IMG/VR virus record: IMGVR_UViG_3300021256_000079
Coordinates: 1 to 64,000 of that record
DNA: 64,000 nucleotides
Source: a virus
Taxonomy: Duplodnaviria; Caudoviricetes
Reading direction: 5' to 3' (one strand)
The position numbers and the translations under genes are program-made. How positions within the stretch are numbered: the first letter of the stretch is position 1; each line of letters opens with the position of its first letter. The notes below the pieces were generated by a model that saw only the letters and a program-made list of their open reading frames with translations, was not told the DNA's origin and ran no database searches. Below are positions 1 through 64,000 of this stretch, one piece after another.

Positions 1-60
1 CAGGCTCACAACAACATGCCGCCTTATCTTGCTGTAAATATGTGGAAGAGAGTGTCTTAA
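1..60 (+). CDS. 3' end of upstream tail/baseplate protein (partial)
   Basis: Frame 1 reads QAHNNMPPYLAVNMWKRVS*; HNNMPPYxxVxxWKR is a typical C-terminus of phage baseplate/tail-fibre proteins. Confidence 0.6.
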   Translation, partial: QAHNNMPPYLAVNMWKRVS

Positions 61-95
61 AAAATTCAAAATGGAAGTAAAAAGGAGCGATTCCG

Positions 96-3000
96 ATGGC
101 TCTAATTAATGGAAATGATTACGATCACATTGACTTTACAAAAAATGGAGTCACCACAAGACATATGCTGAAAGATACCCTTTCAAGACAGATGTCTGGC
201 GATCTGGTTAAGGTTCAGAATGAAGAGCCGACTTCCGAAGGTACTAAAATCTGGATTAAGCCTAGTGGGGACTCTGAAGTGCAAGTTCCGACTTATGAGG
301 AATTTGAGGAATTGAGCGATAAAATCGACGATGTAGATGCTACAATCGAATCTCTTGCTGTCGGTGCTCAGCCAACCGTTAGCGTGACAGAGGTCAATGG
401 TCATAAAAGATTCTCATTCGGTATCCCCGCTAGTAATGGAATTGCAAGCATCACTAAAACTGCAACTGATGGTGTAATTGATACTTACACGATTGCCATG
501 ACTGACGGCACATCTACGAGCTTCAGCGTAAACAATAGCGACATTTCTCCTGAAAGCATGGCAGAGGCAATTGCTACCGCTCTTCAGGATTACGCCAGAA
601 TCGACGGATATTATCCCGATCTTACAGCCGGCAATGCTGATCAGCTTAACTCTACAAAGTTTGTGGAGAATAAAGAACCGTATTTGTATCGTCCTTCTGG
701 CGGCACGTCCGATATAGGTAACCGAAAGTATCTTGATGCTATCGTTGGCGTGTCACTTCCTTGGAACCAGATGGTGCGAGATGAAGCTAGTGAAAACCAG
801 ACCAATTTCGCGGATATTTTGACGGTAACAGATGCCGTGGAAGATGCGGCAGGAGTGAAGGTGAAGATCGAGCCTGTGCAGGATTTGCACGGGTATGACC
901 ATCCGTGGCCTGCGGGGGGAGGGAAGAATCTAATGCCACCGCCGACATCCGTTGAAGCGAACGGGACAGATTTGAGAGTCACTCACAATAACGGACAGCT
1001 CACAATCAACGGAAACATACACTCTGGCGACACCATCATAGCCAGAATAGAACCGATAACCATAAGCGAAGGGCATATACTGGCATTCTTAAATTCGTTT
1101 GTTAACTCTACTGTTTATTTTCTGAACGGCACGACGAACGTCGATTATTTTTCTGCCAATACCACAAACCGAGTTGTTAACACGTCAAGCATGGCAACGC
1201 TTTACGGGAAGACGTTTAATGCGTACCGCATCATGTTCTCATCTGATCAAACCCTCACAAATGCAAGCTTTGCACTCATGGAGGTAGCAGATGGCGCAGA
1301 TACGACAAAGTTCTCTCCCTACTCCAACATCTGCCCGATCACCGGGTGGAATCAGGCGAAGGTGACGAGGATGGGGAAGAATCTGTTTGACCAATCGCAA
1401 CTGCTTCAAGCAACAGGTTGGGTATTAAACAATGATGGATATTATTATGGAATACGTTCTGCTTTTAATATCGCCTTTGGTGGCGGTTTTCCGGTCAACC
1501 CAAAGTTTAAGCCAAATACTCAGTATACGTTGTCGTTTGTCGGGTATAATAACCAAGCAATCAGCAATACTTACTTTTATATAAATTATACAGATGGAAC
1601 CCGCTCGATCGTTGCGTTTGGTTCAGCAATACCTACAAAGTACACGCTAACATCTACGGCAGGAAAAACGATAGCATATGTTTCCGGCACATTTGGAAGT
1701 GAAGGAACAATCATTGCATATATAAAAGACGTAATGATTGAGGAGGGTGTATCTGCTTCAGACTATAAGCTATACACTTCTCAGACCTACTCCATCACTC
1801 TCCCCACCGAAGCCGGAACAGTCTACGGTGGCGAGCTGACCATCAATGCTGATGGGTCTGGCAGTCTGGTGGTGGATAGGTTGGGCAAAACTTATACTGG
1901 TGCGTCAGATGAAGGATGGACAATGTCAGGCGTCGGAACATATGTAAAAGTTGAAGTATTAAAAAAGTCGGGATCAGTACCATTGTCTAATCAGTATTTG
2001 ATGGAAACTGGCACAGGAACCGCATTTAATATAAGGCCGATCGGTAATAACAATTTTGCAAACAAAAACGAGTGGCTAGCATACCTTGCAGAAAATCCGT
2101 TGCAAGTTGTTTTTGAACTCGAGACTCCTCTCACTTACTCCCTCACTGCTTCCGAAGTCACAACCCTTCTCGGCATAAATAATATTTGGTCAGACACCGG
2201 TGACGTAGCCCTCACCTACACAGGCACAGACGAGCATCTCGTTCTGGAGAGCGGCAAAAAGTACCTCGCACGCATTAACGGCACCGATTCCATGCTACTC
2301 GGCTCAGGTCAGGAGATCACATCGGCAAAGGGTACTGATAACGTGTTCGACCTGACAAAGATGTTTGGAACATCGGTTGCTGATTATGTATACAATCAGG
2401 GTGCTGAATATTTCCGTCAGTGGTTCAGAAAAACATGGTATTCGTATAACACAGGGGAACTTAAGCATGTCGAAGGACTGGAAAGTCATGACGTGGTTGG
2501 GTTTAATTTGTTCGATGGGACAGTTGAGTTCGGAAACGTCAACAATAACGGGCAACCGGATGGCAACACCCGTACTTATATCAGAACATCGGATTACACT
2601 CGTGTTCTACCAAACACAAGTTATTGTTTTCACGCTGAAAACGCCAGAGAATTTTCTCAGCTTTACACGCTTGAATTCGATGAAAACAAGACACTGATTA
2701 ATAGAGTAAGCAGAATTGGCAGTAATTCATCTATAAAAACCGCTACGGTAACTTTTACTACAGAGGCAAATGCCGCGTATGTAAAAATGTTTATTTACCA
2801 TAACATAGTTTTCCCCGATTTTGCTCATTGTTTGTTCAATTTAAATCTAGCTCACAACGGCAGTCGCAACGGCGAGTACGAACCCTATGAAAAGTACTCT
2901 CATCCTCTTGACAACACGGTCATACTTAGAGGCATTCCAAAAGTCGGTAGCAATGGCGTTTACTGGGACGGTGACAGATATTTGCCAGATGGGACTGTTG

Positions 3001-3647
3001 AGAAACGTTATGGCGTAATCGTGTTTAATGGAGCAGAAAATTGGATTCAAACCAGCGCGAGTGTTAATGCATTCTACGCCACAATAGCTCGATCACAAAT
3101 GCCGTACAAATATAGAGGCGAGATTGCGGTGTTAGCCGAATACCCGTTCAAGGGTTACTCGGCTAGTGCATATAGTAATACCATCGGAGCACAGAATGGT
3201 TCGTGCGCTTATGCTCCACCAACAAGTGACATAGGAAACGTGAGCGAGATAGCCTTTAAAGACTTACTTTGTAATACTGTTGATGCTTGGAAATCGAAAC
3301 TCGCATCAAATCCTGTAACAGTTATTTATGAACTTGCAGAACCCACATACGAACAAGCCACTCCTTATCGTAATTTCCAGCTTGTGGACGATTGGGGAAC
3401 GGAAGAATTCGTAACAACGGGTATGATTCCAGTCGGTCACGAATCTAGATATCCTGCGAATCTTAGGGATAAACTTCAGCATCTTCCTGATGCCGCTAAT
3501 TCAAACGGTAGTTATTTAATTACTCAGACTGATGGACAAATGACACTTACTCCTTTCCCTGCGCCTCCGACAACTGCTGGCAAGTATGTGCTTAGAGCCA
3601 CTGTTACAAATGGCGTAGCAACCTTTACGTGGGAGGCGACAACATGA
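96..3647 (+). CDS. Tail fibre / minor tail protein (1183 aa, mosaic)
   Basis: AAGGAG RBS; repeated GKNL/GFNLFD modules and two NP(L/V)xVx(F/Y)EL motifs typical of Firmicute phage tail proteins; lies upstream of the lysis genes. Confidence 0.7.
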   Translation: MALINGNDYDHIDFTKNGVTTRHMLKDTLSRQMSGDLVKVQNEEPTSEGTKIWIKPSGDSEVQVPTYEEFEELSDKIDDVDATIESLAVGAQPTVSVTEVNGHKRFSFGIPASNGIASITKTATDGVIDTYTIAMTDGTSTSFSVNNSDISPESMAEAIATALQDYARIDGYYPDLTAGNADQLNSTKFVENKEPYLYRPSGGTSDIGNRKYLDAIVGVSLPWNQMVRDEASENQTNFADILTVTDAVEDAAGVKVKIEPVQDLHGYDHPWPAGGGKNLMPPPTSVEANGTDLRVTHNNGQLTINGNIHSGDTIIARIEPITISEGHILAFLNSFVNSTVYFLNGTTNVDYFSANTTNRVVNTSSMATLYGKTFNAYRIMFSSDQTLTNASFALMEVADGADTTKFSPYSNICPITGWNQAKVTRMGKNLFDQSQLLQATGWVLNNDGYYYGIRSAFNIAFGGGFPVNPKFKPNTQYTLSFVGYNNQAISNTYFYINYTDGTRSIVAFGSAIPTKYTLTSTAGKTIAYVSGTFGSEGTIIAYIKDVMIEEGVSASDYKLYTSQTYSITLPTEAGTVYGGELTINADGSGSLVVDRLGKTYTGASDEGWTMSGVGTYVKVEVLKKSGSVPLSNQYLMETGTGTAFNIRPIGNNNFANKNEWLAYLAENPLQVVFELETPLTYSLTASEVTTLLGINNIWSDTGDVALTYTGTDEHLVLESGKKYLARINGTDSMLLGSGQEITSAKGTDNVFDLTKMFGTSVADYVYNQGAEYFRQWFRKTWYSYNTGELKHVEGLESHDVVGFNLFDGTVEFGNVNNNGQPDGNTRTYIRTSDYTRVLPNTSYCFHAENAREFSQLYTLEFDENKTLINRVSRIGSNSSIKTATVTFTTEANAAYVKMFIYHNIVFPDFAHCLFNLNLAHNGSRNGEYEPYEKYSHPLDNTVILRGIPKVGSNGVYWDGDRYLPDGTVEKRYGVIVFNGAENWIQTSASVNAFYATIARSQMPYKYRGEIAVLAEYPFKGYSASAYSNTIGAQNGSCAYAPPTSDIGNVSEIAFKDLLCNTVDAWKSKLASNPVTVIYELAEPTYEQATPYRNFQLVDDWGTEEFVTTGMIPVGHESRYPANLRDKLQHLPDAANSNGSYLITQTDGQMTLTPFPAPPTTAGKYVLRATVTNGVATFTWEATT

Positions 3648-4288
3648 AAATAAGACTCAAAGCTCCAGAAGGCTATCTCTATTATGACAGCCTGACTAAC
3701 CGCTATTATTCCGAATTGTTTACAAATGATCTAACAAGGTACACCCTTGTTCCGGCATCGCAGAAAGAAGAATGAGTTATGCAGTATTATTCTATAAACT
3801 TCAATATTAAGCAGGACGGCACAATTAGCAACACTGTCAAAACGGGTACGGAAACAGACATGCTTCGGCAGTATTATTTGTTCTGCGCAAACTCCGCAAC
3901 TAATGCAGACGGTGACCTGTTTGATGCAGTAGAATTTGGGACTTTTGAGGGTGGCAAACTCAAGCGCGAAGTGTTCGAACGCAGGCAGGCGATCTGATAT
4001 GTGCTATCCGTACCCGGTAATGCGTGAAGGACTATGCTACTTTTCAACCAAAAAGCATCACAAAAAAGCCAGATTCAAAAAGGCGTTTGCTCGTGAAATG
4101 GAAAGAGTAAGAAAGATTCTTACGAGGTGAATCTAATGGGTGAAAATAAAGATCTAGCAGAAAAAATATACTGGATTCTGATTGAAGAAGGACAGCATAA
4201 TCTGAAATTCCCGCTTGGCAGCATAATCACAAACACACCGGATGAAGTAAGAGACATTATCCGAAAGCATATCGAGGAACTGACTTAA
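3644..4288 (+). other. Cluster of four small ORFs (3644-3775, 3779-3997, 3999-4130, 4136-4288), hypothetical
   Basis: Tightly abutting short ORFs between tail fibre and endolysin; no recognisable motifs. Confidence 0.45.
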
Positions 4289-4703
4289 TAGGAGGAAGTA
4301 ACGATGGACTACGGCCCGGATTCTCTTATATGGTTTGTCATATGGGCTGTTGGGGTCTATTTAAAGATCGAGGAGCTTGACGAATGTTCTGTATTCACGA
4401 ATGGTATAAGATAACCGATAAGCCTATTTATGATTATTGGGACTATTCCGGCAATCATGTCGGTGTATTTTTGTGCAAATGCAAATTGTGCGGCAAAGAG
4501 CGAAAGAAGAAATTTTTCTAAACGGTTCACTGCTTGAGTAGGTGGGTACGGTGAAACGTGATTCAAGACACCGTAAACAGGAGAAAAAGCAGTAACACTT
4601 TAACTGTTGTTTGGCCGATTACAGCACTGACTGGCAGGCGTTCAACGTCTCGAAAGGCTTGTAGACAAATCGGCAATTAATTCAAAATGGAAGTGAAAAT
4701 GCT

Positions 4704-5519
4704 ATGGCTAAGAGGGTTGAAGTTTCCGAACTAATAAGTCTCTTCCAAAAGATGTATAAACAGAAATGGAAGTATGAGTGGGGCAAATCCACAGAAGGAT
4801 GCGTTGACTGCTCGGGTGCATTTACCTACGCTTTTAGGACCCTTGGCGGCATAGGCTATCCGAATGGAAGCAACGCCATTGCTAGAAGATATTCTGTTGG
4901 TGGACTTCTTCCCATTTCTGAAGCAAAACCTGGAATGGCAGCATTGAAACTTCATAAACCGGGTGAAAAAGGATATGACCTCCCTTCTAAATACTTGAAG
5001 GGAGGCTCTTCTTATAATGGGGATCTCAACGACTACTATCATATCGGACTCGTTGATGAAGATACGAACTATGTACTTAACGCAAAAGGCACAAGATACG
5101 GTTTCTGTAGAGACAAAATCTCCACTTGGGACTGCGTATTTTATCTGAAAGGTGTGGACTATGGAAGTACTTCAGATGAACCAAAGGAGGATATTCCTAT
5201 GCTGGAAGCAAAAGTGGTTCTGCCAAGCGGAGCCAAGGGAGATACCGTTAGAATGAGAAAACGTGCCTCAACAAGTGCAGATGTTGTTGAAAATGTTCCT
5301 GTTGGAAGCACAATCATGGTTGAATCAGACGAAGGTCAGTGGTGCAAAATCCAGTATGGCTCTAAGTCTGGCTACATGATGAGTAACTACATTGAGTATG
5401 CCGGTCAGCAGGACGAAACAGATAGTCTTACTGCCGAGCAGAAAAAGCAGATTGACGAAGCCCTCAAAGAAATTGAGCGCCTGGTTGATGTGATTGGCGG
5501 AATTGTTGGAAGGGGCTGA
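4704..5519 (+). CDS. Endolysin: NlpC/P60-like cysteine peptidase plus SH3b cell-wall-binding domain
   Basis: YEWG...GCVDCSG catalytic Cys, YYHIGLV His, C-terminal VRMRKRAST...GQWCKIQYGSKSGYMMSNYI SH3b pattern; followed by small membrane ORFs. Confidence 0.85.
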   Translation: MAKRVEVSELISLFQKMYKQKWKYEWGKSTEGCVDCSGAFTYAFRTLGGIGYPNGSNAIARRYSVGGLLPISEAKPGMAALKLHKPGEKGYDLPSKYLKGGSSYNGDLNDYYHIGLVDEDTNYVLNAKGTRYGFCRDKISTWDCVFYLKGVDYGSTSDEPKEDIPMLEAKVVLPSGAKGDTVRMRKRASTSADVVENVPVGSTIMVESDEGQWCKIQYGSKSGYMMSNYIEYAGQQDETDSLTAEQKKQIDEALKEIERLVDVIGGIVGRG

Positions 5520-5524
5520 ATCCT

Positions 5525-5842
5525 ATGGAGAACTTAACGTTTGTTCAGATAAAAGACTTTATTATCGTATTTCTCGCGCTTGCTGGTGCCGTCGTTCTTA
5601 TCGGAAATGTTATAAAGACACTTCATGAATGGAAGAAGCCTGGCGAAGATCTTGACGCTTGGCGACAGGATGTCGACCGTAAACTTTCAATGGACGATGA
5701 GAGGCTTAAGGCTATCGAAGACGGTAATAAAGTGGTAACACGTGGAGTTTTAGCCCTAATTTCGCATGAACTCAATGGAAACAGTACGGATAAATTGCAG
5801 AAAAGCCAAGCGGAAATAACAAACTATTTAATCGACAGATAG
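5525..5842 (+). CDS. Single-TM membrane protein, holin-like lysis accessory
   Basis: N-terminal TM (FIIVFLALAGAVVLIG) then coiled coil; directly after the endolysin. Confidence 0.6.
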   Translation: MENLTFVQIKDFIIVFLALAGAVVLIGNVIKTLHEWKKPGEDLDAWRQDVDRKLSMDDERLKAIEDGNKVVTRGVLALISHELNGNSTDKLQKSQAEITNYLIDR

Positions 5843-5852
5843 AGGGATCAAC

Positions 5853-6140
5853 ATGTCTGTCAAAAGAAAAACTTACATCCAGTTCTCAAAAAAGTTAATC
5901 ACGGCAGTCATGATATTTTGGGGAGTCGTAAGGCTGATGTCCGTAATCGCGACGTGGCTTAATCCTGACTCTGGGAATACTATGGCGATAATAGTTCGTG
6001 GTGTAGACGATATTGCTATGATAAATGTTCTCGCCTATACAGGAAACTCGGTTTCCGAAAAAGTTGCGCTCGGATATTTTCAAATGAAAAGCGGAATTAA
6101 AGACGAGGACGAAGAAGAACAAGACGATGGAAATGGTTAA
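5853..6140 (+). CDS. Small membrane protein of lysis module
   Basis: Hydrophobic segments and acidic tail; lysis context. Confidence 0.55.
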   Translation: MSVKRKTYIQFSKKLITAVMIFWGVVRLMSVIATWLNPDSGNTMAIIVRGVDDIAMINVLAYTGNSVSEKVALGYFQMKSGIKDEDEEEQDDGNG

Positions 6141-6154
6141 GGAGGTTTTCATTT

Positions 6155-6391
6155 ATGGATTGGAAAAAGAAACTCACAAGTCGTAAGTTCTGGATTGCTG
6201 TTGTTGAATTTGTTTCTATGCTGCTTATTGCTCTCGGCAAACCCGAGAATGTTGTGACACAGGTTTCAGCTATTATTATGGCTGGAGCAGGTGTTGTTGC
6301 TTATATTATCGGTGAAGGTCTTGCCGATGCTGCCGGTGCTGGCAAGGATGAATACCTTATTTCTGATGATGAAGTAGAGCATGTGGATTAA
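6155..6391 (+). CDS. Holin
   Basis: MDWKKKLTSRKFW start, two TM helices and YIIGEGLAD, a typical Firmicute phage holin pattern. Confidence 0.8.
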   Translation: MDWKKKLTSRKFWIAVVEFVSMLLIALGKPENVVTQVSAIIMAGAGVVAYIIGEGLADAAGAGKDEYLISDDEVEHVD

Positions 6392-6755
6392 ATGCAACCC
6401 AAACCCCATGAAAAAAGAGGTTCCGGATTGCGTCGTTAGAGCTATTGCAATCGCCCTGAACCGTCCGTGGACAGATATTTACGACGATTTGTACCTGGTC
6501 GGTCGGGGCGAATGCAACATGCCAAGCGCTGATGAAGTATGGGGAAAGTACCTCTATCAAATGGGGTTCGAGCCTTTTCTTTTACCGGCAGCATGTCCTG
6601 AATGTGTAACAGTCAGACATTTCTGCAATATGTATCCGATGGGAACATATATTATCGGGACTGGTACACATGCTGTGGCAGTTATTAACGGCAACTATTA
6701 CGATAGCTGGGATTCTGGCAACACAGTTCCCAGTTTTTTCTGGCGTGTTATTTAA
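6381..6755 (+). CDS. Papain-fold (C39-like) peptidase-like protein
   Basis: DCVVRAI (Cys), THAVAVING (His), YYDSWDSG (Asp). Confidence 0.6.
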   Translation: MWIKCNPNPMKKEVPDCVVRAIAIALNRPWTDIYDDLYLVGRGECNMPSADEVWGKYLYQMGFEPFLLPAACPECVTVRHFCNMYPMGTYIIGTGTHAVAVINGNYYDSWDSGNTVPSFFWRVI

Positions 6756-6773
6756 GAAAGGACTGAAAACGTT

Positions 6774-7277
6774 ATGCCGAATTATTACAATCCGTATAAC
6801 TTTTTCCCGCAGACCTATCCCGGCCTTGCTTCGATGCAGCAACAGCCGGCAATATACAATCCTCCAACTCAGCCGCCTCAGACTCAGATGACCCAGCCAA
6901 AATACTGGGAATGGGTTGAAGGAGAAGTTGGAGCAAGAGCCTATCAGATGCCTCCTGGATGGCCGGCAAATCAGCCAATTCCACTCTGGGATTCAACAGA
7001 TACTGCTATCTTCCTTAAAAGCTGGAACGCAATGGGGATTCCGAATCCTATTGTAAGAATTCCTTATGCTTCACAGGAAAAATGGACTCAACTTGGCGTA
7101 TCTGGCAATACTTCGTCCGCACAGTATGTCACCAAAGAGGACTTTGCATCCCTTAAAGAAGAGATCCAGAGTCTGAAAGAATCTTTCAATAATCAGAACT
7201 ATCGAAAGAATCAAAATGGAAGTAATAACCAGAATGGTCAGAACAATGTAAACAAGGGAGGCAACAATAATGGTTAA
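6774..7277 (+). CDS. Hypothetical protein, P/Q/Y-rich N-terminus
   Basis: Coupled ORF with WVEGEVGA and YVTKEDF motifs. Confidence 0.65.
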   Translation: MPNYYNPYNFFPQTYPGLASMQQQPAIYNPPTQPPQTQMTQPKYWEWVEGEVGARAYQMPPGWPANQPIPLWDSTDTAIFLKSWNAMGIPNPIVRIPYASQEKWTQLGVSGNTSSAQYVTKEDFASLKEEIQSLKESFNNQNYRKNQNGSNNQNGQNNVNKGGNNNG

Positions 7278-7578
7278 TCCTTTGTTCCAGCAGTTCTTTG
7301 GTGGCGGTATGCCCTCTCCGCAGTCACCGCAAATTCCTCAAATGCCTCAGATGCCTAATCAGAACCCCATGCAGATGATGGCAAACGTCATGAGAGCCAT
7401 GATGAATCCCGCTGCATTTGTAAAGCAGTATTTCCCGGATATTCCGGACAACATTCAGAACGATCCAAATCAGGTGTTCAACTATCTGCAACAGACTCGT
7501 CCTCAGGTAACAGGACAGCAGATTCAGCAAGCTCAGCAGACAGCTGGACAGATAATTGGACAGGGAAATGTTAGGTAA
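7270..7578 (+). CDS. Hypothetical Q/P/M-rich protein
   Basis: GGAGG RBS; overlaps the previous stop. Confidence 0.65.
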   Translation: MVNPLFQQFFGGGMPSPQSPQIPQMPQMPNQNPMQMMANVMRAMMNPAAFVKQYFPDIPDNIQNDPNQVFNYLQQTRPQVTGQQIQQAQQTAGQIIGQGNVR

Positions 7579-7629
7579 AAACATATGAAACTGCCCTGTT
7601 CTTGAAGAATTATTAAAGAGGTGTAAAAG

Positions 7630-9132
7630 ATGTCCGGTAGTAATCATATCGTGTACGTTCGTTTTCATAAAAACGGGTTCTTTATGACCAGGGCAGTTCA
7701 TCAATACGATTACGGACAGGTTTTGGATATTAGCGAGTTTCCAAACCTGCCCGCTTCCTTTGAAATGCATTATGCAACAAAGGGAGACACTAAATCTTTG
7801 CTTCAGTTCGGTACAAATGGCGTTGTGCCAATTCCGGATATTCTGCTACAAAAGCCGGCAACAGTTATTGCCTGGCTTTACTTGCATGACGGAGAAACAG
7901 ATGGTGAAACAAGATACGTCATTGAGATTCCAGTTCGTCCGAGGGCAGAGATAGCTGATGTTGAACCAGAACCAGTCGAGCAGAGAGCCATAGACCAGAT
8001 CCTTAACGCTTTGAACGAAGCTATCGATAGATGCGAAGCTGCGGTTGAAAAAGTTGAAAGTATTTCTGCTACAGCAGTGACTCTTTCTCCTGGATCTGAA
8101 GCTACAGCAAAGTATGAAGACGGTCTTTTGACAATTGGCGTTCCTAAAGGTGACGTTGGTCCTCGTGGACCTCAGGGATACCAAGGTGAGCAGGGTCCAC
8201 GTGGTCCTCAGGGTCCTCAAGGCTTAAGAGGACCACAAGGTCTTCAGGGTCCAAGAGGTTATCAAGGTCCTAAGGGTGAGCGCGGTCCTCAGGGTGAGCA
8301 GGGTCCACGTGGTCCTCAAGGATTCCAAGGCGAACAGGGTGAACGTGGTCCTCAAGGTCCTGAGGGTCCTCGTGGGCCTCAGGGTCCAAAAGGTGAACCT
8401 GGAACTAATGCCATTAACGATAATGCTGGCGCTGGATATGTGAGCAATACTTGGTCCGCTAATAAACTGACAAATGAATTTAGCAGAATACCGGTTACTT
8501 CTGGAACGGGAACAGGATCTGCAAAGACTAAGGATTTTGCATATGTCGAAGGTGGTAATACTGTACGTGTTTCTCAGGTTGCGAGCGGACTTGGTTCCTT
8601 TGCAGAAGGATATTCTACAAGTGCAACTGGCAGAGCAGCTCATGCTGAAGGTGAAAGTAATATAGCAAATGGCCAACGTTCTCATGCTGAAGGCATTGGC
8701 ACAAGGGCCGTTGCTAACGATCAGCATGTGCAAGGTAGGTATAACGTTGCAAGCGGTGTTTATGCGGATATTGTTGGTAATGGGACAAGTGTCAGCGATA
8801 GATCCAATGCTTACACTCTTGACTGGGATGGTAATGCTTGGTTTGCTGGTAAAGTAAGTGCTGACAACCCGACTGATGGCAGCGATCTTACCACAAAAGA
8901 ATATGTCGATCGTCTTAAAGATATTTCGCCAGATGTTGTTATGGAAGGCATTGCTATGAAAGCTGTTAGTGCTATTTCAGAAGGATCATACTTTATGATT
9001 AACAATCAGGCATACGTTACCACTACGGATATTTCAAGCGGAGCAACTCTTATTGATGGGACAAATTGCTCTAAGATTGGACTTACTGAGATACTGAACA
9101 TTCTTAAAGACAGCGCTGCAAGACTTGGATAA
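7630..9132 (+). CDS. Collagen-like fibre protein with YadA-head-like repeats
   Basis: About 28 Gly-X-Y triplets (~8150-8400), then S/AHAEG repeats; N-terminal QYDYGQVL resembles baseplate-attachment domains. Confidence 0.8.
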
Positions 9133-9147
9133 AAAGGAGAGTGTGAT

Positions 9148-12100
9148 ATGCCAGTATCGATTAAACGTTCTCAGATGAGATACAAGGGTGCAAATGGCGA
9201 ATTTGTTGGAGTCGATGCCGTTGCTGATCAGATCACAACTGAGATGATAGATAATATTAACGAAGCTGGAGAAGCTCAGCTCGCCGCCATTCAAGCAAAA
9301 GCAGAAGAGGCTAGAGCAAGTGTTCCTGACAGCTATACCGCGCTTTCGGACAGGGTAAACGCAGTCGAAGAAGACATGTCTAAGACTGTTGATGGCGCTT
9401 ATGTTGAAAACGGTGTAGCATATTTCACTCGTGGCGACGATGTATTGTTCTCCATCACCGGAATAGGCGGAGGTGGTGGAGGCGGAAGTACCAATAATGC
9501 TGTTCTCACTGTTCAGAACACAACGGGATGGCTTAGCACTGCAGTTGCTATTGGTACGGATATTTTGCTGTCTCTTACTTGGTCTTCTCTTGAAGAAGAA
9601 ATTTCTACTGGAGATGGCGTACTCTACATCATTAACAACGACTCAATTGTTAGGACTACGGATGTACATCAGGGTAGTGTCAGCGTCAATGTCAAAGATA
9701 TTTTGACTGCTGGTGACAACCGTGTAAAGCTTAGAATTGCGGATGTCTATGGCAACTCCAGAACCATTGCATTCAACATTAAGTGCATCGAGCTTCTTAT
9801 AACTTCTGTCTTTGATCCGAGTATTGTTTATACTTCTCAGTTTACGTTCCCATATATCGCTCATGGTGACATCGAGAAGACTGTATATTTGGAAATTGAC
9901 GGAACGGTTGTTGATTCCCAGACGATTACTACATCTGGACACCAGAGAACTTTTGAGATTCAGCCGCTTTCTCACGGATCTCATTTGATTAGATGCTACT
10001 TTGAATCTGTAATTAACGAACAGACTATTCGTAGTAACGTAATTTCTTACAATATTCTCTTTGCCACGGACGAAGGAACTGAGACTATTCTGTCGGCTAA
10101 CATCGCATCGACATCTGTTTCTCAGTATAGTTCGATTGTTCTTGACTACATTGTCTATAAACCTGGTATGCTTACGGCTCCTGTTGATATTTCGCTTAAC
10201 GGAACTGTAATTTCAAGCCAGGTTGTCGATAGAACTCGTCACACTTACAACATTCGTATGGATATTTCTGGTTCCAATACGATTGTTATCAGTAGCGAAG
10301 GTGTAACAAAGACGTTTAATGTCACTGTTACAGAGACTGACATGGCGGAAGCTGAAACAGACTCTCTTAAACTTTATCTCACAAGTTACGGAAGAAGTAA
10401 TAATGAGAGTGAAGAGGGAAGAGCTGTTTGGCAAGACACCAATAATGATATTTCTGCTACTCTTACAGGCTTCAACTTCTCTTCAGATGGCTGGGTTAAA
10501 GACGAAGAAGGTCAGGATGTTCTTAGAGTCGGTGGCGATGCCAGGATTACTATTCCTTATAGACTCTTTGAGAACGACTTCAGAACAAAGGGCAAGACGA
10601 TAGAGATCGAGTTCTCGACAAGGTCGGTTTTGAGTTACGATGCAACGATTCTTAGTTGTATCAGTGACAACATCGGTCTTCTGATCACCCCTCAGACTGC
10701 AACTTTGACCTCTGAACAGTCTTCTGTCACAACCAGATACAAGGAAAATGAGCATATTCGCTTGACATTTGTGTGCGACAAGAGATCTGAAGACAGACTT
10801 CTCATGATTTATATTAACGGCATTCCTTCTGGTGTTGTACAGTATCCTAGTGATGATGACTTCTCTCAGAGGAATCCTGTTGATATTTCAATCGGAAGCT
10901 CGGATTGCACAATTGACCTGTATACTATTCGTATTTACGACAACAATCTTACAAGGAATCAGGTTCTCAACAACTTTATTGCTGATACAAGAGATATTAG
11001 CAAGAGGGCTGAGCTTTACGAGCGGAATAATGTTTATGATATTTATGGTAACATTATCGCTTCTAAGCTTCCGAGAGATCTGCCTTATATGATCGTTGAA
11101 GCAGAGCAGCTTCCTCAGTATAAAGGCGATAAGAAGACGGTTTCCGGTACTTATGTTGATCCTGCAAATCCTGTTAAGTCTTTTACATTTACTGGATGCC
11201 AGATTAATGTTCAGGGTACTTCTTCTGCTCCTTATGCTAGAAAGAATTACGACCTTCAGTTTAAGAATGGCTTTGAGATGACACAGAGCGGTTCTCATGC
11301 GGATAATTACGCGCTTACTGATACCATTGTGCCGTTCAACCGTTTTGTCACGAAGGCGGACGTTGCCTCTTCTGAAGGCGCCAATAACGTCGAACTTGTT
11401 AAACTTTATTGTGAAATTAGTCCCTTTAAGACAAGGGAAATGCTCGCTGACAGCAGGATCAGACAGGGTATTTATGGTTTCCCGATTGTAATGTTCTGGA
11501 AGAATGCTACAACCGGAGCAACTTCTTTCCTTGGTAAATACAATTTTAACCTCCCGAAACGTGCTCCTGGACCTTACGGATATTCCGGAGACATGGAATC
11601 TTGGGAGTTCCAGAACAACACTTCGAATCTGATGCTCTTTAAGACTGATTACTTCGATGAAACGATGTATACAGACCCAGAAACTGGCGACACAAAAGAA
11701 CGTTGGAGATACGACTATGAAGCTCGTTTCCCTGATGACAGTTGGGTCAACTATACAAAGCTTCAGGAACTTCAGTCTTTTATTGTGTCAACTGACAGAA
11801 GTGCTGCGACTGGAGAAGATCTTGCAAGTCCGGTTGTATATTCTAATGTGACTTATACAAAAGATACGGCTGAGTACAGACTTGCTAAATTTAAGAACGA
11901 ATTCGGTAACTATGCTGAAGTCAATTCCTTCATATTCTATTATTTGTTCACAGAGTTCTTCCTTATGGTTGACTCCAGAGCAAAGAACCTCTTTATAGGC
12001 TTCTCTGGATCTGACACTGATCCGAGTCTTAATCTGGCTATTGACAGAAAAGCCGTTGCCGAACCTTATGATATGGATACCGCTATTGGTACAAACAACG

Positions 12101-14496
12101 AAGGTTCTCTTGTGTTCGGCTTCTCTCTTGAGGATACCGATCATCTTTCCGGTGGTGCCAATGTCTTCAATGGCCAGAACAGTGTTCTTTGGATGAATGT
12201 AAGAGATGCCTATAAGATTGAAATTCAGCAGATGTACCAGACTCTTAGATCTAACGGCACGCTTTCTTACGATAATGTTGAAAAGCGCTTTGAAGATCAT
12301 CAGGCTGCATGGCCGGAAGCTATCTGGATTGAAGATTCCTGGTTCAAGTACATCGATCCTCTTATTGCGCCTGATACTGGTAAGGAACCGACAGCAGTTT
12401 ACCTTCCTATGATGCAGGGCTCTAAAGAGGAGCAGCGTAAATGGTGGCTTTATAATAGATTTAGGTACATGGATTCAAAATGGAATGCTGGCGACGCGCT
12501 TACGGATGTAATTCAGCTAAGAGGTTACGCTAAAGCTGACATCACGGTTACTCCTTATGCAGATATTTATCCAACTATCAAGTACGCGTCGTACATTGTT
12601 CAGGAAAGAGGTCAGCATGGTGTACCTACCACGCTTCCTTGTCCTATTGATGAAATGACCGATACCGAAATCTATATTTATTCAGCTTCTCAGATTGCTG
12701 AAATTGGTGATCTGTCTCTGCTCAAGGTTGGCTTTGCAGATTTTTCTAAAGCAACCAGGCTTCAGAAGATTAAAGTTGGCGACGCAGATTCAAACTATGA
12801 GAATCTTAACATGACTGAGCTTACACTTGGTACTAATGCTCTTCTTAAAGAACTGGATGCTAGAAACTGTACAGCTCTTGGAAGCGGAAACCAGAAGACG
12901 ATTAACCTTTCTAATTGTCCGAACATTGAAAGGGTATATCTTGGTGGAACTCAGATTACGAGCGTATCTCTTCCGAACGGTGGCATTCTTAGAACTCTTC
13001 AGCTTCCTGCAACGATCACAAGTCTTATTCTCAGGAATCAGACAGCTCTTACTTCGTTTAGTATTGCTGGAACTTCTAATATTACAACTCTTTGGATCGA
13101 GAATCATAGCAGTGTGATTGATCCTGCTACGATGATTCAGGGAATGCCTGCTGGATCCCGAGTTCGTGCAATTGGTATTAGCAAGACGTTCGCTTCTATT
13201 GAAGAAGCGGATATTTTCTATAACCTTCTTGACACAATGAGGGGTCTTGACGAAACCGGTGCTAATGTTAATAAAGCTCAGGTTAGTGGCAAAGTAAGTC
13301 TTACTTCTATTTCCGAAGCTAAGCTTAACGACTATAAAACAAGATATCCTAATATTGAAGTCGAGTATAGTCTTCTTACCTTTGAACTTATTTACATGGA
13401 TTACTCTGGTACAGAAGTTCTCTATAGGGAAGAATTTACTATTCCTGGAAATGGCGCATGGAACGGACGGCCCGCAAGGGAAGCTACAGCTCAGTATACA
13501 TTCACGTTTGCTGGATGGAGTACGACAATTGGTGGTATCGCCTCGGATGGTGCAACGAAGAACGTTACTGCAACAAGAACAATCTATGCTGCGTATACTT
13601 CGACTGTTAGAAGTTATACGATTAACTTTATGGATGGATCTACCGTTCTTAAATCTGTCACTCTTCCTTACGGATCTACTCCCGACTTTGGTGAAACGGA
13701 TCCTGTTAAGAGCGGCGTTGACAATCCTGAAGAATACGTATTTACGGGATGGGAACCTGCGATTGACACAGTTGTTAGCGCTCAGGATTATATTGCTCAG
13801 TTTAACTTCACAGGATCAATTCTTAGAAAGATAATTAAAGGCGAGTCTGTGAAAGTTAAGAGTCCGACAATTACGTTTGTGAGAGAATATGGATTGTCGA
13901 ATAAAAGGTATGTTACGGAAATTTATTTGCCAAATGCTTTGTCCGCTGGAAACTATGCATTCCAAGGCTGTACTAATCTCAAATTTGCAGATCTCCCGAA
14001 GATGGAAGCACTTGGCTCTTTAGCGTTCGCAGGATGTTCTAATTTAACGGAAATGAATCTTCCTTCTATGGTTACAGCTGGTAATACACGAGTGTTTGAC
14101 GGTATAAAAGTACAAAATATATCTTTACCAAAACTTAAAGTTGTTACTGAACGTATGTTTACTAATAACTCGTATCTCATTTCTGCTTATTTACCAGAAG
14201 CAACGGAACTTAAAGACGAGGCTTTCAGTTACTCAAATCTCACTTCGCTCACTATACCGAAGGTTACAAAAATAGGTTCTTTAGCTTTTCATAGTTGCGC
14301 ACAAATGAAAAAATATTATTTGCCGTCTGTCACTAATATTAGTTCACGTGCTTTCGCCGCATATACTTTGGACATTTACGTTAGTTTCTCAGAAGATTCT
14401 GAATATGCCCAGAATGCTCCTTGGGGGGCAAAAGCTGACTCAACAGTTCACTACAATACAGTGTTTGATGAAAATGGTGAACCGGTAATTGAATAA
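9148..14496 (+). CDS. Large multidomain protein: Ig-like, LamG-like, CotH-kinase-like, LRR, Listeria-Bacteroides repeats, BspA-type LRR
   Basis: LamG-like TIEIEF...IYINGI...IRIYDNNLT; CotH-like QGTSS...RKNY, DSRAKNLF, PYDMDTAIG; TFAGWST/FTGWEP repeats; C-terminal AFxGCxNL LRRs. Confidence 0.7.
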   Translation: MPVSIKRSQMRYKGANGEFVGVDAVADQITTEMIDNINEAGEAQLAAIQAKAEEARASVPDSYTALSDRVNAVEEDMSKTVDGAYVENGVAYFTRGDDVLFSITGIGGGGGGGSTNNAVLTVQNTTGWLSTAVAIGTDILLSLTWSSLEEEISTGDGVLYIINNDSIVRTTDVHQGSVSVNVKDILTAGDNRVKLRIADVYGNSRTIAFNIKCIELLITSVFDPSIVYTSQFTFPYIAHGDIEKTVYLEIDGTVVDSQTITTSGHQRTFEIQPLSHGSHLIRCYFESVINEQTIRSNVISYNILFATDEGTETILSANIASTSVSQYSSIVLDYIVYKPGMLTAPVDISLNGTVISSQVVDRTRHTYNIRMDISGSNTIVISSEGVTKTFNVTVTETDMAEAETDSLKLYLTSYGRSNNESEEGRAVWQDTNNDISATLTGFNFSSDGWVKDEEGQDVLRVGGDARITIPYRLFENDFRTKGKTIEIEFSTRSVLSYDATILSCISDNIGLLITPQTATLTSEQSSVTTRYKENEHIRLTFVCDKRSEDRLLMIYINGIPSGVVQYPSDDDFSQRNPVDISIGSSDCTIDLYTIRIYDNNLTRNQVLNNFIADTRDISKRAELYERNNVYDIYGNIIASKLPRDLPYMIVEAEQLPQYKGDKKTVSGTYVDPANPVKSFTFTGCQINVQGTSSAPYARKNYDLQFKNGFEMTQSGSHADNYALTDTIVPFNRFVTKADVASSEGANNVELVKLYCEISPFKTREMLADSRIRQGIYGFPIVMFWKNATTGATSFLGKYNFNLPKRAPGPYGYSGDMESWEFQNNTSNLMLFKTDYFDETMYTDPETGDTKERWRYDYEARFPDDSWVNYTKLQELQSFIVSTDRSAATGEDLASPVVYSNVTYTKDTAEYRLAKFKNEFGNYAEVNSFIFYYLFTEFFLMVDSRAKNLFIGFSGSDTDPSLNLAIDRKAVAEPYDMDTAIGTNNEGSLVFGFSLEDTDHLSGGANVFNGQNSVLWMNVRDAYKIEIQQMYQTLRSNGTLSYDNVEKRFEDHQAAWPEAIWIEDSWFKYIDPLIAPDTGKEPTAVYLPMMQGSKEEQRKWWLYNRFRYMDSKWNAGDALTDVIQLRGYAKADITVTPYADIYPTIKYASYIVQERGQHGVPTTLPCPIDEMTDTEIYIYSASQIAEIGDLSLLKVGFADFSKATRLQKIKVGDADSNYENLNMTELTLGTNALLKELDARNCTALGSGNQKTINLSNCPNIERVYLGGTQITSVSLPNGGILRTLQLPATITSLILRNQTALTSFSIAGTSNITTLWIENHSSVIDPATMIQGMPAGSRVRAIGISKTFASIEEADIFYNLLDTMRGLDETGANVNKAQVSGKVSLTSISEAKLNDYKTRYPNIEVEYSLLTFELIYMDYSGTEVLYREEFTIPGNGAWNGRPAREATAQYTFTFAGWSTTIGGIASDGATKNVTATRTIYAAYTSTVRSYTINFMDGSTVLKSVTLPYGSTPDFGETDPVKSGVDNPEEYVFTGWEPAIDTVVSAQDYIAQFNFTGSILRKIIKGESVKVKSPTITFVREYGLSNKRYVTEIYLPNALSAGNYAFQGCTNLKFADLPKMEALGSLAFAGCSNLTEMNLPSMVTAGNTRVFDGIKVQNISLPKLKVVTERMFTNNSYLISAYLPEATELKDEAFSYSNLTSLTIPKVTKIGSLAFHSCAQMKKYYLPSVTNISSRAFAAYTLDIYVSFSEDSEYAQNAPWGAKADSTVHYNTVFDENGEPVIE

Positions 14497-14513
14497 AAAG
14501 TTGGTGATATATC

Positions 14514-15563
14514 TTGAATACGATAGATTCCTTAACTGACGAAGTTGCGCTGAAACAATATTTAGAAGGAACATTAACTGAATTCGTTGACGATGAAATC
14601 GTAGATGTCGATCAATATGCGTTTGATGGTTTATATAGTTTACAAAGTGTTTCGCTTCCAGAAGCGACCTCGATTGGTAAGTATGCGTTCAGTAGATGTA
14701 GTGGACTAGAATCAGTCTTAATTCCTAAAATAACATCCATGAACGAAGGTCTTTTTGATAGTTGTACAAATTTAGTCAGTGTCAGTTTTCCTCTTGTCAC
14801 CTTAATTGGTAAGAACGTATTTTATGAATGCAAGAGTCTGAACGATGTTGATTTCCCTCTTGTTACCTCGATTGGTATGTATGCGTTTTATAAATGTGAG
14901 AGTCTAACCGATGTTGATTTCCCTCTTGTTACCGTGATTAACTCAAATGCATTTAGGAACTGCAGTAATCTAACTGATATTAATTTCCCTCGTGCTACCT
15001 TGATTGGTGAAGGTGCATTTAGGGACTGCACTAGTATATCTTCGATTTCCTTTGATAATGCAACATCACTTAAAGGATATGCATTCTCTGGATGTTCAAG
15101 TTTAGTATCTGTTAATTTGCCACTGGCTACTATTGACGGAGCTTATGTTTTTGATAGCTGCCACAGTTTGACTCATATTTCTTTACCGTCTGCTAACACT
15201 TCTGATAATAGATCTCAATGTTTTAAAGGATGCGAAAATCTTGTAGAAGCATCCTTACCAAATATTATAGAGATAGGAAGTAGTTTTTTTGCAACGTGTA
15301 AAAAACTTGAATCTGTTTATATTCCAAAAGCTGTCAGGATTGATAGCTATTCTTTTAGTGATTGTAAATCTTTGAAATCAATAAATCTTCCATCGGCAAC
15401 ACAGATTGACGCGTCGGCTTTTTACGCGTGTGCTGCTCTCACAGATATTTACGTCCCATTCGCTTCTGATTCTTCTTCGGCAACTGGCGCTCCTTGGGGA
15501 GCAACTAATGCTACAGTTCACTATAACACTGTGTTCGACTCTAACGGCGAACCTGTGACTTAA
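14514..15563 (+). CDS. BspA-like leucine-rich repeat (LRR_5) protein
   Basis: About 13 tandem 22-aa repeats of form IGxxAFxxCxxLxxVxFP. Confidence 0.85.
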   Translation: MNTIDSLTDEVALKQYLEGTLTEFVDDEIVDVDQYAFDGLYSLQSVSLPEATSIGKYAFSRCSGLESVLIPKITSMNEGLFDSCTNLVSVSFPLVTLIGKNVFYECKSLNDVDFPLVTSIGMYAFYKCESLTDVDFPLVTVINSNAFRNCSNLTDINFPRATLIGEGAFRDCTSISSISFDNATSLKGYAFSGCSSLVSVNLPLATIDGAYVFDSCHSLTHISLPSANTSDNRSQCFKGCENLVEASLPNIIEIGSSFFATCKKLESVYIPKAVRIDSYSFSDCKSLKSINLPSATQIDASAFYACAALTDIYVPFASDSSSATGAPWGATNATVHYNTVFDSNGEPVT

Positions 15564-15582
15564 TTTTAGGAGGATATTTATT

Positions 15583-16593
15583 ATGTCCAAACGTGGTTTT
15601 GACGAAAGTCAGCTTAGAAAAACTGTTGTTACCATGATTGATAAAGATGGTTTCAATAAACGTTCTGTTTTTGAGGGGCCCACTAGCATTGGCGGCGGGC
15701 TTCCAACTCCTACTCAGGATGGCAATGCTCTTATCTCTCTTAATGGTGAATGGATTCAGCAGCCGGGATATGGATATAGTACTACAGAATTGGCTGAGAC
15801 ACTCGGTGACTTTACTGCCGATGATTTTGTTGGATTTGATGACGGAAATGGAGGTGTCGACGGATATTACGTTACAATACCTTTGACCGAAGAACTCACT
15901 AGTCATCTTGTAGATCTGTTTTTAAATGAAAAAGAATTTAATGTACAGATCAACGATAAAATCTATAATAGCAAAAAAGATAAATTTACATATGACAACG
16001 GTATGCTTCCTGCAATTAGTCTTTTAACCGATCCTAGTGATGCAAATACGACAGTTTTCTCTCTTTATGTTGCGAATAAGACCCCTCAAGTCCTTGAATT
16101 CTGGCTTCCGGAGAAACCGTCTAATTCCAGGATTTACATGGAAGAAACGACTTATACGGGGATCGACAGCAATCTTGTAAAATGCGCTCCGTTCTATGTT
16201 GATTTGGACGATACAAATCGTGATACAAACAATCCTTCGTATGAATCTAAAACGACATTTGCAGAACTCGATGCTGCTATTGCACGTAATGCTCCCGTGT
16301 TCATTAGATTTAATGCTTATTATTCAGTAGGAAAGTCAGACAATACTGTAGATAGTATACTTGACACAATTATTATGCCGGCTCTCGTATTTAGTGAAAA
16401 GATTTTTGGTTCATCGATACAGACATATAAGCTCTCGTCATTGTTCCCGGCTTCGTTTAATCTCAACGGTGTCGATACTAATAGTGATTTTGAGATCTAT
16501 ATTGAATTCCAGAAAGATAACGATTTTGTTCTTATTCAGATGTATAAACGTGAGCGTACAACTCGTACAAGTATTTTCACAAATCAGGTGTAA
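15583..16593 (+). CDS. Hypothetical (probably structural) protein with shared N-terminal module
   Basis: AGGAGG RBS; first 32 aa paralogous to ORFs at 63136 and 63819. Confidence 0.65.
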   Translation: MSKRGFDESQLRKTVVTMIDKDGFNKRSVFEGPTSIGGGLPTPTQDGNALISLNGEWIQQPGYGYSTTELAETLGDFTADDFVGFDDGNGGVDGYYVTIPLTEELTSHLVDLFLNEKEFNVQINDKIYNSKKDKFTYDNGMLPAISLLTDPSDANTTVFSLYVANKTPQVLEFWLPEKPSNSRIYMEETTYTGIDSNLVKCAPFYVDLDDTNRDTNNPSYESKTTFAELDAAIARNAPVFIRFNAYYSVGKSDNTVDSILDTIIMPALVFSEKIFGSSIQTYKLSSLFPASFNLNGVDTNSDFEIYIEFQKDNDFVLIQMYKRERTTRTSIFTNQV

Positions 16594-16860
16594 GCTAAAT
16601 GCTCGAAATATTAAAAGCCACTTTGGTGGCTATTTTTATTATTGCATTTGTTCTTGGATCATTTCTTGCTTGTGTGAAGATTATCGACGATTTTGGATTC
16701 TATGATGAACACCATATAAAAGATGATGAAACGCATAAGCAAGAACATTGGCCGTGATATTTTCGAATAATTTCATAGAAAGAAGGAGATTCCCTTGGGC
16801 TATTTTGGCTTCCAAGGTTATTTTTATTGTAATGATATTTAATAAAAGGAGCGAATCTCT

Positions 16861-17529
16861 ATGAATAGCGAAAATACTGGAATGTATATGCCTGTTGTTC
16901 CTCAGTCTTTTGGCGGTAATGGTGGCTTTGGTTTCGGTGGAGACAACGCTTGGTGGATCATCATCCTGCTTATATTTATGGGCGGATGGGGAAACAATGG
17001 TTGGGGTAATAATGGCGGAACTAACGCAGATATTCAGCGTGGTTTCGACCAGAGCACTCTGACAAATGGTATCAATGGGATTCAGAATAGTCTCCTGACT
17101 GGTTTCGGTAATCTTCAGAGCTCTATGCAGAACTGCTGTTGCGAGAACAGACTTGGCCTTGCAGATGTGAAGTACACAGTTGCAACTGAAGCTTGCGCTG
17201 ACAGAAACGCAGTGTCTATGGCACTTCGTGACGTAATTGAAGCTAACAATGCTTCTACTCAGCGTATTCTTGACACTATGTGCCAGGATAAGATTGACGC
17301 TAAGAATGAGACAATTGCTATGCTTCGTCAGCAGCTTCAAATGGCTCAGCTTGCTTCTTCTCAGTCCGCACAGACTGCAGCGCTCGTCGCCAATAATGAG
17401 GCTCAGACAGCTGCTCTTGAGCAGTATCTGGCTCCCGTTGCACGGCCTGCATATATTGTTCAGAATCCTAACTGCTGTGGCCAGAACTTCGGTTATGGCG
17501 GATGCGGATGCGGTTATGGAGCGGCGTAA
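16861..17529 (+). CDS. Conserved phage protein (GG..WWIIILLIF / CCCE family): Gly-rich TM plus coiled coil
   Basis: AAAGGAG RBS; GGDNAWWIIILLIFMGGWG, IQRGFDQ, QNCCCEN, PVARPAYIVQNPNCC motifs. Confidence 0.7.
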   Translation: MNSENTGMYMPVVPQSFGGNGGFGFGGDNAWWIIILLIFMGGWGNNGWGNNGGTNADIQRGFDQSTLTNGINGIQNSLLTGFGNLQSSMQNCCCENRLGLADVKYTVATEACADRNAVSMALRDVIEANNASTQRILDTMCQDKIDAKNETIAMLRQQLQMAQLASSQSAQTAALVANNEAQTAALEQYLAPVARPAYIVQNPNCCGQNFGYGGCGCGYGAA

Positions 17530-17546
17530 CACCTGATTAATCATTC

Positions 17547-17578
17547 AAGGGCTGTCTATCTTAGGCAGCCCTTCTTTT
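17547..17578 (+). terminator. Intrinsic terminator
   Basis: AAGGGCTGTCTA-TCT-TAGGCAGCCCTT followed by CTTTT. Confidence 0.7.
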
Positions 17579-17653
17579 AGATAGGATTACGGCAGTCCAA
17601 AATTTAAAAAAGCAAAGTGAATCCTATCTAATGTTGATTTGGAGGAATTCAAA

Positions 17654-18112
17654 ATGGCAGAGTTTATTTACAATGAGGTTCAACTTGTCCAACCGGGAGC
17701 AGCAGCTCTTTTCAATACAGCGATTGGCTGTCCTAGACGCAATGTATTGCATCGCCCAGGAAGCGGAATTCTGACTTTAAGAGGAATTGTCAATAATCCT
17801 TGTGCTAGCTTTGCGAGATACAGAGTGGCTTTTGACGGTAATATCGCTATACCGGAAGGGGGAACCCCTGGTGAAATCCAGCTTGGTATTGCCATTGATG
17901 GTGAAGTTGTACCGACTTCTATTGCGGCTGCAACTCCAACCGCCGTAAATGCATATTGGAACGTCAGTGGATTTGCGATAATCGACACTCCTGCAGGATG
18001 TTGCTATACGGTTAGTATCGAAAATGCTTCAGTCAGCGCTGATCCAGCAACAACACCGGCGAGTGCACTAAATCTTCGCAATTTAAATGTCGAAGTAACT
18101 CGTTTGGCGTAA
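17654..18112 (+). CDS. Conserved beta-rich phage protein (possible BclA C-terminal-like fold)
   Basis: GGAGG RBS before MAEF; HRPGSGILTLRG and FDGNIAIP motifs; fold call is inference. Confidence 0.6.
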   Translation: MAEFIYNEVQLVQPGAAALFNTAIGCPRRNVLHRPGSGILTLRGIVNNPCASFARYRVAFDGNIAIPEGGTPGEIQLGIAIDGEVVPTSIAAATPTAVNAYWNVSGFAIIDTPAGCCYTVSIENASVSADPATTPASALNLRNLNVEVTRLA

Positions 18113-18125
18113 GGAGGAATAAGCG

Positions 18126-18485
18126 ATGACTGAATATGAAGTCTATGAAGTTCATAAGAATCAGGTTTGTAAAGAACTTGAAATGCTCGCTGATAAGTTC
18201 AAGAAGACTGGAGCAATGACAGAGTCCGATCTCGATAAAATTGAGAAACTTTGGCGCACAAAAAAGAACATGCTGGCTGCTAGAGGCATGGAGCATCCTG
18301 AGGAGTACGATGAGTCTCCTAACGAGGGTAACATGTCCGGTAGACGCATGAGATATGTAAGTAGAGACTCTGGCCAGAGTTACGCAGAAGGATATAGTCA
18401 GGGATACAATGAAGGTGCTCGTCAAGCCAATATGAGGCAGAGCGGTCACTATCCTATGTATCCTGAAGGACGGTATCCTTACTAA
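18126..18485 (+). CDS. Hypothetical protein (RYVSRD motif)
   Basis: AAGGAGG RBS; last gene before a strong terminator. Confidence 0.65.
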   Translation: MTEYEVYEVHKNQVCKELEMLADKFKKTGAMTESDLDKIEKLWRTKKNMLAARGMEHPEEYDESPNEGNMSGRRMRYVSRDSGQSYAEGYSQGYNEGARQANMRQSGHYPMYPEGRYPY

Positions 18486-18651
18486 ATCAAAATGGAAGTT
18501 CGGAGTAGTCCTTTTTACTACCATATCTTGCTGAATCACTAAAAATTAATTTTTTTCACGTGAGCAGAACCAAAACCACACACCTCACTGGTAGTACAAT
18601 TGGCGGGAGCGGATAAACACCAGTCGGGAGTGCCGCCTTTCACTTTGATTT

Positions 18652-18695
18652 AAGCTTGTGCTCCTCGCTTGAGGAGCATGGGCTTTTATTTTTTT
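18652..18695 (+). terminator. Strong intrinsic terminator closing the late region
   Basis: 15-bp stem AAGCTTGTGCTCCTC/GAGGAGCATGGGCTT (with GU pairs) plus T tract. Confidence 0.8.
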
Positions 18696-18764
18696 AGTTT
18701 CGAACGAAGTGAGAAGCTGTTTGAATAAAATGAAAACCTTCGCGTAAGAAACATGTGTCTTAAT

Positions 18765-18876
18765 GAGAAGGAAAGATTATTCACCCTTAAGACATCAAGG
18801 ATGGTATAGGCGTTAGAGACCTATTTGAGCATATGCTCACTGGATAATCAAAAGTGCTTGCGGAGGCTGCCTTCTC
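18765..18876 (+). ncRNA. Putative multi-branched small RNA
   Basis: Starts at the last G of motif 18741; GAGAAGG/CCTTCTC closing stem, GATTATTCA/TGGATAATC inner stem, three hairpins, then a T tract. Confidence 0.55.
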
Positions 18877-18963
18877 TTATTTTTTTCAAATCCAAAAAAT
18901 TCCCGGGTGGGATTTTTGGAAAAAAACGCGTCTCAAACATTCTAGATAATGGAGGTGATTTAT

Positions 18964-19278
18964 ATGGCAAAAAAGAAAAAGCCATATATGGTATTCGAGA
19001 CAAAAGAAGAGTTTAAAAAGCAATTTGACGAGATCTACAAATCTGGAAAAGAAGATGGATTTAAAGACGGATGTGTTTGGGTACTTAGCTATATGTATGA
19101 CTTATTTGATGGCATGTTTTCAAAAGAAGCAATGGACGCTGCATATTATGAAAAGCAACAGCGAAAAATTGAAAGTTGGAGGCGAGCTGTCGAAGAAAAA
19201 GAAAAACCATGGCCTGGTATGAAAAACTGGCTTGATTCATTACACGAAGAAGCAGATAACGGATCTAAAGACGAATGA
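18964..19278 (+). CDS. Hypothetical early protein
   Basis: GGAGGTG RBS after motif 18927; followed by hairpin GAGTCC-TGTAACA-GGGACTC and T tract. Confidence 0.7.
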   Translation: MAKKKKPYMVFETKEEFKKQFDEIYKSGKEDGFKDGCVWVLSYMYDLFDGMFSKEAMDAAYYEKQQRKIESWRRAVEEKEKPWPGMKNWLDSLHEEADNGSKDE

Positions 19279-19326
19279 GTCCTGTAACAGGGACTCTTCT
19301 TTTTTAAATGAAAGGAGAAATGAATA

Positions 19327-19650
19327 ATGCATATTGATTTTAATGAAAATGTAGACATTACTGTTTACGCTTGTTTTCACAAGAAAGTATATTACGAATC
19401 TTATGATGAAAAAGTTGAATTAGTTGATATCGAAGATATTTGTGACTGCGTATCTTTAGCACGGTGCTCAATAAATAAAATGATTCATAAACAAGATAAG
19501 GCTACTCATATAAACAATCCATATTTGTTTGATAGGACAATAGAAAATGGTGTCATTACATTTACAGCCAAACGTGCAAAAGAAGTTACCCACTCATATT
19601 GGTATGAGAAAGTTAAATTAGAATTGTGTTCGTCTGAGAAACATTTCTGA
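19327..19650 (+). CDS. Hypothetical protein
   Basis: AAAGGAG RBS. Confidence 0.6.
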   Translation: MHIDFNENVDITVYACFHKKVYYESYDEKVELVDIEDICDCVSLARCSINKMIHKQDKATHINNPYLFDRTIENGVITFTAKRAKEVTHSYWYEKVKLELCSSEKHF

Positions 19651-19857
19651 TAATGGAGGTGAAGCTCATGTTTAAAAAGATTAAAGAATGGTTGAAAAAC
19701 ATTTTTAAAAAAGCGGGCAATTTTGTTGATGATGACGAAAAGCTCGAAAAAGTAACAGATGTTTATGTATACCTTTTTGACAGAGATCGATAATAAATAT
19801 GAGGAGCTTAAAACGCTCCTTTCTTTTTTTTCTCGCGTAAGAAACACGCTTTTAAAT

Positions 19858-19930
19858 GAAGAGGACATGTAATGATAGACCCGCGTTCTATCGATAATTG
19901 CACGTGCGGATGTGCGACATAATCCTCTTT
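19858..19930 (+). ncRNA. Putative small structured RNA or leader
   Basis: Starts at the last G of motif 19834; GAAGAGGA/TCCTCTTT closing stem with GATAGA/TCTATC and GCAC/GTGC hairpins. Confidence 0.5.
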
Positions 19931-19953
19931 AATTTTTTTAGGAGGGACCAACT

Positions 19954-20223
19954 ATGAAACTGGTCATCAACAATTGCTTTGGTGGATTTGACATTCCCGA
20001 TGAGTACCGTTCAGAATTCGACTATTCTTGGAAAATTCAAAGAAACGATCCGAGATTAATTGAGTTAGTCGAAAAACTTATAAGTGAAGGTAAAAACGCT
20101 TTTACTTGCACATGCCTTGTTATTGTGGATGTACCTGATGAGGCAACGGATTACATGATTAGCGATTACGACGGTCAGGAATCTGTTATTTACGTAATTG
20201 ATGGCAAGCTCCACGTTTTATAA
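19954..20223 (+). CDS. Conserved phage hypothetical protein
   Basis: MKLVINNCFGGF, RNDPRLIELVE and YDGQE motifs. Confidence 0.7.
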   Translation: MKLVINNCFGGFDIPDEYRSEFDYSWKIQRNDPRLIELVEKLISEGKNAFTCTCLVIVDVPDEATDYMISDYDGQESVIYVIDGKLHVL

Positions 20224-20235
20224 GGAGGATATTTT

Positions 20236-20529
20236 ATGACAATCTATGTGATTCTCGAAAGCGGCCAAATTTATGGGTATAACAATCGTGATTATCCAGA
20301 CACATATTGTGATACTTTTGTAGATCTTGCAAAAAGTGAAGAAGACGCAAAACGTATCATAGACGAAAAAGTTAAAGACCGCGAGGGATTTCTTATGTCA
20401 ATGGATTGTTATATTAGGACCTCAGTTTGCGATGATGGTCCTTTTGAACAACAATTCGAACACCCCGCTATCTGTATAGAGGGTGCTTATGATGATGTTT
20501 ATTACTACTTTGTGACTCGTGAAATTTAA
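20236..20529 (+). CDS. Hypothetical protein
   Basis: AAGGAGG RBS. Confidence 0.6.
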   Translation: MTIYVILESGQIYGYNNRDYPDTYCDTFVDLAKSEEDAKRIIDEKVKDREGFLMSMDCYIRTSVCDDGPFEQQFEHPAICIEGAYDDVYYYFVTREI

Positions 20530-20727
20530 TCATGAATAGCTATCTGAAAAGAGGTGAACAAGATGCATAAACGTATTCGAGATATTTTACGTTTCATCAT
20601 ACGGCATAGAAAACTATCTAAATTTTTCCATCGATGGAAATGGTTTAATCATCTGTGCTACGAGGAAGCACAGGCAATTATTGGAAACAGATCGTGGAAG
20701 TAGCTTTCTGAAAGGAAGATATTTATC

Positions 20728-21225
20728 GTGAAAAGAGTCATTGTGAATATTATCGTGTGCGCGATCCTCGTTTCTCTTTTTACTTTTCTGATATTTACAG
20801 ATTCAGATGCCGAAAGTGTAACAATGTACGGCATCTGCGAAACTGGCTCTATCAACGTCAGAGTAAAGCCAAATGTGCATTCTGACGTTTGCGGTCACAT
20901 TGAATTTGGATGGGCTGTTGATATTTCAGATTCCAGAAAAGTCGGTAAAACAACCTGGTATAAGATCGATGGTTTTGGCGAATATGGTGTCGGATGGATT
21001 AATGGAAGATATTTATCCGAGACTGAACCGATAAAAACGAAGAATACTTATGGAAAAGTTAAAGCGAACGGACGAGTTGCCGTTTATAGTATAACTGGAA
21101 AAAGAAAGGGGTGGATTAAACCAAACAAAACATTCCAAATTTTAATTTATACAGAAGAGAGGTGTTTAACTGAGAAAGGATGGATCAAAACCAAGTATCT
21201 GGATATTTACGAAGGAGGTGAATAA
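20728..21225 (+). CDS. Exported SH3b-domain protein
   Basis: Signal/TM segment, then INVRVKPN...WYKI...GWINGRYL and a second GWIKTKYL. Confidence 0.7.
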   Translation: MKRVIVNIIVCAILVSLFTFLIFTDSDAESVTMYGICETGSINVRVKPNVHSDVCGHIEFGWAVDISDSRKVGKTTWYKIDGFGEYGVGWINGRYLSETEPIKTKNTYGKVKANGRVAVYSITGKRKGWIKPNKTFQILIYTEERCLTEKGWIKTKYLDIYEGGE

Positions 21226-21645
21226 CAACGAAAACGAGTGAGGGAAATAGCATCACCTACATTGAAAGCAGACGAATAGTCACAAAAGATTTTTTAAATG
21301 CCCTTCGTCAAGAACCTCGAGAAACAATTAGGTGCATTCTAACCGAAATGAAAAATGAGATGAATAATTTGTATCCGGGATGCATAGTCTACTATGTTCA
21401 TCCCGATCTTTTATTGAATGACGAAAATCTCGATGATTGCTATGAAATAACGGACTATGGCGAGCTAATTACTTGCCGTGTTAAGGCTTTTGTTGAAGGA
21501 GGATAATAATGCAGATCAATCATAGAAGAGATCTTTTTACATGGCAACTTGTGAATCCGGTTGGTTATCACCCAAAAAATAAAAAGCGGCATCCCTGGAT
21601 CGAGTATTTTAAATGGCTGTTTGGAATTAAGAAAGGAAATAAAAG

Positions 21646-22500
21646 ATGAACCGGATATTTGGTTGGCTACAGCAGATTACCTGTTCTGATGAAGATACCA
21701 GAAACAAAATAAGAAGTGCGATTTTTAAACATGGGCTATGGCTTAAGATCAATCATGAAAGGCTGCTTGATCCGGAAAGTCAATTTATAGAAAACAGACT
21801 TCGGGCTGATTTTTCAACACTTAAAATAATTTACAATCTTCGGATTCGAAACGCAGACTTGAGACATGCCATTTTTGCAAAAATGCATTTACAAGATGCA
21901 ATATTTGATGACTGCGAAATGTACGGTGTCGATTTTCACAACTGTTACTTATGCGATAGTACTTTTGTTTGTTCAAGTCTGCGAAACGCAAACTTATGCG
22001 GTGCAAACTTATTTGGATGCACCTTTTACGGAACCGATTTTGCAAACGCAAAAACTGATGAAAACACATGTTTTGAATACGCCGACCTATCCGGTGCTAT
22101 AAATGCTAGCGATTTAAACATTCCACTTAGATGTCCTGAGAAAGGAGCGTTCGTTGGATGGAAAGCATGTTATGCCAGAAGGGACGGACGTTTGATGGAA
22201 CGGGTAATAGTCAAACTGTATATTCCTGAAGATGCAAAACGATCATCAGCAACGACTGCAAAATGCCGATGCGATAAGGCTGTTGTGCTGGATATTCAGG
22301 ATTTGAACGGACACAGTGTTGCTTGTGACATTACGGCAGAATCAATGTTTAGACAACAGCCGATAGATTATGTTGTTGGAATGACTGTTAAACCTGTCGG
22401 TGACGCGTTTGATATAAATCGTTTCGCAGAGTGTTCAGCTGGTATTCATTTCTTTTACAAAAGAGAAGATGCGGTTTTATATGCTAAAGGAGAAATGTAA
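21646..22500 (+). CDS. Pentapeptide-repeat protein with DUF5758-like C-terminus
   Basis: ADLRH/ANLCG/ANLFG repeats; GAFVGWK...IVKLYIPEDAKRSSATTAKCRC...ECSAGIHFF. Confidence 0.8.
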   Translation: MNRIFGWLQQITCSDEDTRNKIRSAIFKHGLWLKINHERLLDPESQFIENRLRADFSTLKIIYNLRIRNADLRHAIFAKMHLQDAIFDDCEMYGVDFHNCYLCDSTFVCSSLRNANLCGANLFGCTFYGTDFANAKTDENTCFEYADLSGAINASDLNIPLRCPEKGAFVGWKACYARRDGRLMERVIVKLYIPEDAKRSSATTAKCRCDKAVVLDIQDLNGHSVACDITAESMFRQQPIDYVVGMTVKPVGDAFDINRFAECSAGIHFFYKREDAVLYAKGEM

Positions 22501-22836
22501 ATGCCTAGTATATATAGAGAAGTCTATTATAGGGAACCGGAGATATTCGTTACAGGTAGGTATAACCGAGATGTCTCCGTAGAACAGGTTCTAGCCATAA
22601 AGAAAGTACTTGTTGAAAACTTCGGTGCTCTCTTAAGTAAAATCACAATTGATTATTCAAAAAGAAAAGATGGAATTCATATAACGCCAACGGTTCACAA
22701 GTCGATCGAAAATGTTCCGTTTTACTTTAGGCATAGAGACTCTATGGACGACACAATGATATTCTATTCGAGAACCAATAAAGAAGACCCTAAAACCGTA
22801 ATCGTCGATAAAGACGGACAAATAACTACCAGATGA
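22501..22836 (+). CDS. Hypothetical protein
   Basis: Coupled to the previous gene; AAAGGAG upstream. Confidence 0.55.
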   Translation: MPSIYREVYYREPEIFVTGRYNRDVSVEQVLAIKKVLVENFGALLSKITIDYSKRKDGIHITPTVHKSIENVPFYFRHRDSMDDTMIFYSRTNKEDPKTVIVDKDGQITTR

Positions 22837-22850
22837 AAGGAAGATATTTT

Positions 22851-23162
22851 ATGAAAAAGATTGTTCTCATCCTTATGCTCGTCGTTCTCACTGCTACTAT
22901 GACATCGTGTGCTACAAGAATGCTTGGTAATCGAGCTGTCGGTGGATCCGACGTTCAGACCATGCACTACGCATACGTTTCGCTTCCCGGGAAAGATATT
23001 GTTGAAGGAAGGGTAACTCAGTGGCGAGATTATGACGATAGCGACGTTGTTCAGGTTCTCGTTAATGGGAAATACTACCTCACGCATTACTCAAATGTTG
23101 TGCTGGTGGCAGATCCTGAAATGGGATCAATTGGTTACGACTTAGGAGGCGGACACAATTGA
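22851..23162 (+). CDS. Lipoprotein
   Basis: MKKIVLILMLVVLTATMTSC lipobox-like signal. Confidence 0.7.
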   Translation: MKKIVLILMLVVLTATMTSCATRMLGNRAVGGSDVQTMHYAYVSLPGKDIVEGRVTQWRDYDDSDVVQVLVNGKYYLTHYSNVVLVADPEMGSIGYDLGGGHN

Positions 23163-23264
23163 TTTATATCGATGAATACATCTATGAAGGAATAATTGTC
23201 GTGATTGTATTAGCGGTTCTTTTAATTCTATTCTGGTTTCTAAAAGATAACTTATAAAGAAAGG

Positions 23265-23543
23265 ATGATTTATATGAAAGTGGAATATACAAGACTTCTA
23301 ACGACAAGAGACCTTTTACAAGTGCTTGAATGCTCACCGCAAACTATAACGTCAGCTATAGCTAGAGGAAAGCTGAAAGTATTTTCTAAGATTCAAGGAC
23401 TGAATTTATACAAGGTGGATGATGTATACACCTGGATTTCAGAAAGGAAACGTGGTGGCACGTCAACTTTTATGGATAATCTCACAAAAGAAGAATTTTA
23501 CAAAAGATGTAAGGATCTCGGACTCGACTATTCTGAATTTTAA
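23265..23543 (+). CDS. HTH DNA-binding protein (excisionase-like)
   Basis: LLTTRDLLQVLECSPQTITSAIARGKL pattern of MerR/Xis-type HTH. Confidence 0.65.
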   Translation: MIYMKVEYTRLLTTRDLLQVLECSPQTITSAIARGKLKVFSKIQGLNLYKVDDVYTWISERKRGGTSTFMDNLTKEEFYKRCKDLGLDYSEF

Positions 23544-23549
23544 GGAGTA

Positions 23550-23744
23550 ATGATTATGAAGTATCGTAAGAAGCCTGTTGTTATCGAAGCGTATCAAACT
23601 GACAAAGAAATGGATATTCAGACTCTCGAAGGAGTCATGCACGCATCTGTTGGTGATTACATCATTACCGGTGTTAATGGCGAACAGTACCCTTGTAAAC
23701 CGGATATTTTTGAGAAGACTTATGAGGTGGTTGAGGATGAATGA
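23550..23744 (+). CDS. PGDYG-like small phage protein
   Basis: [10 protein letters not shown]...[34 protein letters not shown]. Confidence 0.8.
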
Positions 23745-23988
23745 ACAAGACATTCCACTGTCAAAGGAAATTCAAAGAATACTGGGAATTGATTCATCAT
23801 CGGTTCCAAGTGAAGAATACATAAATCTCATGATTCTCAAACGCTTTGAAATGTATAAAAAGATATTCGATTCAGAAGTACCTCATTTGGCAAACGATGA
23901 AATTAAGGGAAAAGTCGCCATGATAGATTTTGAGCTATCAGAGATAATCAAGGATCTCAGAAAGAAGGTAAGTAATGCATACCTTTGA
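23737..23988 (+). CDS. Hypothetical protein
   Basis: Overlapping start; GAGG RBS. Confidence 0.5.
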
Positions 23989-24331
23989 ATCAAAGAATAA
24001 AAATGAGATAGACGACTTTGTAAATTTTGCCAAACCGGATATTTTTGAGTATTACACAAGAACTGATCCAGAAACAATGGGCACAATCTATGGAGTTAAA
24101 TGGCACAAAATAAAAACAGACAAAGGTATGACTGCCAACGAAATACTACGGATATTCGATGATATGAGAAGGATTAAGAAAATACCAAGGAGCAAAATAG
24201 TAGAAGCTGCTGGTATGACAGAAAGCACCTTTTACCTATACTTGAACGGACGAAATCTTTCTCAGTTTAACCGAATAATAAAAATGCTTGATGCCGTTGG
24301 ACTAGAACTGGTAATTAGACAGAAGAGGTGA
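23975..24331 (+). CDS. XRE-like HTH protein
   Basis: C-terminal SKIVEAAGMTESTFYLYLNG...MLDAVGLELVI. Confidence 0.65.
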   Translation: MHTFESKNKNEIDDFVNFAKPDIFEYYTRTDPETMGTIYGVKWHKIKTDKGMTANEILRIFDDMRRIKKIPRSKIVEAAGMTESTFYLYLNGRNLSQFNRIIKMLDAVGLELVIRQKR

Positions 24332-24337
24332 TGATAT

Positions 24338-24871
24338 TTGCTGCTATCAGGAATCGAAATTGAAAGGCATTTGGGAAGAGAGATTTATATCAGTCCTTTT
24401 GATAGAAAGAATCTCGGTCCAAATAGCTACAACTTAACACTCAACAATGAACTTCTTGTCTACACAGAAGATATTCTGGACATGAAGAAAAAGAACAAGT
24501 ATGAAAAGATTATTATTCCTTCAGACGGTCTTGTTCTTGAGCCAAACAAACTTTATCTTGGTAGAACCAATGAATACACAGAAACAATCGGGTTTGTACC
24601 AATGCTTGAAGGCCGGTCTTCCATCGGAAGGCTTGGCCTTTTTGTTCACGTAACAGCTGGGTTCGGTGATGTTGGATTCAGCGGATACTGGACGCTTGAA
24701 ATTCATTGCATTGAACCGATTAGAATCTATCCCAACGTTCCCATTTGTCAAATTTACTATCATACACTTCTTGGTGAGTATAATAAATACTCTTCAAAGA
24801 AGTACCAGCACAATAGTGGTGTACAACCGAGTATGCTCTATATGGATTTCGAGAATGAGGAGGATATTTAA
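24338..24871 (+). CDS. dcd: dCTP deaminase
   Basis: PNSYNLTL, EGRSSIGRLG, TAGFGDVGFSGYWTLEI, ICQI, KYQ motifs. Confidence 0.92.
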   Translation: MLLSGIEIERHLGREIYISPFDRKNLGPNSYNLTLNNELLVYTEDILDMKKKNKYEKIIIPSDGLVLEPNKLYLGRTNEYTETIGFVPMLEGRSSIGRLGLFVHVTAGFGDVGFSGYWTLEIHCIEPIRIYPNVPICQIYYHTLLGEYNKYSSKKYQHNSGVQPSMLYMDFENEEDI

Positions 24872-24873
24872 CA

Positions 24874-25155
24874 ATGATTAATCGTAAGGAAGCAATTGCA
24901 AAAGTAGAACAAATTGTCTGCCAGGACCGTGAGCAGCAGTATGGATCTCCTGAAAACAACTTCAGTACTATCGCTAAACTCTGGAACGCCTATCTCAAAA
25001 AAGATATTATCAAGCCTTCGGACGTCGCCATGATGATGGCTCTTCTTAAAGTGGCTAGAATTGCAACTGGTAACTACAAGGAAGACAGCTATATCGATCT
25101 TGCTGGCTACGCGATTTGTGGTGCTGAACTGGCTTCAATGGAGGAAGAAGAATGA
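24874..25155 (+). CDS. DUF6378-like / nucleotide-modification-associated small protein
   Basis: DREQQYGSPENNF...IAKLW...DVAMMMALLKVAR...DSYIDLAGY. Confidence 0.8.
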   Translation: MINRKEAIAKVEQIVCQDREQQYGSPENNFSTIAKLWNAYLKKDIIKPSDVAMMMALLKVARIATGNYKEDSYIDLAGYAICGAELASMEEEE

Positions 25156-25787
25156 TTATATTTGATAGAACCACTGTTCCTTTTGAGGGTATTGAATATG
25201 CCATGCACGCGATGAGGAACCCCATGAACAGTTGGAATAGAAATGATACGACAATCACTTGGCTCGAAGACGATGATTCATATATCGAGATCGGACCGAA
25301 CGATAAAGAATTGTCAACAAAATTGATGCTTGCGGGTCCCGAACATTGCAAGCATCTTCGTTTTATTATGGCCTATGTTGACATTACAGCTCCACTTTAT
25401 TGGTGGAAGGAATTCGACACATATAGGGCTGGCGTTGAGAAGATTTCGACAAGTACCATGCATAAACTCAATTCAAGGGAACTGACAGTTGAGGATTTCA
25501 GTATCGTTAATGAAGAAGAAAAGATGTATTATTCGATCGATCTTCTTCCTCGTCTTAACTTTCAACTTAAGCTATCCAAAACTGATAAAACTGCTTGGGA
25601 GAAACTTGTTCATGAACTCCCAAGCAGCTATTTGCAGAAAAGATCTGTCATGATGAGTTATGCTGCTCTTAAGAATATTTGTGATCAAAGAGAAGGTCAT
25701 AAGCTTAAGGAGTGGCATGATTTCATTGATTGGGCTCACGGACTTCCTTATAGTGAACTGATATTTGGAGAAGGAGAAAAGAAATGA
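25152..25787 (+). CDS. ThyX-like (flavin-dependent thymidylate synthase fold), non-canonical
   Basis: HCKHLRFI, APLYWWKEFDTYR, LPSSY, QREGHKLKEW; next to dcd; lacks the canonical RHRx7S signature. Confidence 0.65.
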   Translation: MIIFDRTTVPFEGIEYAMHAMRNPMNSWNRNDTTITWLEDDDSYIEIGPNDKELSTKLMLAGPEHCKHLRFIMAYVDITAPLYWWKEFDTYRAGVEKISTSTMHKLNSRELTVEDFSIVNEEEKMYYSIDLLPRLNFQLKLSKTDKTAWEKLVHELPSSYLQKRSVMMSYAALKNICDQREGHKLKEWHDFIDWAHGLPYSELIFGEGEKK

Positions 25788-26092
25788 ATTGTCGTGATTG
25801 CACGAAGTTTTATCTAGGTGGATGTCAATGGGCTATGGATTACATGGACACAGAATACGCTGAAGATTGTGTGGACTTTGACAACATTCGAGATATTCTA
25901 AAGAGAAACGAAGCACTCGATGTTGTTGATGAGGAGCCATCGAAGTACATTGTCGGTGCAATGACGGGATACTGTCCACGTTGTAAAGAACTAACTATCT
26001 CTCTCAAAGAACGTAATAAGCCAAAGATATTCTGTCCTGTATGCGGACAAAGACTAAATTGGGCTTATTTGAAAGGAGATACGACCAAATGA
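25784..26092 (+). CDS. Zinc-ribbon protein
   Basis: CRDC, CPRC, FCPVCGQRLNW. Confidence 0.65.
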   Translation: MNCRDCTKFYLGGCQWAMDYMDTEYAEDCVDFDNIRDILKRNEALDVVDEEPSKYIVGAMTGYCPRCKELTISLKERNKPKIFCPVCGQRLNWAYLKGDTTK

Positions 26093-26667
26093 AAAAGATC
26101 CCAACACTTTTTAAAAGGACTTTCAAAGACCATGCTGTAACGGATATTTCACCGGAACTCACTTCTCCCGATCTTCAGTGGGTGCTTGACGGAGAAGGTA
26201 TCGCCACCGAAAAGATTGACGGAGCATGCTGTGCTGTAATCGACGGATATTTCTTCAAAAGATACGATGCTAAAAAAGGAAAAACTCCTCCTGCAAATGC
26301 CATTCCTTGCTGTGATCCCGATCCGGTAACAGGTCATTGGCCTCACTGGGTTCCTGTCACTATTGAAGATCCATCTTCTAAATGGTTTCTTCAGGCGCTT
26401 ATGCAGTCGGCATATTTTGCGCTTGAAGAAAACGGTACATACGAAGCCGTTGGTCCTCACTTTAATGGAAATCCATACAACATTAAAGAAGATACTTTGG
26501 TTAAGCATGGCGATATTGTCATCAATGTCCCAAGAACTTTCGAAGGAATCAAAGAGTACCTAAGAGAACACAAAATCGAAGGAATCGTGTTCTGGAAAGA
26601 TGGAGAACCGAAATGCAAAATTAAAAGGTCTGACTTTGGATTTGAATGGCCTGTAAAGAAGGAGTGA
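26089..26667 (+). CDS. RNA-ligase-like nucleotidyltransferase (DUF5565-like)
   Basis: MKKIPTLF, ATEKIDG (KxDG), GTYEAVGP, IEGIVFW, KIKRSDFG. Confidence 0.8.
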   Translation: MKKIPTLFKRTFKDHAVTDISPELTSPDLQWVLDGEGIATEKIDGACCAVIDGYFFKRYDAKKGKTPPANAIPCCDPDPVTGHWPHWVPVTIEDPSSKWFLQALMQSAYFALEENGTYEAVGPHFNGNPYNIKEDTLVKHGDIVINVPRTFEGIKEYLREHKIEGIVFWKDGEPKCKIKRSDFGFEWPVKKE

Positions 26668-26672
26668 GAATA

Positions 26673-27050
26673 ATGCCTACTATTCGGTGTAAAGATTGCG
26701 TTCATAGACCGTATAAAGTAAATGGAAAACTTTCCTTCCCGGATGAAATTTGTCCATGCCGATGTAATGATTCGGAATACTCAATGTTTCCTCCGGATAA
26801 TTTCTTTTGTAAAAATGGAGAGTCCGCTGATTCTCAAACAGATGCAAGAATCGAATTTAGACCTGTTTGCAGCAAATGCCATTCCATCATCTATGAAGTC
26901 GTTGATTGTGTAACCGACAATTCCGGTTTGTTTAATGAACGTATAGCCTTCGTCCCTCCTGATCAGATCGTTCCATGTAGGTGCCCTGTATGTAAAACTA
27001 GATTCGAATCTATAGCAATTCCGACGAGACTTCCTTTCAAAGGATATTGA
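26673..27050 (+). CDS. Cys-rich zinc-binding hypothetical protein
   Basis: Multiple CxxC pairs. Confidence 0.6.
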   Translation: MPTIRCKDCVHRPYKVNGKLSFPDEICPCRCNDSEYSMFPPDNFFCKNGESADSQTDARIEFRPVCSKCHSIIYEVVDCVTDNSGLFNERIAFVPPDQIVPCRCPVCKTRFESIAIPTRLPFKGY

Positions 27051-27062
27051 GGAGGAAGTTAT

Positions 27063-27398
27063 ATGAATTCGACTGATATTATCGTCAATTTAAATACAGT
27101 AAAAAGGGTACTATGCGTTCCAGAGATGCTTAAGGACGAAATGCGAATAAAAATAGGCCAAGTAATAACAAACGCAATCAACTACATAGAAGAGCATGAG
27201 CCACATGAATTAACTCGCGAAGAATGGGAAACCTGGAAAAAGAACAATAAACGAGATCCTATATGTGCAGTGTGGAAAGATGACTACACGCCATGCTGGA
27301 TATTCAAACCCGAACAAATTCATGAGCCAGCTTATCTTATGGGCGAAATTAAATTGTTTAGCGGAAAACCTGACAGAAGCATTATTTGCTGGGATTAA
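27063..27398 (+). CDS. Hypothetical protein
   Basis: GAGGAGG RBS. Confidence 0.6.
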   Translation: MNSTDIIVNLNTVKRVLCVPEMLKDEMRIKIGQVITNAINYIEEHEPHELTREEWETWKKNNKRDPICAVWKDDYTPCWIFKPEQIHEPAYLMGEIKLFSGKPDRSIICWD

Positions 27399-27427
27399 GG
27401 AAGAGGATTGTTCTACTCCTTTCTTTT

Positions 27428-27477
27428 AAGGTCTGCAAAACCTTTATTCCCCAGTTCAAATCTGGGTGGCACCTCCA
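27428..27477 (+). other. Putative attP core: 3' portion of tRNA-Cys(GCA)
   Basis: AAGGT-CTGCAAA-ACCTT anticodon arm, CCCAG-TTCAAAT-CTGGG T arm, acceptor 3' strand ending CCA; no D arm or 5' acceptor strand; ~520 bp from the integrase stop. Confidence 0.85.
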
Positions 27478-27652
27478 AAGCATTGAGAGATCTGCGTTTG
27501 CCGGCAAGCTAGGCGCAGATTTTTATTTGTTTCGAGGTGTAAGACCTTTATTGTAAAATAGTCCAAAAGGATGGAGGATCTGGTCGCGTGACGAACCAGG
27601 TCCTCTTTTTTTTCGCGTAATCAACATGCATTATAATGAGGAGGTGGGCTAT

Positions 27653-27943
27653 ATGCTACACATTAAAGGAACTGAGAAAACTATACAGATTTGTGACTGC
27701 GATCTTAAGGAATTTTACGAACTACCAGAAGAATTCAGAGCTAAGATCAATCGTACAATAAAGGAATTGAACGATAAAATCGCTAATGGTGAGAAAGTTA
27801 TGTATCGAACCGTTTTGGATGGACTCGGAATACCGGTTGAAGGTTACGATGACGAGATTCTTGATTTCTGGGGATTTGACAAGAAAGGATTCAGACAATT
27901 GTATAAAAAGAAAGTTACTGTGGAAATCGTGCCAATCGACTAA
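27653..27943 (+). CDS. Hypothetical single-gene cassette between attP and integrase
   Basis: Motif 27614 and GGAGG RBS; followed by hairpin GACTAGT..ACTAGTC and T tract. Confidence 0.7.
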   Translation: MLHIKGTEKTIQICDCDLKEFYELPEEFRAKINRTIKELNDKIANGEKVMYRTVLDGLGIPVEGYDDEILDFWGFDKKGFRQLYKKKVTVEIVPID

Positions 27944-27997
27944 ACGAAACGGAGAGACTAGTCGCACTGCGAACTAGTCCTCTTTTTTTTTGCCAAA

Positions 27998-29002
27998 TCA
28001 CATACAGAGTGCCGCATACATGTCGTCAAAACCGTCTCCATAGAGGTTAATGTAGATATTATAGGTAACTTGTACGCTACTATGCCCCATAAGACGACTC
28101 AGAATCTTAACATCGATACCCTTATAGTAGCAGTTTGTCGCAAAAGTATGCCTAAAAGCATGCTCTCCGTAAAACTTTATTCCGCATTCCTTACAGAGTT
28201 TCTTAGTCTGATAAGAAAGCTTTTGATAAGTATACCTTTCGCCATCCTGCTCAAACACCCATTCTGTCGTTCGACTCTTTAAAAGGATATTTAATATGGC
28301 GATAGCCTTTGGTGTTAGCGGAATAATACGGTTGCTGCTTTTGCTCTTAGGAGAATCCTGATATTCTGCAAAGTTGTACATGGGATTAATAATCGTAGCA
28401 TGTACATGAAGCCGTCTTGTCTGAATTTGGACATCGCTCCATTTAAGAGCCAGAAGCTCTCCTGAACGAATACCAGTTTCGATCATGAAGCCTACAGCAA
28501 GGTAACCGACGCTGTATGGCTGAACGGATATTTTCTTAGTAATCTTCTCTTGCTCTTTATCCGTATATGCTATAATTTCGCGACTCTGCTTTTTAACTCT
28601 GCTTTCGGACGGAAGCTTAACGCCAACAGTCGGATCTGCTTGGATAATTTTCATGGCGGCTGCCTGTTTGAGCGGAGCAGTAACAATTTGAGAAAGTTTC
28701 TTGATGCTACTCATAGCAAATCCATCTTCAAGGAGAGAATTAATGAATCGCTGCACGTCAAAGAAATTAATGTCACCGAGTTTCTTTTCGGAAATCGGAT
28801 ATTTTGACATCGTGTCTCTTGAAGTGCACAGACGTTCATAAGAAGCCTTTTTAACAGAGTTCTTCTTAAATGTCTCAAGCCACATGTTGATAAATTCGAG
28901 TAATGTCATTTGATCGTTCATAAATGACCCTGGTGAACAATCCTCTATCCAGTTTTCAAGGTTCTGCAGTACGTCGTTAGTATAGATATTTGCGTCGTTC
29001 AT
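27998..29002 (-). CDS. int: Tyrosine integrase
   Basis: Core-binding domain, then TGIRSGEL (R), PKSKSS (K), HAFRH, LMGH, YNIY catalytic set; AAAGGAGG RBS on the minus strand. Confidence 0.93.
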   Translation of the reverse strand: MNDANIYTNDVLQNLENWIEDCSPGSFMNDQMTLLEFINMWLETFKKNSVKKASYERLCTSRDTMSKYPISEKKLGDINFFDVQRFINSLLEDGFAMSSIKKLSQIVTAPLKQAAAMKIIQADPTVGVKLPSESRVKKQSREIIAYTDKEQEKITKKISVQPYSVGYLAVGFMIETGIRSGELLALKWSDVQIQTRRLHVHATIINPMYNFAEYQDSPKSKSSNRIIPLTPKAIAILNILLKSRTTEWVFEQDGERYTYQKLSYQTKKLCKECGIKFYGEHAFRHTFATNCYYKGIDVKILSRLMGHSSVQVTYNIYINLYGDGFDDMYAALCM

Positions 29003-29089
29003 GTCAACGACCTCCTTTCGTTAAGAGGAATGCGTTTGGAGCGAGGTCGCGTGATCAACATGCCTTATAATGAAAGGAAGGTGTCTTAT

Positions 29090-29317
29090 ATGACAGAACG
29101 TCAACTTGGATTACTTAAAGATTATGGACCGAGATTCATGGAAAGAAGCGACGATATTCTTACCAATCTCTTACATCTGGCTCCTGACGCAATTAGCGTT
29201 ATGACGGATGAAGAATGGAAAGAATGCGCCGAGGCTTTGACGGATTTTCAGAACAAATTGGAAAAGGTTAGAGTTTTAGTTGCGAAAAGACTTGATGACA
29301 ACGGAATTGAATGGTAA
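29090..29317 (+). CDS. Cassette ORF, hypothetical
   Basis: RBS after motif 29048. Confidence 0.7.
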   Translation: MTERQLGLLKDYGPRFMERSDDILTNLLHLAPDAISVMTDEEWKECAEALTDFQNKLEKVRVLVAKRLDDNGIEW

Positions 29318-29393
29318 AAAGACGGGCCACAAACGTGGCCTTTCTTTTTTCGCGTAAGAAACACTTTTAGTAATGAAAGGAGGTATCCTACAT

Positions 29394-29687
29394 ATGGATA
29401 TTTATGGAAGCAGTATTTCAAAAGGTTACGGGCTTTATAAGGTGCATGGCGTACCTGACAAACCTGAGACGAGAAAGCGCGTGTTTATCGCGGGTTATGA
29501 CGATTATAATGAGGCTGTAGATGCAATGCGCGTAACAGTTGAAAATCGTTATGATGACCTGTTCGAGTACAATCGTAATCTCATCCTCGGTGGGAAGGGT
29601 GTGCGCTTTGAGCACATCGACCCGGAAACCAAGAGGACGGACGAGTACACTGAGTATTATATTAAGGAGATCGGACTTATCATGTAA
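29394..29687 (+). CDS. Cassette ORF, hypothetical
   Basis: AAAGGAGG after motif 29351. Confidence 0.7.
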   Translation: MDIYGSSISKGYGLYKVHGVPDKPETRKRVFIAGYDDYNEAVDAMRVTVENRYDDLFEYNRNLILGGKGVRFEHIDPETKRTDEYTEYYIKEIGLIM

Positions 29688-29783
29688 GAAAAAGACGGGC
29701 CACAAACGTGGCCTTTCTTTTTTCGCGCTCAAAACACTCTATTAAATGAGGTATAACCTCAAGAAAAAAAGGAGGATATTTTT

Positions 29784-30257
29784 ATGTACATCAATCGAGA
29801 ACACAGATCCGCATTCAGTGGAAAAATTATGTGGGGAATCAAAGTTGATCTTCCCGGCGTTAAATCATTTGATGAAGAACTGTATCGATATGAAGAGCTT
29901 GAAAGGACCAAGATATTACTTGAGGGTTACCGTGGAGGAAGGCGCTTCTTTATAGGTAAGAATAGATTCTGTGAACCGGTCGTTTATGTTGAGATGTTGA
30001 AAACAGACGCGTATTACGGTCTTGATTGCGGAAACGATTACACTGGAAAGCCGTATTGGCTTCCGAAAGAGGAACAAGAAGACAGCTGGTACACCGGATT
30101 TGATCACGGGCACGCTGGGGACTACAGTCCTTACAACGCTGTGAAATACGGTGACGACACTGGCTATAAATGGCCACTTACGGAAATGCTAATGGAAATT
30201 TCAGAATTGATCTGCGAAATCGAACGTGATAATGAAATCTCTGAAGAGAACAACTGA
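29784..30257 (+). CDS. Cassette ORF with WxxGFDxxHxGD motif
   Basis: AGGAGG RBS; motif shared with 38245-39039. Confidence 0.7.
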   Translation: MYINREHRSAFSGKIMWGIKVDLPGVKSFDEELYRYEELERTKILLEGYRGGRRFFIGKNRFCEPVVYVEMLKTDAYYGLDCGNDYTGKPYWLPKEEQEDSWYTGFDHGHAGDYSPYNAVKYGDDTGYKWPLTEMLMEISELICEIERDNEISEENN

Positions 30258-30342
30258 TTTACAGATATTTGGCACCTGTAACATGGTGCCTTCTTTTTTT
30301 TTCGCGTTCAAAACACTTGTAATAATGAAAGGAGGTATAGCC

Positions 30343-30543
30343 ATGAAATTAGTAAAGCTATATGACCATAGAGGGTTTCCAGTGATCATCAATGCGGATG
30401 AGATTATCTTGATTGATGAAAGGTTCCAAGTGGACGAAGATACGAACATCGGAGTCAGACAATCAAGGATATTACTGAAAGGGAAACTACAGGTCACGGT
30501 AAATATGGCATTAGATGAACTAATGATTGAGTTAACCAAATGA
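30343..30543 (+). CDS. Cassette ORF, hypothetical
   Basis: AAAGGAGG after motif 30303. Confidence 0.7.
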   Translation: MKLVKLYDHRGFPVIINADEIILIDERFQVDEDTNIGVRQSRILLKGKLQVTVNMALDELMIELTK

Positions 30544-30617
30544 CAGATCGCCCGCAAAACGCGGGCTTTCTTTTTTCGCACCATAAACATTCATTATAAT
30601 GAAAGGATGGTGTCTAT

Positions 30618-30917
30618 ATGAACACTAATAAGGTTATATTGAACGAAGTTTTAACAATTACACTAACGACAGGTGGAATAGCCGACGGATATTTCAGAAG
30701 GGATTGTGAATGGATCGAGAAAGAACTGAACATCAGGTCAATAAGAGTATGCAAAAGTGCGTATACGCTCTTTGAGTTGAGGTTCTCAGACGAATCGGAC
30801 CTCATGGCCGGCTTGGATTGGCTGACCGACTATTTCAATCATATCAATGGTATTGAACTGTTTTACGCACACGAAATCAGACCCACTATTAGATGGACTA
30901 AGAGACGGTTTTATTAA
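30618..30917 (+). CDS. Cassette ORF, hypothetical
   Basis: RBS after motif 30577. Confidence 0.7.
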   Translation: MNTNKVILNEVLTITLTTGGIADGYFRRDCEWIEKELNIRSIRVCKSAYTLFELRFSDESDLMAGLDWLTDYFNHINGIELFYAHEIRPTIRWTKRRFY

Positions 30918-31001
30918 AAGATGAGGACTTGAAACAAGTCCTCTTTCTTTTTTTTTTTTTCGCGTGATCAACATGCCTTATAATGAAAGGAGTGATTCGT
31001 A

Positions 31002-31280
31002 ATGAATCAGATTATTGAATTTATTGGTATCTATTTGATCATGGGAATTGCGGCTGACTTAATTTACATTGTGTTTGCGATGGGTTACTTATTTGTGAAG
31101 TTATATCCTAATTACAATAAGCTTGTAGAATTCAACAGGCATATTGAATCGGATAAAAACGAAGACAAAAGCAAAAGTAACGCTATTATGCACTGGCTCA
31201 ATGTACTGTTCATGTGGCCGTACAGAATTACAATGGCTGTATACGATATTTATTCGACAATAAAGAAGATTACTACGTAA
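31002..31280 (+). CDS. Cassette ORF, membrane protein (paralog of 32020-32295)
   Basis: N-terminal TM, KLYPN, LFMWPYRIT. Confidence 0.75.
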   Translation: MNQIIEFIGIYLIMGIAADLIYIVFAMGYLFVKLYPNYNKLVEFNRHIESDKNEDKSKSNAIMHWLNVLFMWPYRITMAVYDIYSTIKKITT

Positions 31281-31372
31281 CGACTTTACAAAAGACGAGG
31301 ACTTGAAACAAGTCCTCTCTTTTTTTTTTTCGCGTGATCAACATGGACTATAATGAAAGGAGGCTTAATGCC

Positions 31373-31711
31373 ATGCTAAAGAAACTTATTGGATTATATT
31401 TACTAGGTTTTGTTGTAGGAATGGGTATTGGAAAATTCATTATTGTCCCTATGATGGAGAGGAATAAGGACAGGAAAGAAAAGAAAATGCGGGAACTAGA
31501 AAAAGAACTGATGAATAAAATGAAGGAGGAAATGATAGCAAAGCGGCAAGCTGAAGAATACAAAAGAATGGAAAATTTACAAACAAAAACAACGGAAGAA
31601 TTATTGGAAGAAATTGACAGATTGTTTACTGAAATGGGAGAAAAGATGGACTACGAAGATGCATGTAGGACATTCGAAGAAAGAATCGAAAACGACGACA
31701 AAGAGGAGTAA
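31373..31711 (+). CDS. Cassette ORF, TM plus coiled coil
   Basis: AAAGGAGG after motif 31331. Confidence 0.7.
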   Translation: MLKKLIGLYLLGFVVGMGIGKFIIVPMMERNKDRKEKKMRELEKELMNKMKEEMIAKRQAEEYKRMENLQTKTTEELLEEIDRLFTEMGEKMDYEDACRTFEERIENDDKEE

Positions 31712-31719
31712 ATACTATT

Positions 31720-31947
31720 ATGCTAAATGCATTTGAACTAACTGCAAAAGAAAAGGAAGAAAGAGATCGCATGCAGCGATACATTTATGAAAGGAACCTG
31801 TATCAACGTGGCTGGGAATGGTGCCACGAACGATCGTTTCAAGACGAACACATTGGAGATATTATTAACGAAATAGATCTAATGCTAATGCTTAAAATAA
31901 ACGGAAAGTATATTTGGGAAAAAGAAAAAACCAGAAAAAGAGGTTAA
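31720..31947 (+). CDS. Hypothetical (second ORF of the cassette)
   Basis: GAGGAG RBS. Confidence 0.6.
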   Translation: MLNAFELTAKEKEERDRMQRYIYERNLYQRGWEWCHERSFQDEHIGDIINEIDLMLMLKINGKYIWEKEKTRKRG

Positions 31948-32019
31948 GTCCGCAAAACGCGGACTCTCTTTTTTTTTTCGCATCATAAACATACCTTATA
32001 ATGAAAGGAGGGATTCACA

Positions 32020-32295
32020 ATGATGAATCTTATTATCGAAATTGTAGGTATGTATCTTATTGTAGGTATTGTGGCTTATGGAATCTATATGGTAGCATGG
32101 ACCATCTACGCTTTGACTAAGCTGTATCCGAACAGGGCAGAAAAAGTACAAGATTTTAAATCTCATGTATATGCAAAAATAGAACAGCCAAAAAGCAAAA
32201 TTGGTCACTTGCTCAATATACTATTTCTATGGCCGTACAGAATTACTATTGGATCGTATAATGTTTATTCAATAATTAAGGAGATGACTGTGTAA
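32020..32295 (+). CDS. Cassette ORF, membrane protein (paralog of 31002-31280)
   Basis: N-terminal TM, KLYPN, LFLWPYRIT. Confidence 0.75.
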   Translation: MMNLIIEIVGMYLIVGIVAYGIYMVAWTIYALTKLYPNRAEKVQDFKSHVYAKIEQPKSKIGHLLNILFLWPYRITIGSYNVYSIIKEMTV

Positions 32296-32407
32296 CGACT
32301 TTACAAAAGACGGGCCACAAACGTGGCCTTTCTTTTTTTTTTCGCATCATGAACATGTTCATAAATGAGATGGAAACATCATCAAAGTATTTAGGAGGTT
32401 ATGAATT

Positions 32408-32824
32408 ATGACAACTAAGGAACAGTATCGAGTGATATTTGACTATAAGGGAAATGGTACCCTATATGACTCTAAGGAGCTATTTCGTAACGGATTGGAA
32501 AATACATTTGTACAATCGTATAATCAGTTTGTGAATGCTGTTAATCCGCATTTTGAACTGTGGAACAGAGAGGCTGAGGCATTTGGTTTTGACGAATCTG
32601 ATGACCCAAACTCTATGTATATGCAATTCATGCAGAGAAAGCAAAGCGAGGTGTTAAAAGACGAAATGACAAAAGATATTTTTGTAGAAATAAAGAAATG
32701 GCAGCCGCAGGGGGCTACATATGAATGGTACATAGACGAATATGGACAGTTTCATATGATGCTGGCCGGTGACATGATGGGACTCGGATACATTGATATT
32801 TGCGTACACATCGAAAAAATCTAA
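32408..32824 (+). CDS. Cassette ORF, hypothetical
   Basis: AGGAGG RBS after motif 32343. Confidence 0.7.
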   Translation: MTTKEQYRVIFDYKGNGTLYDSKELFRNGLENTFVQSYNQFVNAVNPHFELWNREAEAFGFDESDDPNSMYMQFMQRKQSEVLKDEMTKDIFVEIKKWQPQGATYEWYIDEYGQFHMMLAGDMMGLGYIDICVHIEKI

Positions 32825-32932
32825 ATTGAGGGGCTTAAAGCAAGCCCTTCTTTTTTCGCGTAAAAAACATACTTTATGTGAAAGGGAGCTTGAACAAGGC
32901 TCCTTATATTTTTATCGAAAGGGGTTTTAACA

Positions 32933-34512
32933 ATGTTTAAAAAGTACAAACTGGAAGGCTGGATTGACTATCCTGGAGTCGGCAAGATTACGGACGAAGA
33001 TGTTTATCGGACAGTAAAGAAGCATTCAAGACTTGTAGATAGACTCAATCCTCGCAAAATGCTGGAGATGTCTTTTTATGCGCAAGCCATTCTTATGAAA
33101 GCTGCTGAACCAGACGATGTGAACAATCCGAACTGGAAGTTTTATGGAAAGAAGCATAAAAGGAGGTGAAATTAATGTCGCGTGTTGATATTAACTATTT
33201 GTTGGATCAGGTAAAGTATAGATTTAAGCTTGCTTATCATGACGCTTATGAAAAAGGCAAGAAAGCGGCTGAGTACGTACGTGACAATCCAAGAGAAGCA
33301 GCGATGATTATTGCCGCTGGCAGTACGTTTCTTGGAATCGCACATAAGATTTCAAAAGATATTTCCAGAAAGAATCTTTTAAGAAAGGAAAGAGAACTGA
33401 AGGAACTGTACGTGTACGACTATAGCAGTCATATGTATATTCGACTGAAGCATAAGCTTAGTGTTGAAGATCTCGAAAATGTTGAAAGACTTCGTAGAAA
33501 GGGTTATAGCAAAACGGAAGCACTTCTTAAACTTAATCTTGTAAAGAAATGAAAGGAGTTCTAACTCATGACTAATTGGGACAAAATAAGCAAAGCTCTC
33601 AGCGGATTGCTTAAGGATATTACGCCAGATGTATTTGCGGAATCTCTCGCAAGCGATTGCGCGACTTGCACGTATTGTGCGTTAAATGAAAGATGTAATT
33701 CAGTATTCTATGTTTATGATGAAAATGGTGAATGCGTAGTAGATAATGATGGTGACCCAATTGTAAATGACGATTTCCCAGGATGTGAAAAGATCATTCT
33801 GGGATATTTAAATGAAGAAACAGGTGAAGATGATGCACGCTAATCTGCATCTTATAACAGAAATGGAACTTATACCTGTAATGATCGATGCTATCATGGA
33901 ACCTTTTTATGAAGGTAACTTTTTAATGTATGACAAAGAAAAAGACGAGTATAAGTATCCGGATGTCATGCCACAATTCAGATGGGACTACTATACTGTT
34001 CATCCGAAGATATTCTATCCTAAAATTGAAGACTGTTTCATCATTATTGATCCAGAAGGAAGAGCAATTGCCAGAAGATGGTGGAACGGTAAAAAATGGA
34101 TCGACCAAAACAAGCATTTTGAAAGATTCATAAAGAAAAATAAGCGTAAATGGAAAGGATGCTACATGCTAGAAATAGATGTGCATTGGTGATTAATACG
34201 ATGAAAGCTAAAGAATATTTCGAAAAGTATGCTGAATCAGTTTGGGAAGACTATCAGCAGGACGAATTTCGTGGCGACGGTCCAATCGCCAAAATGTTTA
34301 TTGAATTTATGACGGAAACCAAAGATATTTGCGAAAAAAGAAAAGCCAAAACTGATCGAGCGGTACTAAGTGTCGTTGATGAACAGAATAAGAAGTGGAA
34401 CGCTTTGGCAAATCTGTTCATTAAGAAATACGGTCAATCTCCTATTAAGCGTGACGGATATTTAAATGGAGCTGAAAGCGAACTTGGAGTCTCGCTGAAG
34501 AAAAGAACATAA
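32933..34512 (+). other. Operon of five small hypothetical ORFs (32933-33169, 33166-33552, 33568-33843, 33830-34192, 34201-34512)
   Basis: Coupled ORFs after motif 32857. Confidence 0.6.
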
Positions 34513-34591
34513 CGCGTAAGAAACATGGTGTTTAATGGGAGGACTAAGGAAACTTGGTCCTCTTATATTTTTCTCGAAAGGAGTCATACCA

Positions 34592-35407
34592 ATGAGTCTC
34601 AAGGTCAAGGGAAAAACGTTGCTTATTCTGGTGACAGGTGCTGGTATTGTAGTCACAGCTTATCTTGCCGCTAAGAAAGCACCGGAAGCTCAAAAGAGAA
34701 AGGAGGAAGCACTTAAAGCAAAAAGAGAAGCCACTGGAGATGAGAACGCTCAGCTTACAACTACCGAGTCTATAAAGGCACAAATTGGTAGTTATGCGCC
34801 AGCAATTATTAGTGGTGTCGTAGCTTTTAGCAGTTTTATTGGAACCGAAATTATTGACGAGCATGATATTCATAAGATTAAGCAGTCGGTAACGAACGAT
34901 TTCAATAAACTTAAGAATTCACTAGATGACTACAAAACAATGACCGATAAGTTGAACGGCAATGGCTCTTCCAAGATAATTGAAAGAGCTATTGAACAAG
35001 ACAATAAGACGTTTACAACAAGACAGTGGTACCGAATTGTATTTGAGGGTGAAAAACTTGAATTCCAGTCTACGCCAGAAGAGGTGATTAAAGCTTTTTA
35101 TGAGGCGAATCGACAGTTTCAGGGTACAGGAATTCTGACATTTAATGAGTTTATTGATTTTCTCGATCAGCAGCTATTGACAGATGAAGCTCAGCAAAAG
35201 GGTGAAGAACTCTGTTGGGAGGCTTTTGTATGTGACAACATCTTTGGCTACACGTGGCTAGACTTTGATATTCAGCCTTGTGAAGATAGACCCGACATGA
35301 AAGAGATCATCTTTCCTGTGATGCCTCGTTATATTGATGAGGAAGATCGATACCATAAGATTAACGAAGCCTGTGCTAAAAAGATTACGGATGGTGATAT
35401 TGAATGA
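34592..35407 (+). CDS. DUF6353-like membrane-anchored protein (paralog 1)
   Basis: GAGIVVTAYLAAK TM, YAPAII second hydrophobic block, ILTFNEF...WLDF C-terminus. Confidence 0.65.
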   Translation: MSLKVKGKTLLILVTGAGIVVTAYLAAKKAPEAQKRKEEALKAKREATGDENAQLTTTESIKAQIGSYAPAIISGVVAFSSFIGTEIIDEHDIHKIKQSVTNDFNKLKNSLDDYKTMTDKLNGNGSSKIIERAIEQDNKTFTTRQWYRIVFEGEKLEFQSTPEEVIKAFYEANRQFQGTGILTFNEFIDFLDQQLLTDEAQQKGEELCWEAFVCDNIFGYTWLDFDIQPCEDRPDMKEIIFPVMPRYIDEEDRYHKINEACAKKITDGDIE

Positions 35408-36046
35408 CGCCTAAAACGTATGTACTCGAGGTTTCGGACGAAATCAATAGTGTTCCAAGTAGGATTAAGAGTATACAAAAACTGTTCAACGATGAGAATA
35501 CGATCGTTACTCTTAACCTTATAAGAGAGGTGTTCGGATTGAGGCCGCTTAGATCAGAGTATGAAATGTGCTTTGGTCCGAACACAGAAGAACCGCTGGA
35601 TATTAGTGTATCTTACAGCTTTAATACTAGGATGCATGCTGAAAACAATTGTTATACAATCAAGATTTCGAACGTCATCGATTTAAGATATTTTTATGAA
35701 TGTTGTGAGGAGAGCGATTACTATGGAGACGATTAAAATTAGTGATACAGATCTTAGGGAATATGCCAACGAAATTATGTCGAGCGATGAGTATCTCGCT
35801 CAGAGAGAAAAATACCATATGCACAACCCAAAGCACTATGTAAATGAATCGACGCATAGAGCAATCATGATGAGTTCTATTGATATTGCGAAAAAAACTA
35901 TCGGCAGTAACGGTACTATTGAAGAGATCAAAAGAGCATGTGTCTATATGAGAATCTGTATTGACGCAAGACAGTATCGACTGAACTATACGGCGGCAAA
36001 GAAAGAACTCAAAATTGATGAGCTTGTTCAGAAGTATTGTAAATAA
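35404..36046 (+). other. Two hypothetical ORFs (35404-35736, 35723-36046)
   Basis: Overlapping coupled ORFs. Confidence 0.55.
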
Positions 36047-36128
36047 TACTCGCGTAAGAAACACACGTATAGATGAGAGGACTAAGGAAACTTAGTCCTC
36101 TTTATTTTTATCGAAAGGATGAAAAACT

Positions 36129-36662
36129 ATGAAAAAAGCTATTGTTCGCGGAAACTACGATGAAGCCCCTATGCTCCAGATGGGTTATGTTACTGATTAC
36201 ATGTGGAAATCGGTAGCATACTTTAGAGCGCCAGAAAAAAGTGGAAGATATTTGGTTATTAAAAAAGACGGAACACTCGACGAATATGAGTGCACCGGAA
36301 CAAAATGCGATGACAAATCGCTGTTTGAAATGGCCGCTGAAATGAGTGATGAATATTGCTCAGCCGTTTTTGTCAATGAACACCCCGCAAGCGATACAGA
36401 AATTCTTGACACTTACAGAAGTCCATGGTCTAGATGGTATAAAGTCGAGGAGTGGTACGAATACGAAGACTGCCACACTGATCTGCATATGTTTACAGAA
36501 GAATCTGATCAGTATCCATTATATTTTCTTGACCTTAATCTTGATGAAAAATTCCAAATCGAAGAAAACGGTGAAATTCACACAGGTGAGGATCCCGTTT
36601 ACTTTAGACTTAATACGAATCTTGAATACGAGCAAATCGACGACGAAGATAAAAACGAGTGA
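36129..36662 (+). CDS. Acidic hypothetical protein
   Basis: AAAGGA RBS after motif 36051; directly upstream of the pentamer array. Confidence 0.65.
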   Translation: MKKAIVRGNYDEAPMLQMGYVTDYMWKSVAYFRAPEKSGRYLVIKKDGTLDEYECTGTKCDDKSLFEMAAEMSDEYCSAVFVNEHPASDTEILDTYRSPWSRWYKVEEWYEYEDCHTDLHMFTEESDQYPLYFLDLNLDEKFQIEENGEIHTGEDPVYFRLNTNLEYEQIDDEDKNE

Positions 36663-36665
36663 ATA

Positions 36666-37325
36666 AAATGTTATGGCAAAGTGTAGATCTGAGGGGCGTA
36701 GGAAGAGAAAAGCAACGTGATGGCATGGAACGGCAGGGAAAAGAATTGCAAAGCGAGGGAATAGCGCTGCACTGAATCGCGTGGGAACAGAGTAGTTACG
36801 AGTAGCAAAGGATTAGCGATGCGACGATTACCAAAGAGATGCATTGGCATAGAACGGCACGGAAACGAATGGCAAAGGACTTGCATAGAAGAGCAAAGGA
36901 GAGGCGTGGCGACAAAATGGAGACGAAATGCAACGGAACAGGACCGCTAAGAAATGAGGAGCGTTGGAAATGAACGGTATGGAGCAGAAAAGAACTGCAT
37001 AGGAATAGAACAGCTACGAATTGAGGAGTGTTGGCATAGCTCAGAGATGCAATGGAAATGAACTGCCAAGAAACGGTACGCAGTGGTAGAGCTTAGATAC
37101 GAGAAGCATTGGCAAAGAACGGATGCTCATCGAGATGCAAAGGAAAAGAATGGCCTTGAATTGAACTGCCAAGAACACAAAAGCAATGGAATTGCAATGA
37201 AACGTCCTGAAAGGGAGAAGAAAAGCAAGGATAGCCGCGAACTGTACGCATTGGCAAAGAATGGAGGCTCATCGAGATGCTAAGGAAAAGCCTTGCATTG
37301 AACTGCCAAGAACAGAAAGGCGACG
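36666..37325 (+). repeat. Non-coding NNNNG pentamer-periodic array; candidate guide RNA locus
   Basis: Parses as ~105 pentamers ending in G plus ~22 G-initiated hexamers; purine-rich; no credible ORF. Confidence 0.85.
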
Positions 37326-37352
37326 GCGATTGCTTGAAAGGAGGTGATCAAA

Positions 37353-37628
37353 ATGATAATTGAAAGCTTTCCTGGCGATGCCAAACCGTACAAGTGTAAT
37401 GACTGTGACACAATCTTTTTATGGAGGGAGGATATTGCAGATCATCCAAAAGGAAGATGTAACAGGTTTAGTACTAAGTACGAATGCTATACAAACGACG
37501 AAACATGCTTATTTTACAGCAAATGTAGTGGACCGATATGCCCAGTATGTAAATCCAAATACGTTGTAAACGTAAACTCTTTTTACTACAGAATAACAAG
37601 ATATTTCAGAAATCGAAAGGAGAAATAA
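37353..37628 (+). CDS. Zinc-ribbon protein between array and RAMP gene
   Basis: AAAGGAGG RBS; CNDC, CPVC; C-terminus similar to 41243-41506. Confidence 0.65.
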   Translation: MIIESFPGDAKPYKCNDCDTIFLWREDIADHPKGRCNRFSTKYECYTNDETCLFYSKCSGPICPVCKSKYVVNVNSFYYRITRYFRNRKEK

Positions 37629-37630
37629 TT

Positions 37631-38242
37631 ATGATCACTTTGACTGTTAAGGTTACTTTTACTGAGGAAGTCCTTGGAACTGCTTCTGCTAACAAAGATA
37701 TTCATGCTGAATACATCGCTAGCAAGGCTCCTGATGCTGCTTCCATTAAGGAAGAAGTGGAAGCCGTTGGCGCTGAAGAAGTGTTTGAAAAGTCTATGAC
37801 CGTTTTTCCGCGAGGAAAAGATGGCGGACCGATTGCCTGGGATTACCAGTGGAAGGGTTTTCTTAAGGACGCCTTTAAGTCCCTTAAGAAGATTCCTGGA
37901 TCTGAATGCGGTAAGATTAAGGCCTATAAACAGGAGATTGATGGCCTTATATTCGTGAACCCGCGTCAGATCCCGATCGTTCTCCCTGAAGGCGGAAAGA
38001 TTGGTATCTGCCAGAGACCTCTCAGAGCCAGCACTGCTCAGGGTGAAAGGATTGCTTTGGCCTCTTCTGAAACAGTTCCTGTCGGATCTACTATGACGTT
38101 TGATATTCAGCTGCTTCTTGACACACACGAAAAAGCTGTAATCGAGGCTTTCAATTACGGAAAGCTTCGTGGTTTTGGTCAGTGGCGAAACTCCGGTGCC
38201 GGACGTTTCAACTATGAAATCCTTAACAGAAAGGTGGATTAA
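37631..38242 (+). CDS. Stand-alone Cas7-like RAMP-fold protein
   Basis: LTVKVTFTEEVLG beta1, PIAWDYQWKGFLKDA helix, ETVPVGSTMTFDI strand, C-terminal G-rich loop GKLRGFGQWRNSGAGRF. Confidence 0.75.
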   Translation: MITLTVKVTFTEEVLGTASANKDIHAEYIASKAPDAASIKEEVEAVGAEEVFEKSMTVFPRGKDGGPIAWDYQWKGFLKDAFKSLKKIPGSECGKIKAYKQEIDGLIFVNPRQIPIVLPEGGKIGICQRPLRASTAQGERIALASSETVPVGSTMTFDIQLLLDTHEKAVIEAFNYGKLRGFGQWRNSGAGRFNYEILNRKVD

Positions 38243-38244
38243 TC

Positions 38245-39039
38245 ATGAATACGATGCTTGCTTTTATGATGGGTGATCGTTTTCGTGGTAATGAATTGAT
38301 GGTTTTTGACTGGAATAAGGCTGCAAAACTTATTAAAGAAAACTATCTGGACGAAGTGGTATTTGCCGGTCTTTCTGGAGATATGGAATATACCTCTGGC
38401 TGTATATTCAGAGATGGTCATCCTGTTCTTGACGATTACACATACCTTTCATCAACTTGGGCAACTCCGGTTCTTGCAGTTGGAGACGAAGAAATTCCAT
38501 GCTATATCATGCAACATGAAACCGAGTGGGATGATAGCACTAAATGGCCACAATCCGCTCTTGATATTCTTGGCGTAAAGAAAACCGAACCCGATCCAAG
38601 AATTTACAACGATAATTCACAAGGTCGTGCAATTCTTGAAGACGATGCTTATAATGGGTATCATTATAGAATTGTATCTACTCGCGGCGATCATCCTTGC
38701 TGCTACATCGAAATTACAGAAGGACATCCTTGGTATCGTAAACCTTATCAGCGTCTTGAGTGGGATTGGGAATGGGACGATGAAGGAAAAGAGATAGAGA
38801 AACCTCCAATTGGAGGCAAAACTATCAACGTTCATGGCGGAATTACTTACAGCGATAACATGGACGTTGAAGGAGAATGGTGGATCGGATGGGATTACGC
38901 TCATGGCGGAGATTATTGTCATCATTATATGAAACATTCGCCTGACGATCATGTATGGACAATGGATGAACTTCGAAAAGAAGTGCATGATGCAATTGAC
39001 CAGCTTAATGATATTTTCAAGGAGGACGACGAAAGGTGA
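38245..39039 (+). CDS. Two-domain hypothetical protein
   Basis: VFDWNKAA...AGLSGD...YLSSTWATP domain fused to an HGGITY...WIGWDYAHGGD domain. Confidence 0.7.
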   Translation: MNTMLAFMMGDRFRGNELMVFDWNKAAKLIKENYLDEVVFAGLSGDMEYTSGCIFRDGHPVLDDYTYLSSTWATPVLAVGDEEIPCYIMQHETEWDDSTKWPQSALDILGVKKTEPDPRIYNDNSQGRAILEDDAYNGYHYRIVSTRGDHPCCYIEITEGHPWYRKPYQRLEWDWEWDDEGKEIEKPPIGGKTINVHGGITYSDNMDVEGEWWIGWDYAHGGDYCHHYMKHSPDDHVWTMDELRKEVHDAIDQLNDIFKEDDER

Positions 39040-39305
39040 AGAAAAAACTCTTGGCTGGAATTGTATGCCTTGTGATGCTGTTAGTTCTTTTGACTGGTTG
39101 CAGCTCGAACACTAAGAGTACGGACGCTAGTAAGGAATGGAAGAAAATAGGTTACATTCTGTTTCCGGACGAAACGGTTGTAATCGAATTCGGAAAGATA
39201 AGTAGAATCAGTTCTGGTTGGATTAATGTATGGACTGCTGATGGAAAAACGTGTTACTCAACAAATGAAAGAAACGTTATTCTTGTAAACGAACAAATCG
39301 ACTAA
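39036..39305 (+). CDS. Lipoprotein
   Basis: LLTGC lipobox; followed by terminator GAGGCTGTCTC..GAGGCAGCCTT. Confidence 0.75.
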   Translation: MKKKLLAGIVCLVMLLVLLTGCSSNTKSTDASKEWKKIGYILFPDETVVIEFGKISRISSGWINVWTADGKTCYSTNERNVILVNEQID

Positions 39306-39365
39306 TTCAAAAGAGGCTGTCTCAATCGAGGCAGCCTTTTTATTTTTTCTGGAAGGAGAAATTAA

Positions 39366-39611
39366 ATGTGGAGGAGTGGGAACATTGGCCTAAATGGAAT
39401 TTGGTACGTCTTTGAAATTCTTGTCAGCGAGCATCCAAGTAAGCTTGGGATATTTGGAGGAAAGATAGAAGAACTCCATCTATACGACGGAAACGACAAT
39501 CTTGTAGCTGAGTTTAATAAGAAGTGGATCGTATCGCCTAAAAAAGGATCCGATTCCTATAAAGCTGTTAACAAGATATTAAAAGAATTTAATTTCGGAA
39601 AGGAAAAATGA
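39366..39611 (+). CDS. Small phage protein (paralog of 43723-44001)
   Basis: PSKLGIFGGKIEEL vs ESAFGIKGSRIFGL. Confidence 0.65.
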   Translation: MWRSGNIGLNGIWYVFEILVSEHPSKLGIFGGKIEELHLYDGNDNLVAEFNKKWIVSPKKGSDSYKAVNKILKEFNFGKEK

Positions 39612-39775
39612 CTATGAAGTACCAAATCAGAATTGATAATGGCCACTATAATCTGTATGTGAACGGACAATTTTATGGTAGTTACGACACATATTCCGAG
39701 GCCGAGAAAGACCTCGATGAACTTCGCACATAAAACATTCTTAATAATGAGGAAAGACCTTGAAAGGAGTACTGA

Positions 39776-40225
39776 ATGATTAAGGAATTATTTAGAAACG
39801 AAACAGGTGAAACAAAAGTAAAGGTTAAGAAAATTAGAATTACGGCGAAGGAGATTAAAACTCACATCAACTGGCTTGATGAACAAATTCAAAAATGCCA
39901 AAAAGAAAGAGAAAGATACAGAGAATTACGGAAGCAAATGCTTGAACTGGATCCGGATGATGAATCGTACTCAGCTCTAGAAAGAGAAGCGGAAGCATAC
40001 GCAGATGCCGATGAACGGTATTCGAAGCTTCAAGAGCAAAGAGAAAAGGAGTTTACGATTCTTAAGAAATACAAAGATTCCAAGTTCTATGTAGCTCCGA
40101 AAGATTTAATGGTTATCTTCGGAGTTGGCTGCTTGAGTTTCTTCATGATTGCACTTGAGAGAGAAAATCCTAAGGCGTTGAAGTTGGCGAGCTTTGTGCT
40201 GAAGCTGTTTCCGATTAAAATGTGA
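39776..40225 (+). CDS. Coiled-coil protein with C-terminal hydrophobic segment
   Basis: AAAGGAG RBS after motif 39725; flanked by a 14-bp inverted repeat. Confidence 0.7.
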   Translation: MIKELFRNETGETKVKVKKIRITAKEIKTHINWLDEQIQKCQKERERYRELRKQMLELDPDDESYSALEREAEAYADADERYSKLQEQREKEFTILKKYKDSKFYVAPKDLMVIFGVGCLSFFMIALERENPKALKLASFVLKLFPIKM

Positions 40226-40320
40226 AGAAGATATTCATTTTGGAATAAGAAAAAGGTCTTTCCTCAGAATCAAGAGAGAACAAAAAGTTCTCTCTTTATT
40301 TTTTCTAGGAGGTATGCATC

Positions 40321-40746
40321 ATGCCGAGTAAAAAGGGTATTGAACAAGCTCTAACGTGGCTTCGAAGTAAGTCACACGATCGAGACACCTTAGATGGAAT
40401 CAATGCTGAACTTTGTATTAATGTAATTATGGATTTGCAAAGACAGTATGACAGACTTGGTGCTCAATTTAGCAATCTGGCAAAAACAAAAAGACAGAAT
40501 AACGATCCAAATAGTCCAGATCAGATTAGTTTTTTATAAGAAACGAAAGGAGTTGCGGATATTTTGAATTGGAAGAATCTTGCTAAAAAGTTAGCTCTCG
40601 CGATTACGGCTATTGCATGCCTTGGGGCTTTAAACAAGATCATGACAAAGGAAGATATTCTCTATAAGGGCTATGATCCTACCAAAACACGAGTTGATAG
40701 ACATGGAAATGTAATCATTGGTACGGACGACTACACAATCACTTAA
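40321..40746 (+). other. Two small ORFs (40321-40539, 40564-40746)
   Basis: Good RBSs. Confidence 0.55.
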
Positions 40747-40776
40747 GACACTCGCACCATGAACATGCTCTATAAT

Positions 40777-40940
40777 GAAAGGAGATGATTAAATTGGGAG
40801 TATAAACCCGACGGAGGGCTGTGAGCTTCGGCAAGATCAGTTTTTAAAACTAGCCGTCATAATAGCTCAAAGGTAGAGCGCCTGTAAAGACGAAACAGGA
40901 GACCCGGGTTCGAAGCCCGGAAAATGAAGATCATTCCCTT
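40777..40940 (+). ncRNA. Structured RNA containing a tRNA-like domain (40856-40927)
   Basis: D arm GCTC-AAAGGTA-GAGC, T arm CCGGG-TTCGAAG-CCCGG, 9-nt anticodon loop, broken acceptor, no CCA; closed by AAGGAGATGAT/ATCATTCCCTT. Confidence 0.7.
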
Positions 40941-40965
40941 ATATTTTTCGTAAAGGAGTGCAAAC

Positions 40966-42804
40966 ATGCGTAGACCAACTAGAACTCAAATACTTATGTC
41001 TAATCTTTACATATGGGTTAGACGGTACGGATGCGTAGATATTAGTCCTGGAATGGAAAAGTATCTGTGTGTATCAAGAAGGGTTCTTCTAAGTGCTGCT
41101 AAAAGCTTATGCAAGGATCCTGCTGATTTGAATAAAGTAATGATATTACGAATTGATGGCATTACCGTCCTGGTTACGGACGATTTTTCACTCAGTGACT
41201 TTGATTTAAGACTAATCCCAAAAGATCTTGAGGGGTACACAGATGGCAATAATAGTTAAAGGATATTTGAAATGCAAAATATGCGGAACATTCTTTACTC
41301 CAGCAATAACCGAGCTGCCTTGTTACTTTACAGAGAATGAAGTAGAAGACGGGGTAGAAGTCGGCGTTCCGTCGGAAAAGTGTGCAGAATGCAAACATTT
41401 TTTGAGCTGGAGATGCAGCTCACCCAGATGCCCAGCATGCGGATCTAATAACGTTAAAAAAGTATCTGGTATTGCAGTTAGAATTTCTAACTATTTTAGA
41501 AAGTGAGGAATCTATTATGGACCGTTATGCTAGAGTTTCTTTTGGAAGAGACGAAAAAGAAAAGCAACGAGACTTTCTTCTCGCCATGAATGGTGCTGAA
41601 ATCATTCAAGTCTCAGAAGAAGATATTGATAGATGGTATGAAGAAGATGTGAAAATGAATACCGGATGCAATAACTGCATTGTTTTGCATAATGACGAAG
41701 AAGTAAACCGTTTTATTTATGTAATGCGCACCTTCTTCAATGGCGTTCCGTATAAAATCACAAGTGATCCCGATAATGAAGTGTTCAAAGAATGCATTGA
41801 AAAGAGTAAAAAGGAGCTGTCATGAAGAGTTCTGCCAAAGATATTTGTGTCAAAGAGCGAATTAGCGATGAACTTATGAAGTTTACATTCGATTTTGAAC
41901 AAAAAGTCATAGATACTCTAGGTTTTACGACTGTTGGACACATCTTAGGCTACTTAAAAATTAACGAAATACCCAATAAGTATTGGAGTTATATTGTCTC
42001 AAAGCTAGATTTCATTAAATGGGACGAAGAAAGAAAAGAAACAGTAATTAGGTGCAGATATCGCACAAAAAACACCTCCTCTAATGAGAAAGGAGGTGAA
42101 TCTTAATGAGTCAGATTTTTCTTGAAATTGGCGACATTGAAAGCACTATGGAATTCATAAAAGATGCAAAAGAAGCTGGATTCCTGAAAGATATTTCATC
42201 AGATAAGGTTGAAAGTCTTTTAAAGGATAAACAGTTTCCGATACGTATCCAAATTGAATTAGATGATGTGTTTAAATTGGCGTCTAATCCTATTGTTAGG
42301 AAAATGTTTGGCAAAAGAATTGAGGACACAACAGTAAAGACCATTCTCAAGGTAATTAATGAGTAAGGAGGCTTAAATAAGTCTCCTTATATTTTTCGCT
42401 TACAACGAAGAAAGGAGTAAATGTTGAAGCAATGGGAAAGATACCTGCAACAACAATACGAGCAGGACCGAAGAAAACTATTGGACTATAGAGAGATTGA
42501 TATTGAGTTTAAGCAATTAATAATGGAGGCGACAATACTCGATGGACCAGTTGAACCTGATCCTGTCATTGATATTGTGCTCAATGATAGGGTTCATGAT
42601 GGGGAATGTGTACGGACAGAACAAAGTAAAGTATCAGATCGAGAAATTGTTGGACAGGATCATGAAGAGCCTGGGGGAGATCCAGAAGGGGACGGACGAG
42701 AAGAAGTAATCGATGATTACGACGATTCGTTCGATTCTTATTATGATGAAATTGTTGAATACAAGAACAGTAAAAAGACTGGTAAAAAGAAAAAAGGAAA
42801 ATGA
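40966..42804 (+). other. Six small hypothetical ORFs (40966-41259, 41243-41506 Zn ribbon, 41517-41825, 41822-42106, 42106-42366, 42421-42804)
   Basis: Coupled ORFs with RBSs. Confidence 0.6.
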
Positions 42805-43634
42805 GGGATATTTTCATGAATGCTCTTTCAAAAATGACGAGACCACTTGTTAGAGTGACCAGAAATGGTATTCGATTCTTTAACAAGAATGCAAACTTGA
42901 TATTGACAGTTGTTAGTGCAACTGGTGTTCTTGCCACTGTTGTATGTGCTGTTAAAGGGACTATTAAAGCTGTAAAGCTATATGAAGAGAAGAAACCGGT
43001 TGGCGGGAAAGAAATTGTTAAGACAGTTTGGAAATGTTATATTCCAACCGCTGGAATGGTGATTCTCACAACAACGGCCATCATTTGTAATGGCAGAATG
43101 AATGCTAAGAAGATTGCCATGTTGACCAGTGCTTATGGTTCATCCATGGAAGCTCTCAAGAGAGTTGAAGATAAAATGGGTGAAGCTCTTGGACCCAAGA
43201 AGGCTCAGCAGGTTATCGACGAAGTTCATAGCGAAAAAGCCGAAGCCTCAAGCAAAGTAATCACAGAGGATGATATTAAGAAAACCGGTCACGGCGATGA
43301 AATCTTCTTCATATACGATGTAGGTCAATGGATCTACGCGAATACAAACTGGATCGAACTCGCGGAACTTAAGACCTATAAAGAACTTCAGGATAGTAAC
43401 GACTGGAACGATGATGGAGAAGCATATTTGCTCATGAACAATGCTCTTCAGAATCTCGGTGCGAATCCTTGTTATTTCGGCGGATCTCATGGATGGTTCC
43501 ACGACGATCTTGAAAAGCTTGGACTGGATGGACCGAAGTTTAGAATTAGTTCAAAGAGGATGTTTGTTCCGTGGCTTGGCGAAGAAAGAGCCGTTGGCAC
43601 AATCTGGTTTGAACCAGAGGCTTCAGTCATTTGA
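42801..43634 (+). CDS. DUF6353-like membrane-anchored protein (paralog 2)
   Basis: ILTVVSATGVLATVVCAVKGT, WKCYIPT, KTGHGD, GW motifs. Confidence 0.7.
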   Translation: MRDIFMNALSKMTRPLVRVTRNGIRFFNKNANLILTVVSATGVLATVVCAVKGTIKAVKLYEEKKPVGGKEIVKTVWKCYIPTAGMVILTTTAIICNGRMNAKKIAMLTSAYGSSMEALKRVEDKMGEALGPKKAQQVIDEVHSEKAEASSKVITEDDIKKTGHGDEIFFIYDVGQWIYANTNWIELAELKTYKELQDSNDWNDDGEAYLLMNNALQNLGANPCYFGGSHGWFHDDLEKLGLDGPKFRISSKRMFVPWLGEERAVGTIWFEPEASVI

Positions 43635-43722
43635 AGGGAACCTTTTTGGCATGAATTTGACCTGGATTAAAGCTTGCCTGTGAGCAGCCATCCAGGCTCT
43701 TTATATTTTAAGGAGACAAATA

Positions 43723-44001
43723 ATGAAAAGCTTTTATCAGGAAGAACAAGGTAAGGCCACTATTAACGAACACAAATTCGAGTGGAAAATGAAGCGCACC
43801 AAAGGCGAAAGCGCTTTTGGTATCAAAGGAAGCCGGATATTTGGACTTGAGATCAAGAAAGATGGATTCATAACAGGTGCTTATGATAGAGGCTGGAGTG
43901 TAAGAATTAGAGACGACGATGCCGACACTAAGCTCTGCCTTGATCATATTCTGAATACGTACGGAAAAGAGAAAAAGAAGGTGAAGAAAGATGCCGACTG
44001 A
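43723..44001 (+). CDS. Small phage protein
   Basis: SAFGIKGSRI...YDRGW. Confidence 0.65.
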   Translation: MKSFYQEEQGKATINEHKFEWKMKRTKGESAFGIKGSRIFGLEIKKDGFITGAYDRGWSVRIRDDDADTKLCLDHILNTYGKEKKKVKKDAD

Positions 44002-44320
44002 TATTTTTAACGAACACTATTTAGTAACAAAGTATGAACTTGATCTTACGTCAATTATTAGTAAATGCGAGTGTATTAGTTTCAATGCTGTTAACAGCAA
44101 CGTTGATGAAAGATTGTGCGAAATCATGGCCTATGTGTTCACACGGGTAAAACAGCCGTTAAAACAACATGGGCTTGTATACAAACTTAAAAAAGCTGTT
44201 GATATTTATTGCGAAAAGTTTGAAAAAGAAAGCTATGGGGTTTCTCCTGGTTTTAAAGAACGTTTTTACGAACAATACGCAGAGTATATTGTTAGAAAGG
44301 ATGAGGAAGATGGAGCCTAA
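43991..44320 (+). CDS. Hypothetical protein
   Basis: Coupled ORF. Confidence 0.55.
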   Translation: MPTDIFNEHYLVTKYELDLTSIISKCECISFNAVNSNVDERLCEIMAYVFTRVKQPLKQHGLVYKLKKAVDIYCEKFEKESYGVSPGFKERFYEQYAEYIVRKDEEDGA

Positions 44321-44681
44321 AGGTAGCAGCTATAGTTTTGTTGCCTCGAAGACAATTTATGTAGGCGAAGGTGAAGAAGTTGCTATGAACAATGTTTTTA
44401 ACGAAGATTGTAATAAAGAATTTATTGACTTCCTCAAAGAAAAACTTACTGAGTTCGCTCAGGAAAACTGTGTAAAGAAAATCGTTCGCAATGGTCCTGC
44501 CACAATCGTGTTCTGGGATGATGGCACGAAGACCATTGTAAAGAGAGCAGAGGGTACCAAAGATGATATTTACATGGCTTTCTGCTCTGCTTTCACAAAG
44601 AAAATGCTTGGTAATAACAGTCGTATCAAAAGAATTATTTTCAAAAATTTGATTGAAGAAGGAGAAAAGAAAAATGCTTAA
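44310..44681 (+). CDS. NGPATIVFWxDGTKT-domain protein (tandem paralog A)
   Basis: RNGPATIVFWDDGTKTIVKR. Confidence 0.7.
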   Translation: MEPKGSSYSFVASKTIYVGEGEEVAMNNVFNEDCNKEFIDFLKEKLTEFAQENCVKKIVRNGPATIVFWDDGTKTIVKRAEGTKDDIYMAFCSAFTKKMLGNNSRIKRIIFKNLIEEGEKKNA

Positions 44682-45177
44682 CATTGGAGATTGCGCAGGT
44701 AATTCTTGTGCCGTTAATTCTATTGATCGCGCATGTACTTGTATTGATAGTTCTGAATACAGCTATCGTCTTACTCCTTATACTCCTTATGCTGCTTCTT
44801 ATGGAGATATTGGTATTAGAGCAATTGAAGAATCGGTCGAAGCTATGCCTGGATCTCCAGCAACCGGAACTCTTGTCATGAAAGTTGACCCGGGTAAACT
44901 TTTGACTAAAGAGGACATTCTAAATATTGTCGGAAAAACAAGCTTTGCTTTCAATGATTACGGAGTTGATAGGATTATTAGAAACGGTCCGGCTACTATT
45001 GTGATCTGGAAGGATGGCACTAAGACGATTGTAAAGAGGTCCAAAGGCGAGAAGGACGATATTTATGTTGCCTTCTGCGCTGCTCTTGCCAAAAAGCTTT
45101 ACGGCAACAACAGTAAGATCAAGCGAATGCTTAATGAGAAGACAGTTTATGATACCAAAAAGAAGGGAGTTAAGTAA
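44674..45177 (+). CDS. NGPATIVxWxDGTKT-domain protein (tandem paralog B)
   Basis: RNGPATIVIWKDGTKTIVKR. Confidence 0.7.
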   Translation: MLNIGDCAGNSCAVNSIDRACTCIDSSEYSYRLTPYTPYAASYGDIGIRAIEESVEAMPGSPATGTLVMKVDPGKLLTKEDILNIVGKTSFAFNDYGVDRIIRNGPATIVIWKDGTKTIVKRSKGEKDDIYVAFCAALAKKLYGNNSKIKRMLNEKTVYDTKKKGVK

Positions 45178-45282
45178 GATGGTTACTAAGATTGTTATAT
45201 TTGTAGCACTTGCAGTTTGTGTCGCTATTATTGCATTTTCTATTAATGAAGTAGAAAGAATCAACAATAAGGAGAACAAGTA

Positions 45283-46563
45283 ATGGAAGAAATGGTAAGA
45301 GTCCGGAGTGCTAAAGAGTACTTCAATGAATACGGACTTAATGGCATCGGTAAGGGTGCTGATAAATGGATGATCAGAAGGCAGCTTATCGATGCATTCC
45401 AAAAGGAAATGTTTGGACTTATCACAATTCGTATCCACAAAGATATTCCAGAAGGAGTTCCTGCAATTGGGAACCCAAGAGCAATCGAGATCATTAGGAA
45501 TGTAACCAGTGATACCCAGAAAAAGTGGGTAAAGCTATGTAACATGTTTGCTCAGTATAAGGAAACAAGCGGTCTTCTGAGTATCGACGATCTTAAAGGC
45601 GAGTATATTAAAGACGACGATACAGATGATACCGATGATGAAACACGCGCAGAAAACATGGAGTAAGATGAGGGAACCACAAAATAAAACTTTTATATTT
45701 GGAAGGAGTAATTTATTATGGCAAAGACTGTGAACAACAACGAAACGACAAAGGTTGAGGACCTGAAAGAAACAACGATGGAAGAAGAAATCAACGAAAC
45801 CGAAAAGGTTATCGAAGACAACAGCAAGAAGAAAAAGATCATTAAGGTGGTCATCGGTGCAGTTGCCTTTATCGCAACGAACGTAGCGAGCTTCTTCATT
45901 GGTCGTGGAACGGCAAACAATGACGACGATGATGACACGGAAAGTCAGGAAGAAAAGACCGAAGAATAATACAGATATTTGTGGTTCCTGAAATTGGAAA
46001 AGGCTAGGCAAAAATGACTTAGCCTTTTTCTTTTCCCTTTTTTGTCTAATAGGAGGTCGCAATGCTAGAGAATCTGACAAAAAAGCTAGCAGAGAAGATG
46101 GGGAAATCGGTCAAAGCGACGATTGAACCAAAAGTCGATAGCAAAATAGACTTATATTCTAAAATTTTGAGATTCGGAGTGTTGGTCTTTTTGTTTATCG
46201 AAGGGACTAAAAAGGCTACCAATGATATTTCGACTCCGGCAAATCCGAATCAGATTGTAATTAATAACTATCTCTATGAAAGAAAGGAGTGAAATGATGA
46301 ATAATGAAGAAATGAAAAGCCCTTTGGATGCAGCAAAATTCGTTACTGGGACTATTATATCCTTGGGTGCTGCAGCAGCGGTCGTTGGTATGATGCAAAA
46401 CCCTATTAAAAACGCAAAAGGACTTACTAAGCTTATGATGAAACTTGGCGTTTTCGTTATTGGATGTAAAGTCGGAGACGTTGTGGAAAAGTATTTTAAC
46501 GACACTGTTGACGAAATGGTTAAGGCATTTAACGATCTTAAGAAGGAGATGGGGAAAGCATGA
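45283..46563 (+). other. Four small ORFs, mostly membrane-anchored (45283-45666, 45718-45969, 46062-46292, 46294-46563)
   Basis: RBSs; single TM segments in three of them. Confidence 0.6.
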
Positions 46564-47225
46564 ATGATATTCCATCCAATAGCCATAAAAGCCAGGAAGA
46601 ATTGAATAAGGCTCCTCAAAAACCACCAATTCCGGAATTCAATGGCAAAGTAGCAGGCGTAAAAAGAAAACAGGAAAACAAATTCCTTAAATGGCTTCGC
46701 AAAATGTTCCTATCTGATCAAAAGCCCAGTGATATTCTTATGAATGTTCTTGAGCAACAAATTGTTCCAGGTATTAAAGACAATTTCAGGAACAGTCTTA
46801 TGAGTTCTATTGATATGTTCATTTATCCGAACTCAAAACCAACCAGTCAGTCTAGTAACAACATTTCTTACAGCCGTATTTATAATTCGCAAAACAATAA
46901 TGTAAATCAAGTAAAGACTCAATCGCAACCTAAAGTTCAGAGTCAAACACCTAACACAAATGACTTTGACTTGAGTGCTGGGTTTACAAATCCTTGTTTT
47001 CATCGCCTCGATGAAGCCAATCAATTTCTCGGACTCATGCAGAACTATGACTACCCGACTCTGTCTGTTCATACATTATATATGATGCGAAAGCAGCACA
47101 TCGATTACACTTGGGATGCATATGGCTGGACCAAAGAAGAGATCGCTAATGTTAAAGTTGTTCATATTGACAATAGCGATTACCCCTGGATGATTGATCT
47201 TCCGCGTGCTCACGTTATTTCTTAA
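46560..47225 (+). CDS. Conserved phage hypothetical protein
   Basis: PSNSHKS start; YTWDAYGWT...IDLPRA end. Confidence 0.7.
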   Translation: MNDIPSNSHKSQEELNKAPQKPPIPEFNGKVAGVKRKQENKFLKWLRKMFLSDQKPSDILMNVLEQQIVPGIKDNFRNSLMSSIDMFIYPNSKPTSQSSNNISYSRIYNSQNNNVNQVKTQSQPKVQSQTPNTNDFDLSAGFTNPCFHRLDEANQFLGLMQNYDYPTLSVHTLYMMRKQHIDYTWDAYGWTKEEIANVKVVHIDNSDYPWMIDLPRAHVIS

Positions 47226-47237
47226 AGGAGAGATTTT

Positions 47238-48224
47238 ATGGGAATGCTCAGTATTATTAAAACCGTACCTAAAGTTGCGAAAAGGGGACTCGGAAGGGTC
47301 CTCTTTTCCATTTCCAAAAACAAACCCCAAATTTTGCTCGGGGGAGGAATTATATTAACGGTAGGCGGCTTCGTGTGGGCTGTTGTTAATGCCACTAAAC
47401 TCAATGAAACCATGAGTGAAGGTGAAAAGGCCGTTAATGATATTCAGGAGAAGATCAAGATCGAGGAAGGTAAAGAAGAAGTAGAGACTACTCTTGTCGA
47501 TCTTAATAAGGAACTTCGCAAAGCTAAAAAAGATAACATTTTGAAGGTTGCATTCCTTATGGGTGCACCGACTCTAGTGTTTGTTGGTGGCGTTGCTATG
47601 ACAGTTGGAGGCCACATTATATTACTCAGACGCTTTGGTCAGGTATCAGCATCACTTGCAGCTCTTCAGCAAGCGTTTGCAAGATACAGACAAATGAACA
47701 TTGCTGAACACGGAGAAGAGTGTGATAGAAGATATCGTTATGGTATCTCTAATACTATCGAAACGGAATCCGTGATTACGGATGAAAACGGGAATGAAGT
47801 GAAAGGTAAAGCTCTAATCCCGGTTACGGACAAGGATCCTGCCAGTATGTTCACTTTTATATTCTCTGAGGAGTTCTCAAGGAAGTGCCCTAAGGATCCT
47901 GTTGCCACGATTTCATTCCTTAGGTCTCAAGAAAAGTATTGGAACATGTGGATGCAGGCAACAGGCCGTCCTGTAACACTTAGTATGGTTCTTCAGGATC
48001 TTGGGATTGAACTTGATCCAGATGATCCTATGAACGATTATATTTTGGTAGCTGGTTGGCGTCCTAATGGGGAAGGAGATGGGTATATTGACTTCGGTAT
48101 CATGAGATCTGTCAATAAGCCGACTCTCGACATGCTTGAAAACAGTGTCATGCTAAACTTCAACTGTGACGGTAACATTTACCACAGTGTACGGACCACA
48201 AAAGACGGAAAGAAGGTATGTTAA
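47238..48224 (+). CDS. DUF6353-like membrane-anchored protein (paralog 3)
   Basis: NKPQILLGGGI TM, YRYG, VAGW...YIDFG...LNFNCDGNI. Confidence 0.7.
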   Translation: MGMLSIIKTVPKVAKRGLGRVLFSISKNKPQILLGGGIILTVGGFVWAVVNATKLNETMSEGEKAVNDIQEKIKIEEGKEEVETTLVDLNKELRKAKKDNILKVAFLMGAPTLVFVGGVAMTVGGHIILLRRFGQVSASLAALQQAFARYRQMNIAEHGEECDRRYRYGISNTIETESVITDENGNEVKGKALIPVTDKDPASMFTFIFSEEFSRKCPKDPVATISFLRSQEKYWNMWMQATGRPVTLSMVLQDLGIELDPDDPMNDYILVAGWRPNGEGDGYIDFGIMRSVNKPTLDMLENSVMLNFNCDGNIYHSVRTTKDGKKVC

Positions 48225-48345
48225 ATGAACGAGTATGACTCTAAGCCTACGGACGATATGATTAATTTTCTTGATATTGATCACGGATCCGATAGAATTA
48301 TTATTCATTTTAACGTTGACGCGATTAAGAAGGAGGAAACTACAA

Positions 48346-49098
48346 ATGACAACGATTAAAATTGGCGGAGTACTTCTTACTGGTTTTGCTGCTTACCTGA
48401 TTCTTAGTAAGGCAATTGGCACTATTGATAATTCCACAAAGAGGGCTTGTGAAGCTTCTAAGTGGAAGAATTATTACAAGTGCTGGAGCGAAGGTAATGC
48501 AGAAGGCGAACCCATTCCTCCTGGATATTCTAGAAAGTCTGATACATCAACGACCGGAGTCAATGAAAATAGCATCGATCAGGATCCTAATGAGGCCGCC
48601 GCTAAGGCCGCTGTAGACCTCATTAAGGAAGGTTTGTCAAAGCTGAAGGTTACCATTACAAAGCATGCAGAGAAGCAGGAAAAGGTCTCTGAAGGGCAAG
48701 AAAAGGCATCTGCAGTTGATATTGTTGAATCACTGAAAGATTTTGACACAAAAGCCTATCAGCTGCCTGACGATGCTCCTCCTGTTGATATTGATCACGG
48801 GTTTGACAGAAAGGCCGAGATCTGTAGAATCAGTAATCTTATCATTAGTATGACGAAAAGAAATGCTGATGAGGATGAACTTGAAAGGGCTATTATTCAC
48901 TCGATGGTAATCATCGACGCTGAAAAGTATCATCTTGATTACATGCAATCCTATATTGATAATCGTATTGATCAGCTCATCGAGAAGTATCAGCCTGAGG
49001 TTAATGATATTGCTAACGACGTGATCGATTACATGGAAAAGAAATACGAGGTTGTAAATAAAGTAGAAGAGGAGAACAAAGATGAAACCGTGGATTAA
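48346..49098 (+). CDS. Membrane-anchored protein containing a copy of an RNA-polymerase segment
   Basis: AGGAGG RBS; N-terminal TM; 89 aa (48727-48993) align ungapped to the RNAP segment encoded at 60467-60733. Confidence 0.75.
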   Translation: MTTIKIGGVLLTGFAAYLILSKAIGTIDNSTKRACEASKWKNYYKCWSEGNAEGEPIPPGYSRKSDTSTTGVNENSIDQDPNEAAAKAAVDLIKEGLSKLKVTITKHAEKQEKVSEGQEKASAVDIVESLKDFDTKAYQLPDDAPPVDIDHGFDRKAEICRISNLIISMTKRNADEDELERAIIHSMVIIDAEKYHLDYMQSYIDNRIDQLIEKYQPEVNDIANDVIDYMEKKYEVVNKVEEENKDETVD

Positions 49099-49801
49099 GA
49101 TTCTTATTGGTGTGGTTTCAGGATTTGCCGGTGGCTTTGCTGCCGGCTTCCTTTTTTGCAAAAAGATGAATGATATTCAGTTTGTTGAGATCGACGAAGA
49201 AGAAATGGCTCAAATCGAAGAAGATCTCAAGAAGACAGACAAAACAGACAAACAAGAAGCAATCAAGAAGGCTGTTGAAGAGACTGATCCTCAGAACGAA
49301 GACGAACTGAGGAATGCTCTTCAGGGTAAGGTCAGTTATATTCGTGCGGACCAGGAAGCAAAACAAAAGTTCGCATCGACATGGAATACGATCAAAGATT
49401 ATTCCAGTGAGGAAAATGCTGACTCTATGCCAATTGATATTGAGGAAGGCTTTGATGAAGAATTCCTTGAAACGATTGAGGAGGAAACGGTCGAGCCAGG
49501 ACAGGTCGATCCTCCTCACATAATTTCGCTTAGTGAGTTCTACAACGAACGGCCAGAGTATGATAAAATCACTATTGAATGGTATGAAGAGGACGATACT
49601 TATGTAGACGAAAACGAAGAAATCATCGATGATATTTCTTCTTACATAGGTATGAACCGCGACAAACTGTTCAAAGAAAATGGACCGGACGATGATCCTG
49701 ATATTCGGTTTGTAAGAAACGAACAATACGGCAGTGACTACGAAATTGTCCGTCATCATATGAGCTATAAGGAGGCAACCGGTCTTGAGGAAGGAGAGTA
49801 A
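49082..49801 (+). CDS. TM-anchored acidic conserved phage protein
   Basis: GFAGGFAAGF TM; PHIIS..EF, DDPDIRFVRNE..DYEI. Confidence 0.7.
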   Translation: MKPWIKILIGVVSGFAGGFAAGFLFCKKMNDIQFVEIDEEEMAQIEEDLKKTDKTDKQEAIKKAVEETDPQNEDELRNALQGKVSYIRADQEAKQKFASTWNTIKDYSSEENADSMPIDIEEGFDEEFLETIEEETVEPGQVDPPHIISLSEFYNERPEYDKITIEWYEEDDTYVDENEEIIDDISSYIGMNRDKLFKENGPDDDPDIRFVRNEQYGSDYEIVRHHMSYKEATGLEEGE

Positions 49802-49807
49802 CAATGA

Positions 49808-50344
49808 ATGCGCAGCAGCGATCCATATTTTGAATGGCTGTGCGTAACGATTAACAACCGCAATTATATTGAGCTGGCCCGGGCTCTGCACTCGATGGAG
49901 TTTCGGGCCAAGCTCCCTTCAGATCGCAATCGCGGTATGGATGGGATGCATCTTCGTGTTGATTTTATGGAAAGACACGGAGCTTTTGGATCCTCTACCA
50001 ACAGAGGCAGTTGCACAATGTTGGAGTTTTTAATCGGTATTGCAAAGCATATGAGTTTTCTTATGTATGGAAACTCAAGTGACCATCGCACGGCTTATTA
50101 TTTTTGGGTTTTGATAAGGAATTTGGGACTAGATAAGTGCACTGATGCAAATTGGTATACTATTAATGGCGATTTTTATGTCGAAGATGCTGTTCATAGG
50201 GTTCTTGATAGGCAGTATGACTATAATGGAAAAGGTGGACTCTTTCCATTGAGACATCCTATGCAGGATCAAAGAGAAGTTGAGATCTGGTATCAAATGC
50301 ATTCTTGGCTTGGGGAGAATAGCGATCTGGATCTAGACATGTAA
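49808..50344 (+). CDS. Conserved phage hypothetical protein
   Basis: YFEWLC, DRNRGMDG, CTMLEFLI, GKGGLFP, VEIWYQM. Confidence 0.75.
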   Translation: MRSSDPYFEWLCVTINNRNYIELARALHSMEFRAKLPSDRNRGMDGMHLRVDFMERHGAFGSSTNRGSCTMLEFLIGIAKHMSFLMYGNSSDHRTAYYFWVLIRNLGLDKCTDANWYTINGDFYVEDAVHRVLDRQYDYNGKGGLFPLRHPMQDQREVEIWYQMHSWLGENSDLDLDM

Positions 50345-50371
50345 TTATATTTTTCGAAAGGATGATGGACC

Positions 50372-50638
50372 ATGTATGACTCGCCCGTAAACAGTATTGA
50401 AACAATTTATAATGAGATCAAACAGAAGGCTGACAGCGATCTTAAAGACGCCATGTTTACTGTTCTTGGCAAACGAAGCATTGATATTGATGAAGAGAAA
50501 CTCGTCCAGGCAATCACAGCAGATAGAAAAAGGTATGAAGAAGCTTACAGACGTGGCTATGAAGCTGGACGGAGAGATGAATACAACAAATTTGCTACGA
50601 TTTGCTCTAGGGCTATGGATGATATGTGTGGGTTTTAA
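50372..50638 (+). CDS. Hypothetical protein
   Basis: AAAGGA RBS; YEEAYRRGYEAG. Confidence 0.6.
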   Translation: MYDSPVNSIETIYNEIKQKADSDLKDAMFTVLGKRSIDIDEEKLVQAITADRKRYEEAYRRGYEAGRRDEYNKFATICSRAMDDMCGF

Positions 50639-50640
50639 TA

Positions 50641-50723
50641 GAGTTCTGGAAGAGTTCTGGAAGAGTACTTGAATGGTTCTGGAAGAGTTCTGGAAGAGTT
50701 CTGGAAGAGTTCTGGAAGAGTAC
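50641..50723. repeat. 11-bp tandem repeat (GAGTTCTGGAA) x7
   Basis: Five perfect and two variant units plus a partial unit. Confidence 0.9.
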
Positions 50724-50766
50724 GGACGTGGATTTATATTTTTCGAAAATGAAAGGAATAACAATT

Positions 50767-50946
50767 ATGGAAAATTCAGAAGCAAAACGAACAGTAAATG
50801 CTGTTAAGACTATTGATGAATTTATTCAAAATCACCTGTATGAACTTCATCCAAAAACCGTAGACAGATGGTTTGATGTGAAGATGGAAATAAGTAAAGT
50901 TATCGAAAAATCTACTGGAAAAAGCGTTTATGGCCAATGGGATTAA
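50767..50946 (+). CDS. Small hypothetical protein
   Basis: AAAGGA RBS before MENSEAK. Confidence 0.5.
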   Translation: MENSEAKRTVNAVKTIDEFIQNHLYELHPKTVDRWFDVKMEISKVIEKSTGKSVYGQWD

Positions 50947-51245
50947 AACAAAAAATCCCGTCGTTTTTGCCCGTCGTTTTTGAAAATTTTTCAGCATCAT
51001 ATTTTTGTTGTGTGAAAAATCGTCAAAAAATGGCAAAAAATGGCAAATCCCGTCAAAAAAGTGACGGGCAGCTTCAAAAGTGACGGGCAGTCAAACCCTT
51101 GGCCCCCAACGGTTTGCGGGAAAATCCCGTCGTTTTTGAAATTTTTATTAAGTTAATCTCCAGAAAAAAATTATTTATAGAATTAATATGGACTTTTTTC
51201 AAAAATGACGGGCAACGATATTTTTTACAAAAAATTAGTACAAAA
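50947..51245. promoter_or_regulatory. Putative replication origin
   Basis: Seven CCCGTC/GACGGG boxes in both orientations within A/T tracts, immediately upstream of the replicase. Confidence 0.6.
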
Positions 51246-51266
51246 GAAAGGAGGATTGAGACATGA

Positions 51267-54200
51267 ATGCAGTGTGACTTTTTTAGAGTAACAACAGCAT
51301 ATGTTAAGAATGGAGTTGAGTCAGTTATTCCTGAATTCCTTGTTAAAACTAAGATCAACGATCTTATGATTCGAGGTGGAAAATTCTATGCCATTCTTAA
51401 TAAAAGAACAAACATGTGGGAAACGAATGAAGGAGTTGTTCAAAAGTTTGTTGATGAAGAGATTGAAGCTCTTTATCAGAAACTAACAGCTAATCCCGGT
51501 CAAAAGTTTTATATTCGTAAAGACATGGAGAGTTTCGGAAGTGGAAGTTGGAGTACTTATAAGAATTATGCTGCCAGTCTTCCTGACAATTGGCATCAGC
51601 TCGATAATAAGATCTGTTTTAGCGACACTCAGGTCACTCCTAAAGATTATATTTCTAAGAGACTTCCTTATGCTCTCGGTGATAGCGGATACGAAAGTTG
51701 GGATGAACTTGTTGGTACTTTATATTCTCCAGAAGAAAGAGAAAAGATAGAATGGGCCATTGGATCCATTGTCTCTGGAGATAGTAAAGATATTCAAAAA
51801 TTTATAGTTCTCTATGGTGATCCTGGTGCCGGTAAAGGAACGATTATTGAAATTATTAAAAAGTTGTTTCCTGGATATTATGAGGTGTTCGATGCAAAGA
51901 GTCTTAGCAGCAATAGCAATGCATTCGCATTCGAGCAATTTCGTACGAACCCTTTGATCGCCTTGCAGAGTGATGGCGATTTAAGTCGAATCGAGGACAA
52001 CACAAAAATTAATAGTCTGGTTAGCCATGAAACTATAGTGATGAATGAAAAAAGGAAGCAGAGTTATAATTTCACACCTAGATGTTTTCTATTCATGGCC
52101 TCAAATAAACCTGTAAAGATTACTGATGCCAAAAGTGGAATCATTCGAAGACTTATTGATGTTCATCCTACTGGCAACACACTTCCTAAAGCTAAGTATG
52201 ATAGCTTAATGGGTAAAGTCCAATTTGAACTTGGTGGAATTGCAAAACACTGCCTTGATGTTTATCAAAAGCTTGGAAAAAACTATTACAACGGCTATCG
52301 GCCATTAAGTATGATGTTCCAGACAGATGCGTTCTTTAACTTCATGAAAGATCGTTATGACTTTTTTAAGATTGAACATGCTGACGGAATTTGTTTGTCT
52401 GAAGCTTACATCGAATGGCAAAATTATTGCAACGAAACTGGCCTTGATATTCGTCTTCCTAGATACAAATTTAGAGAAGAATTGAAAAACTATTTTGAGC
52501 ACTTTGATGATCGCGTGTCAGTGAACAATGAAGATCATAGAAGTTGGTTTAGCGGTTTTAAGGTCGATCGGTTTCTCGGAAGTAGAGGTGGACGAAAAGA
52601 TATTCCTGTAAAGGGTAAAACTCTTGGTCTAGTCCTCGATCAAAAGGTTTCACTTCTCGATGAGATGTTGAAAGACTGTCAAGCACAGTATGGAGAAGAA
52701 AAACCTGAGGGCGGAAGTAAGCCAAGAATCTCTTGGGATGAATGTCAGACAACTCTTAAGAATATTGATACTTCTAAACTTCACTTTGTTCGTCTTCCTA
52801 AAGATCATATTGTTATTGACTTTGATCTTAAGAATGAAAAAGGTGAAAAAGACGCTTTACTTAATCTCGAAGCTGCCGATAAGTGGCCAAAAACCTATGC
52901 TGAATACAGCCAAGGTGGAAAAGGCGTGCACTTGCATTATATTTATGCTGGTGATCCTGAAGAACTCAAGGCTCTTTATGCAGATGGCATTGAGATTAAA
53001 ATCTCAAAAGGTAAAAGTAGTCTTAGAAGAAGGCTCAGTCTGTGTAATAACATCCCAGTTGCAACTATTAGTTCTGGTCTTCCTAAGAAAGAGGTGGTTG
53101 ACAATTTGCTTGACTTCGAAGCTGTTAAGGACGAACAGCATTTGAGAAACATTGTCAGTAAATGTCTTCGAAAAGATATTCAGCAGCCTTACACAACAAC
53201 GGCTATGAATCTTATTAAGAAGACTCTTGAAGACGCATATAACAGCGGTCTCAAGTATGATATTACTGACATGCGTCCTGCCATTAAAGGTTTCGCTTGT
53301 AAGAGCACTCATCAGAAAGAAACCTGTATGAAAATTGCCGAAGAATTGCATTATAAAGGAAAAGTCTTTGAAACCCTCATGGAAGGCTCTATAATGGCCT
53401 CTAAGCCGCCTGAAGAGGTAGAGACGACTAAATCTACGCCCCCTGAGAAAAATCGCTCAGAGGGCCTTTTAAATGCAAAAGAAGTGCATCCTGACATCAT
53501 TTATATTCCAAATGAACCTTCTAGCGAAGAACTTCCTGTATTCTTTGATATTGAAGTCTTTCCTAACCTGCTTCTTGTGAACTGGAAAGAGGCTGGCGAA
53601 GGTAAAGGCGTTGTGAGAATGATAAATCCCACAATGCAGGAAGTTAGAGCTTTGTTTAAGAAGAAGCTTATAGGCTTTAACTGTAGAAGGTATGACAACC
53701 ATGTACTTTATGCAAGAGCCATTGGCTATGATATTCCGTCTCTCTATAAGCTTAGTCAGAAAATCATCGCTGGAAGTAAGAATGCCATGATGGGTCAGGC
53801 CTATGATATTTCCTATACCGATGTCTATGACTTTGCAGCTAAGAAGCAAAGTCTTAAGAAGTGGGAAATTGAACTAGGCATTCACCATCAGGAACTTGGA
53901 CTTCCTTGGGATCAGCCAGTTCCAGAAGAAAGATGGCCAGAAGTTGCTGCATATTGCGACAATGACGTTATTGCAACTGAAGCTGTATTCAATCATTTGG
54001 CTGGTGACTTTAAAGCAAGAGAGATTCTGGCAGACATTGCTGGCATGACAGTCAATGACACAACCAATAGCCTTACAACCAAAATTATATTTGGCGATGA
54101 TCCCGCTCCTCAAAGACAGTTTGTCTATCCTGATCTTAAGAAAAAATTCCCAGGTTATATATTTGAGAATGGAAAGAGCTATCTTAATGGAGTTGAGATT

Positions 54201-55682
54201 GGCGAAGGTGGAAGAGTATATGCCGTTCCTGGAATTCATCATCATGTAACAACTTATGACGTTGCCAGTATGCATCCTTCTTCTATTATTGCCGAAAATG
54301 GCTTTGGCAAGTATACAGAACGCTTCAAACAGCTACTTGATATTCGTATTGCTATTAAGCATAAGGACTTCGAGAAAGCCAAAACAATGCTGGATGGTAA
54401 ACTTGCCAAATACTTAACCGATAAGAATCAAGCAAAGGCTCTTAGCCAGGCACTTAAGATTGCTATCAATAGTGTTTATGGTTTAACTGCTGCTGGATTC
54501 GATAACAAATTTAGAGATCCTCGCAATGTGGATAATTGGGTTGCTAAGAGAGGCGCTCTCTTTATTGAGACACTTAGGGTTAATGTAATTAAGCTTGGAG
54601 GCAAAGTTGTTCACATTAAGACAGACTCTATCAAGGTTGAAGATCCAACTCCTGAGATCACGAATTATATTCTGGACTTCGGTAAACAGTGGGGTTACAC
54701 ATTTGAAGTTGAGGACATCTACGAAAAGATGTGTCTCGTGAATGATGCTGTTTATGTTGCTCTTAGAGATAGGGAAGATCCGAGTTGGAAAGATGAATGC
54801 GAAAAGGCCAAAAAGAAAGCCGAAGAAACTAATTCAGTTTATCAAGAACCTACAAGGTGGACAGCCACTGGTGCTCAGTTCCAACATCCTTATGTCTTTA
54901 AGCATCTCTTTAGCGGTGAGGAAGTCACTTTCAGAGATCTGTGTGAAACCAAGACCGTTACAAGCGCTTTATATTTGGACATGAACGAAAATCTTAGTGA
55001 TGTAACAGAGTATGAGAAGAATCTAGACAAACTTGTAAAGAGAGCAAAGACACTTCTTAAAACCGAAGGATATTTTGGTTCATGGGAAGAATGGCCTGAG
55101 TGGAGAAAACAGAATCCTGATGCTCAAGATTCGCATGGCGGGGTTATTTATGGTGAACTTGACGATCTTGTTAAAGATCAAGAAGTTCTCAAAGAGCTTA
55201 TTGCAAAAGGACACAATTATATTTTCGTTGGTAAAGCTGGATGCTTCTGTCCTGTACTTAAAGGAACAGGTGGTGGCATCCTTGTAAGAGAAAAAGATGG
55301 TAAATTCAATGCTGCAACTGGTAGTAAAGGATTCAGATGGCGTGAAAGTGAAAGTATTTCTGGTGCTGACAGAATGAACATAATCGACATGGGCTACTTT
55401 GAGAATCTTGCTCGGGTTGCAAAAGAGGCTATTGAGACATATGGGGACTTTGATGCATTCGTAACAGAATCATCTGAAGTCCCCAATTATATTTCAATAG
55501 ACGAAGAAGCAGAGAAAGCCGCTAAGAAGTATGGAGAACCCGGTGTTCCTTCATGGCTGCCACCTTGTGGTGATGGCAAGTATGCTAATTGCTATGATTG
55601 TCCTCACTTTGATATTGAGAAAATTCCCCCTGAATGTAGAAAAGGTTATGACCTGACAGAACACTTCACAATTAATGTTTGA
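51267..55682 (+). CDS. Fused SF3 helicase - AEP primase - family B DNA polymerase
   Basis: GDPGAGKGT Walker A, FMASN; IVIDFDLK...SQGGKGVHLHY primase motifs; FDIEV, GFNCRRYD, YCDNDV exonuclease; DVASMHPS, KIAINSVYG, IKTDS polymerase motifs. Confidence 0.88.
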   Translation: MQCDFFRVTTAYVKNGVESVIPEFLVKTKINDLMIRGGKFYAILNKRTNMWETNEGVVQKFVDEEIEALYQKLTANPGQKFYIRKDMESFGSGSWSTYKNYAASLPDNWHQLDNKICFSDTQVTPKDYISKRLPYALGDSGYESWDELVGTLYSPEEREKIEWAIGSIVSGDSKDIQKFIVLYGDPGAGKGTIIEIIKKLFPGYYEVFDAKSLSSNSNAFAFEQFRTNPLIALQSDGDLSRIEDNTKINSLVSHETIVMNEKRKQSYNFTPRCFLFMASNKPVKITDAKSGIIRRLIDVHPTGNTLPKAKYDSLMGKVQFELGGIAKHCLDVYQKLGKNYYNGYRPLSMMFQTDAFFNFMKDRYDFFKIEHADGICLSEAYIEWQNYCNETGLDIRLPRYKFREELKNYFEHFDDRVSVNNEDHRSWFSGFKVDRFLGSRGGRKDIPVKGKTLGLVLDQKVSLLDEMLKDCQAQYGEEKPEGGSKPRISWDECQTTLKNIDTSKLHFVRLPKDHIVIDFDLKNEKGEKDALLNLEAADKWPKTYAEYSQGGKGVHLHYIYAGDPEELKALYADGIEIKISKGKSSLRRRLSLCNNIPVATISSGLPKKEVVDNLLDFEAVKDEQHLRNIVSKCLRKDIQQPYTTTAMNLIKKTLEDAYNSGLKYDITDMRPAIKGFACKSTHQKETCMKIAEELHYKGKVFETLMEGSIMASKPPEEVETTKSTPPEKNRSEGLLNAKEVHPDIIYIPNEPSSEELPVFFDIEVFPNLLLVNWKEAGEGKGVVRMINPTMQEVRALFKKKLIGFNCRRYDNHVLYARAIGYDIPSLYKLSQKIIAGSKNAMMGQAYDISYTDVYDFAAKKQSLKKWEIELGIHHQELGLPWDQPVPEERWPEVAAYCDNDVIATEAVFNHLAGDFKAREILADIAGMTVNDTTNSLTTKIIFGDDPAPQRQFVYPDLKKKFPGYIFENGKSYLNGVEIGEGGRVYAVPGIHHHVTTYDVASMHPSSIIAENGFGKYTERFKQLLDIRIAIKHKDFEKAKTMLDGKLAKYLTDKNQAKALSQALKIAINSVYGLTAAGFDNKFRDPRNVDNWVAKRGALFIETLRVNVIKLGGKVVHIKTDSIKVEDPTPEITNYILDFGKQWGYTFEVEDIYEKMCLVNDAVYVALRDREDPSWKDECEKAKKKAEETNSVYQEPTRWTATGAQFQHPYVFKHLFSGEEVTFRDLCETKTVTSALYLDMNENLSDVTEYEKNLDKLVKRAKTLLKTEGYFGSWEEWPEWRKQNPDAQDSHGGVIYGELDDLVKDQEVLKELIAKGHNYIFVGKAGCFCPVLKGTGGGILVREKDGKFNAATGSKGFRWRESESISGADRMNIIDMGYFENLARVAKEAIETYGDFDAFVTESSEVPNYISIDEEAEKAAKKYGEPGVPSWLPPCGDGKYANCYDCPHFDIEKIPPECRKGYDLTEHFTINV

Positions 55683-55704
55683 TATTTGAAAGGAGCTATT
55701 AATT

Positions 55705-56259
55705 ATGGCTAATTTTGCTAACAATTCTAACAACACCGCTCGTAAGTTCATCGAACCCCTTGTAATTAAGGATGCACACATTGTTATGAAGACTCGTAAC
55801 TTTAGTGGTAACAACCCTGGTAAGTTTGATCGTCCTGGTGCTCGCAATTTCTCAATTTTTCTTGATCCTGAGAAGGTTGATATTTCCAAGCTTCAGGAAA
55901 TCGGATGGAACATTAAAGTTGGAAAGCCCAACCCTGAAGATCCGGATGATATTCCTAGTTGCTTCCTTCGTATTCATGCTAATTGGTTCCCGCTTGAAGA
56001 TAGTCGGAGTGGCATGAACCCGATGATCATTAAGATTGTTGATGGTGAAAAGATTCGCCTTGATGAAGAAACGGTTAAGCAGCTTGACACTGATGAAATT
56101 CTTAAGTGCAATATTACTGTTACCGGTCGCTGGATGGAAAGTCCTACCTATACCGGTGTCGTTGCATATTTGAAGAAGTTGGTTGTTGAAGTTAGCAGTG
56201 ACGATGACATGGCTGACATGTTCGACGGAATGGATGTAAACGATCAGGCTCCGTTTTAA
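55705..56259 (+). CDS. Single-stranded DNA-binding protein
   Basis: RNFSG..RNF motif; acidic tail ending DQAPF; follows the polymerase. Confidence 0.7.
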   Translation: MANFANNSNNTARKFIEPLVIKDAHIVMKTRNFSGNNPGKFDRPGARNFSIFLDPEKVDISKLQEIGWNIKVGKPNPEDPDDIPSCFLRIHANWFPLEDSRSGMNPMIIKIVDGEKIRLDEETVKQLDTDEILKCNITVTGRWMESPTYTGVVAYLKKLVVEVSSDDDMADMFDGMDVNDQAPF

Positions 56260-56277
56260 TGAAAGGATGATATTTTA

Positions 56278-56508
56278 ATGAACTATAGAGACATGGCTGT
56301 TGCAGTTTGTAAAATTGCTGGTCAGGATCTTATAGACAGAGCGGAAGATTTGATACCAAAAGTCGAAGGCGTTAAAAACATTGATATTTGGATTAGAATT
56401 CCGTCTTTAACCGATGATCCTCTTTGTGTTCCAGAGATTGAGGTTAGCACTAATTTATATCCTAGAAAAGCAATCATTTCTAAGATTGCTAATCTTTCTG
56501 AAAATTAA
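56278..56508 (+). CDS. Hypothetical protein
   Basis: AAAGGA RBS. Confidence 0.55.
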   Translation: MNYRDMAVAVCKIAGQDLIDRAEDLIPKVEGVKNIDIWIRIPSLTDDPLCVPEIEVSTNLYPRKAIISKIANLSEN

Positions 56509-56518
56509 GTGATGACTT

Positions 56519-57694
56519 ATGGAAATAGAACTTTTTGAGCATCAGAAAGAAGCACTTAAAAAGCTGCATCCTGGCTCCATCCTTTGTGGTGGAGTCGGGA
56601 GCGGCAAAAGTATTACTGGGATTGCCTATTATATTCTAAGTGAAGTCGAGAATGTCAAAACACCTCCGAATCTATACATCATAACAACAGCTAGGAAAAG
56701 AGATACATTAGAATGGGATCATGAATGTGCTAGATTCGGACTTAGTAGATATTCTGATTGCAGTATCTATGGAATTCAAGTAGTCATAGATAGCTGGAAC
56801 AACATTCAGAAATACATAGATGTCAAAAATTCGTTCTTTATATTTGATGAGCAAAGAGTTGTCGGTTATGGTACATGGGTTAAGAGTTTCTTAAAAATCA
56901 CAAAAGCTAATCGGTGGATTCTTCTTAGTGCTACACCAGGTGATACCTGGATGGATTATGTGCCTGTCTTTATAGCAAACGGTTTCTATAAGAATAAAAC
57001 CGAATTTTGTAGAAGACACGTCATTTATAATCGTTTTGCCAAGTATCCACAGGTTAGTCGCTATGTTGAAGAGAAACGACTCAACAAACTGAGGAATGAT
57101 ATTTTAGTCACTATGGAATTTCAAAGAGAAACTGTTCAACATCATGAACGGGTTGTTGTTCGGTTTGATAAATTCACATATGACAACACTATGAGAGATA
57201 GGTGGAATCCCTATACAGATGCACCAATACAGCAGGCTAGTGAATTATGCCAAGTTCTAAGAAAGATTGTTGGCTCTTCACCTGAAAGATTCGAAGAGGT
57301 AAAAGCCATACTCGAAAAGCATCCTAAGGTAATTATATTTTACAACTATGATTATGAGCTTGAGATTCTTAGAAAACTTCCAACTGTTTTAGCCGAATGG
57401 AATGGACATAAGCATGATCCAATTCCTACTGGTGATCATTGGGCATATCTTGTTCAGTATTCGGCAGGTGCTGAAGGATGGAATTGTACAACTACTGACA
57501 CTATTATATTTTACTCCGAGAGCTATAGCTATAAGGCTATGATTCAAGCTGCTGGAAGAATTGATAGATTGAACACACCATACATAGATCTGTGGTATTA
57601 CCATTTGGTTAGCATGAGTAAAATTGATATTGCCATTGCAAGAGCTCTTAGGAATAAAAAGAATTTCAATGAGTCGGCTTTTGCTGCCTCGTAG
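56519..57694 (+). CDS. SF2 (SNF2-like) helicase
   Basis: GGVGSGKS, FIFDEQR, LSATPG, AGAEGWN, QAAGRIDR. Confidence 0.88.
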   Translation: MEIELFEHQKEALKKLHPGSILCGGVGSGKSITGIAYYILSEVENVKTPPNLYIITTARKRDTLEWDHECARFGLSRYSDCSIYGIQVVIDSWNNIQKYIDVKNSFFIFDEQRVVGYGTWVKSFLKITKANRWILLSATPGDTWMDYVPVFIANGFYKNKTEFCRRHVIYNRFAKYPQVSRYVEEKRLNKLRNDILVTMEFQRETVQHHERVVVRFDKFTYDNTMRDRWNPYTDAPIQQASELCQVLRKIVGSSPERFEEVKAILEKHPKVIIFYNYDYELEILRKLPTVLAEWNGHKHDPIPTGDHWAYLVQYSAGAEGWNCTTTDTIIFYSESYSYKAMIQAAGRIDRLNTPYIDLWYYHLVSMSKIDIAIARALRNKKNFNESAFAAS

Positions 57695-57849
57695 CGAAAT
57701 TTATATTTTTAGCCTCGCGCAAAAAACATGGACTGTAATGGAAGGAGAGGAGAATGCCTTTTTTAGGCGTTCAAATCTCCTATTTTTGTTCTAATCTCGT
57801 AGATTAGAACATGGTTTGTTCATTTTTCTCATTTTTGGAGGGACCACCA

Positions 57850-58146
57850 ATGTCTAAAAACGAGAATGACTTTCAATACAAACTTATCAAAAAGATCAAA
57901 GAAATGTTTCCTGGATGCATAGTCATGAAAAACGATCCGAATTATATTCAGGGCATTCCAGATCTGACTATTCTATGGAAAGACAAATGGGCTCTCCTCG
58001 AATGCAAAAAAGAAAGTGATGCTAGAAGAAGACCAAATCAGGCGTTTTATATTCGTTTAGCAAACGAATCATCATTTGGTCGTTTTGTATACCCAGAAAA
58101 CGAGGAGGAAGTTTTACATGATCTTCAACAAGCATTTAGAGCTTGA
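57850..58146 (+). CDS. VRR-NUC / Holliday-junction resolvase-like nuclease
   Basis: ENDFQ...GIPDL...LECKK...RPNQ. Confidence 0.8.
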   Translation: MSKNENDFQYKLIKKIKEMFPGCIVMKNDPNYIQGIPDLTILWKDKWALLECKKESDARRRPNQAFYIRLANESSFGRFVYPENEEEVLHDLQQAFRA

Positions 58147-58747
58147 AGGGAGACACGCCTTACTTAGCCCAAGTAAGCACTATTGGATGAACTATGACGA
58201 TGATGCATTAATCAAGAATTATATTTCATCGTTTGCAACGGACATCGGAACATTAGTTCATGAATTCGCTGCTGATAGGATCCAATACAAAATACCGTTA
58301 GATGCCGAGAATGAAGAAGCTAAGAACTCGCTTCTTATATTTTTGCTCAAAAACGGCATCCCATTCAAGGTAATAGACTTGGATCGTATTTTTTATAATC
58401 TTGTGCCATATGTTAACGATGCAATTGGTTACAAGATGGAGAGTGAAGTGCGGCTGAAATATTCAGACCTCTGTTTTGGCACAGCAGATGCGATCGGTGT
58501 TCGGCGGAATTGGCTTCGGATTCATGACTTGAAGACCGGACAGACTCCGGCAAGCATGGATCAAGTGATGTGCTACGCCGGTTTATTTTTTCTTGAGTAT
58601 AAGAGAGATTATCGTCCGCAAACTATGAAGGTGGAACTTCGCATCTACCAGAATCAAGAGATTCTAATCGCCCAGCCTTCTTCTGAAGAGATAAAGGCTG
58701 TTATGGATACAATCATTCATGGCGATTCTGTGTTAACAAAAATGTAA
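58118..58747 (+). CDS. PD-(D/E)XK exonuclease (Cas4/DUF2800-like)
   Basis: HALLSPS, GTLVHE, FGTADAI, IHDLKTG, Q..CYA. Confidence 0.8.
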   Translation: MIFNKHLELEGRHALLSPSKHYWMNYDDDALIKNYISSFATDIGTLVHEFAADRIQYKIPLDAENEEAKNSLLIFLLKNGIPFKVIDLDRIFYNLVPYVNDAIGYKMESEVRLKYSDLCFGTADAIGVRRNWLRIHDLKTGQTPASMDQVMCYAGLFFLEYKRDYRPQTMKVELRIYQNQEILIAQPSSEEIKAVMDTIIHGDSVLTKM

Positions 58748-58762
58748 TGGAGGTATGAAGCA

Positions 58763-64000: not shown

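Follow-up and report, generated by a model that had tools for sequence, protein, structure and literature searches.

A repeated 25-bp tripartite motif as the candidate promoter of a phage-encoded single-chain two-barrel RNA polymerase

The phage genome studied here (94,754 bp, of which bases 1–64000 form the window) carries about 22 copies of an oriented 25-bp motif placed directly after terminators and before a Shine–Dalgarno (SD) sequence or a leader. The motif probably serves as promoter for a single-chain two-barrel RNA polymerase that the phage itself encodes at 58763–61561. An earlier note on this DNA had likewise assigned the motif to the phage polymerase, an assignment that appears probable in view of the fold of the enzyme, its co-occurrence with the motif in relatives, the drift of the third motif block and the lack of host-type promoters. 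We predict that the two form an orthogonal polymerase–promoter pair. No published description of the 25-bp motif was found in the literature.

A pattern scan of the window with CGCR-N5-AACAY-N6-WRATG returned 20 exact copies, which lie between 18741 and 57740 and exclusively on the + strand. The expected number of exact matches was 0, and none of 100 dinucleotide-preserving shuffles gave any; a search of both strands of the complete 94,754-bp genome added no exact copy to those 20. A position weight matrix (PWM) scan, a check suggested in the earlier note, brought the total to about 22 sites. It recovered the deviant copy at 32857–32881 (AACAT-N4-TATG, with the third block 2 nt closer), which together with the 20 exact copies makes up the 21 originally claimed, and it added a variant absent from that list (19631–19655, + strand, 20 bits) in which CGTC replaces CGCR as block 1. 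No PWM hits of 10 bits or more lay in 1–18.7 kb or in 62–94.7 kb, and copies are absent from the late half of the 94.7-kb genome; exact and PWM scans thus agree with the initial description of a motif confined to the + strand of the early and middle region and missing from the first 18.7 kb. The block centres fall at about 2.5, 12 and 23, which confirms the claimed spacing of one helical turn between neighbours.

The copies, all on the + strand, are arranged as heads of units. A strong terminator (18652–18695, + strand) closes the late region 46 nt ahead of the first copy (18741–18765), which opens the first unit past it with a long ORF-less leader that may be a small RNA. The next exact copies are followed by an SD starting from the final G with the start codon 13 nt downstream (18927–18951), preceded immediately by a terminator and T-run (19834–19858), or flanked by a terminator before and an SD after (27614–27638). 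The copy at 29048–29072 is divergent from a tyrosine-recombinase gene and its 25-mer is identical to that at 30961–30985. The latter copy and those at 29351–29375, 30303–30327, 30577–30601, 31331–31355 and 31979–32003 lie within terminator–motif–SD cassettes; the cassette array at 29–33 kb contains identical 25-mers and reused terminators. Downstream, the copy at 34513–34537 adjoins the stop codon of the preceding gene, 36051–36075 is an exact pattern match, and 40753–40777 precedes a conserved non-coding leader and a weak tRNA-like element (40857–40928), so that apparently non-coding units (18741, 40753) are also headed by the motif. The copy at 45646–45670 heads a replication operon of about 12 kb (DUF6353 protein, primase-polymerase, SSB and helicase), and the last one (57716–57740) is proximal to the polymerase gene.

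At 10 of the 20 exact sites the SD begins 0–4 nt past the final G and the start codon follows 13–20 nt past it, in line with the original statement that the ribosome-binding site often starts at that G. Hairpins begin from the final G at six copies: small ones at 29724–29748 and 39725–39749, others at 32343–32367 and 42062–42086, and those of the 34513 copy (34537–34575, −20 kcal/mol, followed by a T-run and terminator- or attenuator-like) and the 36051 copy (36075–36111, −22.7 kcal/mol, followed by a T-run). The earlier note had placed 5′ stems at the final G of five copies; three of these (34537, 36075 and 39749) were found there, but at 18765 and 19858 the first helix begins 18 and 5 nt downstream, respectively. 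At the polymerase-proximal copy a hairpin with a T-run (57743–57790, −21 kcal/mol) starts 3 nt past the final G, and most relatives inspected have a hairpin and T-run at this place with differing sequences. The hairpin-register statistic had two peaks, one at 0 and the other at +7 to +9, and the hairpins with T-runs could alternatively be terminators of upstream transcripts. A custom scanner detected 32 terminator-like sites genome-wide on the + strand, and a separate scan of both strands found 42 in 18–38 kb against 12.7 expected. Since many terminators directly abut the upstream side of the motif, the motif heads its own transcription unit.

The 932-aa polymerase ORF (58763–61561, + strand) was assigned to PHROG 4291 (E = 0) and contains DFDGD at residues 546–550 within SGADFDGD, a stretch invariant across 21 homologues. 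It has three helix-turn-helix (HTH) motifs (residues ~58–82, 101–126 and 905–932) and a disordered yet conserved N-terminus. Foldseek searches with its AlphaFold model (pLDDT 78.8) matched QDE-1 (E 4e-9) and phage P74-26 gp62/P23-45 gp64 (E 1e-5) with probability 1.00. On these alignments and the predicted model, the ORF is a two-barrel RNA polymerase of the YonO/QDE-1 branch with fused HTH motifs. A tblastn search against the phage collection together with a PHROG scan grouped it with no Bacillus/SPbeta protein. The family comprises 250 records in the phage collection searched and has so far been flagged merely as "putative RNA polymerase" (bioRxiv 10.1101/842583); the GenBank record of phage 1706 gives its polymerase, orf75, no structural-protein annotation.

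The polymerase gene lies at the far end of the early region, immediately ahead of cos and the late genes, in an operon that opens with a small nuclease gene (57850–58146, + strand; annotated as VRR-Nuc or RuvC-like in relatives) and continues with a Cas4/RecB-like exonuclease gene (DUF2800; 58118–58747, + strand). In the relatives examined, as here, it is followed by a gene for a conserved 88-aa protein (phrog_4303; 61615–61881, + strand), which may be a cofactor. No strong terminator was detected downstream of this nuclease–exonuclease–polymerase operon. A cos-like genome terminus at 62040–62135 corresponds to the ends of the contigs of two relatives, G001 and G004, with the late genes just beyond. 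The early proteins common to phage 1706 and Correa are only replication/recombination proteins, the polymerase and the 88-aa protein; Pfam found no sigma or activator domain in those tested. Among the conserved early proteins, the polymerase alone has recognisable DNA-binding motifs. Neither Pfam nor PHROG returned a sigma, anti-sigma or MotA-like domain for these proteins, the scans covering a minority of the small early proteins.

Motif and polymerase occurred together in every relative examined, which amounted to over a dozen phages from two bacterial phyla. With at most one mismatch allowed, the IMG/VR relatives G001, G002, G003 and G004 had 37, 31, 12 and 9 copies, and G006, G007 and G009 had 6–8 each. 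Phages of Arthrobacter, Streptomyces, Gordonia and Microbacterium carried about 5–14 copies each (Arthrobacter phage Correa at least 8, RosaAsantewaa 5, Kenosha 9, Count 5, Bing 7 and Qui about 14), and Lactococcus phage 1706 has about 10 copies of its own variant with the spacing unchanged. The copies lie on the coding strand; reverse-strand hits numbered at most two per genome, all with one mismatch. The position of the polymerase-proximal copy is kept in most relatives, where it precedes the polymerase gene by 0.9–1.8 kb and usually by about 1 kb, several distant relatives having been assessed by eye only. The phage group spans Firmicutes and Actinobacteria, with G + C contents far from those of the hosts.

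Covariation of the motif with the HTH, which the earlier note had suggested examining, was seen in part. Block 1 CGCR goes with NESxxR in the recognition helix of the second HTH in many lineages, CGTA goes with SEGTVRN in two lineages with polymerases of just 40% identity, and CACG goes with xDSTLxS where a 59%-identical sister pairs CGCG with NESTLRS. Phage Bing is a counterexample (PDTTVGN with CGCA), and the comparison covers few independent lineages and events.

The third block resembles a sigma-A −10 element in this genome, being TATAAT in about 60% of copies, with A at position 20 (the would-be −11A) in 60%. In G001 and G002 a T stands there in 70% and 90% of copies, respectively, and the block reads ATTAAT, TTTAAT, TTTTAT or TGTTAT in relatives and CTATAAT in actinophages; the T, then G (or AG), at the motif end stays invariant while the block drifts. 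A −35 hexamer is absent at 16–18 bp, where a T-run or unrelated sequence stands, and so is a TG extension, TG where present being 3 nt too far upstream. Sigma-A-like promoters were not found in any + strand intergenic region, consensus matches were rarer than in shuffles, and the late region has neither a second repeated motif nor host-type promoters. Judged from its bases and their drift, the last block is probably not a sigma-A −10. A plain sigma-A promoter is argued against by the loss of the −11A in relatives, the lack of −35 and TG, and the leaders: a start 6–8 nt after the −10 would cost 10 of 20 sites their SD and, as the earlier note had argued for such starts, would also cut into the stems, taking off the 5′ arms of the leader hairpins.

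T4 middle promoters combine a MotA box with a sigma-70 −10 and require the host polymerase and MotA/AsiA-type factors. The motif shares with them a −10-like block and, where a −35 would stand, an upstream block specific to the phage, and by analogy sigma-A might read TATAAT as −10 while a phage factor at CGCR/AACAY replaces −35 recognition, the phage polymerase being reserved for late genes like YonO. We consider this unlikely. It draws on the third block being a perfect or near-perfect TATAAT here and in the actinophages (CTATAAT), where recognition by sigma-A is conceivable, on the polymerase gene's place before cos and the late genes, which fits a cascade from host to phage polymerase, and on YonO, which transcribes late genes only (PMC5467207); it would also solve bootstrapping, provided that transcription can begin without a phage factor. 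However, the would-be −11A is gone in G001, G002, G006 and the TTTTAT lineages, the block is not maintained as a −10 in relatives, and the conserved G/AG after it is no requirement of a sigma-A discriminator. The first promoters past the late terminator already bear the full motif with no −35 or TG, and a start 6–7 nt downstream would delete half of the SDs at the exact sites. Among the proteins scanned, a minority of the early ones, none that the family conserves is a candidate activator or sigma factor and Pfam found no MotA/AsiA-type domain; the late region has no second motif or host-type promoters.

Two further readings are far less probable. The motif could be the operator of a lysogeny repressor, read by the recombinase-like protein encoded at 27998–29002 on the minus strand, divergent from the 29048 copy; in SPbeta, a Firmicute phage with a tyrosine-recombinase-like gene nearby, a repeated 15-bp element (SPBRE) in early intergenic promoters is the operator of MrpR (PMC10516654). 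This is very improbable: the protein retains integrase-type motifs and matches integrases, not MrpR, and its hits in G001 and G004 reach just 22–23%, with no hit at all in G002, phage 1706 and Correa, whereas the motif is kept in lytic relatives without such a protein, including Cluster EL phages described as lacking a repressor or integrase (PMC7302621). Unlike SPBRE, the motif keeps strictly to one orientation and to a constant spacing from the SD, and has no other promoter to overlap. Its strand specificity and position just upstream of ribosome-binding sites would also suit a 5′-UTR processing or binding site in RNA, and the repeated 25-mers and terminators of the cassette array suggest module exchange, as at a mere recombination junction that shuffles gene cassettes. 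We regard these RNA-level and junction readings as highly improbable too. Because terminators with T-runs end immediately before many copies, the motif would seldom be transcribed; it also heads apparently non-coding units, its one-turn spacing is typical of a protein on duplex DNA, and its cross-phylum conservation at fixed positions goes far beyond the needs of a junction.

If the motif is the polymerase's promoter, the enzyme would use its fused HTH motifs to contact one face of the duplex, where they would read CGCR and AACAY, and would melt the A/T-rich third block. RNA would start at the final G or within 1–2 nt of it, so that transcripts would open with an SD or a 5′-terminal hairpin. 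The roughly 22 promoters would drive short early units, each with its own terminator, and the 12-kb replication operon, the last one (57716) serving the polymerase operon. Since that operon lacks a strong terminator, its transcript may enter the motif-free late region of about 51 kb after cos joining, and the conserved leader hairpin with its T-run may gate late read-through. The polymerase gene itself lies downstream of a motif copy, so a polymerase-only scheme requires either that polymerase enters together with the DNA or that the host enzyme reads the promoter at a basal level; the first molecules may be packaged in the virion. It is possible, although we hold it with considerable doubt, that the entire transcription programme runs without host polymerase: the enzyme of about 100 kDa would carry promoter-reading HTH modules of its own and need no sigma factor, be packaged through its conserved, disordered N-terminal LxHYG...WG signal, which is similar to the DUF7211 tag of ten proteins whose genes lie between those for terminase and portal, be injected with the DNA and fire all promoters, the last, leader-terminator-gated one reading through cos into the late genes.

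Promoters of T7 and SP6 are also about 23–25 bp long, oriented and repeated before transcription units, and are read by right-handed single-subunit polymerases. The motif resembles them in the A/T-rich stretch directly before the +1 G (as inferred here) and the purine-rich initially transcribed region, and the phage 1706 variant contains ACACTATAG, like the SP6 promoter core. However, the polymerase folds are unrelated, the motif consists of three short blocks one helical turn apart, and recognition is presumably through HTH motifs instead of a specificity loop. Thermus phage P23-45 has non-virion gp64 and virion gp96 two-barrel polymerases (PMC10770324). It is similar in that phage-encoded two-barrel polymerases transcribe early genes from repeated promoter motifs of their own, and virion delivery solves bootstrapping there (PMC10770324); gp64 and P74-26 gp62 are also structural neighbours of the present enzyme. 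Nevertheless, gp64 has about 600 aa as opposed to 932 aa with three fused HTH motifs, and the P23-45 promoters, for which experimental mapping gave an AT-rich and a GC-rich motif, are described in terms that differ from the present one. YonO of SPbeta, a Firmicute siphophage, is likewise a single-chain two-barrel DNA-dependent RNA polymerase but is reported to transcribe the late operon only, from one start site with no defined promoter sequence (PMC5467207), in contrast to a candidate promoter found some 22 times in the early and middle half; the phage 1706 family has been listed among YonO-like proteins (PMC2919709). The late promoter of the AR9 non-virion polymerase, AACA-N6-T-A/G(+1) (PMC5449584), also pairs an AACA block with T and a purine start for a two-barrel phage enzyme, a resemblance that may be due to chance. 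AACA and T-G are 10 nt apart here and 6 in AR9, whose five-subunit enzyme needs uracil DNA and reads the template strand with a separate specificity subunit (PMC5449584).

Single-chain two-barrel polymerases of the YonO type are seen as models of the enzyme from which all cellular RNA polymerases descend. A conserved 25-bp candidate promoter makes duplex recognition by fused HTH motifs alone, the start position and virion delivery testable, and motif-bearing phages in culture include Lactococcus phage 1706 and many SEA-PHAGES actinophages. Should this be confirmed, the pair would offer a compact non-T7 polymerase–promoter system with natural specificity variants for Gram-positive hosts, and would account for the movement of motif-bearing phages between distant hosts; host-independent transcription, if true, would help explain the Firmicutes–Actinobacteria span and the G + C mismatch.

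A pattern search for the tripartite 25-bp motif CGCR-N5-AACAY-N6-WRATG returned 20 exact matches in the window, all on the + strand and located within 18741–57740, and none of 100 dinucleotide-preserving shuffles contained a match. No further exact copy was found on either strand of the whole 94,754-bp record. A weight matrix recovered the deviant copy at 32857 and another variant at 19631, and no score of 10 bits or more was obtained in the late region. The earlier note had described a motif repeated on the + strand only and restricted to the early/middle half; the 20 exact copies, the deviant copy and the empty late region bear this out.

The + strand carries nearly all genes. Structural genes extend from ~62.4 kb to the record end and from base 1 to 18.5 kb, with terminase, portal, a protease-capsid fusion and a 2468-aa tape measure protein among their products, and the block is closed by a strong terminator (18652–18685). 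The early/middle block occupies 18.7–61.9 kb, and its 3′ end encodes a primase-polymerase, an ssDNA-binding protein, a helicase, a small nuclease, a Cas4-like exonuclease, a 932-aa ORF (58763–61561, +) and a conserved 88-aa ORF. A cos-like site at ~62.05–62.13 kb matches the ends of two complete relatives’ records; this makes the 932-aa gene the last large one ahead of the physical right end, and the late genes start just past the site once the ends are joined. Between the site and the first late gene lies a long near-perfect hairpin (62181–62281; −43 kcal/mol, z = −6.9, folded as RNA), which has a counterpart at the same place in one relative (G001), with changes on both arms that apparently preserve pairing, and none in another (G004). 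The hairpin may serve in late-gene control or as a packaging site.

The 932-aa protein matched PHROG 4291 with an E value of 0 and contains SGADFDGD, which is invariant across 21 homologues. The solved structures nearest to its predicted fold (mean pLDDT 78.8) were Neurospora QDE-1 (E 4e-9), plant RDR2, and P74-26 gp62 and P23-45 gp64 (E 1e-5). Three HTH-like segments were located at residues ~58–82, 101–126 and 905–932. Residues 1–42 are predicted to be disordered yet are strongly conserved, and the N-terminal motif LEHYGTPRHSGRYPWGSG (window 58763–58890), which looks like a short docking signal, is kept in nearly all homologues, including those of Lactococcus phage 1706 and the actinophages. 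The family has been reported as a putative polymerase with HTH domains at both its N- and C-termini, present in an actinophage supercluster and in Lactococcus and Faecalibacterium phages, in a study that is silent on promoters (bioRxiv 10.1101/842583), and phage 1706 has been placed among the YonO-like families (PMC2919709). The polymerase region had no megablast match in the phage collection. A 250-aa protein (48346–49098) matches positions 534–664 of the PHROG 4291 profile (E 6e-26) and is a partial paralogue of the polymerase, covering the region just past the catalytic loop; its tblastn matches in relatives sit within their polymerase genes. Directly 3′ of the polymerase gene (61615–61881) comes the gene of an acidic 88-aa protein (phrog_4303), as it does in all relatives examined, phage 1706 and the actinophages among them (43–71% identity); the protein may be a polymerase cofactor.

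Read as the −10 element of a sigma-A promoter, the TATAAT block (motif positions 19–24) has a T-run or unrelated sequence at the would-be −35 position, and the frequent TG at positions 14–15 is 3 nt too far upstream for an extended −10. The clash previously claimed between a sigma-A start and the ribosome-binding site was upheld, as a start 6–7 nt past TATAAT would remove the Shine-Dalgarno sequence. The third block also drifts among relatives. It reads ATTAATG in G001 and T(A/T)AATG in G002, with T at the would-be −11 in 70–90% of copies, TTTAATG in G006, TATTATG in G007, TTTTATG or TGTTATG in the polymerase-proximal copies of distant relatives, and TATAGTAG in phage 1706. Constant across relatives is an A/T-rich run ending in T, followed by G (or AG) and then purines. 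This comparative drift is the decisive argument against a sigma-A promoter. In the + strand intergenic regions of the whole genome, neither TTGACA-N16–18-TATAAT at 10/12 or better nor TGnTATAAT was found, and a consensus-promoter scan gave fewer matches than in shuffled sequence.

Many motif copies abut an upstream terminator hairpin and T-run without a gap, and position 0 of the motif is T in 80–90% of copies. The Shine-Dalgarno sequence begins 0–4 nt past the final G at 10 of the 20 sites, in agreement with the onset proposed in the earlier note, and the start codon follows at 13–20 nt; most sites with longer leaders have a hairpin starting at the final G or 1 nt beyond, and the same pattern is seen in relatives. 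To score the hairpin register, RNAs were folded from each offset at 93 sites in four genomes and 5′-end helices were counted. The counts were bimodal, peaking at offsets −1 to +1 (22–26 sites) and again at +7 to +9 (30–33 sites), the second peak arising from sites at which the Shine-Dalgarno sequence stands first. The register gives modest support, not proof, for a start near the final G, and some leader hairpins with T-runs could equally be terminators for upstream transcripts. Two other scorings did not inform on the register: in whole-motif folding the CGCG block paired and confounded the result, and forced first-base pairing gave near-flat energies.

Nine consecutive cassettes of motif, Shine-Dalgarno sequence, small ORF and terminator occupy 29048–32900 and have identical parts in common: the motif copies at 29048 and 30961 share one 25-mer, a single terminator is used at 29324, 29697 and 32312, and a second one at 30923 and 31297. 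The motif at 18741 is followed by ~160 nt without an ORF (18766–18926), a stretch that may be a small RNA and whose initial 45 nt are conserved downstream of a motif copy in G001 (43667). The unit of the motif at 40753 likewise has ~190 ORF-free nt (40778–40965), and G001, G002 and G004 conserve its leader, GGGAGTATAAACCCGACGGAGGGCTG; a weak Rfam tRNA match at 40857–40928 (32.2 bits) was not confirmed by ARAGORN.

A polymerase search of IMG/VR yielded 44 loci with 37–85% identity. Whole-record scans of relatives, allowing at most one mismatch, gave forward/reverse counts of 37/0 in G001, 31/0 in G002, 12/1 in G003 and 9/0 in G004, the coding strand of the last two being the reverse of the record, and 6–8 copies each, all on the coding strand, in G006, G007 and G009. 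Backward-read controls gave no matches in the IMG/VR records. Actinophages carrying polymerase relatives also had copies, judged real from sequence and position: at least 8 in Arthrobacter phage Correa (TCGCGTAAATTACACGGGCTATAATG-like sites), about 14 in Arthrobacter phage Qui, nine in Gordonia phage Kenosha, seven in Streptomyces phage Bing, and five each in Streptomyces phage RosaAsantewaa and Microbacterium phage Count. These begin just past the tail genes and lie on the coding strand, except for one reverse-strand match in Count and two in Qui; the backward-read controls gave 0–3 matches. A weight matrix trained on the phage’s own genome found nothing in phage 1706, and inspection of its intergenic regions by eye revealed ~10 copies of a diverged variant with the same spacing, after T-runs and before Shine-Dalgarno sequences. 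In most relatives examined, a copy, in some cases in a diverged form such as CACGAAATTTACAATCCCTATTATG, is positioned 0.9–1.8 kb (mostly ~1 kb) upstream of the polymerase gene and before the small nuclease gene. A hairpin and T-run come next in most relatives, with an onset 0–2 nt past the final G where the register was checked. The hosts belong to two phyla and reach ~69% G + C, against 45–57% for the phages; adaptation to one host sigma factor is therefore unlikely.

The motif set looks like the promoters of a phage-encoded polymerase, functionally comparable to those of T7/SP6, N4, P23-45, AR9 and phiKZ, and on balance the 932-aa protein is probably the cognate enzyme. Host polymerase acting with a phage factor, as in T4, is distinctly less probable; it is favored by the frequency of TATAAT in this genome and in the actinophages, and by YonO, the only studied single-chain relative in kind, which transcribes late genes only (PMC5467207). 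Of the phage’s early proteins, those also present in phage 1706 and Correa are the primase-polymerase, ssDNA-binding protein, helicase, nuclease, exonuclease, RNA polymerase and phrog_4303, together with a DUF6353 protein and two proteins without a known function. Pfam detected no sigma, anti-sigma or activator domain in those of the conserved early proteins that were scanned, and recognizable DNA-binding elements are confined, among the conserved proteins, to the HTH motifs of the polymerase. As to the covariation of motif and HTH raised in the earlier note, block 1 tracks the recognition helix of the second HTH in several lineages. NES(S/T)xR accompanies CGCR in more than 12 lineages, including actinophages; SEGTVRN accompanies CGTA in polymerase loci L031/L041 and L043/L025, whose polymerases are only 40% identical overall; and (P/R)D(S/T)TLxS accompanies CACG in L033, L035, L036 and L040, while L044, 59% identical to the latter group, has NESTLRS with CGCG. 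Bing, where PDTTVGN occurs with CGCA, runs counter to this and phage 1706 is ambiguous; the covariation is suggestive only.

An operator of the SPBRE/MrpR kind (PMC10516654) is unlikely. The analogy, tested on the recombinase-like gene, was rejected because its protein is not conserved alongside the motif, and the motif is present in lytic relatives without integrase or repressor (PMC7302621). A role at the RNA level, or as nothing more than a recombination junction, is at odds with the terminators immediately upstream and the duplex-binding geometry. The recombinase itself is a 334-aa tyrosine recombinase with integrase-type motifs; its gene (27998–29002, minus), the early region’s one clear gene on that strand, sits amid shuffled single-gene cassettes. 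It has only 22–23% matches, in two relatives, and so has the look of an acquired module. A perfect TTGACA-17-TATACT on the minus strand (29007–28979), considered as its host promoter, overlaps the gene’s own start codon and a good Shine-Dalgarno sequence and is probably a chance occurrence.

Among known systems, P23-45 is the closest in kind to the proposed polymerase-promoter pair, having two-barrel phage polymerases with their own promoters for early genes. The pair proposed here differs in its enzyme, a single ~100-kDa chain to which HTH motifs are fused, in its element, made up of three blocks spaced by one helical turn, and in being conserved in phages of both Firmicutes and Actinobacteria. 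The AR9 late promoter AACA-N6-T-A/G(+1) (PMC5449584) has the AACA block and the T-purine start in common with the motif, but its spacing is different. No account of the motif was found in the literature on two-barrel phage polymerase promoters, DUF7211 and clusters AM/DJ/BI/EL; it is of clear interest, and culturable relatives exist.

The polymerase gene belongs to an operon headed by a motif copy (57716), with no visible host-type promoter. The first polymerase could be supplied by weak reading of some copies by the host enzyme, or could arrive with the DNA. Virion-delivered polymerase has a precedent in N4. It has also been reported for P23-45 (PMC10770324), and by analogy virion delivery may be hypothesized here. 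Ten ORFs around the large terminase and before the portal (genome 64.8–74.8 kb; L091:841–10831, L091 being this genome beyond the window) share an N-terminal LxH(Y/H/F)GIKGQKWGxRRFQNEDGS tag, corresponding to Pfam DUF7211, on unrelated C-terminal parts; two or three tagged genes occur in G001 and G004, and a similar tag is present in phage 1706 orf7, whose annotation is virion structural protein. The polymerase N-terminus resembles this tag as a short motif only and falls below the DUF7211 model here, in Correa and in phage 1706, whose polymerase (orf75) has no structural annotation.

Neither a motif copy nor a repeated intergenic element nor a host-type promoter was found in the ~51-kb late region, and no strong terminator was found between the polymerase operon and cos. 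On the simplest reading, transcription from the polymerase-proximal promoter would continue across the joined ends and supply the late genes too, and the conserved leader hairpin and T-run could act as a gate on this read-through. Within the late region, the protease and major capsid protein form one fused 670-aa ORF (genome 76225–78237; L091:12225–14237), a fusion that has also been described in Arthrobacter clusters AM/AU and in Microbacterium cluster EL, and a tRNA-Ile gene (anticodon TAT) lies among the head genes (genome 67848–67921; L091:3848–3921).

Follow-up and report, generated by a model that had tools for sequence, protein, structure and literature searches.

Between an open reading frame (ORF) of 177 codons and a gene for a 203-amino acid protein, the genome of a tailed gut phage carries some 660 nt in which G recurs about every fifth nucleotide. 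The locus raises the question (i) whether this tract and the gene belong together as an RNA-guided system; (ii) whether such a system is already known; and (iii) what its variable bases would recognize. The window, the 64,000-nt stretch of DNA analyzed here, belongs to a complete genome of 94,754 bp that contains tail-fibre genes, a helicase, a YonO-type RNA polymerase and, on the − strand, a tyrosine integrase (27998–29002), by which the phage is taken to be temperate. A preliminary description had interpreted the tract as one continuous RNA scaffold for a Cas7-type RAMP, and had referred to a report of phage RAMPs combined with GGY-NN pentamer repeats.

This report corresponds to two 2026 preprints (bioRxiv 10.64898/2026.04.26.720920 and.720927) on VIPR (Viral Interference Programmable Repeat), a CRISPR-related, RNA-guided DNA silencer. 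According to the text of the first, a lone ancestral RAMP, designated Vipr, is paired in phages with vrRNAs composed of YNNGG pentamers; the protein holds GGY, while NN pairs with double-stranded DNA, every third target base being skipped (10.64898/2026.04.26.720920). The accounts in both preprints describe phages as using the system to silence rival elements, and present experimental evidence for one RAMP per pentamer, for protein-bound fixed bases and for the gapped code (10.64898/2026.04.26.720920,.720927). The text of the first preprint divides these systems into seven types, and its supplementary legends describe arrays interspersed with ribozymes as well as tail-less 'staggered' arrays, where consecutive vrRNAs overlap by 1 nt, each beginning where the preceding one ends (10.64898/2026.04.26.720920). 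Its methods also state alternative vrRNAs with NNNGG, YNNNG, and NNNNG repeats, so that the N4G unit of the present tract cannot be regarded, as it had been, as a code new to that report.

Periodicity and punctuation of the array

We annotated positions 36666–37330 of the + strand as a vrRNA-type guide array on the basis of its periodicity, its unit parse, the absence of ORFs and the presence of homologous arrays in three close relatives (L030, L033, and L035). As the preliminary description had anticipated, the autocorrelation of G in this interval is raised at lag 5 (2.0×). Additional peaks at lags 10/11, 15/16, 21, and 31 indicate that the real period is about 5.15–5.2 nt and not exactly 5. 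When the 64 kb were scanned in segments of 200 nt, power above 15 at a period of 5.0–5.4 was restricted to 21 segments spanning 36651–37350, and the periodic signal was always G on the + strand, never C.

A dynamic programming parse of 36666–37330 yielded 129 units (107 pentamers, 21 hexamers, and one tetramer), 122 of which end in G. The earlier hand count of about 105 pentamers, some five without the G, was close to this result, but it under-read the 21 hexamers, which are systematic. Nor is irregularity confined to a single patch near 37225–37250: in addition to the units at 37226–37250, irregular units are located at 36827, 36910, 37123, 37174, and 37265. The array is purine-rich (A 38%, G 31%). 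Within its pentamers, position 1 is A or C in 92% and position 2 is A in 62%, and positions 3 and 4 have near-maximal entropy. The unit consensus can thus be written as (A/C)(A>G)NNG, or (A/C/T)(A>G)NNG, with a single fixed G; the canonical GGY/NN unit is absent.

The tract is neither a simple satellite, none being detected by TRF, nor laid out as CRISPR repeats and spacers, a repeat search having returned only a degenerate 31-nt relation; on both points, as on its being non-coding, the preliminary description was correct. All frames between 36666 and 37330 are closed, and no ORF respecting the repeat was found at any length. Rfam contained no family, hammerheads included, that matched the array at the gathering threshold or at E ≤ 5, and the RNA was no more structured than shuffled sequences (z = +0.26), with no stable fold; no conserved 3′ tail, pseudoknot or ribozyme was seen in these Rfam and folding tests. 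A blastn search with the array against 50,697 phage records gave no match. Elsewhere in the same genome, positions 50591–50760 had been flagged as a second guide array; this candidate was rejected, as it is a plain 11-nt tandem repeat.

The hexamers of the window array take the form C-A-N-N-G-G and recur every 4–9 units, dividing the array into about 21 modules of 4–9 units, with one irregular stretch of 14, each ended by C-A-N-N-G-G. A parse of 2,912 units in 28 arrays, taken from the window and the other loci retrieved, showed a similar organization, with 82% pentamers and 16.5% hexamers, the latter of the form C(80%)-A-N-N-G-G. Hexamers are spaced 4–7 units apart (21, 26, 31 or 36 nt), so that an extra G falls at about every sixth unit, and spacings of 1–3 units were observed only four times in 25 arrays, as compared with about 164 expected at random placement. 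From this non-random spacing, we conclude that each array is a succession of short modules with an extra G at the end of every one; in the window array, this punctuation favors a set of about 21 short guides over the one continuous scaffold proposed at the outset. The GG hexamers are the sole delimiter within the array, which is compatible with the 'staggered' sub-form as it is described in the supplementary legends of the preprint. Among members of the family, array size ranges from 0.16 kb to about 4.5 kb per genome.

The RAMP-like protein and its linkage to periodic arrays

The 203-amino acid protein is encoded at 37631–38242 on the + strand, 300 bp downstream of the array, and we refer to its gene as vipr. 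Searches of Pfam, PHROGs, and NCBIfam, including the curated Cas7 HMMs, gave no match to the protein. An AlphaFold model built on 22 homologs (pLDDT 81.3) was, however, matched best by type VII Cas7 and type III-A Csm3 in Foldseek (E 1e-7), and exhaustive structural comparison using VIA-align gave a Z score of 12.7 to Csm3 over 158 residues, the top 27 rows all being RAMPs. The predicted structure comprises an RRM core, a two-helix insert, a thumb hairpin, and a G-rich loop, GFGQWRNSGAGRF, which aligns with the G-rich loops of Cas7 (E 0.003) and Csm4 matched by the family profile. On the strength of this model, the protein is a minimal Cas7-like RAMP with a Cas7/Csm3-like fold, as its sequence hallmarks had initially suggested. 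It belongs to a large family: 5,728 homologs were found in gut metagenomes at E ≤ 0.001, many on contigs of about 90–106 kb. In this genome, vipr is the only RAMP gene and is present as a single copy. The early statement that cas1/2/5/6/8/10 are missing holds for Cas1, which was not found in the complete 94,754-bp genome by a search that was positive in 7 of 14 control genomes.

When the family profile was aligned with the Vipr of Escherichia phage SUSP1 using hhalign, the match was weak (E 7e-4, probability 26%), yet it extended from end to end over 167 colinear columns and included a common C-terminal motif, ...G.G.WR...GRF..EI. An HMM search of the SUSP1 genome with the family profile gave no match. 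In the SUSP1 cryo-EM structure, each repeat is bound by one protomer, H17 and D177 recognize G1, G2 lies between R138 and W178, and the pocket for Y3 includes R179 (10.64898/2026.04.26.720927). In our alignment, W178 and R179 correspond to W185 and R186, which are invariant in the family, and the G1-contact residues are replaced, H17 by T17 and D177 by Q184. Retention of the G2 contacts and loss of the G1 contacts, as suggested by this weak alignment, would be in line with a repeat reduced to one G.

The expectation that homologs adjoin similar arrays was borne out in two sets of loci. The first consisted of 26 loci from GenBank phages and IMG/VR, whose homologs are 40–86% identical to the window protein; a G-periodic array (period about 5.1–5.2 nt) lay near the gene and on the same strand in all 26, mostly immediately upstream or downstream, the signal being short and weak at the most divergent locus (L024). 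The second consisted of six metagenome loci (89–99% identity), five of which have an array: in three it immediately precedes the gene, and in L032 it lies 1.8 kb upstream; the sequence of the sixth (L034) begins only 224 nt before the gene. Overall, arrays either abut vipr on one of its two sides or lie within about 2.8 kb of it, and in all loci examined they are on the vipr coding strand. One genome (G009) contains about 4.5 kb of G-periodic tracts in five blocks. The linkage of array and gene holds across the family, and no other gene is conserved around vipr: protein clusters other than Vipr were present in at most 7 of 24 loci, never at a fixed position, so that no conserved accessory (vap) gene was identified beside vipr.

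The neighbors of the window locus, which sits downstream of the integrase amid small accessory genes, are consistent with this. Between array and vipr, an ORF of 91–94 amino acids with a CxxC...CxxC pattern (37353–37628, +) has zinc-ribbon matches in Pfam and NCBIfam that are all below cut-off. It occurs in the closest relatives only, being present in L030, replaced by a 135-amino acid ORF in L033 and missing from L031 and L032, and may be a local accessory gene outside the conserved system. Starting 3 nt past vipr, a 264-amino acid ORF (38245–39039, +) belongs to phrog_2164 (function unknown; E 1.8e-20), and only four of the 24 loci compared, those of the closest relatives, carry a homolog. 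The 177-amino acid ORF (36129–36662, +), the stop codon of which lies 4 nt upstream of the array, has no family match. Consensus scans revealed a terminator-like hairpin upstream of this ORF (36075–36102) and the next terminator-like site after the 264-amino acid ORF (39310–39341), with no promoter-like site on the + strand between the 177-amino acid ORF and the array. Judging by these consensus scans only, the array is probably co-transcribed with the neighboring genes, the 177-amino acid ORF probably being the first gene of the transcript.

The extent of variation at each position became apparent from the alignment of the window array with those of L030, L033, and L035, the Vipr proteins of which are 99% identical. 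In the well-aligned parts of the three relatives, the fixed G was never substituted (0 of 267) and neither was the extra G (0 of 48), as opposed to 32 of 265 substitutions at position 4 and 8–16 at each of positions 1–3. Outside these parts, whole blocks have been replaced or inserted, several inserts being multiples of 5 nt, and within replaced blocks the fixed G differs in 11% of cases versus 34–57% at the other positions. The fixed G is under constraint and the other positions vary, as would be anticipated if guides were exchanged within a protein-binding frame that stays fixed.

Candidate targets and the reading code

The search for gapped target patterns that had been proposed for this array did not reveal any target of the window phage's own guides, either under the published rule or under any variant tried. 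Vipr-bearing related phages, representing 0.33–0.78 Mb of search space (single-strand length), were compared with shuffled controls using (i) published-type rules, with NN at positions 1–2, 2–3, 3–4 or 4–5 and 0–3 skipped bases; and (ii) triplet and quadruplet rules. Neither gave a clear enrichment over shuffles: the largest excesses were about 2–3-fold at a threshold of 15/16, and were gone with windows of 12 units. Allowing 1–3 extra target bases at each hexamer likewise gave no targets in these phages. The phage's own genome was fitted no better by any module than by shuffled controls.

IMG/VR was scanned with eight patterns, seven of them from the window's guides. Two 20-base gapped seeds and two 21-mers read as triplets had no matches in this database; a 16-base seed had five, none of which extended, and a 17-mer common to modules 95 and 123 had 19, none with matching flanks. 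One 21-mer had no matches in the JGI metagenomes and two in GTDB genomes, both of which lie in frame within HtrA-like protease genes, orthologous to each other, of Bacteroidales metagenome-assembled genomes. We treated the latter as chance matches rather than targets, since about 0.3 were expected and the Shine-Dalgarno sites of the phage are untypical of Bacteroidales. Two further candidates were rejected: a guide of L016 matching L013 at 22 of 24 positions under the skip rule, which is at chance level (about 0.6 expected), and a depletion of stop codons in position 2–4 triplets (94 observed, 135 expected) as a sign of in-frame coding targets, which is modest and is also seen in other registers.

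A single candidate guide–target pair was found elsewhere in the family. Phage G001 (locus L007) has a seven-unit module with hexamers on both sides, and unit positions 2–4 of this module, read as contiguous triplets, form a 21-mer that matches 21 of 21 nucleotides at positions 5598–5618 of a rival phage, G002 (locus L008); this site covers the start codon and ribosome-binding site of a 72-amino acid ORF. This G002 contig is the sole exact occurrence of the 21-mer in IMG/VR; for other 21-nt modules of that phage group, the best matches carry 3–6 mismatches, mostly 5–6. A homologous gene, with two mismatches in the site, is present in G005, and the G001 record itself, a provirus that is 75% complete, has no site within three mismatches and no homolog of the 72-amino acid gene.

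The G001–G002 pair is compatible with both a skip rule and a contiguous rule. Under a two-base rule, however, the chance that the third base would match in all seven units is about 1e-4; provided that the pair is genuine, the target is followed at all three variable positions, which suggests contiguous reading. The pair thus hints at a code unlike the published one in which a base is skipped, as a single case that comes from another phage and was obtained after many rules had been tried. As a tentative reading, which we regard as possible rather than probable, the 4–7-unit modules delimited by GG hexamers would be separate guides, of which positions 2–4 pair with a contiguous target of 12–21 bp; two of the five RNA bases would be sequestered, and the former G1 pocket, devoid of its His and Asp contacts, would free a base for pairing. 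If the reading rule does differ, the design space of RNA-guided DNA recognition would be wider, and target prediction for such arrays would have to change.

Interpretation and relation to known systems

We consider it very probable that the array and the 203-amino acid gene constitute a VIPR system of the relaxed 'NNNNG' class, with a tail-less, punctuated ('staggered'-like) array. By homology to the VIPR of SUSP1, the array would be transcribed together with its flanking genes as a purine-rich, unstructured RNA, to which Vipr protomers would bind, one per five-base unit. The pockets of the protein would hold the invariant G, and probably also the non-G base that follows it, and would leave the variable bases presented; the resulting filament may then base-pair with the double-stranded DNA of a mobile element, such as a competing phage, and block its transcription.

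The scaffold of the preliminary description would differ in functioning as a whole, for example as a decoy or condensate, instead of as short guides; some 129 protomers would cover a single RNA of about 660 nt from one end to the other. No tails, ribozymes or terminators interrupt the array, and its periodicity is continuous across the whole stretch, as such a scaffold would have it. However, every hexamer introduces a phase slip of +1 that breaks a strict 5-nt register, and these slips are placed 4–7 units apart with the avoidance of shorter spacings noted above for 25 arrays (4 of 1–3 units versus about 164 expected). Moreover, whole blocks are exchanged among relatives, which is how independent units would behave, and the sole matched target, that of the G001–G002 pair, coincides exactly with one module, so that we consider a single scaffold improbable. 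A tract acting as DNA, that is, as a protein-binding or bent element of an origin, a partition site or a packaging site with one G per half helical turn and no relation to the RAMP-like protein, would account for a period of 5.2 nt, which is half of 10.4 bp, and DNA repeats are indeed used by this phage, as its 11-nt tandem repeat at another site demonstrates. It would not account for a signal that is strand-specific and, in the loci examined, always on the vipr coding strand, nor for an array that travels with vipr wherever the gene sits, adjacent to a predicted RNA-binding fold whose relatives bind exactly such repeats; among the alternatives, we give this one the least credence.

Only slightly more credible, and still highly improbable in our judgment, is a VIPR-like system that is directed not at rivals but at the phage's own genes, in temporal control or lysogeny. 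The phage is temperate, its locus is surrounded by small early or accessory genes, and no external target was found for its guides, all of which would suit such a role. Against it stand the self-target search described above, in which no module outperformed shuffled controls, the statement in the text of the VIPR preprint that there were no self-targets (10.64898/2026.04.26.720920), and the one matched guide of the family, that of G001, which points at a gene missing from its own genome.

The interpretation as a VIPR system matters in several respects. VIPR is only months old, and bench tests cover the GGY/NN types only. The present family is very common in gut metagenomes; its repeat is reduced to a single fixed base, its modules are very short, and it has no accessory gene. 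For annotation, ORF-free, purine-rich stretches in gut phages can be labeled as guide arrays instead of remaining unexplained.

Among known systems, Csm3, Cmr4, type VII Cas7, and Csf2 of class 1 CRISPR resemble the predicted structure of the protein in their RRM, thumb, and G-rich loop (Z 10–12.7). Backbones of the Cas7 family polymerize on RNA with a fixed step of 6 nt and one flipped base, the spacer lying between repeat handles. Class 1 effectors, however, depend on a CRISPR array and on Cas5, Cas6, and large subunits, which were not seen here, and the lack of CRISPR-type direct repeats, of Cas1 in the complete genome and of any curated Cas7 HMM match, together with the presence of a single RAMP gene, speaks against membership in class 1 CRISPR-Cas.

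Much closer is the Type II VIPR of SUSP1 (Vipr ALH47069.1, KT454805 28474–29061), which is likewise phage-borne and has a protein of about 200 amino acids with the same domain order and a G-loop Trp-Arg; one protomer per 5-nt repeat is established there and would, by inference, apply here. In SUSP1, the repeats are strictly YNNGG, with 9–16 units per RNA, each RNA having an upstream hairpin and a 3′ pseudoknot tail, and a vap1 gene is present; strict GGT-NN repeats, hairpins, and tails were confirmed in the sequence of this locus (KT454805, 27.5–29.5 kb). The window system, in contrast, has one fixed G, H17 replaced by T and D177 by Q, no tails, shorter modules of 4–7 units, and marginal sequence similarity. 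Further non-canonical fixed triplets (GAC/NN, CAC/NN, WGT/NN, and TGH/NN) have been identified by entropy periodicity (bioRxiv 10.64898/2026.10.21.760802), and those arrays share with ours the 5-nt period, a nearby Vipr-like fold, and a fixed part other than GGY. However, they are described as clusters of about 10 repeats per array, as compared with the 129 units of the window array, its regular +1 slips, and its fixed G plus a non-G base.

The closest likeness is to the NNNNG/YNNNG 'staggered' VIPR arrays, as these are presented in the methods and supplementary legends of the preprint: both combine a lone minimal phage RAMP with adjoining same-strand 5-nt units that have one fixed G, both have guides that abut with a 1-nt offset, and neither has CRISPR repeats or cas1/cas2. 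The pairing of a RAMP with such an array is therefore not new, and the locus is a further example of the published kind, the preprint methods already listing NNNNG. Compared with the text and legends of the preprint, the features that go beyond it are the C-A-N-N-G-G punctuation, the modules of 4–7 units, the lack of a conserved vap gene, and array sizes from 0.16 kb to about 4.5 kb. What is added for this family of gut phages is thus an array of modules closed by an extra G, with no conserved accessory gene, in which the fixed G is unchanging while blocks are swapped.

Guide modules in related phages and within the window's array

In phage G001, a relative carrying a homologue of vipr (the Cas7-like RAMP gene of the window), a seven-unit guide module lies at about 5148–5185 of locus L007. 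Read as contiguous triplets, that is, as unit positions 2–4 without skipped bases, this module is an exact match to a 21-bp site at 5598–5618 of locus L008 in G002, a second phage with a vipr homologue, where it covers the RBS and start codon of a gene for a 72-aa protein. This gene is missing from the guide-bearing G001 genome, and the 21-mer has a single occurrence in IMG/VR.

Within the window's own guide array, a 58-nt stretch is present twice with 86% identity (37106–37163 and 37248–37305). The modules produced by this duplication (37144–37189 and 37286–37326) have a common 17-base decoded core and differ at their ends; they look as if they were two guides against two alleles of one target.

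Other features of the window

At 50640–50722, between genes, the 11-mer AGAGTTCTGGA is repeated in tandem about seven times, one block being interrupted. This repeat, which also registered in the periodicity scan, bears no relation to the guide array and looks iteron- or operator-like. In the accessory-gene region, 40857–40928 matches the Rfam tRNA family RF00005 weakly, with 32.2 bits where the cut-off is 29 bits. The 932-aa protein encoded at 58763–61561 matches phrog_4291 ('RNA-dependent RNA polymerase'; 1135 bits). It probably belongs with the YonO-like RNA polymerases of the single-subunit two-barrel type, an indication that the phage itself transcribes part of its genome.

Arrays in phage G009

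The related 73-kb phage G009 (locus L016; IMGVR_UViG_3300035130_000336) carries about 4.5 kb of punctuated pentamer arrays like the window's, at about 56.3–62.2 kb and 71.2–72.5 kb. These total roughly 800 units in five blocks, some located around the phage's own vipr gene and others away from it. Unit position 1 is T or C in the G009 arrays, whereas it is A or C in the array of the window.

Follow-up and report, generated by a model that had tools for sequence, protein, structure and literature searches.

The tract of degenerate five-base units described here is very probably the vrRNA array of a phage-encoded staggered VIPR system with non-canonical NNNNG repeats. The window analysed comprises 64,000 nt (positions 1 to 64,000 of IMG/VR record IMGVR_UViG_3300021256_000079) of a 94.7-kb phage genome, in which this array is the sole tract of its type. 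VIPR, described for the first time in 2026, is related to CRISPR and consists, according to the available preprint text, of a lone RAMP protein, Vipr, together with vrRNAs made up of GGY/NN pentamers (bioRxiv 10.64898/2026.04.26.720920). Seven VIPR types are recognized there; in type II, one Vipr protomer is associated with each pentamer, such that the fixed bases are locked and the two variable bases are presented, and these NN dinucleotides pair with dsDNA with every third target base being skipped, leading to transcriptional silencing of competing mobile elements (bioRxiv 10.64898/2026.04.26.720920). The attribution of the present locus to this system follows from the predicted Vipr homologue encoded downstream of the array. 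The array repeats depart from the canonical GGY/NN motif in that one G only is fixed. The methods of the preprint admit the alternative repeats NNNGG, YNNNG and NNNNG (bioRxiv 10.64898/2026.04.26.720920), and a repeat other than GGY is hence compatible with membership. The same text also covers staggered arrays, where each vrRNA is shifted by 1 nt against the one before it and the vrRNA boundaries are drawn at the offsets (bioRxiv 10.64898/2026.04.26.720920). As the staggered layout has already been mentioned by the VIPR authors, the locus is a new example and not a new kind of system. What is new relative to the available preprint text are the block-size statistics, the consensus across the junction (G-C-A-N-N-G before it and G-M-A after it), the whole-block indels and the position-specific substitution rates.

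Table 1. Features of the probable VIPR locus and its surroundings (positions in the window)
Feature	Position	Strand	Description
Probable vrRNA array	36666..37341	+	~130 pentamer repeats G-(A/C)-(A/G)-N-N, in ~24 blocks of 5n+1 nt
Internal duplication, copy 1	37106..37181	+	spans a G-C-A-T-T-G junction and a 31-nt block, and runs into the 46-nt block
Internal duplication, copy 2	37248..37321	+	3 differences in the first 43 positions; without one pentamer (AATGG) relative to copy 1
vipr gene (predicted)	37631..38242	+	lone protein of 203 aa with a RAMP/Cas7 fold; G-loop GFGQWRNSGAGRF
Cys-rich small ORF	37353..37628	+	91 aa from ATG, between array and vipr; strong AGGAGG ribosome-binding site
264-aa gene	38245..39039	+	starts 3 nt past the vipr stop; matches phrog_2164, a family of unknown function, in its C-terminal half
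Intrinsic-terminator-like hairpin	36075..36102	+	closes the preceding transcription unit
Intrinsic-terminator-like hairpin	39310..39341	+	nearest strong one past the array, vipr and the genes after it

The array sits between two plus-strand genes and is non-coding, with the longest ORF not exceeding 71 aa. It is purine-rich (A 255, G 210, C 106, T 104), and its Fourier power spectrum is characterized by a peak at 5.19 nt with 23 times the mean power, alongside autocorrelation maxima at lags of 5, 10/11, 15/16, 21 and 26. For its description we use the unit notation G-p1-p2-p3-p4, with a block being (GNNNN)n+G. Viterbi segmentation yields 109 pentamers, 23 hexamers and 1 tetramer, and 93% of the segmented units carry the anchor G. 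The base after the anchor G is A or C in 89% of the units, in agreement with the preliminary description, which had reported mostly A or C at this point; the second base after the G is A in 60% and G in 23% (83% A or G), and the last two bases are variable. The register slips by one base 23 times (about 22 slips had been counted before), nearly always through an extra G that follows a G-C-A-N-N unit. The slips divide the array into about 24 blocks, almost all of which are 16, 21, 26, 31, 36, 41 or 46 nt long (5n+1), thereby reproducing the range of 16-46 nt given previously. Each block closes in a G, which abuts the opening G of the next block and gives rise to the +1 register slip. The motif GCNNNGG, which had been proposed as the signature of these junctions, is found 18 times in the array as against 3.1 ± 1.6 times in shuffles.

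Two forms of internal repetition had also been noted, and both are recovered. The sequence TGAACTGCCAAGAA is present at 37059, 37162 and 37299, matching the three occurrences claimed, and the 43-nt duplication with 3 differences is confirmed (3/43 positions differ between 37106-37148 and 37248-37290); with a 5-nt indel permitted, the duplication reaches about 75 nt (Table 1). The array RNA is predicted to fold no better than shuffled sequences (z=0.14) and appears to be unstructured. Tandem Repeats Finder does not detect the array because its units are degenerate; an Rfam search with the array at E values up to 10 matched no family, and blastn in distant mode against the INPHARED phages found nothing. 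The only part of the array with a broken grammar is 37215-37253, where a tetramer step occurs along with units lacking the G. Within it, four of the six close relatives have one additional base at 37231; relative to this extra base, a 1-nt deletion in the studied phage seems, from the aligned sequences, to corrupt one or two guides.

The vipr gene begins 290 nt downstream of the array, and its product has no match in Pfam, PHROG or PADLOC. Its AlphaFold2 model (pLDDT 88) finds type VII Cas7 and type III Csm3 as the best Foldseek matches (probability 1.0, TM ~0.6), and the profile of its family matches type VII Cas7 in the PDB (E=2e-5) on the glycine-rich loop. The alignment of the family profile against the Vipr protein of Escherichia phage SUSP1 with hhalign runs end to end over 175 aligned columns (E=1.6e-5, probability 79%), and the G-loops of the two proteins superpose (GVGDWRP-RFGRF in SUSP1 and GFGQWRNSGAGRF in the studied phage). 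In SUSP1 Vipr, H17 and D177 recognize the first G of the repeat, R138 and W178 recognize the second, and R179 contributes to the pyrimidine pocket (bioRxiv 10.64898/2026.04.26.720920). In the residue alignment of the two proteins, which has 23% identity, the Trp and Arg are kept as W185 and R186, whereas H17 corresponds to T17 and D177 to the nearly invariant Q184. Taken together, the profile and model comparisons identify the predicted product of this gene as a Vipr homologue, Vipr being a lone RAMP protein defined by an RRM core, a glycine-rich loop and a thumb. Its family comprises 5,728 proteins at E ≤ 0.001 in a collection clustered at 90% identity, with 1,669 matches among the representatives of the 50%-identity clusters, and is without a Pfam model.

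A protein search with Vipr retrieved 23 related viral loci from IMG/VR, with Vipr identities of 40-86%, and in all 23 of these vipr is adjoined by a tract whose units recur every ~5.1-5.2 nt (5.12-5.21). Those arrays that are detected with the motif model derived from the window are all on the strand of the gene, with none on the opposite strand, and may be placed either upstream or downstream of vipr depending on the locus. Besides vipr, no neighbouring gene is conserved across all the related loci. The slips recur in the related phages: segmentation of all distinct arrays collected gives 459 internal blocks with a mean of 5.74 ± 1.71 repeats, and 90% of these contain 4-8 repeats, compared to 35% under a geometric model (random placement would give an SD of 5.2). 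Family-wide, the extra base at the slips is G in 84%, and the junction consensus reads G-C(80%)-A(69%)-N-N-G before and G-M-A(74%) after the boundary; accordingly, blocks end in a last repeat of the form G-C(80%)-A(69%)-N-N and begin with a first repeat of the form G-M-A(74%)-N-N. In two relatives (IMG/VR 3300035130_000336 and 3300029827_000121), vipr is surrounded by at least 4 distinct arrays with a combined length of more than 2.5 kb. These arrays have Y-N-N-N-G repeats, with C or T following the G and A accounting for only 3-7%, indicating that the base after G differs between sub-clades.

With staggered VIPR, as presented in the available preprint text, the locus has in common a lone Vipr, an adjacent co-oriented pentamer RNA, a phage or prophage host, a 1-nt guide offset with no spacer, tail or ribozyme in between, and one fixed G per repeat. 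Likenesses to the type II system of SUSP1 include the homologous Vipr protein of comparable length (195 versus 203 aa), the retention of the Trp and Arg of the G-loop, and the 5-nt repeats. However, the SUSP1 vrRNAs are ~100 nt long and carry a structured 3' tail behind their 9-16 GGY/NN repeats, whereas the studied array has no tail, putative guides of 3-9 repeats and one fixed G; furthermore, the base after the G is A or C in the studied array and a pyrimidine in SUSP1. In the SUSP1 genome (KT454805), vipr is located at 28474-29061 on the minus strand (195 aa), and GGYNN arrays are found in both flanking intergenic gaps (27499-28031 and 29061-29511). Both vipr and the following 146-aa gene are labelled 'hypothetical protein' in the GenBank entry, and the arrays are unannotated. 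A further preprint reports, in its available text, non-canonical VIPR motifs obtained through entropy periodicity, namely GAC/NN, CAC/NN, WGT/NN and TGH/NN (bioRxiv 10.64898/2026.10.21.760802). These resemble the present array in having a 5-nt period beside a Vipr-like fold and a fixed part that is not GGY, but G-(A/C)-(A/G)-N-N is absent from the motifs named in that text, and the arrays there have ~10 repeats rather than being long and punctuated.

The Cas7 backbones of class 1 CRISPR systems (Csm3 and type VII Cas7) are the best structural matches of Vipr, and their RAMP filaments similarly measure the guide in fixed steps. Yet class 1 systems use 6-nt steps (5+1), repeat-spacer arrays, Cas6/Cas5 handles and Cas1-Cas2 acquisition, while the studied locus shows 5-nt steps and neither repeats nor spacers. 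No cas families were found among the 10 proteins neighbouring vipr, and searches of the 94.7-kb genome revealed neither a Cas1 gene nor CRISPR-like repeats. Membership in class 1 CRISPR-Cas was rejected on account of the 5-nt step, the lack of repeats and spacers, and the lack of Cas1.

To follow how the arrays change, we used loci whose Vipr is 95-99% identical to that of the studied phage, and scored indels against six of them. Whole-block events account for 11 indels of 21, 26 or 31 nt and for two larger sizes, 62 and 98 nt, the last representing three consecutive blocks that are absent from two relatives; the other class consists of single repeats of 5 or 10 nt and a few small indels. When blocks are clustered into families, the arrays of the near relatives become collinear strings in which blocks are present or absent and a few have moved. 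Blocks, in other words, behave as evolutionary cassettes. An alignment of related arrays had been suggested as a means of detecting gain and loss in multiples of 5 nt; such indels do exist but form a minority, the dominant class being 5n+1, i.e. the whole block. Block families also resemble each other, with 30/49 showing at least 13/16 matches in a four-repeat window as opposed to 3.8/49 in column-shuffled controls. This resemblance fits duplication followed by divergence, judging by the sequences, and could also arise if several guides addressed variant forms of a single target site. The earlier proposal that the array diversifies by in-register duplication rather than spacer acquisition thus stands in part: the one internal duplication, the likeness among block families and the lack of Cas1 are in its favour, but indels in multiples of 5 nt are not dominant.

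Substitution rates in the aligned blocks differ markedly by position, with 1.0% at the anchor G and 0.7% at the terminal G, as against 8.7% at p1, 6.2% at p2, 7.2% at p3 and 16.2% at p4. Counting each variant once gives 2 for G, 20 for p1, 15 for p2, 10 for p3 and 44 for p4. The base just before the next G (p4) is accordingly the fastest-evolving position of the array. The preliminary reading of GCNNNGG as a boundary between individual guides receives indirect support from the adjoining Vipr homologue, the staggered arrays of the preprint, the whole-block indels, the collinear block families and the low substitution rate of the junction G.

On the strength of these observations the following mechanism might be proposed. 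The array would be transcribed along with the flanking plus-strand genes as an unstructured RNA, in a unit delimited by the two terminator-like hairpins (Table 1). Vipr filaments would extend along pentamers that are in register and would be halted by the extra G, which would place a G in a pocket expecting A or C and move each later anchor by one base. At each slip, one short filament would then stop and another begin, giving ~24 guides of 3-9 repeats, mostly 4-7. Given that W185 and R186 are kept, the conserved G of the array may be the equivalent of the second G (G2) of the SUSP1 repeat, with the contacts to the first G (G1) having been replaced through the changes of H17 to T17 and of D177 to Q184. 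In such an arrangement p1 would correspond to the pyrimidine slot, relaxed to A or C, and p4 to the lost G1 slot, which would explain why only one G is fixed and why p4 evolves fastest. The guide dinucleotide would be p2-p3, the second and third bases after the G, and this is the least certain step. The slot assignment from p1 to p4 is a hypothesis that draws on the alignment at 23% identity and on the rates from six relatives. The mean array period lies near 31/6, and one turn of the SUSP1 filament contains six protomers (bioRxiv 10.64898/2026.04.26.720920); this correspondence may be a coincidence.

Target searches covered a range of possible codes, with the dinucleotide at positions 3-4, 2-3 or 1-2 after the G, as well as tri- and tetranucleotides, each with skips of 0-3. 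In the phage genome and all fetched loci, there was no excess of targets over column-shuffled guides; an apparent excess at a 3-nt spacing (z ~3) vanished once the best hits per block were compared. Searches of IMG/VR with exact gapped patterns from the longest block (9 repeats) gave 6 matches for positions 3-4 and 11 for positions 2-3, with no common gene or frame, and 5 of these 11 belong to one lineage and are out of frame. A metagenome scan with the same block yielded 67 scattered matches (marine, compost and other samples) that share no gene. The matches in IMG/VR and in the metagenomes are at chance level. Under the published rule, a block of 3-5 repeats would determine just 6-10 bases of its target, a small number for recognition to be specific.

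This shortness of single blocks is one of the points that might favour a different reading of the slips, in which VIPR is retained for the tract and the extra Gs do not delimit guides. Filaments and guides would then span multiple blocks, and the sixth base would be a tolerated bulge that keeps the RNA in phase with the helical filament, at ~31 nt per six protomers. The ratio 31/6 is equal to 5.17, which compares well with the constancy of the mean period (5.12-5.21 nt) across loci with Vipr just 40-86% identical, and with the six protomers per turn of the SUSP1 filament. We nevertheless regard this possibility as improbable, because block length ranges from 3 to 9 repeats instead of being fixed at 6, the closing repeat of a block follows a G-C-A consensus of its own, and the gain or loss of single blocks seen in close relatives would break multi-block guides; moreover, the available preprint text puts the vrRNA boundaries at such offsets.

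Explanations outside VIPR fare worse. The GGA and AAGGA motifs at many junctions are reminiscent of a sponge RNA for a host protein, such as a GGA binder of the CsrA type or a ring of the TRAP type that recognizes triplets every 5-6 nt, and the period, being half of 10.4 bp, might be taken to point to a DNA-level element whose phasing is half a helical turn (5.2 bp). Either is very unlikely in view of the strict co-oriented linkage to the Vipr homologue and to nothing else, the strand asymmetry that always follows the strand of the gene, the lack of hairpins presenting GGA (z=0.14) and the lack of a matching Rfam family. A CsrB/RsmZ-type sponge RNA was rejected based on the folding result and the Rfam search at E up to 10, and TRAP- or CsrA-type RNAs and the half-turn DNA element were dropped in view of the adjoining Vipr homologue and the specificity of the linkage. 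It is also extremely unlikely that the tract is a neutral product of replication slippage, that is, a decaying microsatellite-like sequence devoid of function. The internal duplication with its 5-nt indel and the degeneracy that lets the units escape Tandem Repeats Finder would be expected of such a sequence, but the anchor Gs are ~10 times more conserved than the other positions, the grammar is kept across loci with Vipr only 40-86% identical, and the distribution of block sizes is far from random.

Returning to the reading of the tract as a staggered vrRNA array, it is conceivable, though rather doubtful, that this very large clade of rumen and gut phages differs from type II in guide delimitation, reading positions and array evolution jointly. 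In terms of delimitation, the guides would be about one filament turn long (4-8 repeats) on a continuous transcript, with the +1 G alone ending and seeding filaments and no tail, ribozyme or dedicated nuclease being involved. As for the reading positions, the pocket for the first G would have been lost through the changes of D177 to Q184 and H17 to T17, resulting in a repeat of the form x-G-M-N-N. Array evolution would proceed by the exchange and duplication of whole guide cassettes, amounting to a CRISPR-like modularity without repeats or an acquisition machine. VIPR is only months old, with type II alone having been dissected, and staggered single-G arrays are not among the layouts that the available preprint text gives as confirmed by small-RNA sequencing (bioRxiv 10.64898/2026.04.26.720920). 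Guide length, the junction consensus, cassette turnover and the free position furnish testable predictions regarding short-guide delimitation and the bases that carry the code. With respect to annotation, the VIPR label is appropriate for tracts of this kind in Clostridia phages and for the 200-aa proteins beside them.

Among the other genes of the locus, the Cys-rich ORF that precedes vipr lacks conservation in the wider family. The 264-aa gene that follows vipr occupies the position expected of a vap accessory gene, and is a positional candidate for this role. The slot that it fills, directly downstream of vipr, is hypervariable among the studied phage and seven loci at 95-99% Vipr identity, with products of 82, 91, 116, 122, 261/264 or 77+223 aa, and beyond it a 94-aa gene and then a DUF7678 gene remain in place. 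The slot could be one for swappable accessory (vap-like) genes or for anti-defence genes. About 600 nt upstream of the array, a 116-aa ORF (35696-36046) shows a weak partial match to phrog_4291 (E=9e-4), the same family to which a 932-aa single-subunit RNA polymerase encoded at 58763-61561 belongs, and which is annotated there as 'RNA-dependent RNA polymerase'.

The IMG/VR record from which the window comes is rated 100% complete, and the genome encodes a tail fibre, an integrase, a DNA polymerase-primase and a phage RNA polymerase. Relatives were found as prophages in MAGs of rumen Clostridia by a search with a single protein, and the source is a temperate phage of rumen Clostridia. Elsewhere in the genome, an 11-nt tandem repeat, AGAGTTCTGGA, is present at 50640-50721 in 7.5 copies with 88% matches, ~550 nt upstream of the gene for the 1471-aa primase-polymerase (51267-55682), and is a candidate origin of replication or set of iterons. 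The 500-aa tail-fibre gene (7630-9132) contains collagen-like Gly-X-Y repeats at 8158-8402.

Follow-up and report, generated by a model that had tools for sequence, protein, structure and literature searches.

The window, that is the whole stretch of DNA analysed here, covers positions 1 to 64,000 of an IMG/VR virus record of 94,754 bp, which CheckV rates as complete. It contains, on the plus strand, a gene for a 250-aa protein in which a piece of the RNA polymerase of the same genome is repeated. The gene, the parts of its product and the neighbouring features are as follows.

45646..45671, + strand: nearest upstream promoter-like motif (next copy at 57716)
47238..48224, + strand: DUF6353 membrane protein, directly upstream and a conserved neighbour (Pfam E-value 5.8e-27; synteny)
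48225..48359, + strand: 44-aa ORF that runs into the start of the small gene (at this place in relatives, an ORF of 36-40 aa is called)
48346..49098, + strand: gene for the 250-aa protein (ORF with ribosome-binding site, 19 ortholog clusters at 52-96% identity, 10 insert-less relatives, synteny)
48361..48417, + strand: N-terminal hydrophobic segment, aa 6-24, predicted membrane anchor (KD19 maximum 1.75; GGV.LTG.AA core in all family members)
48448..48531, + strand: juxtamembrane motif CEASKWKNYYKCWS...PPGYS, aa 35-62 (conserved in the alignment, also in insert-less orthologs)
48532..48720, + strand: acidic linker, aa 63-125, ending in the SEGQEKAS motif (pLDDT <50; dN/dS 0.3-0.65)
48721..49026, + strand: polymerase-derived module, aa 126-227, with a helical core at aa 126-216 (48721-48993) (BLASTP E-value 5e-31)
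49069..49095, + strand: acidic C-terminal tail EENKDETVD (common to members with and without the insert; D250 invariant)
49082..49801, + strand: 239-aa protein with an N-terminal hydrophobic segment, phrog_4695, a conserved neighbour (overlaps the 3' end of the small gene by 17 nt)

The gene at 48346-49098 is preceded by a strong ribosome-binding site (AAGGAGG at 48330-48336, 9 nt 5' of the ATG). The N-terminal transmembrane segment that the original prediction had placed in frame with the copied piece was recovered, with a Kyte-Doolittle 19-residue maximum of 1.75 at aa 6-24, and it is kept in all orthologs. The flank charges of this anchor are ambiguous and lean slightly to a cytoplasmic C-terminus (topology by prediction). 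We considered cleavage as a signal peptide and rejected it since, on our reading of the alignment, many orthologs have N or E at position -3. When the N-terminal 125 residues were searched against Pfam, NCBIfam, PADLOC and ESM Atlas, no match was obtained. The module is the sole confident part of the AF2 model (pLDDT 75-87), with helices at aa 155-171, 176-195, 199-205 and 208-215. When the isolated module from this model was compared with about 48,000 PDB representatives, generic three-helix bundles only were found (Z 5-6, best 6.1), and no placement on QDE-1 was obtained in this way.

Among the neighbouring genes, only DUF6353 and PHROG families without a function were matched in Pfam, NCBIfam, PADLOC and ESM Atlas, and PADLOC gave no match at an E-value of ≤0.01 for either the 250-aa protein or DUF6353. 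A promoter-like motif (CGCR-N5-AACAY-N7-RRTGR) is present in 20 copies in the 64-kb window, all of them on the plus strand, with 0 expected by chance. No further copy lies between those at 45646 and 57716, and if the motif is a promoter, DUF6353, the small gene and the replication genes would share one transcript. The genes between 45646 and 57716 abut or overlap.

The polymerase and the copied segment

The polymerase gene lies downstream in the same window, and three of its features are needed here.

58763..61561, + strand: two-barrel single-subunit (QDE-1/YonO-like) RNA polymerase, 932 aa, with N- and C-terminal HTH domains (phrog_4291, E-value 0)
58835..58894, + strand: N-terminal polymerase motif, aa 25-44, YGTPRHSGRYPWGSG..PYQ (invariant in 47 polymerases; pLDDT <50)
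60461..60766, + strand: source-type segment, aa 567-668 of the polymerase (BLASTP, AF2 model and comparison with the RDR2/QDE-1 descriptions)

The family phrog_4291 ('RNA-dependent RNA polymerase') matches the 932-aa protein from end to end with an E-value of 0, and the Pfam family RdRP (PF05183) matches it weakly (15.1 bits, below the gathering cut-off of 23.8). The DFDGD motif is invariant in 47 polymerase homologs, and the polymerase family consists of at least 8000 clusters at 90% identity. The AF2 model of the polymerase (pLDDT 78) was matched to QDE-1 by Foldseek with an E-value of 1e-7, and when residues 241-771 of the model were aligned with QDE-1 683-1196 using VIA-align, a Z of 16 was obtained over 372 residues (rmsd 4.1). 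The next structural matches after QDE-1 were RDR2 and the phage polymerases P74 gp62 and P32 gp64. The protein thus has the fold of solved members of the family, with two double-psi beta-barrels. A profile of the 47 polymerases searched against PDB sequences reached HTH proteins only and did not reach QDE-1. This HTH-flanked DxDGD protein has been described as the signature gene of a large, cross-phylum phage supergroup that consists of several actinophage clusters, the Lactococcus 1706-like phages and the Faecalibacterium phage FP_oengus (preprint, 10.1101/842583). The longest invariant run in the 47 homologs is aa 25-44 of the polymerase, yet this stretch is predicted to be disordered, and it looks like a short docking motif.

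With BLASTP, a single ungapped match was found between aa 126-227 of the 250-aa protein and aa 567-668 of the RNA polymerase, in which 51 of 102 residues are identical and 73 of 102 are positive (E-value 5e-31). The same pair was also recovered by a six-frame search over the entire 94.7-kb genome. The original prediction had counted 49 identities in 89 codons between 48727-48993 and 60467-60733, and the count proved exact on realignment. It had also described the copy as starting after the DFDGD loop and lacking it; this loop is located at aa 546-550 of the polymerase (nt 60398-60412) and the copy begins 17 residues further on. Since the match is limited to aa 567-668 of the polymerase, and neither DFDGD nor any barrel sequence is present in the 250-aa protein, this protein should be regarded as a copy of one subdomain and not as a polymerase. 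Another region, 40966-41259, was considered as a further fragment of the module and rejected (BLASTP E-value 0.56, to a different region).

At the nucleotide level, the two segments have diverged mostly at third positions, as had been noted before, with identities of 0.65, 0.71 and 0.39 at the first, second and third codon positions. The same codon is used at only 21 of the 51 identical residues, dN is 0.41 and dS is saturated. Thus, the duplication is old, and no gene conversion has occurred recently.

Past the last barrel strand (551-556), the polymerase model shows a loop that includes a short helix and then helices at 596-612, 617-636, 640-646 and 649-657, and the boundaries of the copy coincide with this helical unit. 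Helix 596-612 bears the invariant MG..SNLITDMTIKG, and helix 617-636 ends in I631-D632-A-E-K635. According to the published description of RDR2, the Asp triad is followed by a secondary-channel loop, a two-part bridge helix with a conserved glycine, and a trigger loop (helix 906-922 and a loop). K923 of RDR2 corresponds to K1119 of QDE-1 and to the trigger-loop His of cellular polymerases. In the case of QDE-1, the trigger loop comprises residues 1102-1136 and the NTP is contacted by V1115, D1116 and K1119. We infer from the sequence that the copied piece corresponds to the secondary-channel loop, the bridge helix and the trigger loop; this reading is based on order, spacing and the short I-D-x-x-K motif in comparison with the published descriptions of RDR2 and QDE-1, and not on superposition. 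The earlier view of a non-catalytic copy of the region past the catalytic loop is supported, and the likeness of this region to the bridge and trigger elements stands on order, spacing and motif.

Orthologs, selection and history of the insert

When 5.8 billion proteins were searched, full-length orthologs with the insert were found in at least 19 clusters (52-96% identity), all at the same locus and with the frame intact. The insert is thus neither unique nor decaying, the two outcomes that the original prediction had held against itself. Orthologs without the insert, which it had suggested looking for, exist in 10 clusters at the same genomic position; they share the anchor, CEASKWKNYYKCWS...PPGYS, SEGQEKAS and the ...DETVD tail. 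A scan of IMG/VR for the 250-aa protein gave only one other locus. The gene order is common to phages with and without the insert and consists of a 221-aa protein, DUF6353, the tiny ORF, the small protein, the 239-aa protein, a 178-aa protein, the replication module and the polymerase.

Pairwise dN/dS values (NG86) were calculated among eight orthologs. In the polymerase-derived module they are 0.0-0.27, in agreement with the selection on the protein claimed earlier and not near 1, the value that had been named as counter-evidence. The N-terminal 60 residues gave 0.0-0.37, and the linker gave 0.3-0.65 but 0.05 and 0.18 in the two closest pairs. For the same segment within the polymerase, dN/dS is 0.04-0.07. 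Judged from these sequence comparisons, it is confirmed that the copy is under purifying selection and is no decaying relic. When the protein of the window was compared with P0009, the modules were identical and the N-terminal dN was 0.23. The small gene is a recombining mosaic, as there is no correspondence between the types of N-terminal sequence and those of the module.

A phylogenetic tree was drawn for 71 module sequences, and the 20 inserts formed one clade (support 100/99) with a stem of 0.56 substitutions per site. This clade is nested in a clade of related metagenomic polymerases (97/95), apart from the polymerases of actinophages, Lactococcus phages and FP_oengus. The metagenomic polymerases around the insert clade are probably those of gut phages. 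A loop, YQLP.DAP.VD..HGF, is common to the inserts and the related metagenomic polymerases and is lineage-specific. One phage with an insert-less ortholog has a polymerase that is 85% identical to the 932-aa polymerase, and the gain of the insert, or its later loss, therefore took place among close relatives. When the tree was widened to the long-branch mini-proteins described below, it did not separate a direct origin from the polymerase gene from an origin via a free mini-protein.

At 36 of the 89 aligned positions, inserts and polymerases have the same conserved residue, and 5 are conserved in both but different. Fifteen of the 89 are conserved in polymerases only, including G601, N605, T608, D609, I612, K613, G614, V624, E634, H637, W640, G648 and Q657, and 15 of the 89 are conserved in inserts only. 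The bridge-helix glycine, G601, is invariant in polymerases and is replaced by C, S or R in inserts. The trigger-loop-like HSMV.IDA.K is nearly invariant across all copies, and the bridge-helix-like positions have been freed. The inserts have a module net charge of about -9, against 0 for the polymerases. Read from these alignments, the pattern in the history of the insert is one of rapid initial divergence with functional change, followed by constraint.

Further module copies and a second polymerase-like motif

An exhaustive phmmer search with the 102-aa module against 1.84 billion representatives gave 753 clusters at an E-value of ≤1e-3, most of which are polymerases or polymerase fragments. 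About a dozen are complete small ORFs with the same end point (...KY[QLS]) and with termini that are not polymerase sequence. Some of these mini-proteins are free (P0159, P0205, P0209, P0215/P0307, P0217 and P0245) and others carry N-terminal hydrophobic helices (P0174/P0306, P0177 and P0281; KD19 2.0-2.5). The helices of the latter are unrelated to each other and to the 250-aa family, and their flank charges favour a cytoplasmic C-terminus. P0217 comes from a 58-kb phage contig that is laid out in the same general way, and its gene lies 16 nt 3' of a DUF6353 gene. In the case of an isolated phage, Streptomyces phage Psst1, a 108-aa CDS (WPJ30607.1) is annotated as 'RNA-dependent RNA polymerase'. 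In this product, the bridge-helix-like part and the module end are joined to an HTH, and it matches aa 589-650 of the phage's own polymerase with an E-value of 7e-17; Psst1 also encodes the full polymerase.

A possible third copy is present in the window.

35723..36046, + strand: 107-aa stand-alone ORF, possible third copy (its C-terminal 45 residues are weakly like the trigger-loop-like half)

This ORF was matched at an E-value of 4.6e-5; it also matched aa 617-656 of the polymerase (BLASTP E-value 1e-4), and hhalign gave a probability of 46% (E-value 2e-4). It is matched by the mini-protein P0174 (E-value 1.4e-6) and has 7 ortholog clusters. It is located two genes downstream of another DUF6353 paralogue, and promoter-like motifs at 34513 and 36051 bracket the cassette. 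Of the four contexts observed, three have a DUF6353 gene upstream of the module copy.

A second likeness to the polymerase, a short motif that was spotted post hoc, was found outside the module. When the whole genome was translated in six frames, a single occurrence of the pattern G[RKE][YK][PS][WY][GS] was found, in the polymerase N-terminus (aa 25-44). This pattern recurs in several orthologs of the small protein, where it lies in their variable C-terminal region. The usual form in these orthologs is G.P[VI][AS]GRYPWG (in general form G-x-P-x-x-G-R-Y-P-W-G), against GTPRHSGRYPWG in the polymerase. A GRYPWG-like motif is carried by the insert-less P0023, P0028 and P0029, and a close variant, GRYSW, by P0020, which is also insert-less. 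In P0012 and P0013 the insert and the motif are found together, and some insert-bearing orthologs have the close variant GRYSYG. The 250-aa protein of the window keeps only a remnant (...YEVVNKV...).

Possible role and comparison with known systems

We propose, with a probability of about 0.4, that the 250-aa protein mimics a surface of the polymerase while tethered to the membrane, and binds a partner of the polymerase. Through the module and the GRYPWG motif, surfaces like those of the polymerase would be displayed at the membrane. A partner whose usual docking site is the polymerase would be bound there by the mimic and would be sequestered, recruited or competed for. Transcription would thereby be coupled to membrane-associated replication-phase functions that are co-transcribed with the small gene, and the DUF6353 neighbour probably acts together with the small protein. 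A complex prediction with aa 130-895 of the polymerase and aa 118-235 of the small protein gave no answer (score 0.00, without controls) and counts neither way.

Two observations on the module itself go against mimicry. Due to its acidification and the loss of polymerase-invariant residues, its surface may no longer be polymerase-like. In isolation it is a generic three-helix bundle, which was perhaps recruited merely as a stable fold.

It is possible, if rather doubtful, that the bundle was borrowed as a stable soluble oligomerisation or spacer domain and that the role of the membrane protein (with DUF6353, for example in replication-phase membrane biology or lysis timing) is unrelated to the polymerase. 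The module alone matches generic bundles (Z 5-6), 15 polymerase-invariant positions are unconstrained, the charge has changed from 0 to -9, and the host family works without the insert in related phages. However, free and TM-anchored mini-proteins have taken up the module on repeated occasions, with the same boundaries, and HSMV.IDA.K is nearly invariant in all copies. In addition, GRYPWG is a second, unrelated polymerase-like motif in the same family. Mimicry is preferred over mere reuse of a fold because two unrelated polymerase-like elements occur in one family of small proteins.

A role in the control of entry or superinfection, in which an early-made membrane mimic would block the ejection machinery or the incoming, refolding virion polymerase of a second phage, as P22 SieA or T4 Imm might suggest, is considered unlikely. 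The gene is located in the transcription unit of the replication module, far from the integrase region, and no PADLOC match was found, although a predicted membrane anchor is present and a mosaic gene with recombining modules is typical of conflict genes. The invariant disordered N-terminal motif of the polymerase, together with ten head-module proteins that carry a DUF7211 N-terminal tag (six match at E-values of 3e-8 to 1e-4), would suggest packaging as cargo. However, the polymerase N-terminus does not match DUF7211 at an E-value of ≤0.1. The 250-aa protein does not contain the DUF7211 motif, and a literature search gave no paper mentioning DUF7211.

We consider it quite improbable that the copy is a defence decoy, which would absorb a host sensor or inhibitor of the bridge-helix/trigger-loop region, or a direct inhibitor, which would bind the polymerase and stop or relocate transcription. 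We know of no host sensor of such two-barrel phage polymerases, and a decoy role leaves the membrane anchor without an explanation. Retention of the trigger-loop-like residues would fit this explanation, and poxvirus K3L is a precedent of a viral pseudosubstrate mimic. A paralogue that turned into an inhibitor is also known, as archaeal TFS4 is described as a TFS paralogue turned polymerase inhibitor (PMC5715097). Against inhibition in this manner, a covalently attached module would hardly be displaced by a copy in trans. For the same reason, direct replacement in trans of the polymerase's own module was ranked low. Finally, a non-functional relic of a partial duplication, for which only the partial nature of the copy speaks, can practically be dismissed because of the dN/dS of 0.0-0.27, the unbroken frame in at least 19 clusters with identities as low as 52%, the conserved locus and the 15 newly fixed positions.

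A wider reading is put forward tentatively and is itself far from certain. Phages of the supergroup (actinophage/Lactococcus 1706/Faecalibacterium Oengus) may encode an unrecognised class of mini-proteins cut from the bridge-helix/trigger-loop module of the polymerase. These would be free or membrane-tethered, would often be paired with DUF6353 and would act as mimics of the polymerase surface, either by sequestering or recruiting a factor that binds the polymerase or by trapping a virion polymerase on its way in. If this is true, it would represent a new principle for viral transcription regulation or exclusion. If the mimicry proposed for the 250-aa protein is true, the protein would be a new kind of self-mimic regulator, and ready probes for the partner-binding surface of the polymerase would be available. 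To our knowledge, the YonO/QDE-1-like polymerases of the phage supergroup have never been characterised biochemically there. The finding provides a testable way into the regulation of such phage polymerases and into the role of DUF6353. It matters that the module lives alone under selection and was anchored independently in several phage lineages, beside the virus-specific DUF6353 family.

No paper on stand-alone or membrane-anchored bridge-helix/trigger-loop proteins was found in the literature, and no such family was found in Pfam, PHROG or PADLOC. The nearest known ideas, namely paralogue-derived inhibitors such as TFS4, viral pseudosubstrate mimics, membrane-anchored anti-sigma factors, and SieA or phi29 p16.7, are functional analogies only. 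One close likeness is to the two-barrel polymerases themselves (QDE-1, RDR2, crAss-like phage gp66 and P23-45 gp64, and YonO by family), with which the copy shares the position after the Asp triad and the succession of loop, helix, short loop and helix ending in Lys (K1119 of QDE-1, K923 of RDR2). Compared with the segment in its own polymerase, the copy is 50% identical, yet it is found outside any polymerase and without barrels or the Asp triad. Compared with the bridge-helix/trigger-loop subdomain in general, its glycine and adjacent positions are unconstrained, and it is strongly acidic and fused to a predicted membrane anchor.

The 108-aa CDS of Psst1 and the mini-proteins P0159, P0174, P0177, P0217 and P0281 share with the 250-aa protein the same module and the ...KYQ boundary, and their phages encode the full polymerase as well. 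N-terminal TM helices are present in three of these five mini-proteins. However, their N-termini are unrelated to that of the 250-aa family and none has the CEASKWKNYYKCWS...ETVD framework, while the Psst1 form is without the trigger-loop tip and has an additional HTH.

Anti-sigma factors of the RseA/RsiW type are single-pass membrane proteins that bind sigma factors. The likeness is that a component of transcription could be kept at the membrane by their cytoplasmic domain, but they have no sequence or fold relationship to the 250-aa protein and are not copies of a polymerase. The phi29 proteins p16.7 and p1 are phage membrane proteins that organise replication, and p16.7 binds DNA via a basic domain. 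P22 SieA is a phage membrane protein that acts at entry (PMC10883804). SieA, p16.7 and p1 resemble the 250-aa protein as small early or middle proteins with an N-terminal anchor and a C-terminal binding domain, encoded beside replication genes. They are not homologous to it, and p16.7 is basic whereas the module is acidic.

Poxvirus K3L mimics the S1 domain of eIF2alpha. What K3L and TFS4 have in common with the 250-aa protein is that a duplicated piece or paralogue has lost its original activity and is kept for binding. The targets of K3L and TFS4 are known, whereas the 250-aa protein copies the core of the virus's own polymerase and is membrane-tethered.

Mosaic structure of the small gene and the DUF6353 paralogues

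When the small membrane-anchor gene (48346-49098) was compared with its orthologs (L005 and L018-L023), the gene was found to be a mosaic. Two N-terminal types were observed (MTTIKIGGVLL and MIKLKVGGVIL), and each was found with different types of the polymerase-derived module in free combination, which indicates recombination within the small gene.

The genome encodes three DUF6353 paralogues, highly divergent from one another, of a virus-specific family with two predicted TM helices.

Window 34535-35407: DUF6353 paralogue
Window 42801-43634: DUF6353 paralogue
Window 47238-48224: DUF6353 paralogue

Two of the three have a copy of the polymerase module one or two genes downstream, and in an unrelated phage contig (L030) a module copy likewise lies downstream of a DUF6353 gene.

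Other internal paralogies were also observed in the window. The adjacent ORFs 44169-44681 and 44653-45177 are paralogous (58 % over 76 aa), as are ORFs 31002-31280 and 32020-32295 (48 %). The C-terminus of a 1782-aa protein is repeated by the next gene, 14514-15563 (39 % over 224 aa; window 9148-15563).

Promoter-like motif

The motif CGCR-N5-AACAY-N7-RRTGR was found in 20 copies within 18741-57741 of the window, all 20 on the + strand, against a chance expectation of 0. It is a phage-specific promoter-like motif.

34513, 36051, 45646 and 57716, + strand: example motif matches

An RBS often follows directly after a copy. The polymerase operon is headed by one, and the DUF6353b-orf110-orf107 cassette is flanked by copies on both sides.

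DUF7211-tagged proteins and the polymerase N-terminus

At least seven head-module proteins in L026 (genome 64841-74831) share an N-terminal tag of approximately 35 aa and have unrelated C-termini.

L026 841-1428, 3212-3805, 5401-6099, 6139-6696, 6724-7536 and 9926-10828: tagged head-module proteins

All six that were scanned matched Pfam DUF7211, a family on which no literature was found; the tagged proteins may be capsid cargo. The N-terminus of the polymerase did not match the DUF7211 profile, although it is tag-like by eye. Its residues 25-44 (window 58835-58894), YGTPRHSGRYPWGSG..PYQ, form the longest invariant run of the polymerase family; this N-terminal peptide is predicted to be disordered and looks like a docking motif for some partner.

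Stand-alone pieces of the polymerase in other phages

L009 (related phage), G001:C1:23847-24032, minus strand: ORF like polymerase aa 136-195
L031 (Streptomyces phage Psst1, OR668229.1) 13302-13628: 108-aa CDS
L029 (phage contig) 8269-8529: weaker second module copy, 101-aa ORF
L030 18807-18977: weaker second module copy, 67-aa ORF

The ORF of L009 (~95 aa) shares 35 % identity over 60 aa (E-value 8e-8) with polymerase aa 136-195, an N-terminal subdomain of winged-helix-like type. The window's genome showed no clear counterpart of this ORF, and ORF 40966-41259 was not supported as one.

Despite its deposited name (RNA-dependent RNA polymerase), the Psst1 CDS is a mini-protein, consisting of the bridge-helix-like helix, the module end and an HTH, and lacking the trigger-loop tip; the full polymerase gene of this phage is at L031 17962-20745. 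Because second module copies are present in L029 and L030 (E-values 1e-6 to 2e-6), several mini-proteins per genome may be a common situation.
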